Shown here one piece after another: positions 1 to 64,000 of a DNA stretch of 64,000 nucleotides. The notes below the pieces were generated by a model. The model searched no databases. It had not been told where the DNA came from and saw only the letters and a list, made by a program, of their open reading frames with translations. The position numbers and the translations under genes were made by a program. The stretch covers positions 38,008,001 to 38,072,000 of the forward strand of contig CM119372.1 in NCBI GenBank assembly GCA_051294905.1, read 5' to 3'. Numbering within the stretch: position 1 is the stretch's first letter; each line of letters starts with the position of its first letter. Source of the DNA: Botryllus schlosseri. Lineage: Eukaryota.

Positions 1-590
1 CGAACAATATGATGACACTTTCCAAGGCGAAGTCTCGCATTTCTGAACTAGTATCTTAAAATAGGTTTACCATATATCCTCCTTAAGGATTCGTCCAATT
101 TTATCGCTTCGATAGCTATAGGCTAATGGGCAGCCAAAACTTTAAAAACGTCATAAATGACGTGCGATCTGCAATGCGGATGTTTGCGCTGGTCATATTT
201 TGGTCAACACAACATAATTTCCCAAAAAAATCTTAGAATCGGTCATTTGCTAGTCCGGTAATATGACTTTTGTAATTTGTAAGAAGTGCCCTCCTTTCCG
301 GATCCCAAAATATGGTGACCCGACTTGAAAGGAACAGTAGAAGTCCTACTGATTTGAATAAAATATTCATTATATTGTATTCATTTTGTGTGAAATTCAT
401 ATTATTTTTATGACTCGGCGAAAATTCGATGATTTCGCAGGATAACGGATTGGCGTAAGTGTTTTCTAGATGTATTCCAACATGAAGTATCACGATTACA
501 AGTAGAATGTCGATCTCTGGTGAATGATGGAAGGATAAGCACTCCTTATTGATTTACACCAGTACAGTATCCACTTTTGTAACCAGACAT

Positions 591-2521
591 AAGTGATAGG
601 ATCACTTCACCACATTCGAGTCACGAGTCATCTAGAGCAGTGCTTCTCAACCTTTTTCAGTTCGTGTCCCACTTTTCATCCAAATTTTATTGCGCGACCC
701 ACCAGACACCCTTTCGCGACAAACGTTCAAACCACTGCTCCCTGGACGCCAGTTTTTATGTTTTCAGTGCGGTACAGTTATCTCGTCGCGCCTAGTAGTA
801 CAAAAACACCACGAATACTACAGACAAAAACAGACAATAAAGCGAATATCCAATCAGCAATTTGTCTATTACGTCGAATTAACGGGTTATGAGCAATGTT
901 CCCTCTAAGCTGCGCACGTGCGCAAATGCGCGGTGATGACACGGTCTCTGCGCACAGAAAATCTAATTTGCGCACAAAACATCCGAAGTCATGACCTTTT
1001 GTTTAGTCGTTACGCACTGTTGTCCAATGGTCTGCGCAGTGAGTTGGTGAGTGTGCGCAGACTCGCCAAAAATTAGAGGGAACATTGGTTATGAGGAGCT
1101 TGATTTGTGGTAAGTGGGCTGGATTGCTGCATTCCAGATCAATGTTCGCAAAGACTTCGGAGGAAAGAATGAATTTCAATCTCACGCATACACAATAACG
1201 CACTGTCGGATTTCACGCACCAATCAATATGATTGTGACGAAAATCTGGCTCCCGAATTGTAAACACGGCGACGCAGCTTGTGGCGCTTATGGCGCAAAA
1301 CAATTTAATTTGGAGTAGGGGAATGTGAAATTACTTTTCTAATGTTGAGAATATAAAGTGTTTGGAATATTTGGAAATTTGATAAGGGGCACATGAAAAT
1401 TATTTGAGGTTATAAATTCAACTGCAATCAATGTAGTTCTGAAAGCACTAATCAAGTTCAATACCGCCAGTCACATATTTGAGGTATCTCTACATTTCTC
1501 TGAGAGCTATAAAGGTGACTAACATTTCAAGACTGGTATTTTGCGAATCACGCACAAATCTGAATTTGACTAAACCGGACCAGTACGAGGCTCATGCACA
1601 TTCGGACCAAAAACACATTTTCTCCGTAAGGCTGTATAGCGAGTTTGGTCCGAAAGTGCACGAGCCCCGCAGGTCCGTCAATTACATGTTCAGGAATCAT
1701 CATCCGAAAGTTGAAGAAAACAATGAAAATTTTGACATTTTTCGTTAATTTTTGACTTGAAGCGTGGTAGAGGGCAGATCTACAAATTGGGATCGATGAT
1801 CGTTTTTTATAACGTCTTCGCGGCCCACTGGTGGGTCGCGGCCCACCGGTTGAGAAGCACTAATCTAGAGTCATTGCACCTTTTGACTCGAGTCAAGCAA
1901 TCGATTTCTAAGGTGATTCGAGTCAAGTCAATTCTCAATTCAAGTCAAATTGAATTTTCGAAGTACGAGAGATCATTGATCATTCGAAGTCATTACATTT
2001 TGCTAGCTGTGTTAAAGACAGATTAATTGGCAATTTATCTTGAATGAAATAACGAATATAATGTTAAATATACGAGCAAAAAGGCGTTTCATCGCTCACG
2101 CACACGACGAACTGCTAATTAAATACGTGGGTAATTGCATAGCCACATGCTGCATTTTGTTATTATCTGCCAAAATTGAGGATCGAATATACGCAGCGTC
2201 GAGAATTTGAAACAAATTGGTATGGTACAATACACTGCCCATCTACACATCCGTGTGAAAATAAACGCATAAACTATATTCGCGAAACGTATAATCAGTG
2301 AATGACTGGTTGCTCTCACAAGCGACATTGGCGTATCGCGAACAATCCGAATGATGATACTACGATTTAATCGACACGATGATCGATTCGATGATTTAAT
2401 CGACAATGTTTGCTTGATGACTTGAAATTGACTCGTAAATGTTGATTCGAGTCACGAGTCATTTCACATTTCTGAAGCGCCGAGTCAAGTCAACTCATAC
2501 AAAAAAGTTGACCAAACACTG
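591..2521. mobile_element. hAT-type MITE (GACTCGAGTC-rich family) with nested insertions
   Basis: 8-bp TSD CCAGACAT (583-590 and 2522-2529). Contains MITE 638-1862 (TIR CAGTGCTTCTCAACC, TSD ATCTAGAG), which contains 894-1087. Confidence 0.7.
894..1087. mobile_element. Short hAT MITE (TIR CAATGTTCCCTCTAA)
   Basis: TSD GTTATGAG on both sides; related copies at 38482-38653 and near 28680-29020. Confidence 0.85.
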
Positions 2522-2586
2522 CCAGACATCAATACTGTCGGCTTTCGCGGTTACTCAGCGTGTTTTCTAATGTGACTAACCTAACC

Positions 2587-4177
2587 CAGTGGTTCCTAAC
2601 CGGGGAGGAATTCCCCCCTTGGGGGGAATTTTGCAATTTTTAGGGAGGAATTCCACTTTAGAATTGTAACGGATTTCCCAAAATGTTCATGTCCGAACTG
2701 TCATGTTGGCAACCAGTTATATCAGAGCCTATATGCTCCTTATAGCTGTTTTTTTTTGCTGAAAATATGTTCAAATGCTATTTGAAATCTCTTTCTCCCA
2801 TACAAGTTCGTCCTTGTTTTTTTTTTAACTAGTTCAGATGTGCTTTAGTTCGCAAGACAATTTTGTAGGCCAGAGACGGCCTCTCAATCAAATATATTCT
2901 AAGCGAGCAAATGTCGTGCCAAATCTATCACAACAAGGCCTCTAACAAAAGTATTTATCTTATATTTTCATGTCAACATTTTCATAAAGTGACAAAATAT
3001 TCCAACGTCATCGATTCAAGTCAAAGAGATCGCTAGCCTTGCTTTATTTTTAGTGAACAGCTACTCGATCGAAAAAATGCATGTTAAACTTGGTTCAATG
3101 TTGCCGAAACCGAATGAGTGTCCTAAATTTCAATGAGCTCAAGCAGGAAATCTGATCACGTGTATGTTATATATCAAGGTATATATCAGGGCTGTAACCA
3201 AGTCACGAGGCTCCGAGTCACAAGTCAATTTCACTTTCATAGTTTTGACTCGAGTCAAGTCGAGTCATTTTCAATTCACCATTGAGTCAAGTCCGACGGT
3301 CCAAGTCACCGAGCATAGGGTCGAGTCCGAGTTATGGTATTATGACTCGAGTCCGAGTCCAATTTCTTGTGTTGACTGTTCAGTTTCCAGTTAAAGTCTT
3401 GTTAAACTCACTTTTTATAACTCTGTTTGATGATATTGAATGATTTTGATATATAATATACTAATTTTCCTCACTTTGAGCAGTTTATTGTCGCATTCTC
3501 AAGTACCAGGACCAATAGACGAAATTCCAATAGGAAGGCCACTTTACTGTTCTTCGAAATTACAATGAAATGTCGGTCTTGGCCGTCTTATAGTCACGAT
3601 GTCATATGGCTTGGTTTGAGTCATGTACAATGACTCCAAGTCGAGTCAATACACAGATTGTCTCTGGTCGAGCCGAGTCGTTTCCCTATTTTGAGAAAAT
3701 GACTCGAGTCAAGTCGAGTCATCAGAAAATGCTGACTCGAGTCCGACTCGAGTGTGGTCAATCCTGCTATATATGAAAATACCAATATTATTGGCCAAAT
3801 GCATACGCAACGCACACTTGAGAAAAAAATCGCGAGACCAGCAAATTTATGCATACTGATTTTTCACAGCAGTTATATTAGCGATTGGTGCATGATAAGC
3901 CGAAAACACAAATGGAAGTATGGGGGTCGGTTGAGTCAAGCCTTCCAGAATTTGTTTGATTGGGACCAAGACCATTGTTTTTGGAGGTCTCCAAAGTATT
4001 GTTACAGCCCTACTAGAAACAGACACTCCGTACCTCCGGTCTTATTCTTCGGTCAACAGGTGATTGCGCGGTAAAAATGACATTTTTTAATCATCGGGCA
4101 GATTTCTCGTAAGGGGGGAATTTTGGCACAAATTTCGGCCAAAGGAGGCACGAGATGAAAAAGGTTGTGAACCCCTG
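2587..4177. mobile_element. hAT non-autonomous element with nested MITE 3187-3766
   Basis: Ends CAGTGGTTCCTAACC and GGTTGTGAACCCCTG; TSD ACCTAACC. Inner element CAGGGCTGTAACC..GGTCAATCCTG with TSD (g/c)TATATAT. Confidence 0.75.
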
Positions 4178-4302
4178 ACCTAACCCCTCCGATATATTGT
4201 GTCGCCAAGAACGCTCTCGTGATTCTTGTGTCACGGTTGCGGCGACGAAAGCGGGTGTGTGGGACTTGAATACCGTAATGGATCAACGTTGCGTTCTTTC
4301 AG

Positions 4303-4422
4303 GTCAACTAAGGTCATTGCCAGTCGACTTGGACTCATCTGCTAGCATATCGGAAACGGCTTTCGAATCTGAGTGTAGTGACGCACGCTCCGACAACCAG
4401 ACAGAAAGTAACTTTTCTTCAG
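4303..4422 (+). CDS. Gene A (domesticated piggyBac transposase), acidic N-terminal exon copy 1, phase 1-1
   Basis: Acceptor ttctttcAG|, donor CAG|GTaaat; 120 nt; encodes GQLRSLPVDLDSSASISETAFESECSDARSDNQTESNFSS; homologous to the next two exons and to the QLRSL start of exon 2 in gene B. Confidence 0.7.
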
Positions 4423-4439
4423 GTAAATGATCTGTAGAT

Positions 4440-5598
4440 TGGGGTTGCCATACGTCCGGAATTTCCCGGACATGTCCGGAATTTCACTGTTCAAACTAGC
4501 GTCCGGGAGGAATTTCAAAAATATGCCAAATGTCCGGAATTTTGAAGACTTGACGTACGCTCATAACTTTTTCGTAAATCAGCATAAAAACAATATTTTT
4601 TCGGGAATATTTATGCTGATGCATGACATTTTTCTTCGCGCTGCGCGCGATTTACTGTAACATTTATTGATTTCAATATGAAGACTACCACCCTCGCAAA
4701 AACTGCAATAAAATATACATAAAAACAAAACCTTCATTTACTGGAATAAGCCTAATTGTAATCGCAATTATAGGAGAACGGTATATTCCTAGAGAACGTT
4801 AAGGCCGTTTAAATGCTCTATTCAAAGATAATGGTTCCAAACGGTTGGTCGTTTGCCTTTATTCTGGCGCTTGCGAATATGTTGAACGTAATCAGCTTCC
4901 AAAATAGCCCGCGAGTAAGTCTGGGCAAAGGTGCTGACTTATTTTAGTAATCAGCTCGTCAAATATTGATCTGGGCCACGGAACACTTTCAAATTGGAGG
5001 TAGAGTCGCGACCATAAAAGGTTGGAAACAACTGGATGTTTTTTTTATAAAGCTCCCTGGTGCGCACCGGCAAGTTGCATAGATTACCCTATAGTGTGGG
5101 CTCAAAATCATTGTTTATTTGGGCGGGAAGGGGCTGAAAACATGTGCTTTCGGTCATGGTTACACAACACACAGCCACATACTCCTGAACCGGATCGTGA
5201 CCAGAGATGGGCGGATTCCTAAATTTCGGGATCCCAATCTATCCGGATCCGGCTGGCAATCGGAAATTCAGAGTCCGAAAAAATCCGGCTGGTGGAAGGT
5301 CCAATTCGGAATCCGAAAAATCCTGCCAGAATAATTCTAATTAATTATATTGCAGCAACAGAATCCGGCTAAAATCCGACCGTCACTGCAAATTCAAAAT
5401 CCGGATCCAGTCCGGCCAGGTACAAAAGCAATGAAATCCTGCTCCGGCTCCTGAACCGGAATGTGCCCATCTCTGATCGTGACCATCTCTGGTCTATGAG
5501 CAAAGCTTTGCTAGTGTGACGTCACTACTCATTTTGAAATCCACCAGTGGGCGCTAAAGAGTGTCCGGAATTTGGATTGCTGCAATATGGTAACCCTG
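4440..5598. mobile_element. hAT (Tip100-like ends) MITE with nested ATCCGG-rich MITE 5202-5475
   Basis: Ends TGGGGTTGCCATA and TATGGTAACCCTG, TSD (c/g)TGTAGAT. Inner TIR CAGAGATGGGC, TSD ATCGTGAC. Confidence 0.75.
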
Positions 5599-5768
5599 GT
5601 GTAGATCCAAGTAAAATGTGAAGTTACTGTAGCTGAGTATTGCCGAATCGCCCTTTTAGATTATAATAATAAATGATAATATGACTGCGACTGAAAATAA
5701 CTTCTCACTGCTCAAGCGGTCGCGGTCATGCTTCATGTTTCATGTTTACCGGTACTTATTTGCTGTAG

Positions 5769-5867
5769 GGCAGGCGCGGTCGTCGCCGAAAGACTTGGAC
5801 TCGCTCTTGAGCATGTCAGAGACGGATGTCGAGTCTGAACATGATGAAGACAATAATTGGTCGCCAG
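5769..5867 (+). CDS. Gene A acidic exon copy 2, phase 1-1
   Basis: tttgctgtAG| ... CCAG|GTagat; 99 nt; GQARSSPKDLDSLLSMSETDVESEHDEDNNWSP; shares the DLDS-x3-SET-x2-ES motif. Confidence 0.75.
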
Positions 5868-7255
5868 GTAGATTGCCAAGTGTAGCCGTTACCCCGTTTA
5901 TTTAAGTCTATGGTTGTATAAATTACTTCATTCGAGAAAGAAAATGACTTGCTTAATCTGATGATACAGTACGCTATTGAAAATCGTCGACCACCAACAT
6001 CTAGTCTAACGCATTATTAATAATGCCAGGTAACCTAAACTAGATATAATGCGTCTAAACCAGGGCTCTATAACCGAGTGTATCGTACACCCCAGAGTGT
6101 ACCAAGACTTTAAAAGGGTGTACCACTCAGATGGGGTGTACTGGGGTGTACCAGAGCCGCATTAAAATGGACCAATGACTAGCTACCACAATAAACAGGC
6201 AAGTTTATGCTTCGGAACAAGTTGACCGGGTGTGCAATATCATGTTCAGGGGCGGCTTTACAAAACAACTACCGCACTGCGCAATCAGCATTGACCGTCA
6301 CAATTCGAGAGCATCGTTACCGATGAAATTGACTTACCGCAAAACGTAGGAATCGAGAGAAAACGTGAACGGTCTGCGTCACAAATGTCATAGTCCGCGG
6401 AGTTTGGTATTACAAAACTGATATTAGCGCATATTGCTCGTGGTCACTTACAGCCTAGCTCAGGGGTGGACAGACTATGGCCCGCGGGCCGCATGCGGCC
6501 CGCAACACTGTTCTGTGCGGCCCGCGAGAGTTAATTTTTTTTTTAAATATTGATAAAATGCGTACTAAAAATCGAATTATTGCAGGGAGTTGATTAAACG
6601 TTTTCTTAGTATATTTCACCATGATAATTCTAAGACAGTGGTTCTCAAACTGGGTGGCGCGCCCCCCTTCGGGGCATGAAAGCATCTGAAGGGGGCGCGA
6701 AGTTGAGCTAAACTGAAAAAAAATTCGCGCTCCTCGCGATTTACATCCAATTCATAATTGATGCTCTGTATTTAGTCTTAATTTCATATTTCAAAATATC
6801 TCATCCATCAGTCATAACCTTCCATGCCATTAAACTATCTGTTAGGTCTGCTAGCATCATGGTTGCGTTTTGTGATGTCACAATAAGGGGGCGCGAAATC
6901 TTTCACGATCATAAAGGGGGCGTGTCTTAAAAAATTGAGAACCACTGTTCTAGGGTAACTAATTCCTATGTTCTTTTTCATGTGCTTATTTCATATATTT
7001 TTAAGTTCATTTTTCTCCAGGTAAATCATGTATAGCTCCGCGTAACTTGTCAGATTACTTGATGCCTATTATCGGCTAATCGGCGTTATTGCAATGTGAC
7101 TACTGACTATCTAGAAACTTGAGTCAATATCGCTGCGTCGAATGTGAGGTCTCGTTGATGCGACGTGCGTCTCGATAATCACGGCGGATATTAGTGAGTG
7201 AAGGACCTACACCGTAGGTAGACGATTCAATTTGCGTATCGTTACTTTGTTACAG

Positions 7256-7375
7256 GGCGGCTTCTGTCTCCGACGAACGACCTGGACTCATTCCTGACCA
7301 TATCAGAGACGGCTGCCGAGTCTGGAAATACGGCTGCGAGCTACGATCATGACGAAGACATTGATTTGTCGCCAG
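7256..7375 (+). CDS. Gene A acidic exon copy 3, phase 1-1
   Basis: ctttgttacAG| ... CCAG|GTaaat; 120 nt; GRLLSPTNDLDSFLTISETAAESGNTAASYDHDEDIDLSP; not in the ORF track, translated by hand. Confidence 0.75.
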
Positions 7376-8413
7376 GTAAATCACTTGGCGTCAGCCTATA
7401 CTGATAGTTACTAGATCAGGGTGGCCAACCTTTTCGGTCAATTAAGGGCCAGATACAATTGATGAATTATTGTGCGGGCAACTCGAATGTCCGATTGGGG
7501 CGAACCGGATTAGGTATAACGGTTAAAGCAAGACCCATTTTAATCGATAATATTTATGTCACGAAAACTCCCTCCAAAGATCATAAAGGAATTAGGTCAA
7601 TAATATTGATATTTGTATATATTGCGGGTCGCCTCTGTTTACCGCTGCGCTCAGTTTGTAAGGACAGGACTGTATGGCGCCTGGACGTACATCGATGTGG
7701 AGGGTTTCGGCCAACATACGTCTATCATTGATCGAGTGGAAACAAATCGCGCGAAGCTAAGCGCGAAGAAAGATTTCAAGTTAAATAAACCTAACGAGAA
7801 ACATTATACTTTATGGTAATACACGAATATCCATGAAACATGTGGCTGGCCCCTGACTTCGGAACTGATATTTTAGTCATGAACATCCCAAACTTCGCGG
7901 CGAGGCTAATCAAATTGATGGTTGGCTGTTGCAAGTTCAAAAAAATTACCTGGGCGATTCATTTTTGATAATATAACTAATTTCGAATATTAACTCGTGG
8001 CCACTCGAAACCTTCTCGCGGACCAAGGGGTGGCCGCCCCTGTACTATAGATGATGGCTGAGTATACTATAGTTACCGTCGCGTAAGCCACGTTTGTCAA
8101 TTGAAATTACAGCTCTTCACCATTATTTTGCGATCTTGGTAGGCCTGTTCCACACTCAACCAATTCGGTGTCGATTTGAATTTTAAGCCCTATTGCAGAA
8201 AAATCATGTGAATACTCAAATATTTTTGGCAAAGCTTCATAAAATATATAGGAATTGGTATCCATATATACTACTAAAAACAAAACCGCTTTCAGTACTG
8301 CAAAACAAAGTAGCTCCTCAGCATTGACTTCTATGCCAAATCTTTGCATGGTCACGAATAGGCTACTACTTGTCGGACGCAAGGCATTATTATTTTCTCA
8401 ATTCATTTCTCAG

Positions 8414-10146
8414 AGATAACAAGCACGCCACCGAAGAAAAAGAAAAGGCGTGGCGATAGCACTGAATACGTTTGGGGGAAAACAGTTCCAACCGGCCGCG
8501 AACAGTTAGTGTACAGCAAAAAGTCATACGTGAAGAGCAGGACCCTGAACGCACAACCATCCGCCTTGAATTGCTTCCTCTCTCTATTTTCAGAGGAGGT
8601 AATCAAAATGGTGGTGGACATGACCAACAAAAATTATCACAGGAAAGAGAAAGAACGGATTGAAATGAGAAATGCACGTACTAAATGCGATCCTGCTAGC
8701 ACGCCAAAGAGTAGTCGACCCCACAGCAGTCCGTGGACTGATATAACTGTACCAGAAATGAAGGCTTTCATAGCTCTACTCATAGCGACTGGGTTAGTGA
8801 AAATGCCAACGCTAGCCATGTACTGGCGCAGCACTTGCGCCGCGACTAGATGCGTGGGATTCCGCGAGGTAATGGGCCGCGACCGGTTTTGCGATATTTA
8901 TCGGCATCTCCGCGTAGCAGATTTCGAAGACGAGACCAGCCAGGCGCCTTCGAACGACCAACCGAATCAAAACATCAAACGTGACAAGTTGCAAAAAGTC
9001 AGACAGTTCTCCGAGCTGGTCCGTAGGAACTGCATGGAAAAATACGCTCTCGGGAAAAACGTCGCCATCGATGAATCGATGATTGCATTCCAAGGTCGCG
9101 TTGCTTTCAGACAGTTTCTCCCAGCAAAAAGGGAGAGATACGGCATAAAGGTTTGGGTGTTAGCTGAATCGGGGACTTCGTACGTGTCAAATTTCGCAAT
9201 CTACGCCGGTAGAGAGACCAGAGACCCTCAAGCAGACCCAAACCGGAAAATGGAACTGGGAAGAGCCGTGGTGATGAGTTTGATGGAACCGTTTTTGAAC
9301 GAAGGCCGCCATCTTTACACGGATAACTTCTACACAAGCCCAGCGCTGTTGGATGAACTATACGAGAACGGCACGTATGCTTGCGGTACAGTTCGTAGAA
9401 CCAAGAAAGGCTTTCCGAAAGATCTAATCATCCAAACAACTGGCGCTAGCCGCTGCGAACGGGGTCATTTCGATTGGCTCATGTCTGGCAATATTTTGTG
9501 CTATTCGTGGTTTGACAACAGACCGGTGTACATCATGTCTACCATACATTTCCCGGATGAAATTAAAGAAGATGGCTGCACAAATGGCATGGTGAAGAGA
9601 CGTTGGAAATCTCGAGAGCCTAAAGAAGTACCATGCCCGTCTGTTATTAAAGATTACAATCGTCACATGGGCGGTGTGGATGGCAACGACCAGATGCGCA
9701 AATACTACAATCTCAACAGAAAATCACGGGTATGGTACCGCAAAGTGTTCGGCTACCTTCTAGAGATTTGCGTGCACAACGCGCGGGTTATGCTGGAGAA
9801 CATACAAGGGAGACGATCGCAGGGCATTGCGTTCAGAGAAGATTTGATCAGACAGCTTATCGGAGAATACAGGAACAAGACCGTGTCAATTCATAATCTC
9901 CCACCTCGGTCAATTTTGAAATCTCTACGTCACGATAAAAGCGAGTGGCATCTACCTAAGAGCGGCGAATACAGGGCGGTTTGCCGATATTGTTCTGAAC
10001 GCGCAAAGGCCGCCAAAGCCGACGGGGCGACGCTCAATGTCCACCGGTCTACTATCTTTTGCACGGCTTGTCACGTTGCTCTGTGCTTTAATGGGTCACG
10101 GGAATGCTTCCGGTACTATCACGAAGAAGTGAAATGTTGGCCCTGA
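8414..10146 (+). CDS. Gene A terminal exon: piggyBac-family transposase (PGBD-like) with intact DDD triad, NLS and C-terminal Cys-rich domain
   Basis: Acceptor catttctcAG| in frame with ORF 8509-10146. Begins EITSTPPKKKKRR (SV40-type NLS). Motifs VAIDESM (D at 9070), YTDNFYTS (D at 9322), YNRHMGGVDGNDQ (D at 9679 and 9688), GTVRRTK. C-terminal CRYC..CTACHVALC..CFRYYH. Confidence 0.93.
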
Positions 10147-12369
10147 TACGTTTCGACGGTTTATTGAAGGTCAAAGGCAATTGTAGATCTGCGTCGTTTA
10201 TTTTATTTCGATGCTGACAAGCAAAGCACATAATCCAGTTAGGTTTACCATTTTTTCGTAGCTTAAATTCCGGACACTCTTTGGCGCCTGCTAGTAGCAG
10301 TATGAACACTTTGTCTGTCGATATGACGCCACGCTAGTATTGCTTTGCTTTTCGACTGAATACAGACTGTAGTCGATTTTCAAACATAGATCCCGAATTA
10401 ACTAGGCTGTAAGGCCTGGTGGTTACTTACTAGAGTTGATAATCTCATATGGTCTGACTTCTACCGTAACATGCAGCATTCCTTTTGCCGCTTACTTTTA
10501 TAGACTATCTTTTCTTTTATCCTGTGTGCACGCGTCTTATGTACATGATGTAGGCCAAGGTGGGTGTCTGATTAAAATGATACTCCAAGTCGTTTCGGTA
10601 CCTTCCTATCCTTTCATTATATCGCAATCTTGTGTTGCTTATTCAACCAGTCAATGAAATTTATGTAAATAATACATCGTTGTCTAATGTCGTGATTTGA
10701 TATGTTTATTGTATCATAAAAACTAAATTCGTGGTTGCTACTGTAAAACTTGTTGATAAGGTGATAGAATGGAGAACATTTAAAAAGTATAGAAACCCGT
10801 TTCACTCTCTGCCAGTGTTGGGATCAAGTCACTACCTTCGAGTCACGAGTCATCTCTGCAGATTTTGACTCGAGTCAAGTCAAGTCACTCGATTTTCAAA
10901 GATGACTCGAGTCAAGTGAAGTCACCCGATTTTTGAAGATGACTCGAATCAAGTCGAGTCGAGTCACTAGTCGAGTCAAGGTGAATTTTTAAAGTACGAT
11001 ACGTTATTGAGGGTCATTACATTTTGCTAACTGTTTTACAGATGAGGTCCCCATTTATTCTAAATCGAGGAACGAATAAAGAGTTGATTATACACGCAAT
11101 AAGGCGCTCTATCGCTCATGCATAGGCTACGTAGAAATGACAAACTACGCAATTATAGCGGTATAGCCTCAGTCTATAACAGGGGTGGGAAAGCTGCGAC
11201 TCGCGAGCTGCATGCTGTTCTTTTGAGTATTTGATTGCGGCTCTTCAATTAGTGTGCAATGTGCATTCGGTGATATTGAATGTAAAGTAAGCCAATGTGC
11301 CTTTTCCGTCAGGATTCGCCCAACATTAGTCACAAAGCTAGAATTTAAACGTCATTATGAAACCAAACACCAAAACCTTAATTGCCAAGAGTTACCCCAA
11401 AATACGTATTTACGAAGTATTATGATTACCGTGCTCCGCACTGTTTGACGTCATATCAGTTCGATTTCAAACACCTTACAGTCTAGGTGGAGACGCATCG
11501 TCTTATACCACACAATAATAAACTTCATTCGATACGCAGCATTTCCTTGTGACGGAATAAATTGGTATATATAAATTTTAGTGTTGTGACTCTTTTAAGG
11601 CAACGATTTTTGATATGCGGCTCGCGCCTGAACCAGCTCTGCCCACCCCTGATCTATAATTATCAGCCAAAATATAGGATAACATATATGAAGCATCAGA
11701 AAGTTCAACAAAATGATATGGAGCAATACCCTACCCACATATATATCCATGATATACAATTATTAACGTATGGAGTGTTACGTGGGTTATTGTATGTATC
11801 ATGATGATGCTTCCCTGTAAAGTACCAAGTTATGACGTCATGCCTTACCCAACTGTGCATGACCGCATCACTCGTGCTTGACCGCTTCATCTCTTATCTC
11901 ATCTTTGGTTGATGGCACATGGAAGACCACTGTGATTCTATTAGAATTTTTGGCAGAAATCCGTGATCGGGTGAATCATGGAAATATACTCGGGTGTCAT
12001 GACGTTTTGTGCTTTGGAAATTACATCGGCATATCCGGGAACCTCTTGCCAGACTATTTTTTGGTGATGTATTCAACGACAAATGCATGTAAACGACGGT
12101 TTTCGGGTGTATTTCCGGGTATAATGACGTAAGAACAATTTTAAGAAGACGAATGGATACCTACTACGCAGCCGTTTGACTGAATATTTTGCAGAGAAAT
12201 CGCCAGAAATGTGTCGATGATAACGCTCAGCAGACCATGTCTATCGACAATCCTTGGGGTATAAATATATTTCGAAGAGTGCGAGAATGGCTTGACACCG
12301 GCGGCAGCTACAAAGAATCATCATTTTCCCGAATATATGATCACGACGAATAGTAGAACACTTTTTTAA

Positions 12370-13597
12370 AAGATTTAGGCTCCAGACTCTACATATATCT
12401 CATTAGAATCAAATTGAAATCGGATATTTTAAAAATTTTGATAATCCGGACACAATTTTGGCCCCAGTTGGACCCTTGGGACGTCGACTTGAATAATAAT
12501 TTTGGTCTCGATAGAAGCGGTCAGACTAGTAGAATCCATTTCAAAATGAATTAGGCTTTGGACTCCACATATATCTCATTAGAATCGAATTGAAATTGGA
12601 CATATTCGAAATTTCAATAATCCGGACACAATTATGGCCCCAGATCGACCCTTGGGACGTCGACTTGAATAATAATTTTGGTATTGATGGAATCGGCTAG
12701 ACTAGTAGAATCCATTTCAAAAAGAATTAGGCTTCGGACTCTCCACATATCTCATTAGAATCGAATTGAAATCAGACATTTTCGAAATTTTGATAATCCG
12801 GACACAATTATGGCCCCAGATCGACCCTTGGGACGTCGACTTGAATAATAATTTTGGTATTGATGGAATCGGCTAAACTAGTAGAATCCATTTCAAAAAG
12901 AATTAGGCTTCGGACTCTACATATATTTCATTAGAATCGAATTGAAATTGGACATTTTCGAAATTTCATAATCCGGACACAATTATGGCCCCAGTTGGAA
13001 CCTTGGGACGTCGACTTGAATAATAATTTTGGTCTCGATAGAAGCGGCCAGACTAGTAGAATCCATTTCAAAAAGAATTAGGCTTCGGACTCTACACATA
13101 TCTCATTAGAATCGAATTGAAATCGGACATTTTCGAAATTTTGATAATCCGGACACAATTATGGCCCCAGTTGGACCCTTGGGACGTCGACTTGAATAAT
13201 AATTTCTGTCTCGATAGAAGCGGCCAGACTAGTAGAATCCATTTCAAAAAGAATTAGGCTTCGGACTCCACATATATCTCATTAGAATCGAATTGAAATC
13301 GGACATTTTCGAAATTTTGATAATCCGGACACAATTATGGCCCCAGTTGGACCCTTGGGTCGTCGACTTCAATAATAATTTTGATCTCGATAGAAGCGGC
13401 CAGACTAGTAGAATCCATTTCAAAAAGAATTAGGCTTCGGACTCTACATATATCTCATTAGAATCGAATTGAAATTGGACATATTCGAAATTTCGATAAT
13501 CCGGACACAATTATGGCCCCAGATCGACCCTTGGGACGTCGACTTGAATAATAATTTTGGTATTGATGGAATCGGCTAGACTAGTACAATCCATTTC
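12370..13597 (+). repeat. Tandem array, 7 x 176 bp (left foldback arm)
   Basis: ACGTCGAC anchor at 12481, 12657, 12833, 13008, 13184, 13360 (TCGTCGAC variant) and 13536. Confidence 0.95.
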
Positions 13598-14252
13598 TGT
13601 GAGAGCTATTAAGGTGATTAACATTTAAAAAGTGGTGTTCCGCGAATCACGCAGCCTCATTCTAAAATCGGAATATGACGAACCCGTACCAGGATGGGGC
13701 TCGTTCACTTTCGGACCAAAAACCATTTTTCTCCGTAAGGATGTACTGATTTTGGTCCGAAAGTGAACGAGCCCCGTAGGTGCGTGAATTACATGTTCCG
13801 GAATCATCATCCGTAAGTGGAAGAAAACATTATAAATTTTGACATTTTTCGTAGATTTTTGACTTGCTTAAGCTAAAACAGTCCTCCAAATTAGTATCAA
13901 TGATCGTGGCTTAAGGTTTTATCAATATAAAATCCCTTAAAATAACAAATTCACTATGAGACTAGCGTCTTTGCATTGAGAAACACTAGAAAATGCCAGG
14001 TTGACAATTTTCAACGTGTGTGCCGATTAAGTTTCCTTAAATCCCTGTGCTGATAAGGGTTAATACGCGAACATGGCAAATACACAAGACATCGCCATGT
14101 TGATGCTCTGCTTCTAGTAATATCTGAGGTGTGCTAACTGTCGGTGATTCAGTATGTGAGACAAAATCAGCTTTCACCATTGTGTCCAAAACATTATTCA
14201 GGTTTGTTGTCTTGGCGTAAAATCTCTTCTGGTGAATTAAACTACAAATGAC

Positions 14253-14777
14253 TAGGGCTGGGCAAAATCGAGTACCTGAGTGATTCGATTCTGAATCACG
14301 TAAAATGCTTCGAGTCAAGTCGAGTAATCGAGTATCACTCATTATGACGTAATAGCAAAATATTATTTGTCAAAGTTCAGATATGTACCTTTTAAGCGAC
14401 CACAAAGAATATAATGCCTGTTATCCATCTGTTATCCACTTTGTTATTTTTTCGACCATACCGATTTTATTGCACTTGGTGACAATATTGTGGGATGATC
14501 ATGACTTCGGAAATGTGCTATTTCCAGTAACGTTCGTAGCTTTGTACTTCATGTTTCGCATGCTACGATACGGCCAATCAAGGTTTCAAGGCTTCAACAG
14601 TGAAATTAGCATAAACTCGTTGATCGTTGATAAACTCCTCGTTGATAAATCAACTTTCAGTGGTGAGGAGCGTATAATTTTAGTACTCGAAAAAATCGTC
14701 TTTTACTACTCGACTCGAATCATTAAAATTAATACTCGATTCAGATTCGAGTACTCGAATCATTGTGCCCAGCCCTA
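14253..14777. mobile_element. hAT MITE (TIR TAGGGCTGGGCA)
   Basis: TSD CAAATGAC. Older family members at ~24560-25340, 38935-39360, 41895-42290 and 52330-53390. Confidence 0.85.
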
Positions 14778-17700
14778 CAAATGACTAACCTACGGAGGCT
14801 AGTTAGGCTATCTAATGAAACAGGGAAAGTTTGAGATTTTGTCATTGCGTCTGGGCAGAGGAACGGCACCTTTATTGTCGCACCCTATCTGAGTGGCAAA
14901 CCAATAAAAAAGTATGATATACTTTCGGTTGCGCGATACACCCGCTTGATAAGCACTGCGGGTCTAGCTAGTCTACTCTACCGACATTCTCCATCTCCTA
15001 CTTTTAGTACGAGATAGGCTACTAGTCGACCGCCTTCGCACCAGTTTTACGGCGTAACAATAGACTTATACGACGTAGGATACTTTATATCGGGGCAATG
15101 CCGCATTCTTTCCAAGCAGTGCTGCACTGCAGATTGGAACTCATTACGAAACGGCGGGCCGTATTCTTTTGGTAACTAATTATTTCGTCGCGGGCTGGAC
15201 ATTTCGCTGGGCGGGCCGGATCCGGCCCGCGGGCCGTAGGTTGCCGACCCTTGGGCTATCGACTGCGTCACAGTGATTCTGAACCGGGTGCCGATTAAAC
15301 TGCTCGACTATATCTAGCTAGAGTAAGTGGTCCGACGGCTCATACTGCATCGTTTTCTCATGTATTTACACAATTATGACATCCAGCCTTTGAAAAAAAT
15401 CATTTTATACACGTTTTGAACAAAGTGTTTTGAGACACTTCATATTTTCATTTTTTTCAATTTAAAACAACGCCTGATTAGAGGCGTATAGGTATAAAAT
15501 ATAGATCCATAAATCGCGTAACATTACATTATGCATCATCCTTCCTGTGCCGCACTGTTGTAAAAGGGCCCTCAAACAATGTATCTATCAGTGCTGGGAT
15601 GACTCGAGTCATGACTTGACTCGAGTCAGACTCGAGTCACCTTTTTCGTTTGACTGGGCCTCCATTGTTTTCTCACAAATAAAGTGACTGCAATCGAAGT
15701 GATCGAAGCTTACAGCTTACGTTGTCGTAAACTAGTAGTAAAGTAATTTAGTAGCAAAATTAGCATTTCTGTTCTCTGTTCTTACCTTAACCAAACGGTT
15801 TAAGGAGATTAAATTCGAATATATAGTTTAAATAGTCCTAAACCATTGGCACAGGCTCGAATTGTATCATATCAATTTGTAAATGGATAATGTATTGCAT
15901 ATCTTATCAATTCGTTTCTCTATTCTGTATTTTCTATTTTAGCTGGTAAGTATAAACTGAGGCTGTGCAATTACTTACGTGGTTTAATCGTTCTACGTAT
16001 ATGTGAGCGATACAGCGCCTTCTTGCATGTACATTTAACTCTATTTTCGTTCATCGGTGCGGAATCAGTGACCACTCAATCTGTATTTCAGACAGCTCGC
16101 AAAATGCAATGACGTAATCATGCCCATACTTCGAAAAGGCAACTTGACTTGAATTGTGACTTGGCTCGACTTGGCTCGAGTCACTTCCAAAAATCGATTG
16201 ACTTGACTTGACTCGAGTCACTTTTGAAAATAAATTGACTTGACCCGACTCGAGTCGAAATGTGCAATGACTCGAAATGACTCGTGACTCGAAGGTGGTG
16301 ACTTGATCCCAACACTGGATCCCTCGGTAACTACCGCGCGGGCTGGAGATCTCGCATCAATTTAGATGCGCCCTCCACTCCTGACTGCACTCAACATTGC
16401 GACTCTGACTGACGACTCGCTCCGGCTACCGTCTCTCATGTGAGTGAAACTGTGATTTCGACTCTGAAGTCTGAAACCGACTCCCTAAGGGCAAAAAATG
16501 TACACAATTCTCTGCTTCAGCTATACGCCCCCCGCGTTGCCTCAAGAATTGCTGTCAATAGTTCTTCTTCAATAACAGTGATTCTCAAACTGGGGATGCA
16601 CCCCCTTTGCAGGCGTCAAATCATCTGAAGGGGGTCGAAGCCATTTGAGAGAAATTATCATTCTTGAATTAGGAATGAGTTAAACTTGTACTGAAACCTT
16701 CAAGTTTTAACAAGAGTGGCAATATTCCTAATAATCTGATGATTTTAAATGTCATAGTTACGTCGTCGTGCCATCCACACACCGCTGATGGATTTTGTCT
16801 GACACCAGACCTTGAACCGATCATAAAATGTATTGTCTGAATTAAAAGTAGGCCTAAATGGTGAAAGCGTGAAGCTGTCAGCTCAGTGGTTCTTATTAAC
16901 CCTTACCAAGCCGCAGAACCCACGGAACACGCCGATTTGGAGACCTTCACGGAACCCCAAATTTCATTAATACAAATATCTATCATAATACAACACAATA
17001 CAGGGGAAGCGAGTGGCGCAGTGTGCTAAGCATTACAGTCCCGACACCAATGATTGCTGTTTGTAGTCTCGGCTCTGCCGTGTTTCTATGCGTCTATCTG
17101 GGCTCCTCGGCGCCTTCACAAGCCCAGATGAAGAGAGAGACGAACTAAAGAAAGCCAAGCCGCCAGCAAAGACCAGAAAAAGAACGGCGAAGGAGGAAAA
17201 AACCGAAAAGACACGAACCTTATAAAATTACCGTGAGGGTGCATTTGACCGAAGTGTTGATAAGCGCCAATCACAACACACATTCAACTAAATCTAATAC
17301 ATTAATCATGGTTACCATATTTCGGAAATCTGAATAGAGGACAGATCTCCAAAATATTCAGACTTACAATACCCGGAGTAAAATCGGGAAAAAATGATAA
17401 ATTTTTCCCGACTTTGTGGTTAGTTGACTTTAAAAAAGGTCATTTTCCGACTTGGCTCCAGAAATTCAGACTTTTGTTGAATTCTTCGTTGATTGACTAA
17501 AATAGACAAAAATGTCGACTTTCCAGCTCAGCTCCCGGCATGTCCTCCGGAACGTTACTCCGGTGCCGATGTACTGTACTTCAGTCGAATTTCACCCTAT
17601 ATTTAACCATAATTCGCCAATAAATAGGACAAAATCTAAAAAAAAGGACATTTGGGCGTCCTCCTGGGACACTTTCAAAATAGTCAAAAAATAGGACAAA

Positions 17701-17851
17701 TCCTCTTTAAAGGAGGTATTGTAACCCTAACATTACTACAGATTACTTATGCGCAAAAATTAGCCGTACAATATCAGTTGCTCGTCAACAGAGTGCTGGA
17801 CGAACAGAAGCCCCGGGTCAAGCGGGGCCCTATTTGTAATTCGGGTGCCCA

Positions 17852-19150
17852 AATTTCGAAAATGTCCAATTTCAATTCGATTCTAATAAGATATATGTAG
17901 AGTCCGAAGCCTAATTCTCTTTGAAATGGATTCTACTAGTTTAGCCGATTCCATCAATACCAAAATTATTATTCAAGTCGACGTCCCAAGGGTCGATCTG
18001 GGGCCATAATTGTGTCCGGATTATCGAAATTTCGAATATGTCCAATTTCAATTCGATTCTAATGAGATATGTGTAGAGTCCGAAGCCTAATTCTTTTTGA
18101 AATGGATTCTACTAGTCTGGCCGCTTCTATCGAGATCAAAATTATTATTGAAGTCGACGTCCCAAGGGTCCAACTGGGGCCATAATTGTGTCCGGATTAT
18201 CAAAATTTCGAAAATGTCCGATTTCAATTCGATTCTAATGAGATATATGTAGAGTCCGAGGCCTAATTCTTTTTGAAATGGATTGTACTAGTCTAGCCGA
18301 TTCCATCGATACCAAAATTATTATTCAAGTCGACGTCCCAAGGGTCCAACTTGGGCCATAATTGTGTCCGGATTATCAAAATTTCGAAAATATCCGATTT
18401 CAATTCGATTCTAATGAGATATATGTAGAGTCCGAGGCCTAATTCTTTTTGAAATGGATTGTACTAGTCTAGCCGATTCCATCAATACCAAAATTATTAT
18501 TCAAGTCGACGTCCCAAGGGTCGATCTGGGGCCATAATTGTGTCCGGATTATCAAAATTTCGAAAATGTCCGATTTCAATTCGATTCTAATGAGATATGT
18601 GGAGAGTCCGAAGCCTAATTCTTTTTGAAATGGATTCTACTAGTCTGGCCGCTTCTATCGAGACCAAAATTATTATTCAAGTCGACGTCCCAAGGGTCCA
18701 ACTGGGGCCATAATTGTGTCCGGATTATCTAAATTTCGAAAATGTCCGATTTCAATTCGATTCTAATGAGATATATGTAGAGTCCGAAGCCTAATTCTTT
18801 TTGAAATGGATTCTACTAGTCTCGCCAATTCCATCAATATTAAAATTATTATTCAAGTCGACGTCCCAAGGGTCGATCTGGGGCCATAATTGTGTCCGGA
18901 TTACCGAAATTTTGAAAATGTCCGATTTTAATTCGATTCTAATGAGATATATGTAGAGTCCGGAGCCTAATTCTTTTTGAAATGGATTCTACTAGTCTAG
19001 CCGATTCCATCAATACTAAAATTATTATTCAAGTCGACGTCCCAAGGGTCGATCTGGGGCCATAATTGTGTCCGGATTACCGAAATTTTGAAAATGTCCG
19101 ATTTTAATTCGATTCTAATGAGATATATGTAGAGTCCGGAGCCTAAATCT
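17852..19150 (-). repeat. Tandem array, ~7 x 176 bp, inverted (right foldback arm)
   Basis: Reverse complement of 12370-13597; GTCGACGTCCCAAGGG occurs seven times. Confidence 0.95.
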
Positions 19151-19654
19151 TTTAAAAAAGTGTTCTACTATTTGTCGTGATCAGTGGGAAAAATGATGAT
19201 TCTTTGTAGCTGCCGCCGGTGTCAAACCATTCTTGCACTCTTCGAAATATATTTATACCCCAAGGATTGTCGATAGACATGGTCTGCTGAGCGTTATCAT
19301 CGACACATTTCTGGCGATTTCTCTGCAAAATATTCAGTCAAACGGCTGCGTAGTAGGTAGGTATCCATTCGTCTTGTTAAAATTGTTTTTTCGTCATAAT
19401 ACCCGGAAATACACCCGAAAACCGTCGTTTACATGCATCTGTCGGTGAATACATCACCAAGAAATAGTCTGGCAAGAGGTTCCCGAATATACCGATGTAA
19501 TTTCCAAAGCACAAAACGTAATGACACCCGAGTATATTTCCATGATTCACCCGATCACCGATTTCGGCCAAAAATTCTAATAGAATCACAGTGGTCATGG
19601 AAGCCATAATAAATGTACAGCGAGAAACATGGTGTCAGAAGTGGGATTCGAGCA

Positions 19655-20375
19655 ATTGAGCAATTGATTACTGACAATGGTCCATGCTATGCTGCTCATG
19701 ACTTCGAGGCATTTGCAAAGGAATATGAGTTTGAACATGTGACCAGCTCTCCAGGACACAGCCAATCGAATGGAAAGGCGGAATCAGCTGTCAAAATCTT
19801 CAAATCGTTACTTCGTAAAGCGACAACTGACAAAAAATTAAGACATAAATATTGTACTGTTGGATTGAAGGAACACTCCAGGCGAGACTGTTCCTGGCTC
19901 TCCAGCACAGAGGCTATTTGGAAGACGCACCAAGACCTTGTTGCCAATAGCAACTAAACTACTTGAGCCGAAAATTGTTTCTGATGTCATTCCATCGCTT
20001 ATGGATCGGAAAAGAAAACAGGCAAAGTATTACAATCGTGGTGCAAAAGACCTCGCCCTGTTGAGTCCTGGTCAACAGGTTCGATTCAAAAGGACAGAAA
20101 ATGGCTTGTGGCTCGAAGCGGTGGTGATTAAGCAACTGAATGATCGATCGTACATTGTTAAGGCGACAGATGGAACGATCTACCGACGCAACAGAAAGTT
20201 TATTCGAACTACTGTAACTCGCCCGCATGTTGCATTTGACTTTGATGACATTTCGATTGCCAGACCAGCAGTAGTGAACAGCAACACTAATGGGTCGTTA
20301 TCTGGTTCCAGTACCAGCAGGCCAAGCCGTACAGTAATTCGACCAGCATACTTGCAAGACTATGTTACAACTTGA
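19655..20375 (+). pseudogene. Gypsy integrase C-terminal fragment, frameshifted
   Basis: LITDNGPCY...TSSPGHSQSNGKAESAVK (D-35-E part of the integrase core), frameshift near 19840-19940, then QAKYYNRGAKDL..PGQQV..RSYIV..IYRRNR. No gag, protease or RT present. Confidence 0.85.
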
Positions 20376-21611
20376 TTCGTTGCTGTAATTTATATCCTAT
20401 TCCGGTTCGCTTCGTTTTCTATTATTTTGTGATGTTTTGAGAGGTGGGTTATTGTATGTATTATGATGATGCTTCCCTGTAAAGTAGCAAGGTATGACGT
20501 CATGCCTTACCCAACTGTGCATGACCGCATCACTCGTGCTTGACCGCTTCATCTCTTATCTCATCTTTGGTTGATGGCACATGGAAGCCATAATAAATGT
20601 ACAGCGAGAAACATGGAGGATATTCGTTCGATCCATAGCACGCAAGAGGTTTGGTTGAGGTGTGCAAGTTTTCGAAAACGTAAGCTATAAGCTCCGATCA
20701 CTGCGTTAACGATCAATTCATTAGTGATGCATCAATGGAGGCTCGGTAAAACGCACAATCATTGAGTGATCGCGGTCAACAATCCGAACTTATACAAGAT
20801 ACGGCGATCTAGTCGACATCGATTACTTGAAATTGACTCATGGATTTTGATTCGAGTCACGACTCACGAGTCAATCTGCATTCTTGAAGCGTCGAGTCAA
20901 GTTAAGTCATTTTTGCAAAGTGACTCGAGTCAAGTCAAGTCATGCGAAAAAGGTGACTCGAGTCAAGTCATGACTCGGGTCATCCCAACACTGCTCTCTG
21001 ATCCACTCTGCACTCTGTTGTTGTTGGTTTATTAGCAATGTTATCAGTTCAATACACCACAAAAATGCGATACAAAGAAACGATAGGAAGGTGTCGAAGC
21101 GACTTGGAGTAGTCTTTGGATTCAGACACCCACATTGGCCTAGGCCATAACTGATGTAAAGAGGATGCATGAACATTGCACACTGAATGGAAAGTACAAG
21201 AAGATCGTTTTCACAACTACTTACTTACTTGAGTACTTTTAAAGTCAGTCAATTCTACTTCTAATTCAAGTAGTTTTAGGTTGCTTTTGGAAGAAGTACT
21301 TCTACTCGTACTTGAGTAGATTTTTTCGTCGCTACATCTACTTCTACTTGAGTAGCTTTCTTGACTACTTTGACCACCTCTGCATAGGTTCACGTTCGCG
21401 TTCACACGAACCTTTCAGAGGTTCACACCATCCCTAGTTTCTTTGTCTGGAATAAATTCATGGTAAGGTTATTAACTGGGTGCAGTACTAAATTCAATAT
21501 CAGCAAAGACCTGTACCACATTCTCAGTTGACTTACTAGTCACACAAAACAATGAAACAAAACCCAAGACTTCCCCATATTGCCAATCGCAGAGGTGCAT
21601 TTGGGAATTGC

Positions 21612-21950
21612 GGGGGATATAGCGTGGTGGTAACGATAAGCGCGCACTAAGCGGTGGACCGAGTTCGATTCCCATCGGAGGTTCATCCCAGCTCCTTACC
21701 CCCCCTGTCGCCGACGGCGACAAAAAAGCCCAGAAAAAAGAAAGCACTCACAAGGAATGAAAAGAACTAGTAGAAAGGACCGTGGCTTCAAAAAAGAACA
21801 TCATCGAGAAGAACTGTGACATCGGGCACTCTAGGCCGAGGTGGATGTTAGAGTACAGGATCGCTACTGATGCGTCGTTCGACATCCTATCTGTTCGTTA
21901 CATCGCATTGTACATTGTGTGAAACTTGTTCAGATGAAAATTATAACCCA
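21612..21950 (+). mobile_element. tRNA-derived SINE
   Basis: A box TAGCGTGGTGG and B box GAGTTCGATTC; 3' part shared with 37795-37860; similar heads at 17003 and 38278. Confidence 0.55.
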
Positions 21951-22649
21951 GTGATTGTTGTGGTAGCCTACATCGGCCTCGAACCAGAGGTTATAATAAC
22001 CTCGACGTGATCAAGAATACAATTATTATATCGTTAATTAGTTGTGTGGTCCTCGGGCGCGATGAAAATATTTTAAACAGTAGACAGACCGAGGCAATTT
22101 GTGAAAATGGGGCGCTGGAGGAGAAAAGGTTAAGAACTACTGGTCTAACAGGTGGAATACGAAATTCTGGTGAGTTGTTATTGCAGGACTGTCAACTTCT
22201 TTTGTAGAGTACAAATGACGCAACTTCAAATAATTTAAAGACTTTTATCTGACGATCAGCGATTCAAACCATACTCAGATAGCTGCGGTCTGCCACATAT
22301 ATAGCAGCTTTGCGTCAGCGATTCTATTGAACGAATCCCGTTCTGCGATCTGACAGTACTACCGACACTTGCCACTTCATTTTCACGACCTGTCCTTCTT
22401 TATACCTTGTCTTACTTTTCAGTCAGTGTGGACTGTGGATGCCTCTTAGGGCCCCTGATGATACGGATCACTACAAGAGATAACAGAAACGTCGCTCTAT
22501 TCCTCAGTTTAAGATCGCCACACTCAGTAGGTCTAAAAATATATTTACCCCGCTAATTATTGCGACAATGAGACAGCAGCGAACAGTAGCAAGCAAATCG
22601 CCCCATTTCCCGAATGAAGGTGTCAGGGGGCTCCTGCTCACAGCAAGAA

Positions 22650-23030
22650 GTGACATAATAGCAAGATTAGAATAGCGAGGCATAAAAAATAACAACTACC
22701 AAGACAGTGATGGTCACAATAGCAAGTAACGCATTCAAAATAGTGAGTGCACTAAGATCGTGGCAGTCAAAACGTGTCATAATAAAGAGGCATTCAAAAT
22801 ATTGAGTGTAATAACAGCAACACATTCAAAATTGCGAGTGCCATAATAGCAAATCAAAATAGCAAGTGTCACAACGTCATAATAGCAATTCATTCAAATA
22901 TCTAGGATATTAATAGAGGCATTCTAAATTGTCAGTGTCTGTCATAATAGCGATACCATCAAAATAGACAGAGTCGTAATAACGAGACATTCAAAATAGA
23001 GTGTGTGTATTAATAGCGCTTCACTTAAAA
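22650..23030 (+). repeat. Degenerate ~30-bp minisatellite
   Basis: Recurring CATTCAAAATAG-x-GAGTGTCATAATAGC units. Confidence 0.6.
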
Positions 23031-25375
23031 CTGTGGTACCAAAAGTGGGCGATACCGCCCCTCGGATTTTGAGAGACGGGCGAAAAAACTGTCGTAATTA
23101 CTATCCATGCAGAATTACTCGAGTAAATAGCAGCTTAAGGCTACCGATGACCTCTAGTATTTAGGGAAGGGGGGCTGTAAGATATCTTGCACTTGATATG
23201 GGGCAATGAGTCAAAAAATTTGGGAACCTCCGAATACCGATACCATTTTTACTGTTGACGCTTTCAAACCTCGATTAGTTGTATGCGGCATACGAAGTAT
23301 GGTTACAAAGCTTCGCACGTCAGTGGAAAAGACATCTGTATGGTTTAAAATAACACCATCAAGCCGCAATCTGACCTATAACTCAATATTTTGTCACCCT
23401 CTGTGCCGAGACTTGAGAGTTTGCCCAGATGATGTAGAGTTTGCCCCAATGATGTCATAACGCCAGTATTTAGGGAAGGGGGAGCATTGCCGTTGTGAAT
23501 GATTGCAACTAGGAATGGTACGAGTCGTGCAAGAATACCGTACATAGACTTTTAATCAGAAGAAGTCATAGTAGTCGGAACGGAGAAATAGTAGCGTAAT
23601 AATGTCATCAATCTCTACTCAGTTATGAGTACGAGTAGAACTAAATAACAAATGGTCTGAGAAGTATTCTAATAAGTAGTTTTATGATGTAGACCTGTTC
23701 GAGTGCTCGCACACATTTACCAGTTAATCAAGGTGGCTACTTTCGAGCTTTACATGATATATCTTTGTGCCCAACACAAAACGATGATTGCATCTATATT
23801 CTAGAAATAAGTAGAATGCATTGGCATATATTCAATTACCGTGAGTCCGTGGCAACAGCTGTTTCATGCAGTTCTGATGTCAATTTCATTCAGAAAAGTG
23901 ATGCAAACGCAAGAATGCAAACCATACTGTATTTTGACTACCACAACACAACAACCGTATATCATTACCAACCACCGCTTGTGAGATGCTGCACTGCATA
24001 AACATTCATAAGATTAAGTTGATTATAAACATTATACCTACAAAAAAAAACGAAGCAAGCATCGTGCATGGACAATGGCAAACCGAAAATACATTCATGA
24101 TTAATACTCAAATTGAGCAATTGACCGTTGCTTGAAATATACAGACACAGAAACAGCATTCTCATTAGGTGTGAAGCGAATGCAGATTTCCAAACATTAC
24201 AGAAATTTCATGATGATAATCCCGTCAGAAAGGCGACTTGCAAGTTTACGTGGCTTGGAAAGTTCAAATATGCAAGTTTTACACGACCACAAATAAAATC
24301 ATGCCAGTAACACTACTTTGAAGATATTTCATTATTTCAAGACCATAGCTATTTCCTAGCGCTTCTATGACAATACTGAAAGGAAATCACTATTTCTCAG
24401 TGCACGGATGGTTTCAAGTGGACCACCATGAGAATGCAGTACCAAAACTATAATTCTCATACATAAAATAACTTGTACTTGTGAGGGGAGTATAATTTCG
24501 GTGCTTGGAAAAATAATCTCTCATAACAGACTCGAATCGTTACGATTAAAAATTGAGTAACTAGGGCTGGAGACAATGATTCGAGTACTCGAATCTGAAA
24601 CGAGTATTAATTCTAGTGATTCGTGCAGACATGATTCTTTTTAGTACTAAAATTATACACTCTTTGCCACTAACAGCTACTTTATCAACGGAAAACCATC
24701 GATTCAGTGCTATTTTCCACTGTTGGAGCCTTGAAACCTCGTTAGGTCGCATCGCAGCAAGCAAAACATGTAATATTAAGCGGCGCTCGTTAGTTGAAAT
24801 GACATATACGTAGGGTTACCACATTTTCAAAATTTTCAGACTTACAATGCTGGATAACATACGGAAAAAAGGGTAAACTTTCAGGTCAACTTTCACGTTA
24901 TCAGTTGATTTAATAAAAAAGAAAGGTCAACTTTTCGGCTCAGCTTCGAAATAACCGCCGGAGCGTTACTTCAGTGCTGATTTACTGTATCTAAGTCGCA
25001 TTTTGCCAACATTTAACCAAACTTATCAAAAAAGAGGACAAAATCTCAAAAAAGGGGGCATTTAGAGGTCCTCGGGAGGCCAAATCCTCCTAAAGGAGGA
25101 TGTATGAAAAGAGGACATTCGGGAGTCTTCTGAGGACACTTCAAAAAAAGGACAAATCTACTTAGAAGAGGATGTATGGTAACCCAACATATACGTGAAA
25201 GCTGTCACCAAAGTATTTGTGGTAGCATAAAAGGTACATATTTGAACTTTTCATATCATACATATCGTTATGACGACCTAACGAGAAATACTTGACTCGA
25301 AGCCTAAAACTTGATTCAGGACAGAATCACTCACGTACTTCATTGTGCTCAGTCCTTGTATGGTAAACGAATACT

Positions 25376-27081
25376 TCAAGGCCAGAATTCAACTTCCTCG
25401 TGGTATTTGCGGAAGCATTCTCGTGAGCTCATGCATAGAGGAACGTTACATGCCTGGCAGTAATAAAGTGAATGAAAACCAGACACAACCGTTCCTTGCG
25501 CTTTCGCGGCTGCCTTGCGCTTGGCGCAATACCGACAGCGATTACGCTTCTTGCCGTGATCCGGCCCGAAAATGGGCATATGCCACACACTCTTGTCATG
25601 TCGTAGAGAATGCAAAAGCGGCCGAGGGGCACAACGTTTCGGCACCGTCATGTATTCGCTAATAAGCGCCGTGATCAGACTCTCGCGGAACGGGACGCCT
25701 CTCACGCTCTTCCCTTGTACGTTCTCCAGCAAGACACGCGAATTATGCACGCACACCTCCAAAAGGTAAGCAAACGCTTTCCTGTACCACGCCCTACATT
25801 TCCTATTGAAATTAAAGTACTTGCAGAACTGGTTCTTGTCCTCCATGGCGCACATGTAACGGTCATAGTCTTTCACAATAGTGGGGCACGCTATTTCTAT
25901 ATACTCCTGCCGTTTCCAACGCCTTTTCACTGTGCAACCCGTGCTTTGAACATCACCCTCCTGATCGGGCAGATGGATGGTAGACATGAAATACACAGGC
26001 TTCTTATCGAACCACGAGTAACACACGACATTTCCGGATATGCGCCAATCGAAATAACCTCGGCTGTAAGATTTTTCTGCAGCCGTGTCGATCACCAGCT
26101 CTTCCGGGAATCCGTTAATGTTCTGCGTGACAGTGCCACACGCGTAAGTGCCATAACTGTCAAGTTCCTTCAACAGTTCCGGGCTCGTGTAGAAGCTATC
26201 AATGTAGAGATGTCGGCCCTCGTTAAAAAAAGGCTCCATCAAACCCATCACCACACCCCTGGCGATGTCGGACTTGCGGCTCACGTAGGTATGTGGATCG
26301 CGCCCCACGTAGAATTGAAAATTACACACGTATGATGTTTCCGACTCTATCAAAGTCCAGATTTTCAAGCCGGTCTTGATCGACTGTCTATATGACGAAG
26401 GGTGGTCACTAATCGCGACACGACCGCTAAACGGTATCATCGACTCATCGATGGCTACGTTTTTGCCGCTCGCGTACTTTTCGATGCAGTTCCTGCGGAT
26501 GATCTCAGAAAAATTCATAATTTTTTCTAACCTATTTTGTGAGTCAGTCTGACATTGTTGATCAGCATGAGACGCTATGTCCTCGTTATCTGTAGAATCC
26601 ACTTCATCATCAGGATCAAAAAGAGCGAGGTGCCTATAAATAATCATGAATCTATCCCTGCTCATGACTTCGCCGAATCCTACCGTTCTGATTAACGGGC
26701 AACTGTGCTGCCAGTACATGTCTACTTCTGGCAATTTCAACATGCCCATCGCGATGAGCATACCAATAAAAGCCTTCATTTCAGCCACGGTGATATCGGT
26801 GAAAGAAGCTTGATGATATCGTTTCTTTGGATCCCGTTTTTTACCCCGTTCTCCCTCACTTCGTCGATAGTTTTTATTTGTCATGTCCACCACGATTTGC
26901 ATAGCATCCTCGGAAAACAGCGAGAGGAAGCAGTTCAAAGCGGAAGGCTGTTCGAGCAGTGTTTCGCACTTGGCGTACGGCTTGCTGTCGTGCTCGATTT
27001 GGTGGCGGCTTGCCGGGGCGATCTTCTTCCATTTATATTTATCGCGTCGCCTTTTTTTCTTTTGGGGCGGTTGGTCCGTCT
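25376..27081 (-). CDS. Gene B exon 3: piggyBac-derived protein with altered catalytic core (D-D-E)
   Basis: Acceptor attttccAG| at 27083-27082; starts ETDQPPQKKKRRR; VAIDESM, YIDSFYTS, YDRYMCAMEDKNQ, GTVTQNIN; intact Cys-rich domain. Spliced CDS 36167-36077 + 28447-28220 + 27081-25376 = 2025 nt (674 aa). Confidence 0.9.
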
Positions 27082-28219
27082 CTGGAAAATAGACGGGTGG
27101 TTTTACATATGTCGATTTCCATGGGTGAAAACTTAGAAAACATATAGGGGAGAGGAGGCAAAGATGAGACAAGGATATTTTTCATAGAACAATTAGTTGA
27201 TTAGCAGAATAATTAAACCATGTTGCTCCCACAGTGCCATTCTATAGTTCTACCATGTGACTGAGGCTGACAGAATTGAGGTTGAATAGAAATACGTAAA
27301 AATTGGTGTTTTTGTAGTTGGAGACCCAAAAATGGATTTTTATAGTTGGAGTAAGTTTTGCTGATTCATGTTTGTAAGGGCATGCCTAGCATAATACTCC
27401 ATATCATCACTTTTAAATACTGTAAAGCACGACCTCAATAGGGTACAAAACCAACAACACCCAGAGCTAGACAGAGCAGGACAGCCGAGCGTGTATATAA
27501 TCAAGAAGACGAGATGAACTTGCTGTAAAAATAGACAAGTTTTGGATACTGGTTACTTTTTGTCACCTGCATTTATATATTATCTTCTTTCACTTTTCAT
27601 TCAATTTTTAGCAATAAATTGAATTGAATTCCTTACAGACTCCACAATATATACCTTGTGTGAATATGTGCGTGCTGTTCACTGCAACAGAGATTACTTC
27701 TTTCAAAAAAGCGATGAGTGACCGCTTCTGCTCAACTAATTCGATCGATACTATCAAAACAGGGTAGACCGTTTCCCCAGAAACACTTGGTCTGATCTCT
27801 CACCTTTCACAGGCTAATTGAGTTGAACCCAACTTGAACTCGATGATGAACAGTAAACACTATGAAAAGGAGCCAGACTCAAGTCTTAACACTATGACTC
27901 GGACTCGACCCTTTGCTCCCAGACTTGGACTTGACTCGGTAGTGAATTGAAAATAACGAGACTTGACTCGAGTCAAAACTACAAAAGTCAAATTGACTTG
28001 TGACTAGGAATCTTGAGAGGGAACTATCTGCTCGGCTTGATTATTAAAAATTTAATATCGGCGACCTCATAAATTGTGATACAATTGCTGATATACAAAG
28101 TTTTCCAAGTCTCTACTGGTTGCTGATGATTACCCATGATGAGCGTCAGCCGAATATATTCAGCTTTATTTCAATATGGACATATTATTCAATTGTATTG
28201 GACTACTGAAATTCTGTAC

Positions 28220-28447
28220 CTCCAAGAGTCTCCGGGCAGAAATCAGTGTCGCCATCATGGTCAGAATCTTCCTCATCTATATTTTCCCGTTCCGACTCTT
28301 GCTCTTCATCACATTGTGCCTGTGTCTCTCCGTCGCATTGTCCCTCCATACCATCAGCAATTTCGGAGTCAAACTCCTCATCCCATTGAGATGACGTCTC
28401 CCATTCGCTTGAAGCGGGCAATTTGGCTTCTAAGGACCTCAGCTGTT
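28220..28447 (-). CDS. Gene B exon 2 (acidic), phase 1-1
   Basis: ttttttAG| ... GGAG|GTacag; 228 nt; QLRSLEAKLPASSEWETSSQWDEEFDSE...DSDHDGDTDFCPETLG; conserved in C, D and E. Confidence 0.8.
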
Positions 28448-28715
28448 CTAAAAAATGTCACGTTCTACAGACGAAACTTTCATTATCGTTGATAAACCAG
28501 ATACAGTAGCAAAGCAAGGATCGTATCATTTCAGTATGCTATTCGAAAAAAATCAACTCTACAAATGTAGAAAATGTAGTCGAATGAATGTGAACGTCAA
28601 AGTTTCAGAACAATCGTGGAATTTGAGAGTCTGGTCAAAGTCAACACATTGTCCTCTGCTTCAAATCTCAAACTGTCCGAGGGACAGCGCAGTTAGTTGG
28701 TGAGTGCGCGCGGAC

Positions 28716-28988
28716 CCATTTGTTTGTTTTAAGGTATTTGTGGTGTTTGTCGACTACTATGGTCATTTACACCAGGCCGATATTCTTCATTTTTATTCCG
28801 TAACTGCCGACTTACAGCACGGTCCACTTCTAGGCTTTTGTAAGACACCTCTTACGCGGATTAAGTGACGAGGAGTTTAGATAAACCTCCAACACTTGGG
28901 TATAGGAATTCTGAAGTCGACCTCGGTGGGCCTCGAACCCGCAACCCATTGGTGTTGCAGCCGTGGATTTATACCACTGCGCTACCTC
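28716..28988 (-). mobile_element. tRNA-derived SINE inserted in a MITE
   Basis: Minus strand: GGTAGCGCAGTGG (A box), GGGTTCGAGGCCC (B box), AAAC-repeat tail. Confidence 0.65.
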
Positions 28989-31242
28989 GCAGACTCCTGA
29001 AAAATTAGAGGGAACATTGCCCGTGGCCCTGGTCTACATACATTTGCAACCTAACGTTTTTGAGCATGGACATTAACAAGACAACGCCTAGTTCCAATCA
29101 GACATGGGGTGATTACTTCATGAATGTAATCGATTGCGATTACGATTACTTCCAAATAACGCGATTACGATTACGATTACAGCAAAATCAGGAAGTAGTC
29201 TATTACGATTACATTGGAAAAGTAATCACGATTACTCACGATTACATTCATTTTGCTTTTAGAACTAATATTAGAAGATATAATGGAGACAATATAAGGA
29301 TTGCGCTGAAAAGGCCTAATGAGATAACAATTTTCTATAAAAATGATGCGTCATTTGCTTGTTATGTCATAATGTAACCATTGCCAATTTTTATAGAGGA
29401 CGGTTCATAGCACCCAACGATTTGCATTCGTGCCAGGTCTGTAACTGCCGCACCCTAGATTCCCAATAGAGTGGGAAGAGAGTTCGAAGGGGAATAAAAT
29501 TAGTTAACAAAACCAACATAAATTCTAGACCAGGGGTTCTCCAAGGGTGGGCCACAGAGCATTTTGAGGTGGGCCACAGAGCCATTTAGAAAATTTCAGA
29601 ATGAATGTAAGTTTCGGTATATTTCTTATGTTATTCGCTAAAAATATATTCGTATTATCTAATTATACGTAGGCTACATAGCTACAAAGCTTTTCATCTG
29701 AGACCCTGATTAGACGTAGTGCCACGTATGAAGTCAGCAGTACAAATCGAAAACGTTATGGAGAAACGGTGGCTTTTTGTACTGGCTATGACAACCTACG
29801 GCTAACAGCAACTAAAATAATTTCAAGCGTATAATAACTGGAGGCTAATGCTGAAGTAACCAAGTATTCCGGCAGCGTCATATGCTGTTGAAAAGGGTAT
29901 GCAATGAACTCGCAATGAAGTGAAATTGATGTACAGATTTACTGTACTTCGGCAGGCCGTATTATTGTAAGCTAAAAATAGCCATAATTGCAAATTATTA
30001 GCAAATTCTGGCGGGTGTATACTGCACCAACTCAACGAATCCTAATGGATTGAAGATTTATCGGAGAGCATTAATTTTTGAAGTCGCTTTAAAATGTCCG
30101 GCCTGGAAATCATTGTACATAATGAAAAAGTCACCGGAATGGATTGTACCATTGGATTGAATATTCTGACATCGCAACTTCAGTTGTTTTAGTACAAGAC
30201 ATACAAACATTACAAATTACATCATGCATATTGAAAAATCTTTCTTCACTTCTCTGTAGTACCCCATCCACCAATGAATTGTTCGATGCTGGCCCAGAAT
30301 GACTATAATATTCCCCACAATAGTATCACTAAAGTCCCAATCACACAGTGTGGGGATCTAATCATTGTGTTTCGCGACGCGAATGGAGCAGCGGATGAAG
30401 ATAATATACTTAGGAGTTTTAGCTTATGATTTACCAGGTCCGTAACTACCGCACCCACACCCCCAATTGGGGAACTCGAAGGGGCGCAAGATTATGTCGT
30501 TGTCCGTTTGTTGGAGGATATTTATTCAACTTGAAATCTTTTTCACGCTTCGCGCGATTTCATATTCCGTGGATCGAGATTTAAATATCATCAGCTAGAG
30601 AAAAATGCGCATATTTTAGAGAAATGGGCATATCGGCGCTGTCCATGACCACGCATTATACAAGATTATGACTCTAAGATATCAGGTGGGCCACAGCACA
30701 TTTTTAAACCGGAAAATGGGCCACGGCCAAGAAAGGGCTGAGAACCCCTTTTCTGAACTCTAGAGTATTTTCAAGAGATTTATTTAACATGAAAATTTTC
30801 TTCGAGCTTCGCGATTTAAATGTCTCTAGATAGCTTGATTTTGAAATGCATTTACGTCTTCCCCTCATGAAAAAGCATGTCTAATTTATAGAAATAGGAG
30901 TTTCGGTGCCGGTCATTACCGCGCCACCACAAACCAAAAGACACCAGCCAAGCCAAGACCTGTGTACGTAACCTAGGTATTCACTTTGACGGCATGCTCT
31001 CAATGGAAAAACATATCGACTATACATCAAAGATCTGTTTCATGTATATCCACAAGATCAGTCGAATCAGGAACTACCAATCTGAGGATGCATGCAAAGC
31101 CATAATACTGTCGCTGGTGATATCACGGCTTGACTATGGAAATGCTCTGCTTTACGGGGTAAACCAAAATTGCATCGACAAGCTACAAAAGATCCAAAAC
31201 ATCGCTGCTCGTTTGGTAACTCGGTCAAGGAAGCGTGATCAC

Positions 31243-32731
31243 TAAGGCGGTTTTTTTTTGACATGTCAAAATTTGTCAGAATTTTGTCAAAATTGTAGCG
31301 TTAGGTCAAAATTTGTCAAATTTTTTCATAAAGTCAAAAAATTTTTGACGTCTGCATTTTGTTTGTATCGTAGATTTTGCACTATCGGTGAACTTATAAT
31401 GTGATATTTTACCGCTTTTAGCCTATTTTATAGGCCTACCGTTGTAAACGGCTAATCGTCTGCTCATTGTGAATCATAAACGGTCAAATAAAACATATAA
31501 TAGGTAGGCATGGTGTTATGGTCAACGTACCGCAATATCCTAACTGAAGAAAGTTTTCTTGTGCGTTGCATCATTCTCATATTAAGAAGCGCATGATGAA
31601 AAATTGTGATGTAGACAACATTGTCAGAATGAAGCAACACGGTGTGTCACCAGCACCAGCAGTGTACGCACAACTGGAGTGTTGTCACTTGTCAGCCAAC
31701 AACTGCTGCTGTTGAACGTTATTGGCAAGCTTCTTAGTAAGGACGTGCAGCCCGTGCACTAGGGCTGTTCAAAATTAACTTTTTTTTCCCGATTCAAGCC
31801 GGTCGCCTCTTAAATCATCAGGTTACCCTAAAAAACGCTGCACAACAAATTTGGTTCAATTCTAACAAGTATAGGGCTCCGCAGATCCAATTGAATTTTT
31901 TAATTCAAACAGGAAAATTAAAAATAAAAATTTCCAAATTTTTCTGCCTACCCCATGAAATTGTTGAGCTGTCTTCAGAGACCATGCAAAACAAATTTGA
32001 GTCAATTCCGACCAGTAGAAGCGGAGTTATTGGAGTTTTTCGTTGATATTTCGCGGATTATCCTTGATTGGTGGATAATCCGCGATTTATCAACGAAAAA
32101 CTCACATAACTCCGCTTCTACTGGTCGGAATTGACTCAAATTTGTTTTGCATGGTCTCTGAAGACAGCTCAAAAATTTCATGGGGTTGGCAGAAAAATTT
32201 GCAATTTTTTTTTTAATTTTCCTGTTTAAATTAAAAAATTAAATTGGATCTGCGGAGCCCTATACTTGTTAGAATTGAACCATATTTGGTGTGCAGCGTT
32301 TTTTAGGGTAACCTGACGATTCAAGAGGTGACCGGCTTGAATCGGGAAAAAAATTTATTTTTGAACAGCCCTACCGTGCACTTTCTACCCAAGAATGTAG
32401 GAAGTATCTCTCGTTGTACTACAAAATATTTTAAATATTTCTACCATAATACGTATTGTAACCACTGCAATTCTTCATAGGGCCAGATTTCGTTAAAATT
32501 TTGTTTTTTTTGTCATGTTAAAAGTTGCCTGTTTCTAAGCCAAAAACGTTTTTTCAGGCCAAACTACTTCGTTAGGACAGTCAGTTCCAACCAGAAATGA
32601 AGATAAGTGGTACAATTTTAACATTATGTGGGAAAACACCTAATTTGCATATCTTAGGTCAAAATTTGGTCAAAATTAAGTTTTTTTAGGTCAAAATTTA
32701 CTTTTTTTAATGTCAAAAAAAAACCGCCCTA
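31243..32731. mobile_element. hAT non-autonomous element inside the LINE
   Basis: Ends TAAGGCGGT(n)GACAT and ATGTCA(n)CCGCCCTA; TSD GTGATCAC. Confidence 0.9.
31760..32373. mobile_element. Near-perfectly palindromic MITE (~300-bp arms)
   Basis: TAGGGCTGTTCAAAA...TTTTGAACAGCCCTA; TSD CCGTGCAC; centre near 32067. Relatives at 42976-43464 (TSD TTGTACAA) and ~62565-63115. Confidence 0.9.
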
Positions 32732-35700
32732 GTGATCACGTAACGCCGATTCTTAGATCCCTTCATTGGTTACCCGTGAAATTTAGGTCTGAATACAAGC
32801 TTCTTCTGTACGTCTTCAAATGCATGGAGGGAAGTGCACCAACGTATCTTCGTGAGCTAGTGACAATGTATAATCCCGGAAGAGCGCTACGTTCTCAGTC
32901 CCAAATGCTCTTGTCAGTTCCAAGAGTTAGAACATCGACCTACGGTGTGAGAACCTTTTCTTCCTCGGCCGCCATTCTGTGGAACAATTTTCCAATTTCT
33001 ATCAGACTATGTGACTCGTTATATGTTTTCAAATGCAAAATCAAGACCGTTTTATTCACACGAGCGTTCGAACTAGAGTAGTGTTCTTTCCGCCCTACAA
33101 CTATGCACTTCGTCTTTTATACATATCGTTTACTTTTATATTTTATTGCCTTTTATGTACAGCGCCCTAGTGTAGTAATGACATATTGTTATATTCGGCG
33201 CTCTATAAATTATTATATTATTATTATTATTATTATGTGCATAGTTCCGGCCAACATGCGACTCCACAAAGTGTGCTACTAAAGAATAACCTTGGCCGAA
33301 ACTTAGGGTATGTGTGCATTGTCAATAGCCGCGCTGGGTGGACGTGACTAATAGCCCTGTCCTTTCAATCTGAGCCCACAATGCAAAAGCCACGCGGGGC
33401 ACCCACAGAGGATTAAAGACATGACTATTTGTGTGTACGTCTCATGAAGGATTTTCTTTTAGTCTGCTACGTTTGGGCGACTACAATATCTTTTGATTAT
33501 ATAACAGCGCGGAAGTCACGAATTAAAAACATGCACAAAGTAATTATAACAAGATTCCAGATGTTATAATTATGAAATATGTGCCCCCAGCTCTACAGGT
33601 AAATCTGACCATCGGGGGCTGAGAGCAGATTAAAAATGAATAGTAACATTATGCAATTGCCAATATTATTAACGGAATTCGGTCGTCAGCTTGAAAATTG
33701 ACAGCCCTGTGGGGGCCCAAGACCAACGTTTGGAGTGGGGGACGAATTTCTGTTTTGGTCCTGATTCTGGCTGCAACCCACGCTAACATGATATATAAGC
33801 AGATGACTATGGCGGCAGGTGCAAATGTTGAGTGAAGAATTGTGAAATAACGATTGACGCCCGTTTCAAGTAAAGTCATATGAGAATAAGCTAAAGCGAA
33901 CATAAAATTCTGCCTTCAACTTAATACAGATACTGCAAGAACGGCTCGGTAATGATATATATCAGCAGCTGTTGCTTTTTAATGCTTCGTTGTGGAAACC
34001 GTAATGTTCTATTTGACGAGTACAAATTTCAAATCTTTGTCCGGTGTACGTACGTACGTACTACAGGCCTATACTGCTCGCCAAGCAGCAGCGGGCAAAC
34101 TACGTTTAACTAAGCATAACCAAACACCAATACATAAGTTATTATTTGAAACTAGGCAGAGTGGTGATTAATTATCCTGATGAGAAGTGGTGGCGTTTCG
34201 AGTGTATTGAAACCCTGATATACAGCACGGCGGGTGTTCTTACGATCACACTATTATGAACATCGAATATCTATTTACGAAATATGGATACTTCTTACGC
34301 AATAACAAGAAAACCTAATACTTCTGACGAAATAATGAGCAGTGGCATTTGAAAATCAGACGTTCATGCTATCACTAACCAGGTATAATATCACCTCCTT
34401 GTGTACGAATGTTCGGTATATGTCATAGTCATTGTACAAATAAAAAGTAATCGTTCTTTCACAAAGAAATCGATTAGATATGGGAAGTAGTCGATTACGA
34501 TTACTTCGTAATTTTTTCGAATGTAATCGATTGCGATTACGATTACTTGGAAATGCTGTAATCGTCGTAATCGATTACGATTACTAATCGCGATTACCCC
34601 ATGTCTGGTTCCAATATACCGGTCGGTACTTATATTCACTGAAGTCTTTACTAAGGGTTTCTACGTCTAACATGCAGCCAGAGTTCAACGAACTTGTTAA
34701 CAACTTTGATCGACCATAGATGTCTCATAAACTTTAACAGCTACTGAAGTGCATGACATTAATAAATTCATTGCCTACTGTTTTTGGCCTCTATGCTTTA
34801 CGCCTAAAGTTTACATGATATATGATTTATTCCATGCATGTGGATTACGCGATTGACGCATTGATTCAGGAATTCGGCCAGTCAAGTACTTTATTTCCCC
34901 ATATCTGACCCGCCGACTGGAGAAATTGCCCTCCCCTGGGTTAGGGGGTAGGGTTATGGGTTTTCAATGACTCTGATGACACCCTATGCCACAACCCTAA
35001 ATGCCGATTGTAAACACGTCGATCTCCAACGTGCATGTATCAAGTTTCATGGGGATTGCAGTGAATGATCACATGAAACACAATAAATTTGAACATGTTC
35101 ATGTGAAACATTCATCAAAAATTTCACATTTGAAAAGCTTCGTACTGCCAAATGTCAATCCCCACAAGTTGGTTTTCACGGCAGATCTATGCACAGAGGA
35201 AAGCATTTGCTATCTTTGAGCTGCGACTGGCCTTTAATACTTATAGATATTGCACAATAGCAATCTGAAACCCAGCATACCCGTCCAGAGTTTGAGACAT
35301 GGTAATCAGTACTGGCAAATGGTAAACCTACTTACACCCACAAAATGCCCACTAAAGCAGGAGATCAACACTTGTGCGCTTCAAATCCCACTACCGTGTA
35401 CATTCAATCTGCTATAACTCAGGTTTTCTAAAATGACAGCACCAACAGGCAACTTACAGCAGCCATAACACTTGGTCACTATTGGTACAGAGCCGCAGAT
35501 GGAACAGTTCCAGTCGCTAAGAAACAATCATGGGTTGTTGATTACCAATTAATAAAAAAGGCAACTGCCAAGAATTCTGCCATTGGCCAAAACGTAGAGT
35601 AATGGACTACTATATTGCTGCGAAAAATTATCGAAACAACAGATTTTGCGTCATAGGGAGAGGCCGGCCGTTAATTCTTCAGTTTGTGTGCCAATTTTAT

Positions 35701-36076
35701 CAAAATCCTTCAACCTAATTTGTGCCAACAGAAAGAGTTTGTGCGTCATCTAAAATAGGACATTGAGGTTAAGCTATCTGCTTGCCTCGATTATTCAAAT
35801 TTCAATGCCGGTGATGACACATTTGGTGATACGGTGCATTAATTTCAATATCAATATAGCCTACTATTCAAATTCAATTATTGACAAGAAGTTTAAAATT
35901 TAAATCGAAATACAATTGTCGACGATGCAGTATGTGTTATTTGTGAAACGTCTGTAAATCATTCATCAATTCAATTTCAATTCCAATTTATTGCTAATAA
36001 TATCATCATTCCAATACATCAGAACTACTATTTACTCATTTTGACGTAATCACACTGAATTGTCAACCAGACTTAC

Positions 36077-36167
36077 TTCGTGTCAACAGCTCCTCATCGT
36101 CCTCAAAGTCTTCCTCGACATCAGAATAAAGATCGGCATCCCCAGTCTGCGGGTAATGGAACTCCAT
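36077..36167 (-). CDS. Gene B first coding exon
   Basis: ATG at 36167; MEFHYPQTGDADLYSDVEEDFEDDEELLTR plus 1 nt, then donor GTAAGT. The same 91-nt exon occurs four times, once per paralog. Confidence 0.8.
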
Positions 36168-39100
36168 AATTACATGCAACTCAATGCCTTCTTCTTTCTT
36201 TCAAAATCCAGACACTAGCCAAAATATAAATTGGACACTGCGCTTCTTCTGCGCACCCGTGACAAAGCACTAGATATACAAAGATATCGCTAGAAAGAAA
36301 ACATAAAAGTATTGTGTAAAATGATCATTGATGTCAAATAGCAAATAACAACAAGACATGATTCAGATTTGGAATTAAACATATCTGCCAATTTATATTT
36401 GTCGATCTGTTCAGCATAAAGGATGCTGCACGCATAAATGCAAGGCTTATCAAATAATCTTATACTACGGAATAGTGTAAATTTAACAACTGTCCATGCA
36501 GAAATATTCACAAGGTAGCAGAAATTGCATGTGGAGAAACGAAGCAAATTTAAATGATCTCAGGGTTCTGTTTACTTGACAAATTACAGAATACTCAACT
36601 AGAATAGAATAAATTACTAGAGTCAGTAGTGCAATCCAAGTCGAGCATCAATTGCAATTATTCGAGGTGAGCAGTGAAATTCGTTTATTATGAGTACCGA
36701 AAATCGACGCCTTCACATCAAGAGCAATATTTTAACATCAAAAATCATAGTTTCAATACTTTATTGCAGCCTCGAAACCTCAGTTAGAGGTATCTCACTG
36801 TCGAAAAACATTTCGCACAATGCCACAAATCGCCTACCCACGGAACGACAATCGTATCAAGTAGCGATTGACCCTCAAAATCACCAGAAAAGCACCACAT
36901 AAAAGTCATGCTCCAGAAACACAAAATTTGATTTCTTACATGTAACTGACATCAGTTTACTGATGGCATATCTCAACTTACCTAGTCACAATTACTGGTA
37001 CGTCATAATCAAATGTGGTCAAAGCAAACTCAAGAATTTCATGAGGTTTGCATCAGCTTCTACTGGTAGGAGTCGAGGAAAATTCAGTGTGCATTTTTTT
37101 AGGCAACCGAACAATTTTATCAGTGAATCTCCGGAATCCCATAGAAAAAATATTTCAACAACCCCACTGACCAGCACTTGCGAGATAATGCGTAAACCTG
37201 TGGTTCTCAAACTTTTTGACCTGGGTCCCCTCCGAAAAGGCCAAATAATTAGCGGCACCCTATCACTTCGAATACCATGACTGGCGAGATAGCGTATTGG
37301 TAGGCCCAAGTTGCACCACAGCAATACCAACGGCACACGGCTCCAAGTCCGACTGTGGAATCTCTATTGCTACGTGTTCGAGGTTTATCTCGGCTCCTCC
37401 ACGCCATCTGATATGTGTAAGTGGTGTTCTACAAAAAGTATGGAACAAAAGTGGGTCATGCTCTGAGTTGGCGTCTCGGGAATCATAACTAATAAAGGTT
37501 GGTTGTAAATTAACAACAGATGTGGAAATACCACGATGGGTAGGTTACCCTGCGGGCAAGATTTTACAAGATGACGATTAAAAAATGAACTGTGGCACGT
37601 TTATCTGCTGTTCCCCTCACCTACGTCTCTAAGAGTTTACATCGAACCTACAACAAAGACCCAGAGATAGACCGGATCAAGGACGAAATCGAGGAAAAGC
37701 AGGAAAAGAGTGAGAAAAGCTGAAAGAAGGGAGGTCAAGATCAGGCATCAGACATAAGGCAGATGTGGATGGCAGATTAGGCAACGGTACTTGGTCGTTT
37801 CGACATTCTCCTATCTGTTGATCACATCGCATTGTACATTGTGTGTCTAGAGCGGATAAAAATAATATTACAACAGCCGACTATGCCCTACTCATAATTT
37901 GGATTCCTTAAATTTTGCTATACATTAACCAAATTTTCTCACGCACCCATGAGCAGTCCAATTAGCACGCTAGTGTGCCACGCCCACTTGTTGGGAACCA
38001 CTTGCCTAAACATTTGTCAGCGTAAGTTGAAGAAGTACATCATGCATGTACATTGTACAATGGAAAGCTGAAGAAAACATTGGTGATTGATGCTCAAAAA
38101 GAGCAATTGACCAATGACCATTTCTTATAATATACAGACACACTAACTGCATCCTTGTCTGGTAAGAAACGAATGCGGATTACTAAACACTACAGAAACT
38201 TCAAGATTACAATCCCGTCAAGAACGAGACTTACAAGTATGCTCAACTTGGAAAGTTCCAAAATGTTAATTTTACGTGGGGAAGTATCGTAGTGGTGAGA
38301 ATCGGTGTCATCAAAGCAGGCGGACCGAATTATTCGACTCCCACTGTCAGAGGATATTCTGGGCTCCTCGGGCCCGTGTGAGAAATAGCTTCTAAAAATT
38401 GTTGTGAATTGTTGTAAAAATTGTGTGTGTGCCTTGGGCAGATGAAAATATAATCTTACGATTGATAGACTTATACACGACCAATGTTCCCTCTAAGCTG
38501 CGCACATGCGCAGTCGCGCACACAAAAATGTGTGCAGCGCACAAGAAAGCCGAATTGATGACCGTTTTTTAGTCGTTACGCACTGCTCTCTAAGGAAACG
38601 CGCATTAAGTTGGTGAGTGCGCGCAGACTCTTGAAAAATTAGAGGAAGCATTGTACACTACCATAAATATAATAATGTCAATGACACTATATTGAAGTTA
38701 ATTAGTTGTTTTAAGACCATAGCTATTTCATAGGACTTATATGACAATACTGGGAGTAAATCGCTATTACACAGTTTACGGATGGTTTCAATCAACCATC
38801 ATGAGAATGCAGTTCCAAAATGATAATTATCGTACATAAAATAACTCATATTTGTGAAAGGAGCATAATTTTGGTACTCTGAAAAATAATCTCTCATTAC
38901 GAGACACCAATCGTTACGATTAATAATTGAGGAACCAGGGGAGGTCACAATTATTCAGGTACCCAATTCTGAATCGAGTATTTATTCTAATGTTTTGAGT
39001 AGAGAGAGATGATTTTTTCGAGTACTGATATTATATACTCTTTTCCACAAACAGTTTCTTCATCAACGGAAATTATAGATTCGACACTATTTTCCACTAT

Positions 39101-39369
39101 GGAAACAGCATACGAAACATGTAATATCGCGCAGACAACGTTAGTGGAAATGGCATATCTGTCGAGTTGTGAATAACCCACAGAAGTGTCGCAAAGTGCA
39201 ATGAAATGGGTACCGGTATGGTCGAAAAATTACTAGTATTTGGTGTAAAACGGGCGCCATTGTAGTTGTGGTAGCATAAAAGGTACACATGTGAGCTTTT
39301 AATATCATACATACAGTTTAAAGCCTAACACGCAATCCAGGACAGAATCACTCAGGCGCTCAGCCCCGG

Positions 39370-41069
39370 TCAGGGCCAGAAATCAACTTCCTCGTGGTAT
39401 TTGCGGAAGCATTCTCTTGGGCTTAGGCATAGAGTAACGTTACATGCCGTACAATAATATAAAGAAGTATGACCACGCACAACAGTTCCTTCCGCTTTCG
39501 CGGCTGCCTTGCGCTTAACGCAATACCGACAGCGTCCACGAGTCTTGCCGTGATCCGGCCCAAAAATGGGCATATGCCACACACGCTTGTCATGTCGTAT
39601 ATCCGAGCGTGGCCGAGGGGCGCTATGCACCGGCACGGTCATGTAATCACCAATTAGCGCCGTGATCAGACTCTCGCGGAACGGGACACCGCTCACGCTC
39701 TTCCCTTGTACGTTCTCCAGCAAGACACGCGAATTATGCACGCACACCTCCAAAAGGTATCCGAACACTTTACGGTACCACGCCCTGGATTTCCTGTTGA
39801 AATTGAAGTACTTACAGAACTGGTTCCTGTCCTCCATGGCGCACATGTAGCGGCTGTAATCTTTCACGACAGTGGGGCACGCGATTTCTATATACTCTTG
39901 TCGTCTCCAACGCCTATACACTGTGCAACCCGTGCTTTGTACATCTCCATCCTGATCAGGAAGATGTATAGTAGACATAAAATAGGTTGGATTTTTGTCA
40001 AGCCACGAGTAACACACAATGTTTTCGGACATACGCCAATCGAAATAACCACGACTGTAACATTTTTCGTCGGTCGTTTCGATGACCAGGTCTTGCGGGA
40101 ATCCGTTAATGTTTTGCATCACAGTACCGCACGCGTAAGTGCCGTTACTGTGCAGTTCCTTTAAAAGTTCCGGGCTCGTGTAGAAGCTATCCATGTAAAG
40201 ATGACGGCCCTCGTTGAAAAAAGGCTCCATCAAACCCATCACCACACCCCTGGCGATGTCGGATTTATGGCTCACGTAGGTCTGTGGATCGCGCCCGGCG
40301 TAGAATTGAAAATTACAGACATACGATGTTTCCGACTCCACCAAAGTCCAGATTTTCAAGCCGTTCTTGATCGACTGCCTATACGACGCAGGGTGGTCAC
40401 TAATCGCGACGCGACCTTCAAACGGTATCATCGACTCGTCGATGGCTACGTTTTTGCCGCTCGCGTACTTTTCGATGCAGTTTCTGCGGATGATCCCGGA
40501 AAAATTCTTAATTTTTTCTAACCTGATTTGCGGGTCAGTCTGACATTGTTGATCGGGATGAGTCGCTACGCCTTCGTTTTCTGCGGAATCCATTTCCTCA
40601 TCAGGATCAAAGAGTGCGAGGTGTCTATAAATAACCATGAATCTATCCCTGCTCATGACTTCACCAAATCCTACAGTTCTGATTACAGGGCAACCTTGCC
40701 GCCAATACATGTTTACTTCTGGCAATTTCAACATGCCCATCGCTATGAGCAGACCGATAAAAGCCTTCATTTCAGGCACGGTGATATCGGTAAAAGAAGC
40801 TTCGTGAGATCTTTTTGCATCTCTTTTATTACCCCGTTCTCTTTTTTTTTGTCTATAGTTTTTGTTTGTCATGTCCACTAAAATTTGCAAAGCGTCCACG
40901 GTAAATAGCGAGAGGAAGCAGTTCAAGGCAGAAGGCTGCTCGAGCAGTGTCTTGCACTTGACGTATGGCTTGTTGTCGTGCTCGATTTGTTGGCGACTTG
41001 CCGGGGCAATCTTCTCCCATTTATATTTATCGCATCGCCTTTTTTTCTTTCGGGGCGGTTCGTCTGTTT
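39370..41069 (-). CDS. Gene C exon 3: piggyBac-derived protein (D-D-E)
   Basis: Acceptor tttttcAG| at 41071-41070, in frame with ORF 39370-40926; ETDEPPRKKKRR; VAIDESM, YMDSFYTS, YSRYMCAMEDRNQ, GTVMQNIN. Spliced CDS 2022 nt (673 aa). Confidence 0.9.
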
Positions 41070-41573
41070 CTGAAAAATAACCAGACGTGATTTAATTTTG
41101 GTTGGGCCATACATTGTGGTGTAACTCTTGACCGTTGGTTCATAGGGTATACTGAAATACAAATGAATAATATATTCCTACTGAAATAAACCCAGACATT
41201 TTGGCAGACACTCATCAGGGGTAATCGTCTGCAACTAGAGTAGAGAATTTGGGAGATTTGTGTACCAACAGTCTTGTATTCAATTGCGATGTCACAAGCA
41301 TGATTCTTGAGTCAATCAGACACCCACCTAGGTCCAGGCGATGTAAATAAGAGGGGCATGCACACTGAATGAAAAAGTAAAGCAGAAAATATGAAAGGCA
41401 AGCGATAAAATGACATCATAATTGGTAATAAAACTGTTGATATACATTTTTTTCAAGTCTCTTTTAGTTGCTGACATATAGGTCTACCCCTTGACGAGTG
41501 TCAGCTTGAAATATTCGGGTTTATTTCGCCACAAATATTTCACTAAATTGCATACCAGTACAGAATTTTGTAC

Positions 41574-41804
41574 CTGCATGAGTCTCTGGGCAAAAATCTG
41601 TTTCGTCGTCGTAGTCAGAATCTTCATCATCTATATTTTCATGTTCTGACTCTTGGTCCCAGTCACATTGTGCCTGTGTCTCTCCGTCACATTCTCCCTC
41701 CATACCATCACCAGTTTGAGAGTCAATCTTCCCATCTAATTGTAGCGGCGTCTCCCATTCGCTTGACGTGGGCAATTCAGCAGCTGCCAACAACCTCAGT
41801 TTTT
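41574..41804 (-). CDS. Gene C exon 2 (acidic), phase 1-1
   Basis: tttttAG| ... GCAG|GTacaa; 231 nt; KLRLLAAAELPTSSEWETP...DSDYDDETDFCPETHA. Confidence 0.8.
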
Positions 41805-42294
41805 CTAAAAAGAAATGTTACGTTATGTCGATGATGGCGTCAAAATTGTCCCTGCTCACGAACTTTCGAGTCGCTCATAGTACCAGAAACGTGTTAGGAT
41901 GCCCAAAATCGAGTGTATGAGTGAATCAAATCTGAATTGAGTATCACTCATTATCACTTCGCATCAGAATAGGCTACAACGCCAGTTGCACAACACGTTA
42001 TTTGGTGTTTTGCGGCCACACCTATTTCGTTGTATTTCGTGACAATGCCGTGGGTTCATCGTGACTTGACAGATATGTCATTTCCACTAACATTCATGAC
42101 ATTGTACCACATGTTTTGTATGCTGCAATCCGACTGATCAATGTGCGTGGTCAAAAATAGTATCGAAGCTATAATTCTCATTGGTGTGTTAACTCAAAGT
42201 GGCAAGGAACATATCATTTTCTCCCACTTCTAGACTCGGATCAATAGAATTAATCTCGGCTCAGACCAAAGTACTCGAAACATTGTGTCCAGTG

Positions 42295-45200
42295 CAGGGT
42301 TGTAACCAAGTCACATGGTTCCGAGTCACGAGTCAATCTTACTTTTGTGGTTTTGACTGGAGTCAACTCGAGTCATTTTCAATTCATCACCGAGTCGAGT
42401 CCGAGTCCAAGTCACCGTTTAAGGGGTCAAGTCCGAGTCATAGTGTTATGACTCGAGTCGAGTCCAAGTCACAGTATTGAAGTCATGTTCAACTCATGTT
42501 TACAATCCTGCTTGGGTGATATCGAATTCCTTGCTTGCCAAACATGCTCATTTTGTCCCTATCAGAGTCTTGGCACGTGTTTATTTAGGCAGCTAAAGGA
42601 CAGGTCCTGGCCTCATCTACCGATGCTACCGATAACTTCACCAAGTTTGAACTTATGATCAAATATCTGTCTTGTCAGTCTGATACATCACCAATTGAAG
42701 CATTCAGCTTTTATGATGAGCACATCGACGATAGCTCATAAATAGCTGATAGAGAACCAACGACTTCACGTCAAGATACAAGCTGATAGAAAATCGACAG
42801 ATACATGTCTATGTAGAGGTATTTACAACATGCCAGCATGCTGTAAAAGCGTGCATGCAGCTATGTGCATTGCGCAGTGATAAAAAACAGATACATTTTG
42901 ATATTACCTAAGGTTTTCCCAATTGCATTATTCAGACTACATCGCAGCTACAGCATTGGAGAAATAATTGTACAATGGGGCTGTTCAAAAACATTTTTTC
43001 AAATTTTCCGGCTACTTCTTAAAATTGTTACATTGCCTAAAAAAATCAAATTTGGCTCCATTCCAACCAGTAGAAAGTAATGCTATGAAAGAAAATTTTA
43101 GATTAATTACAAATAGAGATTTTCGAATTTTACCTGCTATCTCATGAAATTGTTACAATGTGTAAAAAATATGATTCATAGCAAATTTGGCTCGATTCCA
43201 ACTAGAAGAAGTGAAGTTATTAGAGAAGAATGTTACGGATATTAAAAAATAGTCGGCTTACTACTAGTATGTAATTATATTATATGGAGGAATTTCTCAC
43301 TAAAAATACTTCATATATTTTCAAATCCAAAATTTTCTCCTCTCATATCAGTGATTCTATCTATTAAAATTGAGCCAGATTCAATGTTCTTTTTATGCAA
43401 CGTAACAATTTATCAAGTAGCCACCCAGTAAAATAAAAAAAGAAGTTACTTTTAAACAGTCCTATTGTACAAACATCACGCGGCATCAGCCATTCATTAT
43501 TACTCACGTGCACAATGCACATACCTAACAAAACCTCAAATGGACAGACTGCAGGCGCGTATCCAGAGTGCGAAAAAAGGGAGGGGGCTTGGCGTTCTGA
43601 AATTAGCTATTATGACGTCATCAATACGACCATTTGTCTAATCGCCAAGACGACTATTTACGATAAATTATAGTTCAATAATAAAAAGAGATTTGCGGTG
43701 AGCGGAAGATGTACGAATACGATACAGACGATGCCTGAAATTGCGTTTTTTTACGGTATGATTGAAAAACATTCGTAAATGCTCACATTTAGTCATGAGC
43801 CGGCAAACGCCGCCCGTCTCCAAGCGCCTAGTTCCGGCCAGAGATGCGCGATTTTGTTAGGTTTTGACGATATTATGCGCACGCCCGGTAGTATCGCAGC
43901 GGACGAACAAGCGCGGAATAGGGCGATTGCATAAACGAGGGCGATCGCGATCACCACAGAGAGGTGTGGTGTGAAAAGTGTACACGAATATGTGCTTTTC
44001 GAAGGCTTTACAAGCCGTACAGCTGAGCGCGTAGTACGCGCGAAGATAATTAGACCTTAATTGCAAGCACGCAAGTCCGCCGCGCAAGTACACACTGGTA
44101 TAATAACTTGAGCGGCAGAGAAACTTGTCAGTCGATATAATTTCAACGGCAACATAGGCCTGTATTTCAACGACAGCAAGCCGCCTAACAATCGGGAACG
44201 CAGATTGCTAGGCTTGTATTTTGAAATGTGAATGTCAATCGTAGGCCATTGCTCGCCGATAACCACGTAGACAATGTGGATTTGAGAACAGCATTGTCGT
44301 ACTGGTGCCGCCTTGTCTACGTCTGGCTGATCAATCAACACGCCGCCGAGCAATTCTTGATTAGGATTACAAGGCGAGCAGGTGCAACGAATTCGCGGGC
44401 GATGTTGATTGCCGACAACGTCGTCTTTGCAATTACGGATCGCGTCGACCAATTAGATTAGATTTTCCTAAAATGGGTCTCTCGTTTTAGCAAGGCGAGA
44501 GAGAAATCGAGGGAAGAAAGTTGAGAACGTCGGTTACCACCACAGCTAAAATGTAGCTGAACAAGCGCAGAATTCGTACGGAATAAGTGAAATATAGTGA
44601 CCAATATCTTTGCGACTAATACGGCGCAGAATTCCAATATTTTGTAGGGGTTTTAGACCCCCTAAATAACATTAAGACGCCATATTTGCCTTATCATACG
44701 AGAAAACGAATATGTTGAACTGATAAATTAACAAATATTGGAGGCTATATTTGACATCAATTTTTGGGACTTTGAAAGGGGGGGTTACGACCCCCTAAAA
44801 CCCCCCTGGATACGCCACTGGGACAGAGGGTTTGTGTGTTTTTACAGACAGCAGATCAAATCAATCATGAGTTACACTTTAAAAATACCAAAGTGGAAAG
44901 GAGATCCTCAGATATATTAGAGCGGCATGGCCTTAGAATAAATCCACCTCTACTGATTACACGTTCCACTGCACTAGATGCAGGAGTTGACAAGCATATT
45001 TGAACCACACTGAAGAGCATTAGATACTCATTCTTTCGAGTCGCCCAAAAATGAAAAGAATCATCGCTTTTAATTCTACACATGAGCTTATCAGTCTCTT
45101 CCAAGTACTTGACCATCTGAGTCATTGCATTGGCTCTAATTGAACTTTGCTTCGATTATTTGCTTGTATAATTGATTGCGGAGGATCTAGTACCTCTTCG

Positions 45201-46226
45201 TCACTGGATGATTTTGTACCTTGGCTGGTCATATCGTATGAATGAGTGACAGCCTCAGTCATTATAAACTCGATTATTTCATGCAGCGGTGCAATTCGGG
45301 ATTGTTTTGAACAATTTAGATCCATAAGCCAATGGAAAGCAAATTTCGGATCGAGCACGCATGATGTGAGGAAGATGGTTTCACCAAACGGTTCGGGATT
45401 ACCGATAGGCTTATCCAAAGACTCATCAGTTGTGATCATGTTCACATTTTCAAACACTCCTGCAAAACGCTTTAAAAGAGAATTTTTCAATGCTTCAACT
45501 AATGCGCGCAAGTAATTGACAGTGAGGATGTGCCTATTCTCATGGTTGTAGAGTGAGAGCAGGGCTGGTACGACCCTGATTGGCATTGGGACGCAACAAT
45601 GCTGTCGGGCGAAACGAGAGAGTAGCTCAAGAGCAAAAGAGCCTGGCAGCATTGTTGCGTGCTAATGCCAATCTTCATAACAATGAAAAATTCGAGGCTG
45701 ATTGTGGGGGTTCCAGGGCTACGAGCGGAGTAAAATTTATATTTTCGTAATCGGTGCAGAGTCAGCTTTCGATTGATACCCGTTTTACCAAATTTAATGC
45801 TCGGCAAGCCGGTGAAAAATGACCGTCGAATTGCCTGTAGCCAAATGGAAATTGTGACGGTAATCAATTTCACTATGAGCCGTGAGATTTGCTTGTGTCG
45901 ACACCATATAGGACATTATGGTACCATTGTCTGTTGTTTTTGCGGCGGTATATCTGATATCAGACGAGTGCAACGAAAGCAGCGGTAACAAATAGCGATG
46001 TCGGCGGAATTTGTCAGATGTTTTAAACTTGCCATTACGGTTCGCAAATTTATTCAGCTTCAAGTCATATAAAATAAGTCAAGTCATTGACTTGGGTCGA
46101 GTCATGCGTAATGACTCGAGTACAAGTCGAGTCAATCCAAATATTGACTCGAGTCGAGTCATTTTCCCATTTCAAGAAAATGACTCGAGTCAAGTCGAGT
46201 CACAAAAAAATCGTGACTCGACCCTG
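42295..46226 (-). mobile_element. Degenerate hAT transposon carrying transposase remnants
   Basis: Ends CAGGGTTGTAACC and GACCCTG, TSD GTCCAGTG, GACTCGAGTC subterminal repeats; carries nested insertions. Confidence 0.8.
44865..45652 (-). pseudogene. hAT transposase C-terminal remnant (hATC dimerization domain)
   Basis: LKNSLLKRF..CVLDPKF.. and FW...Y..L..V..CLSTPASSAVERVISRGG..LRP.RS.IS..LL..LVFLK; frame broken near 45122. Confidence 0.8.
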
Positions 46227-46973
46227 GTCCAGTGCTATAAACGTGCCTCCTTGTACGTACATACAGAAGTACGGTATCCGTATTGTGATTATTACGCCAC
46301 AAGTGTATTTTCTCATCTAAACAAGAATTGTTCCCTATTACCATCGTCAATCAGTGCTTCCAATGAACACGTCTAAGTTGCGTTGTCTCGCATGATCATC
46401 AACTGTGTTCTACACAAACTCTGTATTTGGCAGTCGTCGATATTGTTGAAGATCACAAGTGTACAAGGTGAGTGTTATGAATGCTGAATGATCCAATTGA
46501 TTATAGATGCGTGGATCTCCGACGTGAATATATCGAGTTGCATGGAGAACCTAGTTTATGATCACATGGAATAGGCCTGCCTTAAGGAGTATTGATCGGT
46601 GATGATCATCATTACCCACTTTAAATCTTCAAATTTCATAGTTGTGCCAACAGAAGAAGTTGATGATTCCTCTATACGCCTCAATTATATATTAAAATTT
46701 TAATACAGGTGACAGTATATTTTTGATAGTATGGCTGATATAAGCTGCAATGTTACTTTTAATTCTCTTACCCTCGACGAGTGTCAGCAGAAACCATTCG
46801 GGTCTATTTCAATATGAATATATTATTTGACTATTGATAAAAAATTTAAATTGATCGACATTTGTAGATGTTGTAATATATTTTAATTGGAACACATCTT
46901 CAAATTATGAATCAGAACAGACTATATACCCATTCTGGCTCTATCAAACAGAATTGTCAACAACGAGACTTAC

Positions 46974-47064
46974 TTCGTGTCAACAGCTCCTCATCCTCCA
47001 CAAAGTCTTCCTCATCATCAGAATAAATATTGGCGACGCCACCTTGCGGGTAATGGAACTCCAT
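46974..47064 (-). CDS. Gene C first coding exon
   Basis: ATG at 47064; MEFHYPQGGVANIYSDDEEDFVEDEELLTR; donor GTAAGT. Confidence 0.8.
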
Positions 47065-48627
47065 AATTCCATGCAGCCTAATTCTTTCTCGTTTCTTTCA
47101 AAATTCAGACAGTAAGCCAAAATGAAGTATGACACCGCACTTCTTCTGCACACACGTGACAAAACACTAGATTTCTGAATTAAATATCACCAGATTTATG
47201 AAGATATCGCTGGTATGGAAAAAAACACTATGGTGTACAACGACCGTCGATGTCAAGACATTATGAATGGCAATTAAACACAAGACCATGTTCAGCTTTC
47301 AGGAAAATAAAACTGTCAATATATCTTTCGATCTTGACCTGTTCTGCCTAATGGATGCAGCATGCATAGATTTAAGGCACACAAAACACCATAATGCTTC
47401 AGACCAACAGGGAAAATACAAAATACTGTCAATACTGTTCCAAGGAGAATCAATTGCATTAGAAATGAAGCAAATTAAATGATCTTACGGTTCTGGTTAG
47501 TTAGGGTTCCCATAATTTGGAATCGGCAAAGGAGGATATTTTTCCAAATCATAAAAGTTAGTTGACCGAAACTGAAAACAGCTGATTTTGTATTATTTAC
47601 TGGAAATCATCTGGTGTTGACTAGGAAAGAAAAAGGTCATCACTTTTATTCGACTCCCAACTGACTCGCTCGAACACCAGTGTTTCTAATTTCGCATCAG
47701 TTATGCCGATTTTCAGTTGACCAAGTCCATTATCCTAGCTTTAAGAGCTGTAAAGGAGACGGATCGCCAAAAAGGAGGACATTTAGGAGTCCTCGGAGGA
47801 CATTTTCAATTTCCTGGAAAAGGAGGAATATGGTAACCCTAGTTTAGTTTACAAAATTCGGAATACTTAGATTTCATTACTAGGGCTGGGTTGGGCGCAT
47901 CAGTTACAGTACTGGAATCTATGCTGAGTACAAATTGTAATTATTCGAGATCAGTAGTGAAAGTCGAATGTTATGAGTAACGAATAGACGTAACAACGAA
48001 AATTTCAATGGTTTCTTTCCACAAGTGAAGTCTCGAAATATCAATTAGACATAGGCTATGTCATTGTTGAAAAACATTTCGCACAAGGCCACAAATACTC
48101 ATATAAAGACAATTGCATCAAGTAATGACCGACCATCACATTCACAACAAAAGCGCTACATAAGGGTCATGCTCCAGAAACACAAAACTACCTTTTATCG
48201 CATATAACTGGAATCAGTTACCTTGCGGCCACAAAGGATACCGTGGATAAGTATCTGAACTTACCAAGTCATAATTACTGCTACGTCATAATCAAGTGTG
48301 GTCAAGGCACAAGCAGATGAAGAAATCTTTCGAAAAAGTAAGTATTCACAGCCTCGTTTTGCATAAAAGCTCAAATCTGGTAAACAGAAGTAGAAATAGT
48401 CAAAACTCATCACTATTGAGGCACCATTTAGGCACAATCCTTCTTGAGTACTCCGAAAAAGTGTTTGTTACTGACCACCTCTGGTCATAAGAGGTTGAAT
48501 ACTTAAAATCAAATCACTCATATATTCATTTCGTCTAGTCCTATACATAACCACCACAAATAAAAAATAGTCACTAGGCAGCCTCACTTGTGAGGAAGAT
48601 TTAGGAGTGACATGGAAACCATGCGTT

Positions 48628-50339
48628 CTAAAACCGGTCAAAGGTTTCATCTTCGTGATAACGCTTGAAGCATTCGCGCGCCCTGTTCACACAGAGAGTC
48701 ACGTTACACGCACTGCAGACGTGAAATGACCGGTGTATGACAAGACGAACGCCTTGGGTTTTCGCAGCAGCTTTCGATCGAGCCATACAATATCGACAGC
48801 AAAGCCTGCGCCCTTCCGAATTAGTCGAAGGCAAATGCCACTTTCCCTTATCCCGACGTAACAGGTCAGAGCTGACATGAGGCTGGGAATTGCAGACTTG
48901 CGAGGACTTGTATTCGCCTACAAGAGCAGTGACCAAACTTTCCCGAAACAGGATACCGTCGCGTACCTTGTCAGGTTGTAAATTCTCCCACAAGACCCGC
49001 GAATTGTGCACGCACACCTCCAAAAGGTACCCAAATGCTTTACGGTACCACTCCCTACATTTCCTGTTGATATTGAAGTACTTGTAGAACTGACTATTGC
49101 CTTCGATGGCACACATGTAACGTTGGTAATCTTTCACGAGAGAAGGGCACGCCACTTCTATATACTCTTGACGCCTCCAACGTCTTTTTACTGTGCAGTA
49201 CGTGCTTTGTATGTCACCTTCTTGATCAGGAAGATGTATGGTAGACATGAAATACACAGGCTTTTTGTCAAACCACGAGTAACACACAATGTCTTCGGAC
49301 ATACGCCAATCGAAATAACCTCGGCTGTAAGATTGTCCAGCAGCAGTTTCAATCACCAAGTCTTCCGGGAAGCCGGTAATGTTCTGCATCACAGTACCGC
49401 ACGCGTAACTGCCGTTATTGTATAGTTCCTGTAAAAGTTCCGGGCTCGTGTAGAAGCTATCTATGTAAAGATGTCGGCCCTCGTTGAAAAAAGGCTCCAT
49501 CAAACCCATCACCACACCCCTGGCGATGTCGGTCTTGTGGCTCACATAGGTCTGCGGATCGCGCCCCACGTAAAATTGAAAATTACACACGTATGATGTT
49601 TCCGACTCTACCAAAGTCCAGATTTTTAAGCCGGACCTAATTGAATGTCGTTTTGAATTAGGGGCATCGCGAGTCACGACGTGTCCACTGAACGGTATCA
49701 TGGCCTCGTCTATGGCTACGTTTCTGCCACTCGCGTACTTATCGATGCAGTTTCTGCGTATAATCTCTGAAAAATTCCAGATTTTTTTTAACCGATTTTG
49801 CGACACAGTCTGGTGCGATTGATCAGGTTGAGACCATACATTGTCGTTTTCGATAGAATTCACTTCATCAGGATCAGTGAGTGAGAGGTTCTGATAGATC
49901 ATCTCAAACCTATGCCTGCTCATGACCTCGCCGAATCCTACAGTTCTGATTACGCGACACGCTTGCCGCCAGTACATGTGTATTTTCGGCAATTTCACCA
50001 TGCCCATGGCGATGAGCAGACCGACAAACGCCTTCATCTCGGGCACGGTAATCTCGAAGAAAGGGGCTCTGTGAGATCGTGTGTTTGCGTCTCTTTTTTT
50101 ACCTCGTTGTCTCTCTTTTTGTAGATAGTTTTTATTTGTCATGTCCACTACCATTTGCAAAGCGTCCTCGGAAAATAGCGAAAGAAAGCAATTCAAAGGG
50201 GAAGGCTGCTCGAACAGATTTTTACACTTCACGTACGGCTTCCTGCTGTGCACTATTTGTTCTCGGGTTGTCGGGGCACTTTTTACCCATTTACATTCAC
50301 CACATCGCTTTTTTTTCTTTCGGGGCGGTTCGTCTGTTT
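48628..50339 (-). CDS. Gene D exon 3: piggyBac-derived protein (D-D-E)
   Basis: Acceptor tttttcAG| at 50341-50340; ETDEPPRKKKKR; VAIDEAM, YIDSFYTS, YQRYMCAIEGNSQ, GTVMQNIT; Cys-rich domain intact. Spliced CDS 2034 nt (677 aa). Confidence 0.9.
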
Positions 50340-50359
50340 CTGAAAAATAAATGGACGTA

Positions 50360-51267
50360 CCGTAATTTTCCAAGTATAGTACGCCCCCATGTATAATACG
50401 CACCCTTAAAATGGCATGCACATGTGTAGTAAGCACCCTGCATTTGCAGTACACGAATAGCTGTGTTTCAGATACTATGTCGACATGCTGCTCTGTTTTG
50501 CGTTGTCACTGTTCAACAATGATGACATAACCATCGCTAATCATTATGCAATTAACGGCATTGTCTCTAAACGATGGTAGATAGCAGCCAAAGCCTGCGA
50601 GGCTGGCGACGCGATAGTTCAGGCAAGCGACACGACATCTTGAGCACGAGGCCTATTACAAATGCGATTGCTAATTACTATACAATTAACGGCATTGTCT
50701 TTTAACGAAAGTAGATAACAGCAAAGCCTGCAAGGCCGGCGACGCGATAGTTCAGGCCAGTGACACGACATCTTGTGCACGAGGCCTATTACAGATGCGA
50801 TTGCCCAGGCCAACGGTTATGTCGTGCGCATCAGGTCTTTTAGAGATGCGACTGATTACGCAATCTATTATATCTTGTGCGAAAGGCCTGTTGTACATGC
50901 GATTGTTCAGGCCTGTCTTTGACGCAATGAATTAGCGAGAATTGCCGCTTGCGCGTGCTCAATGACCTAATTTTGCTCCCGTACAAACGGCAAACTTACT
51001 CAGCAGGAGACCGCGTGCTGTGCTGCTCGTTAATTGGTGACACGCTTCTCGCTAATTGGAAGCGTGTAACACTGATAAAACGAATTACTGGGCACGATGG
51101 CTGAAAGTGATGAGCGATTGGTAACAATCCTGAAGAAAGGTGTGATTTCAAGTTTTTTATCTAGGGAGATTTTTTTCAAGCGTGTTGTTGCCATGTATAA
51201 TACGCACCCCCCGATTTTAGGGCAAAAACTCGTGAAAATTTTGCGCATTATACATGGAAAATTACGG
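50360..51267. mobile_element. Tc1/mariner-pogo-type MITE in intron 2 of gene D
   Basis: TA|CCGTAATTTTCCA...TGGAAAATTACGG|TA; internal TGTATAATACGCACCC repeats; the paralogous intron of gene C (~41085) lacks it. Confidence 0.85.
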
Positions 51268-52012
51268 TAATTTAACAAATTTCGGTCGGGCCATACATTG
51301 TGGTGTAAGTCTTGACTAACGGTTCATAAACGAAACGGATCGGGAATTGTGAATAGTTTGTTTTATATATACATCAGGTGCACAGACTGGCGATGGTGCC
51401 CTCTCCTGAGAATAAGCAAAAACTATTCATAAACCTGGGCAGAAATACAATTGAACAATATAATCGCATTGAAATAAAACCGAACATTTTTGGCTGACAC
51501 TCATCAGAGCCAGAGGTATTCGTTAACAACTAGTAGAGAATTCAAGAGCCGTGTGTACAGTACAGTCATGTCATCAATTATGATGTCACAGGCATGAAAT
51601 TTCAATTCTTGAGGTAAGCAGATAGCTTAATCTCAATGTAGCCTACTATTTTTAAATATTACATCAGCTTCTTTTGTTGGCACAAACTGGGTAGGCGTAC
51701 TTAGATAAAGCTGACTCCCGACGACAGATTTTGTGCTGTCAGGAGAGGTCGTTACATTCTTCCATTGATGTGCCTTGGAGTCAACTTTAATCATAACATG
51801 CCAACCCAGTTTCTGCCAACATCTGCTCGCCTCGATTGTCTGAAATTTCATACCTGTGACATCATAATTGTGGTGATACTACTGTTGGTATACAATCTTT
51901 TTTCGAATTCGCATTAGTTGCTGACGATTAACCCTACCCTGACAAGTGTCGGCCGAAAATATCAAGGTTTATTGCGATAATCCAATTGCATACCAGTACA
52001 GAATTTCTGTAC

Positions 52013-52243
52013 CTCCAAGAGTCTCTTGGCAGAAATCAGTTTCTTCGCCGTCGTAGTCAGAATCTTCGTCATCTATATTTTCATGTCCTGACTCTTCGTC
52101 CTCATCACATTTTGACCGGGTCTCTTCGTCACATTCTCCCTCCATACCATCACCAGCTTGAGCGTCAATCTCCTCATGTAATTGTGGCGCCGTCTCCCAT
52201 TCGCTTGACGTGAGCGATTCAGTTGCCAGCAACCTCAGCCGTT
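52013..52243 (-). CDS. Gene D exon 2 (acidic), phase 1-1
   Basis: ctttgtAG| ... GGAG|GTacag; 231 nt; RLRLLATESLTSSEWETAP...DSDYDGEETDFCQETLG. Confidence 0.8.
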
Positions 52244-52592
52244 CTACAAAGAATGTCACGTTGTACCGATGATGGCAAAAAATTGTCCCTGCTCGCAAAC
52301 TTTCGAGTTGCTCATAGCACCACAAACGTGTAGGGCTGCGCAAAAGAGTGACTCTGAATCAAGTATCACTCATTATCACTTCGCAACAGAATAGGGTACG
52401 ATGGTTATACAACACTTTGTTTGGTGTTTTTCAGCCACACCTATTTCGTTGTATTTTGTGACAATACTGTGGGTTGATCACGACCTCACAGATATGTCAT
52501 TTCCACTAACGTGCGTAGCATTGTACTACATGTTTTGTATTATGCAATACGGCGACTCAAAGTTCGCAGCCTACCACAATGGTCGAAAATAG

Positions 52593-53160
52593 CAGGGTTG
52601 TAACAACTCGAGTCCGACTCGAGTCACGAATTTTTGGTGACTCGACTTTACTCGAGTCATTTTGTCAAATGTGTAATTATGACTCGATTCGACTGAAATT
52701 GTTTATTGACTCGATACTCGAGTCATTGTGCATGACTCGAACCAAGTCATATGACTCGAGACTAGGTCGGCCAAGACATTTCACAGTAACTTCGAAGCAT
52801 GGTAAAGTTACCACATTTTTGCTATTTCGTCTATCAGTCCTGATACTTGGAATACGAGGCCAGAAACTGTTAGGACCGAGGAAAATTACTATATTATGAA
52901 TGTGAGCCATTCTATATCACTCGAGCAGAGCTGAAAAAGTGGGTTAAACCAAGTTGAACTGAAAACTGAACAGTGGACATAATGACTTCAACTCGGACTC
53001 GAGTCAAAACACTATGACTCAGACTCGACCCTCTACTAGTGGACTTGGACTCGGACTTGACTCGGTGGTGAATTGAAAATGACTCGCCTTGACTCGAGTC
53101 AAAACTATAAAAGTGAGATTGACTTGCGACGCGAAACCTTGAGATTTGGTTACAACCCTG
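52593..53160. mobile_element. hAT MITE (TIR CAGGGTTGTAAC, GACTCGAGTC-rich)
   Basis: CAGGGTTGTAACA...GGTTACAACCCTG; same end sequence as 42295-46226. Confidence 0.8.
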
Positions 53161-55273
53161 ATTTCCACTAATGTGCGTGGCATTGTACTACATGTATTGT
53201 ATGTTGTAATATGACGACTCGAAAGTTCGCAGTCTTCCACAATGGTCATAAATGCTATCGAAGCTTTAATTAGTAGTGGTATGTTAATTCATAGCGGCAA
53301 TGATCATATAATTTTTTCCACTTCTCGCCTCGAATCATTAGAATTAATCTTGGTTCAGACCAAAGCACTCGACACATTGTGTCCAGTCACGGGGTTCCTT
53401 TATTTTCTACAATGCTCATGAAAAAGGAAGCTAATGAAACAAGTTGATGAAAAGCTTGCTTGATTTTTTCATTAGCTTGTTTCATTAACCTCATTAGCTT
53501 ATCAGTAGCTTGCTTGATTAGCTTCATTAGCTATTCATTAGCTAGTTTCATTAGCTTCCTTTTTTCATTAGCTTCATTGTACAAAATAAAGGCACCCCAA
53601 TAAACGTGTCTCCTTATGCGTATAGAAGTGCGGTTTCCGCATTGTGATTATTACGGCAAAAGTGTATTTTCTTATCCAAACAAGAATTGTTCCGCATGAC
53701 CATCGTCAATCAATACTCCCTATCAACATGTCAAAAGTTATGTTGTTTCACATTATAATCAACTATGTTCACCACAGAACTCAAAATTTGGCAAATCGTT
53801 GATATCGTTGAAGATCACAAGTATACAAGTCTAGTGTTGTGAATGCCACTATGACGTCCTTCGCCCCAACCCGAAATGAAGCAATTATAAATACGTGGAT
53901 CTGGGATGCGCATATATCAAGTTACATGGAGAGCCCAGTTGATGATCACATGAAATAGGTCTACCGTAAATTAGGACATATTCATGGGAAATATTGATAA
54001 GTGATCATCATAGGAACACTTAACTAGACACATTGTTTAATGTTTACCCACTCCAAATCATTTAATATCATATTTGTGCCAACAGAAGGAGTTTGTGAAT
54101 CATATAAAAATAGTAAATTGAGCCTAAAGCAGGGGTGTCAAACATGCGGCCCGCGAGTCTCATCCGACCCGTGAAGCGATTCTGAGTAGACTGAAAAATA
54201 CTTGTATTATATTATGGTAAATTTTTAACAAAATATGTCCTATGAATATTACCTCAAAATAGCTAATGTTTAGAATGTTCATATGTCATTGTCATATTAT
54301 AACCAACTGACAGCAGTGTTGTGATTTCATTCCAGTCACCATTACAACAAGTCGCTGACATTGACACAAAATTCCGATAAGGCAGAGTATTCAGAGTTCT
54401 CTGGAAAAAGGGATCACGAAGTAGCTGTTTGCAGAAGCGAAAACGCCAATGTGAAACCGTTATATGCGGGTTGCATAAAAAATTTAATAGTTACATAAAA
54501 ATAAAATAAAGTTAAAATATGTGGTTGCACTGCTTAATCAGGTTAAGAGGGCGGCCTCCAGAGATAACAAAAAAACGAACCAAATTCCAACGTCCTCTCG
54601 TTGCCAGTTAAATACTTTGTATTACAGACAACGCATAACCAGGACCGACGCCATATTGCTATTAAAACAAATCGAGCATAAAAATATGCCAACTTTGATC
54701 GTAGTTGGTCGTCATTGGTGCAGCGTTTTACAACTGTATTCAACTGGCCAGTCCCTTTATATTTGCCACTTCCGTTGTTTGCGAATAAAGGTGTTGCTAG
54801 AACCCTTTTAATCGGTAGGCTAATATAATCTAGTACGTACAAGTTTTATGCAGGCCTATATAGGCTTGATAATAAAGTACTCAAGGCAAAACAAGTAGTC
54901 TACATGGATTTTGCGGTGACAATTTCGAATCATTTAATTGGTCTGGCCAGCGAGCGACCTCAAGGCGGACCGTATCTGTTTGCCTCGATTATTCAAACTT
55001 TAATACCGTTGACATCAAATTTGTTGATACGAACGCTGAAATAGGCTGCAATGTTACTTTTAATTTCCTTATCCCTAATGAGTGTCAGCAGAAACTATTC
55101 GGGTTTATTTCAATATGAATATATTATTCAGTCATATATTAAATTTAAATTGATTGAAATTTGTTGATGATGCCATATACTTTATTTCGAACACATCTTC
55201 AAATCATTAATCAGAACAGAGTATTTACCCATTTTGACGTATATCGAACTGAATTGTCAACAGAGAGACTTAC

Positions 55274-55364
55274 TTCGTGTCAAAAGCTCCTCATCCTCCA
55301 CAAAGTCTTCCTCAACATCAGAACATAGATCGGCGTCCCCAGCCTGTGGGTAATGGAACTCCAT
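55274..55364 (-). CDS. Gene D first coding exon
   Basis: ATG at 55364; MEFHYPQAGDADLCSDVEEDFVEDEELLTR; donor GTAAGT. Confidence 0.8.
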
Positions 55365-56517
55365 GATCATATACAGCCTAATTCCTTTTCGTTTTTTTCA
55401 AAATCCAGACGATAAGCCAAAACGAATTTTGACACTGCGTTTCTTCTGCACACATGTGACAAATCCTAGATTTCTAAAATGAATATCACAAGATTTACGA
55501 AGATATCGCTGGTGAGGAAAAAAAACAGTATGGTGTAAAATGGCCATCAATGTCAAGACATTATATGGCAATTAAGCACAAGACAAAGTTCTGCTTTTAA
55601 GAGAATAAAACCGACAGAGTAGCTTTCACTCATGACCTCTTCTTCCAAATGGTTTCTGCATGCATAGATTAGAGGCATACAAAATATCATAATGCTTCTG
55701 TCTAACAGAGAAAATGCAAAATGCTGTCAGTGACTTAACAACTGTTCAAGGTAGAATCAATTGCATTCGAAACGAAGCAAATTGAAATGATCTTAAGGTT
55801 CCGTTTAGTCATGGTTCCCAAATTTTGGAATCGGAAAAGAAGGAAACTTTTTCCAAATCATAAAAGTAAGTCGATTTTTCTGAGTAACGAATAGATGCAA
55901 AAACGAAAATTTCAATAGTTTCTTTCCGCAATTGAAGTCTCAAAACATCAGTTAGACATATGTCATTGTCGAAAAACATTTTGCACGAGGCCACAAATAT
56001 TCATGGAACGACAATTCTATCAAGTGACGATCGACCCACGCATTCACCATGAAAGCGCTACATAAGGGTCACGCTCCAGAAACACAGAATTACCTTTTAT
56101 CGCATATAACTGGCATCAGTTTCCTTGTAGCCACAAAGGATACATACATATCCCAACTTACCAAGACATAATTACTGGTATCATGTTACATCATAATCAA
56201 GTGTGGTCAAAGCACAAGCAGATGTAGAAATCTCCCAAGTAAAAAAGCAAGTGTTCTCGGCCTAGTTTTGCATAAAAGCTCAAAACTTTTAAGTAGAAGT
56301 AGAAATTGTCAAAAACCAGCACAGGTAGGCAAAAACTTCTCGAGTGTTCCGAAAAAGTGTTTGTTACTGACCACCTCAGGTCATAATAGGTCGAATACAT
56401 AGAATCAAATCACTCATATATTCATTTCGCCGAGTCCTATGCATGGACAAATAAAAATAGTCACCAGGCAGCGTCATTTGCGAGTGAGATTAATGAGTGA
56501 CATGGAAGTCATGCATT

Positions 56518-58229
56518 CTAAAACTGGTCAAAGGTTTCGTCTACGTGGTAACGCTTAAAGCATTCTCGCGCCTTGTTCACACATAGAGCCACGTTACACG
56601 CACTGCAAACATGAAACGACCGGTATATCACGAGAGTAACGCCTTGGGTTTTCGCGGCAGCTTTTGCCCGCGCCATGCAATATCGACACCAAAGCCTGCG
56701 CCCTTCCGAAATGGTCGTAGGCAAATGCCACTTTCCCTTATCCCGACGTAGCAGGTCAGAGCTGACACGAGGCTGGGAATTGTGGACTTGCCTGGACTTG
56801 CGTTCGCCAACAAGAGCAGTGACCAAACTTTCTCGAAACAGGATACCGTCGCGTACCTTGTCAGGTTGTAAACTCTCCCACAAGACCCGCGAATTGTGCA
56901 CGCACACCTCCAAAAGGTACCCAAATGCTTTACGGTACCACTCCCTACATCTCCTGTTGAGATTAAAGTACTTGCAGAACTGACTATTGCCTTCGATGGC
57001 ACACATGTAACGTTGGTAGTCTTTCACGAGAGAAGGGCACGCCACTTCTATGTACCCTTGACGCCTCCAACATATTTTTACTGTGCAATACGTGCTTTGT
57101 ACGTCACCTTCTTGATCAGGTAAATGTATGGTAGACATGAAATACACAGGCTTTTTGTCAAACCACGAGTAACACACAATGTTTTCGGACATACGCCAAT
57201 CGAAATAACCTCGGCTGCAAGATTTTTCTGCAGTAGTTTCGATCACCAAGTCTTGCGGGAAGCCGGTAATGTTCTGCATCACAGTACCGCACGCGTAACT
57301 GCCATTATTGTATAGTTCCTGTAAAAGTTCCGGGCTCGTGTAGAAGCTATCTATGTAAAGATGTCGGCCCTCGTTCAAAAAAGGCTTCATCAAACCCATC
57401 ACCACACCCCTGGCGATTTCGGACTTGTGGCTCACGTAGGTCTGCGGATCGCGCCCCGCATAAAATTGAAAATTACACACGTATGATGTTTCCGACTCTA
57501 CCAAAGTCCAGATTTTCAAGCCGGTCTTAATCGACTGCCTATACGACGAAGGGTGGCCACGAATCGTGATTCGACCGCTAATCGGTATCATGGCCGCGTC
57601 GATGGCTACGTCCCTGCCACTCGCGTACTTATTGATGCAGTTTCTGCGAATAATCTCGGAAAAATTCCTGAATTTTTCTAACCCATTTAGCGGCACAGTC
57701 TGATGCGTCCGATCGGGTTGAGACCCTACATTCTCGTTTTCGGTAGAATTCACTTCATCAGGATCAGTGAGAGAGAGGTTCTGATAGATCATCTCAAACC
57801 TACGCATGCTCATGACCTCGCCAAATCCTACAGTTCTGATTATGCGACACGCTTGCCGCCAGTACATGTGTATTTTCGGCAATTTCACCATGCCCATGGC
57901 GATTAGCAGACCGACAAACGCCTTCATTTCGGGCAAGGTGATCTCGGCAAACGGGGCTTTGTGTGATTGTGCGTTTGTGTCTCTTTTTTTACCACGTCCT
58001 TTCTCTTTTTGTCGATAATTTTTGTTTGTCATGTCCACTATCATTTGCAAAGCGTCCTCGGAAAATAGCGAGAGGAAGCACTTCAAAGGGGAAGGCTGCT
58101 CGAGCAGTTTTTTACACTTCACGTGCGGCTTAGTGCTGTGAACTATATGTTCGCGGCTTGTCGGGGCACTTTTTCCCCATTTATATTCATCACATCGCCT
58201 TTTTTTCTTCCGGGGTGGTTCGTCTGTTT
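56518..58229 (-). CDS. Gene E exon 3: piggyBac-derived protein (D-D-E)
   Basis: Acceptor tttttcAG| at 58231-58230, in frame with ORF 56518-58122; ETDEPPRKKKRR; VAIDAAM, YIDSFYTS, YQRYMCAIEGNSQ. Spliced CDS 2013 nt (670 aa). Confidence 0.9.
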
Positions 58230-60394
58230 CTGAAAAATCAATTGATTCAATTCAGATAACTTCAGTCGCACTATATTTTCTAGAAGTGGTTGACAAAATT
58301 TTTTTGAGTGCATATGCCGTCCTATCAAGCTTGGCATATATTTGTTGAACCCCTAAAATCAAGATGTTGTCAGCGACAAAGAATTTTTATTTTCCGTACA
58401 GTACGCAAGCAGGCTTTGTCTACTGTTTTATTTGCTCAGGAGTTTTGATTGCATGCTAATTTTACTTTGACAACTGTTTACTGCAAAATCACCAATCAAT
58501 ATAATCAATATTGTCAAGTGTAGTAGTTGTTTGATGCACTTCAACAGCACATTGCTACGAAGTAGCTGGGATGAGTCTAGCTTCGAGCCTCTTTTCTATC
58601 GGCATCCATCAAATATTGAATTAGAAAGACTCCAAACAGTTGACCCTCCTTCCGCGGCGAGCTCATGAATGAGCCCGGCTCAGTTTTAGACGAACGCACT
58701 TCCCTTAATCCAAAATATCTTGCGTTCTAGTGGTCATCGACTGTTACAGTTATTTTGTATGGATAACTTTATCAATATCCACACAGTGATATGTATATGA
58801 ACTACCAGTACCATTTCATCGTATACCCTGTTCAAAATGAAGAATGAATACAGAAAAACGGTTCCCCAGTAAAATCAATTTGCCTGCGACGTTCACCTGA
58901 ATGGACGCATATCACATAAGCCAGAGTATTTTCCGTTCTACAAGTAATTAGCAGTTACAGTTGTCTTTTTCGAATAGTTTTTGATCATAGAGTCTAGTGA
59001 AACCATTATTTTGAAAGTTAATCGTGGAGAAGATGTCTCAAAGTGATGTGAAGTATGTACGGAGAGCGTCAAATAAAGTCATATATATTCACCTATGATT
59101 GCCTTAAGCAGTTGAAAATTACACATATAGTTAGATGGGGTCCATACCACTTCAACAAGATCATTATCATGGAGTTTGATCTTGTATAAGTTACCCAGGC
59201 GTCAGTGCTAACACTGCACAAATGGGTGGTGAGCTACCCCAAGTATTGTACCCGCGCTTGTAATAACAACATCATACAGACAGTTGTATCATTAATTTTA
59301 GTTGTCAAACGCAGTTACTATTGACTTCAATGAATAGCTGTATCACTTATATGAAATATTGGTCGTGTGGAAGATGTTTCAAATTGATATGAAATGAATC
59401 GATACTCGCGTGTGTGTCAGTGGTATCAAATAAGGCAATATAGATATATATTACGATGGCCTTATGCAGGTGGAAATGACACATATTATGATTAGTTGTG
59501 TATGATCAATAGGATCCATAAGACGTATATATAACATTGGGTTTGGCCTTGTATAAGATAATCAACGTCTGCAGGCAATACCAATTAGACGCAAATTACA
59601 AGGAGCATAGCCTCGCGTGCTGCCTTTAACATGATGATGTAATCTGCTCAGCCAGCCGTGAGTCACACCTATCATAACATCCTTCCAATGTTGGTGTGGT
59701 CGACTGAGTAAAGCTATCACACCCAGTGAAGACTTGTTTGAAAGCCGAAATACATGTGTGAGACAACCATGTGGTCTTTTACCAAGAGAAGGATTGTGTA
59801 AGATATGAGGAGACAACGAAAATCAAATTTCTCTTTTATTTTCAAGAAATCGCATAGAATTCTTCGAATAACACCACACCATCGACTCTCTCATGTGAGC
59901 TTTCCGAGTCGCTCAGTTGGTTAGGCTGCTGTTTTCTGGTCACTGTGATATATCTTGCGTGGGCTACGTGGTTCACATTTATGAATTTTTAGGTTGACAC
60001 ATTGAAATTTGGACTGCACGAGGTTTAATAAAATAAAACTGACTGAAAGTTACCGGTACAACATTTTGACCCCCAAATCGCCCCCTTTCTTAGTTTTTTC
60101 GCCCTCTTTACTCTCAGAAGTGTCCCTCCCTCTTTGTTGGCTATGTCGCCCACTTTGACAACCACTGTTTGGAATACATATAAATCTTAAATGTTTACAG
60201 GGGTTTCTAAACTGGTGGGCCAGAGAGCATTTTCCAGCTTGGGCCCCACATACTAGGCCATTTAGAAGTTTGCGATACCGTTCATCAAACTTTAATCCTG
60301 TGTACGATATTTCAATTCAAGAATGTGGCTGGCCAAATACCATACTTTAAAACGAAAGCAATAAATGGCAGCTGACGTGCAAACATTTTAAATA

Positions 60395-61687
60395 CCCGTA
60401 AACCGGGGTAACTTTGGACAATTTTCAACAATTTCGCTGTATATATATCTTGGAAATGCTAGAGTGTAGGGGAGACAAGTTTTGTGTGTTTCCAGGGGTT
60501 ATGGAGCAAAGATTAGAATTAACTAATCCAAAATCGTCATGGTCATAAATAAGTACCTTATTTTTGTAAATTGTCCGTGTCCAAAGTTACCCCGGCATGT
60601 GGGGTAACTTAGGACAATGTAGTTTTTTGGTTTGTCTTTACACTCTATTGTTTATGAAACCTCGTAAATGAGGAGAGAGTTGATAAAAGCAGTGGCTGAA
60701 ACTGAAACAAAATGGTATATGTCTGGCCTATTGCATGATTTTTATCTAATCCCCCCCCCCCCGCCCAAATAAAATAAAATAAAACATTATATATGTAGTT
60801 GATGAAGGCTAATGCCCCCTTATTCATCCCTTATCTCAACTCCCCTCATGTCTTCCCCAATTGGGACTTATAATAAACAACATATGGTGATAAGGGGGTA
60901 TCCCACTGACGGTGTCAGCAATCGACAGCAAACATTAAGGGTCGCCTGTTACCGTGATTTATTGCTGATTTCAAATATTTTACTGTTCTTTAAAAGATGC
61001 ACATTCCCTTTCCTATGTCCTCTGATGGATATATTTTGTTGTATTTACGGTATGCCATATTCAGCAGGCGTATCTTCAAGAGCATATGATAAGTTTTCAA
61101 AGTAGTTAAAACCCGATTACGATCTCTCGGCTTATTGCCTACCCATTTTTTCATATTTTGGCAAACTCTTAATTTATTAATCTTCTCATTCCATTTTAAA
61201 AAGCCATCAGGCAGGTCATAACGAATACAGTTGACGATACACTTTGACAGAGATGGAGCAGCCCCCCAGAGCTCTAAATATCAAATTTTCCACTGTCTAA
61301 AGTTACCCCGTTCCGATGACATTTGAGGGGGTAACTTTGGACATCACATCTTCTTATATTGATCTACGGGTGAGCCCACTAAGATTTCTGCCGCGGATTA
61401 AGACTACTTAGAGGTATCTGCTGCCAAGTATTAAATCTATGACTCACATGCAGTCAATGTTTGGTTGTAAGAATTTTAATAACCATCAATCTTAATGAAA
61501 TTGACCCACGCCATTAATTCATCAATGTTGGGTCAAACAAGTTTATCTGGTAGTGAAACGAATCCACCTTTTATTGAGACAACTTGTGGTACTGTTGCCT
61601 CACGAAAAAGAATTGGACATCCAGCGGCAACCTTTTTCCATCAATAACCATTTAAATCCAAAGTCCAAAGTTACCCTGGTTTACGGG
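60395..61687. mobile_element. pogo/Tc1-like non-autonomous element
   Basis: TA|CCCGTAAACCGGGGTAACTTTGGAC...GTCCAAAGTTACCCTGGTTTACGGG|TA; internal copies of GGGGTAACTTTGGACA. Confidence 0.8.
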
Positions 61688-62308
61688 TACGCTATATACA
61701 CCACGCGATTTAGACGCTGGTGATATCTGAAAAGTAAAGAATTTTGTTTATTTCATAATTTTACAGCTGCTAAATACCATGGTGATAGATTCATTCGATT
61801 CCAAGATTTGCTGATAAGCAACAGTGTCGTAATTGATTCCAGAATCTTACTGACCAATTAGGCTACTTCCTTCATAGGGTTACCATACGTCCTTCCTTTT
61901 CAGGAGGAAATCGAAAATGTTCTCCAAGGACGCCTAAATGTCATCATTTTATGCAAATCGTCCTCCTTTACAGCTTTGACAGCTAGGCTAATGGACAGGG
62001 TCAAGTGAAAATCGCCAGGAATGACGCGAAATACGTAATGCGGACGTTCCAGCGGGTCATTCGGGTGTCAAATCAGAGTGATGTTCTTACTTTTTTCTTG
62101 TCAACACAGCAAGATTTTCAGTAAATATTGCAAAATCAGCTGTTTTCAATTTCTGTAAACTATATAACTTTTATGCTTTGATAGTTAAGTTTCCTCCTTT
62201 GCCGATTCCAAAATATGGTAAACCTATTCAGTTAGCAACATTGATACGGTTTGCGACTGGCGCCCACCCATAATACCGCATAAAGTTACTAAAAAAATAT
62301 TCATAAAC

Positions 62309-62518
62309 CTGGAGAGAAATCATTGCCAGAGTCACTATCCCTATTTTCCCAATGTGTCTTTTCCTCCAATTGTGAGTCCGCGTCCACATCACATTGTCTC
62401 TCTGCCTCATGATGGAATTGTACTAGCGTTTCCCCATAGCATTGTGGCTGTGTCTCATCATCAAATTCATCACATGTGCTGAATGGGGGCAATTCAGCTG
62501 GCATTAATCTCAGCTGTC
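62309..62518 (-). CDS. Gene E exon 2 (acidic, most divergent), phase 1-1
   Basis: ctatttcAG| ... CCAG|GTttat; 210 nt; QLRLMPAELPPFSTCDEFDDETQ...DSDSGNDFSP. Confidence 0.7.
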
Positions 62519-63663
62519 CTGAAATAGGAATAAGACGTTACTTGGCACTGGCATATGCACCAGCTAGTAGCCGCATTGCTACAGGAGAAGAAAGTTTCTA
62601 TTTATTATATAAAAATAAATAGCAAAAAATTTGAAAATTTTCTGTTCACCCCATGAAAGTGTTAGGTTGTGTATAGAAACGATGTTCACCAAATTTGGTT
62701 CAATTCCAACCAGTGGAAGCGGAGTTATGACCGTCGAAAAATTTGGATTATGAATAAAATCGTATTTACGGTGACCAATTCTTTAATTATTTATTCTAGT
62801 GGTGCCCACCATAAATACTATTTTATTTAAATCCAAATTTTTCGACGGCAATAACTCCGCTTCCACTGGTTGGAATTGAACCAAATTTGGTGAACATCGT
62901 TTCTATACACAACCTAATACTTTCATGGGGTGAACAGAAAATTTTTTGCTATTAATTTTTATGTAATAAATAAAAACTTCCTTCTCCTGTAGCAATGCGG
63001 CTACTGGTCGGAATTGAACCAAATTTGGTGTATAGGCTTAAATTAGGTAACCTAACGATTTTATCAGGTAGCCAGTACGATTTGAGAAAAAAAAAGTCAT
63101 TTTTGAAGAGCCCTAGTGTACCGTATATAATCAAGAAGACGAGATAAGAGGCAAGTTTTCGTTAGTTACTTATGGAGAGGACGTATGATAACCCTAAAAT
63201 TAGTGATACCATGACATCATGAATTTAAATTGTGACGTACCGTTACAGTTGATTGACACGTATGGCACTTTGGGACTTGAAATGGATAAAATAGGCCGCT
63301 TATGGCTCTTCGGGGGAAAAGGTTCTCAAACCATGCTGTACTCAGTGATTCGGAATGGGACTTGACTCGATGGTGAATTGAAAATGACTAGACTTGAATC
63401 GAGTAAAAACAATATAAGTAAGATTGACTTGTGACTCGGAACTTGTGACTTGGTTACAACCCTGATTGTAACTAAGAAATAACCGGAGATGTGCCATTAA
63501 TTTTAAAAGCAATCGAAGAAAAAAGTTGCTAATATTTATTGTTGACGCGATATGTTGTTTGGAACGCATCTTCAAATCATGCACACGACATAATGTATAA
63601 CATTATGCTGTTAACCCATTTTGATGTAATCAGACTGAATGTTAAGTCAGCAACGAGACTTAC

Positions 63664-63754
63664 TTCGTGTCAACAGCTGTTCACCCTCCAAAAAGTCTTC
63701 CTCAACACCCGAACCGAGATCGGCGTCTGCAGCCTCTGGGTAATAAAACTCCAT
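63664..63754 (-). CDS. Gene E first coding exon
   Basis: ATG at 63754; MEFYYPEAADADLGSGVEEDFLEGEQLLTR; donor GTAAGT. Confidence 0.78.
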
Positions 63755-64000
63755 ACTCTTACTGGCGGGCAGTTACAGTATTAGTATTCCAACAGATGCT
63801 TACTGACCTATCGTTGCAGTTGTTCTACTCATAGAATAATAATCTGCATAGAATAATTAGGTAATTAAACAGAAAGTTCTGCGTGACGTTGCCACCAATT
63901 CCACTCTGTGCAATCATAATAAATAGGCCTACCGTACAAGAAATTATGACTGAAGAAAAAGATGAAATGATAACAGGCCCTACTGGAATTTCGGTACGTT

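Follow-up and report, generated by a model that had tools for sequence, protein, structure and literature searches.

Seven tandem piggyBac-derived genes in Botryllus schlosseri form a probable host family with two active-site classes

When several open piggyBac transposase genes lie side by side, they may be ordinary copies of a mobile element or genes that the host has kept, and neighbours with different active sites raise the further question of what each kind can still do. Both questions arise in the window analysed here, a 64,000-nt stretch of the Botryllus schlosseri assembly GCA_051294905.1 (CM119372.1, positions 38,008,001–38,072,000, forward strand). A preliminary description had reported five open transposase exons in it, and its observation as a whole was confirmed. 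A six-frame stop-to-stop scan found exactly five ORFs of at least 250 aa, which are the five exons described: 8362–10146 on the plus strand (gene A) and, on the minus strand, 25376–27181 (gene B), 39370–41091 (gene C), 48628–50505 (gene D) and 56518–58251 (gene E). All five proteins matched the PF13843 DDE_Tnp_1_7 model (E 9e-84 to 2e-67).

The predicted models of genes B–E have three exons each, the first of 91 nt with the ATG, the second acidic and 210–231 nt long and the third a large one of 1700–1712 nt, with joined frames of 670–677 aa and no internal stops. On the minus strand, these exons lie at 36077–36167 (MEFHYPQT...LLTR, donor GAA/GTAAGT), 28220–28447 and 25376–27081 in gene B; at 46974–47064, 41574–41804 and 39370–41069 in gene C; at 55274–55364, 52013–52243 (close to exon 2 of C) and 48628–50339 in gene D; and at 63664–63754, 62309–62518 (strongly diverged from B–D) and 56518–58229 in gene E. 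Gene A, on the plus strand, is modelled as 687 aa in four coding exons, likewise with no internal stop. Its ATG exon lies outside the window, 199–310 bases to the left (−310 to −199), and its acidic coding exons 2 (4303–4422) and 3 (5769–5867), each preceded by AG and followed by GT in phase 1, correspond to the single acidic exon of B–E. The large exon of A (8414–10146) encodes an NLS-like PPKKKKRR motif, the DDE_Tnp_1_7 domain and a C-terminal Cys-rich domain, and ends in the stop codon. All introns in the window models are GT..AG and phase 1, so that the claimed in-frame splicing to conserved acidic exons holds for these predicted sites. Of the limits first given for the cluster, position 4303 is the first base of coding exon 2 of A and position 63754 belongs to the ATG of E.

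The window holds five members of a head-to-tail array of seven genes, the other two (Y and Z, both DDD-intact) lying just to its left. All seven members have in common an intron preceding the PP(K/R)KK motif and carry exon-1-like and exon-2-like sequences upstream, and the large exons of Y and Z are likewise free of stops and frameshifts. The gene units measure 7–11 kb each, with introns in common and homologous flanks; downstream flanks, intron pieces and upstream exons recur among the copies in the same order. The common flanks and intron pieces indicate that duplication was local, and the flank homology indicates that divergence occurred in place; for D and E, the flank identity of 82% equals the synonymous-site identity (1−pS = 82%). 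Gene D itself looks like a chimera, its 5′ part resembling C and its 3′ part resembling E. Dozens of transposable-element insertions had been described in the introns and spacers. A spot check of this description identified one 1.27-kb dispersed repeat in intron 2 of E (at least 40 scored copies among 3235 first-look candidates). Word depth was also very high over stretches of the A–B spacer and in the intron of B, which points in the same direction.

Over their core, the proteins A and B aligned to solved structures of piggyBat and of T. ni piggyBac (PDB 9c0f, E 6e-39 for A and 2e-31 for B; PDB 6x67, E 5e-26 for A and 3e-14 for B), and the active sites were read in T. ni numbering, in which the catalytic triad is D268, D346 and D447, with D450 in addition. 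Gene A retains D, D, D and D450. Genes B and C have D, D, E, N at these positions and genes D and E have D, D, E, S, with the changes D447E, D450N/S and N347S common to B–E and a further change from DE to DA after the first Asp in gene E. At the position of the third Asp, 251 of 261 public homologues have D and one has E. There is a real division between a DDD-intact class I (A, Y and Z) and a class II of four co-altered paralogues (B–E), and reading the residues in the alignment upheld the claim that B–E have a co-altered core with the NLS and zinc ligands retained. The statement that one gene is catalytically intact holds within the window, where A alone of the five has the complete DDD and D450, but does not hold for the array, in which Y and Z are also intact.

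Outside the active site, the KKK/R motif is invariant across A–E, and so are seven Cys/His columns in the zinc domain at the C-terminus (C541, C544, C567, C570, C575, C582 and H587, P0001 numbering). B (31.7 bits) and C (27.5 bits) were the only proteins to exceed the 24-bit cut-off of the PF13842 zinc-finger model; A scored 19.7 bits, and D and E gave no match at E ≤ 0.01. Because an NLS-like motif, a whole transposase core and a zinc C-terminal domain are all kept, the cluster most likely encodes nuclear DNA-binding proteins, as judged from these motifs. Class I proteins, which keep every acidic active-site residue, can probably still cut DNA. For class II, the part of PMC2533014 drawn on here gives, from a single T. 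ni assay, an excision frequency of 4.4e-5 for D447E and 1.4e-5 for D450N, compared with 1.4e-2 for the wild type. Since single changes like those of class II cut T. ni excision more than 100-fold, B–E probably cut poorly or not at all. Other transposase families do include active enzymes with a DDE triad, which counts against this reading. The class II pocket is altered yet conserved, which suggests that it still serves some role, such as metal or DNA binding or an altered chemistry.

The array members are under purifying selection as immobile copies. Pairwise dN/dS (NG86), which speaks for pairs and not for present selection on every single copy, was 0.22 for B–C, 0.36 for D–E, 0.25–0.30 between the B/C and D/E subgroups, 0.19 for A–Y and ~0.13 for A–B. 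Values among copies, at 0.13–0.36, are therefore well away from the 1 expected of neutral relics, and neutrality was rejected in one-sided binomial tests (p = 3e-22, 2e-8 and 6e-32), including for D–E, the most relaxed pair (p = 2e-8). Exons 1 and 2 also showed pN/pS below 1 in 12 of 12 pairs. In class I, every acidic active-site residue is kept under very strong constraint. In B–E, the segment around the third Asp ranks among the most constrained, with pN/pS-based ratios of 0.07 (B–C), 0.11 (B–D and C–E) and 0.28 (D–E), while the zinc domain and linker are the parts most diverged between subgroups (pN 0.35–0.55). Synonymous divergence among members spans 0.2–1.3, and none of the seven large exons contains a stop.

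The absence of flanking TTAA and terminal inverted repeats was also upheld. Scanning 4 kb around whole genes and 3 kb around large exons for TTAA-flanked inverted 12-mers with at most two mismatches recovered such ends at none of the seven array genes in either scan, whereas the same script recovered them at 3 of 12 other piggyBac loci of this genome. The nearest mobile relatives, elements C4 and C14, begin at TTAA followed by CCCTMCTCCCGCGGTCGGCC, a terminus with 77 occurrences in the genome (39 forward, 38 reverse) against 0 for a reversed control. Of these occurrences, 38 are exact 24-mers, which suggests recent activity of C4/C14-type elements; the window contains no match to this terminus at three or fewer mismatches. 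The C4 element (29071165 to about 29074116, ~2.95 kb) carries an uninterrupted 702-aa ORF with DDD, a canonical left end of TTAA + CCC... and a degenerate right end. The mobile elements of this protein clade (C4 and C14; loci L008, L009 and L038–L041) resemble the cluster in clade, and the acidic N-terminus of C4 is homologous to cluster exons 1–2, but C4 has a single ORF and a terminus that recurs through the genome, whereas the cluster genes have introns, lack such ends and stay put. The C4/C14 transposases are 47–49% identical to A and 37–40% identical to B–E. Across the whole genome, no match to A beyond the array was better than 49%, compared with 52–67% within it, and no second copy of any array member was found elsewhere. 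Identity to A does not exceed 67% anywhere in the genome, which rules out a young family, and many dispersed, near-identical copies with terminal repeats, the pattern that would mark these genes as ordinary transposons, were not found genome-wide.

Transcripts were sought for genes A and B in three raw RNA-seq runs (1.1–1.9 thousand million letters read from each, tissue and stage unstated). The large exon of A had depth 0 in all bins and that of B had bins at depth 0–1.2, and no junction reads for either gene were found, so that the anticipated spliced, co-expressed transcripts did not appear in these runs. A fourth run, labelled ‘RNA?’, behaves like DNA, since its coverage was as even over silent spacer as over exons.

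Among public proteins, no orthologues of A or of B–E were found, the best matches being 50% identical to A and, in an exhaustive search, 47% identical to C. An 83%-identical counterpart of Z (P0006) is present in another organism's data, so at least that split predates a speciation. With the best foreign matches to A and C at only 50% and 47%, cross-species conservation is shown for Z alone. The closest named sequences are Styela clava proteins annotated in NCBI/UniRef as ‘piggyBac transposable element-derived protein 4-like’ (P0007–P0014), which are 36–41% identical to A over 94–97% of its length and group as the sister clade in phylogenetic analysis (SH-aLRT 94). Their acidic N-terminus is of the same flavour as that of the cluster, but five of seven tabulated active sites are D, D, D, D450, D450N occurs in one, and Glu is absent from the third site in all seven. 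Lineage-specific expansions are seen both in this genome and in Styela clava.

Known sets of domesticated piggyBac genes provide two points of comparison. In the part of PMC6143343 drawn on here, Paramecium has one catalytic Pgm and five PgmL groups that bind it, and the Tetrahymena set comprises Tpb2 with Lia5, Tpb1, Tpb6 and Tpb7. Like the array, these are multiple piggyBac-derived host paralogues retained by selection, with the zinc C-terminal domain kept and intact-DDD and altered-triad members mixed. The host here, however, is an animal (a tunicate), and its genes lie close together in tandem. The same source states that all three aspartates are missing from PgmL1, 2, 3 and 5, that PgmL4 keeps two, and that the PgmL catalytic domain evolves fast, whereas the pocket of B–E, with two aspartates retained and a conservative Glu, is under strong constraint. 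Of the proposed PiggyMac/PgmL-like architecture, the pattern of an intact gene beside co-altered paralogues is present, but the altered class itself is unlike the PgmLs. Vertebrate PGBD genes and Xenopus Kobuta are, like the array, piggyBac-derived, without terminal repeats and under purifying selection, and PGBD5 is interrupted by introns as the cluster genes are (PMC3902484 and PMC5381638, in the parts used here). In contrast to the seven-gene family, PGBD groups are described as single-copy in the portion of PMC5381638 cited, and the nearest named proteins to the cluster are ‘PGBD4-like’, not PGBD5. The relevant parts of PMC3902484 and PMC5381638 report piggyBac ORFs of Ciona and Oikopleura only as intronless.

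If these genes were ordinary piggyBac copies or immobile relics that happen to lie together, their frames would have been left open by past selection for transposition. Mobile relatives in the same genome, the expansions here and in Styela clava (a pattern typical of transposons too) and the lack of transcripts of A and B in three runs would fit, but terminal repeats are absent from all seven genes under a scan whose positive controls worked, the 7–11 kb head-to-tail units have common introns and homologous flanks, the synonymous divergence of 0.2–1.3 was gathered in place with no stops in the large exons and with neutrality rejected at p ≤ 2e-8, and no member is duplicated elsewhere. We find ordinary copies hardly credible, disfavoured as they are by the absent terminal repeats, the in-place divergence without stops and the lack of copies elsewhere. 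Scarcely more probable is a once-domesticated family that has fallen silent and begun to decay, with selection lying only in the past. The zero RNA depth on A and near-zero depth on B would agree with it, as would the youngest pair, D–E, having the highest dN/dS (0.36) and the loss by E of the Glu after the first Asp; set against this, the five window models and the Y and Z large exons have no stop or frameshift, D–E is still removed from neutrality (p = 2e-8), and relatives that are truly decaying (C6, C11 and C17) do carry stops. Domestication is supported by the missing terminal repeats, common intron positions, local duplication, open frames with dN/dS of 0.13–0.36 and lack of any copy more than 67% identical to A, and the claim that these are host-retained genes stood.

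Host-retained genes of two classes could work as a PiggyMac/PgmL-like machine, in which class I would cut and class II would supply architectural or targeting subunits of one complex for programmed or somatic DNA excision. To our knowledge, ascidians have not been reported to eliminate DNA in a programmed way, and this, together with the lack of RNA reads for A and B in three runs, counts against such a machine. Its appeal lies in DDD-intact and co-altered paralogues standing side by side under selection, in a zinc domain and linker that are the most diverged parts, as expected if subunits target different DNA, in the precedent of Pgm with its five PgmL groups, and in the dimer or higher-oligomer habit of piggyBac transposase, which makes mixing of paralogues plausible (PMC6143343, in the part drawn on, citing earlier work for the oligomers). 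The highly constrained pocket of B–E, with two aspartates and Glu, is nevertheless unlike the PgmLs of that account, and we regard the machine as unlikely. Another possible but less likely reading is a transposon-control family, in which proteins of class II, and possibly of class I too, would repress or channel the transposition of mobile relatives and of their short derivatives by binding the element ends or the transposase; an arms race would then account for the tandem amplification and for the rapid change of the zinc domain. In this genome the nearest relatives are genuine elements with TTAA and CCCTMCTCCCGCGGTCGGCC ends, whose 77 termini with 38 exact 24-mers suggest recent activity, the class II changes cripple T. 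ni excision (PMC2533014, in the part used) while the DNA-binding domains are kept, and the zinc domain and linker are the fastest to diverge between subgroups. Less favourable are an identity of just 37–49% to the C4/C14 transposases, the lack of expression of A and B in three runs, and the retention of three DDD-intact genes, which transposon control leaves unexplained.

Taken as a whole, the likely explanation is that the window contains five genes of a seven-gene, two-class tandem host family derived from a piggyBac transposase. An ancestral copy would have lost its terminal repeats, and would have carried or gained the phase-1 introns that split off the acidic N-terminus. Tandem duplication and unequal crossing-over may then have expanded it at the same site, with D as a C/E chimera, and every copy would since have been retained by host-level purifying selection. 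The class II proteins would most likely be non-cutting partners or competitors of class I, of the still-mobile related piggyBac elements, or of both. A bolder scenario, which we think very unlikely, is a chordate with a ciliate-like piggyBac team, in which cutting-competent A, Y and Z and B–E with their re-tooled, conserved D-D-E pocket would jointly cut or excise DNA in a regulated way at TTAA-type sites, whether in the germ line, in embryos or in certain somatic cells; were this true, animals would have arrived independently at programmed DNA rearrangement by domesticated transposase heteromers. A partner or competitor role for class II, if true, would imply that TTAA-type elements are controlled or used, rather than a proven ciliate-style excision machine.

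When the 64 kb were scanned from stop to stop in six frames, five open frames, and no more, reached 250 aa. Frame A (8362–10146) runs on the plus strand; B (25376–27181), C (39370–41091), D (48628–50505) and E (56518–58251) run on the minus strand. PF13843, the core domain of piggyBac transposases, is recognised in each of them (E values 9e-84 to 2e-67), and they can be aligned with two solved transposases, T. ni piggyBac (6x67) and piggyBat (9c0f). The best named protein matches are 'PGBD4-like' predictions from Styela clava (36–41%), and the genome is treated here as being of tunicate type. Protein identity is 54–56% between A and B–E, 83% for B/C, 85% for D/E and 66–70% between the B/C pair and the D/E pair. 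A usable start ATG is absent from all five long frames, each of which is immediately preceded by a pyrimidine tract and AG. An acidic exon is conserved 5' of B, C and D (61–69% aa identity), with a diverged version at E; its GT donor is in phase 1 and allows an in-frame join to the large, transposase-domain exon directly before the motif ETDEPPRKKKRR. A scripted search for an ATG followed by a phase-1 donor, and then tblastn, located a third exon of 91 nt in all four of B–E, which encodes MEF(H/Y)YP...VEEDF...LLTR, ends in GAA before the donor GTAAGT and has its ATG on the minus strand at 36167 (B), 47064 (C), 55364 (D) and 63754 (E). Joined by coordinates, B–E form predicted frames of 2013–2034 nt (670–677 aa) with 0 internal stops and GT-AG at all introns. 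The acidic part of gene A appears to occupy two plus-strand exons (4303–4422 and 5769–5867), its ATG exon lies outside the window, 199–310 bases to the left, and the four-exon model encodes 687 aa without a stop. These predicted exon–intron structures agree in detail with the splice models of A–E in the preliminary description, with in-frame GT-AG joins and open frames as read from the sequence, and its end coordinate coincides exactly with the ATG of E.

The window corresponds to C2:38008001–38072000 in the 495-Mb assembly, and a search of the whole assembly recovered two additional members to its left, both intact and plus-strand (negative coordinates; loci L002, L007 and L032–L035). Y (about -35181 to -23583) has a 579-aa frame 67% identical to A, and Z (about -14588 to -6493) has a 591-aa frame 52% identical to A. 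Each is preceded by sequences resembling exon 1 and the acidic exon, shares the phase-1 intron in front of PP(K/R)KK and keeps the DDD triad. From left to right the array reads Y, Z, A (all plus strand) and then B, C, D, E (all minus strand), the latter four lying head to tail with spacers of 1.2–3.2 kb. The preliminary description had recognised a cluster of five genes, one of them catalytically intact; the five genes stand, as does A as the intact gene inside the window, but the array comprises seven genes and A shares its DDD with Y and Z. The acidic exon 2 of Y is present twice, at ~-34500 and ~-28510, with near-identical peptides (ISGNLRSLPVEEDS... and ISGKLRSLPAEEDS...), which may represent alternative or duplicated exons.

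Neighbouring copies have in common, and in the same order, their upstream exons, parts of their introns and 1–2.4 kb of flanking sequence downstream. The identity of the D and E flanks (82%) equals their synonymous-site identity (1-pS = 0.82), indicating that flanks and exons were duplicated together and diverged in place. Gene D (48628–55364) is itself a mosaic, with exons 1–2 and the upstream region nearest to C (exon 2, pS 0.19) and the large exon and 3' flank nearest to E (large exon, pS 0.18). Since its exon 2 is C-like but its large exon is E-like, D resembles an unequal-crossover chimera, and the pattern would fit an exchange within intron 2, whether by gene conversion or by unequal crossing-over.

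Transposon ends were sought as TTAA plus a 12-mer whose inverted complement (up to 2 mismatches) is followed by TTAA on the opposite side. The scan found no such ends for the seven gene units (4 kb around each) or for their large exons (3 kb around each), and the positive controls gave perfect TTAA+CCCTAGACTGCT pairs ~2.45 kb apart at 3 of 12 other piggyBac-like loci in this genome. The whole-assembly search yielded no sequence more than 67% identical to A anywhere else, so the array does not have the look of many dispersed, near-identical, terminal-repeat-flanked copies that the preliminary description had named as the mark of ordinary transposons. Pairwise dN/dS ratios (Nei-Gojobori) were 0.22 for B-C (dS 0.43), 0.36 for D-E (dS 0.21), 0.25–0.30 between the B/C and D/E pairs, 0.19 for A-Y (dS 1.3) and, at saturating dS, ~0.13 for A against B, C and E. 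None of these values is near 1, and a one-sided binomial test of nonsynonymous versus synonymous differences rejected neutrality for B-C (p = 3e-22), D-E (p = 2e-8) and A-Y (p = 6e-32). Exons 1 and 2 are less constrained, but each of the 12 pairs still has pN/pS below 1. Copies that do not move cannot be kept intact by selection acting on their transposition, and we therefore read the tandem array as a domesticated piggyBac gene family. The alternative that the copies are pseudogenes or assembly duplicates was rejected, as they differ from one another by 15–46% in protein and the A exon is present in 11 runs from 5 studies.

Mobile relatives persist in the same genome. The nearest non-array relatives, named here by contig, share 47–49% identity with A: the frames of C4 and C14 are open, one stop interrupts each of C6 and C11, and C17 holds fragments. 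The C4 element (C4:29071165–about 29074116; loci L008, L038 and L039) and the C14 element (C14:5501057 onward; loci L009, L040 and L041) belong to the array's clade, and their homology begins exactly at a left end consisting of TTAA followed by CCCT(A/C)CTCCCGCGGTCGGCC. The C4 copy, of ~2.95 kb, contains a single uninterrupted 702-aa DDD ORF and has a degenerate right end. The C4/C14 terminus occurs 77 times genome-wide (39 forward and 38 reverse; 0 and 0 for a reversed-pattern control) and was not found in the window at up to 3 mismatches. This sister lineage is a real transposon, and the number of termini, 38 of which are exact 24-mers, points to recent activity of a family whose members mostly seem to lack a transposase of their own. 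A second, unrelated piggyBac family, ~31–34% identical to A, is bounded by perfect TTAA+CCCTAGACTGCT inverted ends ~2.45 kb apart at L021 (C7:21.30 Mb), L023 (C8:22.34 Mb) and L030 (C1:24.34 Mb); the frames of L021 and L023 are open (603 and 620 aa), so that these copies look like young elements.

Alignment of 38 proteins separated the array into two classes at the positions of T. ni D268, D346, D447 and D450. A, Y and Z (class I) exhibit D, D, D, D, as do the non-array C4, C14 and C6, whereas class II exhibits D, D, E, N (B and C) or D, D, E, S (D and E). In all of B–E, DS replaces DN after the second Asp and CAM/CAI replaces GGV before the third site; DA replaces DE after the first Asp in E only. 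Among 261 public homologues the third site is Asp in 251 and Glu in 1, a 357-aa fragment in which the alignment may be unreliable, and the D450 site is Asp in 246. In one assay of T. ni piggyBac, the excision frequency was 1.4e-2 for the wild type, 4.4e-5 for D447E and 1.4e-5 for D450N, and the authors concluded that residues 268, 346 and 447 specifically have to be Asp (PMC2533014). By analogy with this drop in excision, class II is probably a poor cutter. The catalytic segments of class II are not relaxed: the pN/pS-based ratio of the altered-site segment is 0.07 for B-C, 0.11 for B-D and C-E and 0.28 for D-E, equal to or lower than those of the other domains. Divergence between the subgroups is greatest in the linker and the zinc domain (pN 0.35–0.55); even so, neither the basic KKK/R motif nor any of the seven zinc-ligand columns varies.

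Conservation across species is seen for Z only. P0006, a protein from a foreign organism, shows 83% identity to Z, next to which the tree places it (SH-aLRT 100). The best match of A to a foreign protein has 50% identity. For C, 1.84 thousand million representatives were searched exhaustively; the best match there has 47% identity, and P0006 matched C with an E value of 8e-138.

Four runs were mapped to 8390–28389, a region spanning the large exon of A, the spacer, the large exon of B and part of the B acidic exon; three raw RNA-seq runs were read to 1.9, 1.1 and 1.5 thousand million letters. In these three runs the RNA depth was 0 in every bin over the A large exon and 0–1.2 over the B large exon, and the mapped region gave no junction reads for A or B, so the spliced transcripts anticipated in the preliminary description did not appear for these two genes. 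The majority of mapped reads fell on repeats. The fourth run, X3, whose label 'RNA?' was a guess, covers the unique spacer (depth 3–7) as well as the exons (5–9) and thus behaves as DNA, and a run search with the A large exon returned no RNA run among those carrying it. At 21737–21902, two runs exhibit a large RNA read pile (bin depth ~150 per direction) of nearly all partial fits; this segment, which has no Rfam or tRNA match, is probably a fragment resembling an abundant transcript or expressed repeat. RNA and DNA records join ~17640–17690 to ~24990–25130 (a backward jump of ~7.4 kb, with 148 reads from run X20), which suggests two copies of one repeat flanking the spacer, right downstream of the B stop codon.

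Elsewhere, 28 further ORFs (110 aa or longer), taken from the window and from the sequence to its right, gave no recognisable neighbouring host gene in Pfam; the sole weak match, at 19613–19954 in the 15-kb A-B spacer, is a retroelement integrase-core fragment (PF00665, 29.2 bits, cut-off 32.6). Rfam and tRNA scans gave no match in the window. A 1.27-kb dispersed repeat lies at 60396–61658 inside intron 2 of E, with 84–87% identity to copies on many contigs (at least 40 scored copies; 3235 first-look candidates).

The basic motif suggests nuclear localisation of the array proteins and the zinc domain suggests DNA binding; class I is predicted to be competent to cut, and the chemistry of class II may be impaired or altered. 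The best reading is that class II proteins would act as non-cutting partners or competitors, that their counterpart would be class I or the mobile relatives, or both of these, and that TTAA-type elements would thereby be controlled or used; any partnership between the two classes is putative. Functionally, the closest known systems are Pgm/PgmL of Paramecium and the Tetrahymena Tpb/Lia5 set, and the ciliate-style excision complex put forward in the preliminary description would be a special case of the partner-or-competitor reading. We consider this special case improbable. Class II, whose catalytic segments stay constrained, also differs from the PgmLs, the majority of which retain none of the three aspartates and whose catalytic domains evolve fast (PMC6143343).

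In kind, the array comes nearest to the PGBD genes of animals. Vertebrates (PGBD1–5, Kobuta) and ciliates are known to have domesticated piggyBac genes. A 2017 survey (PMC5381638) calls its PGBD groups single-copy, and for Ciona and Oikopleura both it and the PGBD5 paper (PMC3902484) report intronless piggyBac ORFs only. In contrast to these groups and ORFs, the array is intron-bearing and its seven genes were multiplied in place. No description of such an array was found in the limited literature covered, which concerned tandem PGBD paralogues and piggyBac in combination with the names of tunicates or ascidians. Tandem expansion, introns and a conserved D-D-E(N/S) subclass are unusual for a domesticated piggyBac family.

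Three features set the array apart. A family of the tunicate lineage acquired or retained introns and grew to seven genes in place; it divided into two classes, one intact and one whose D-D-E(N/S) pocket is rare and conserved; and mobile relatives with 77 recognisable termini persist in the same genome. The array offers a compact natural system for the fate of a transposase active site after domestication, in which one may ask whether the altered paralogues are partners, competitors or repressors, and whether an animal applies such a team to its own DNA.
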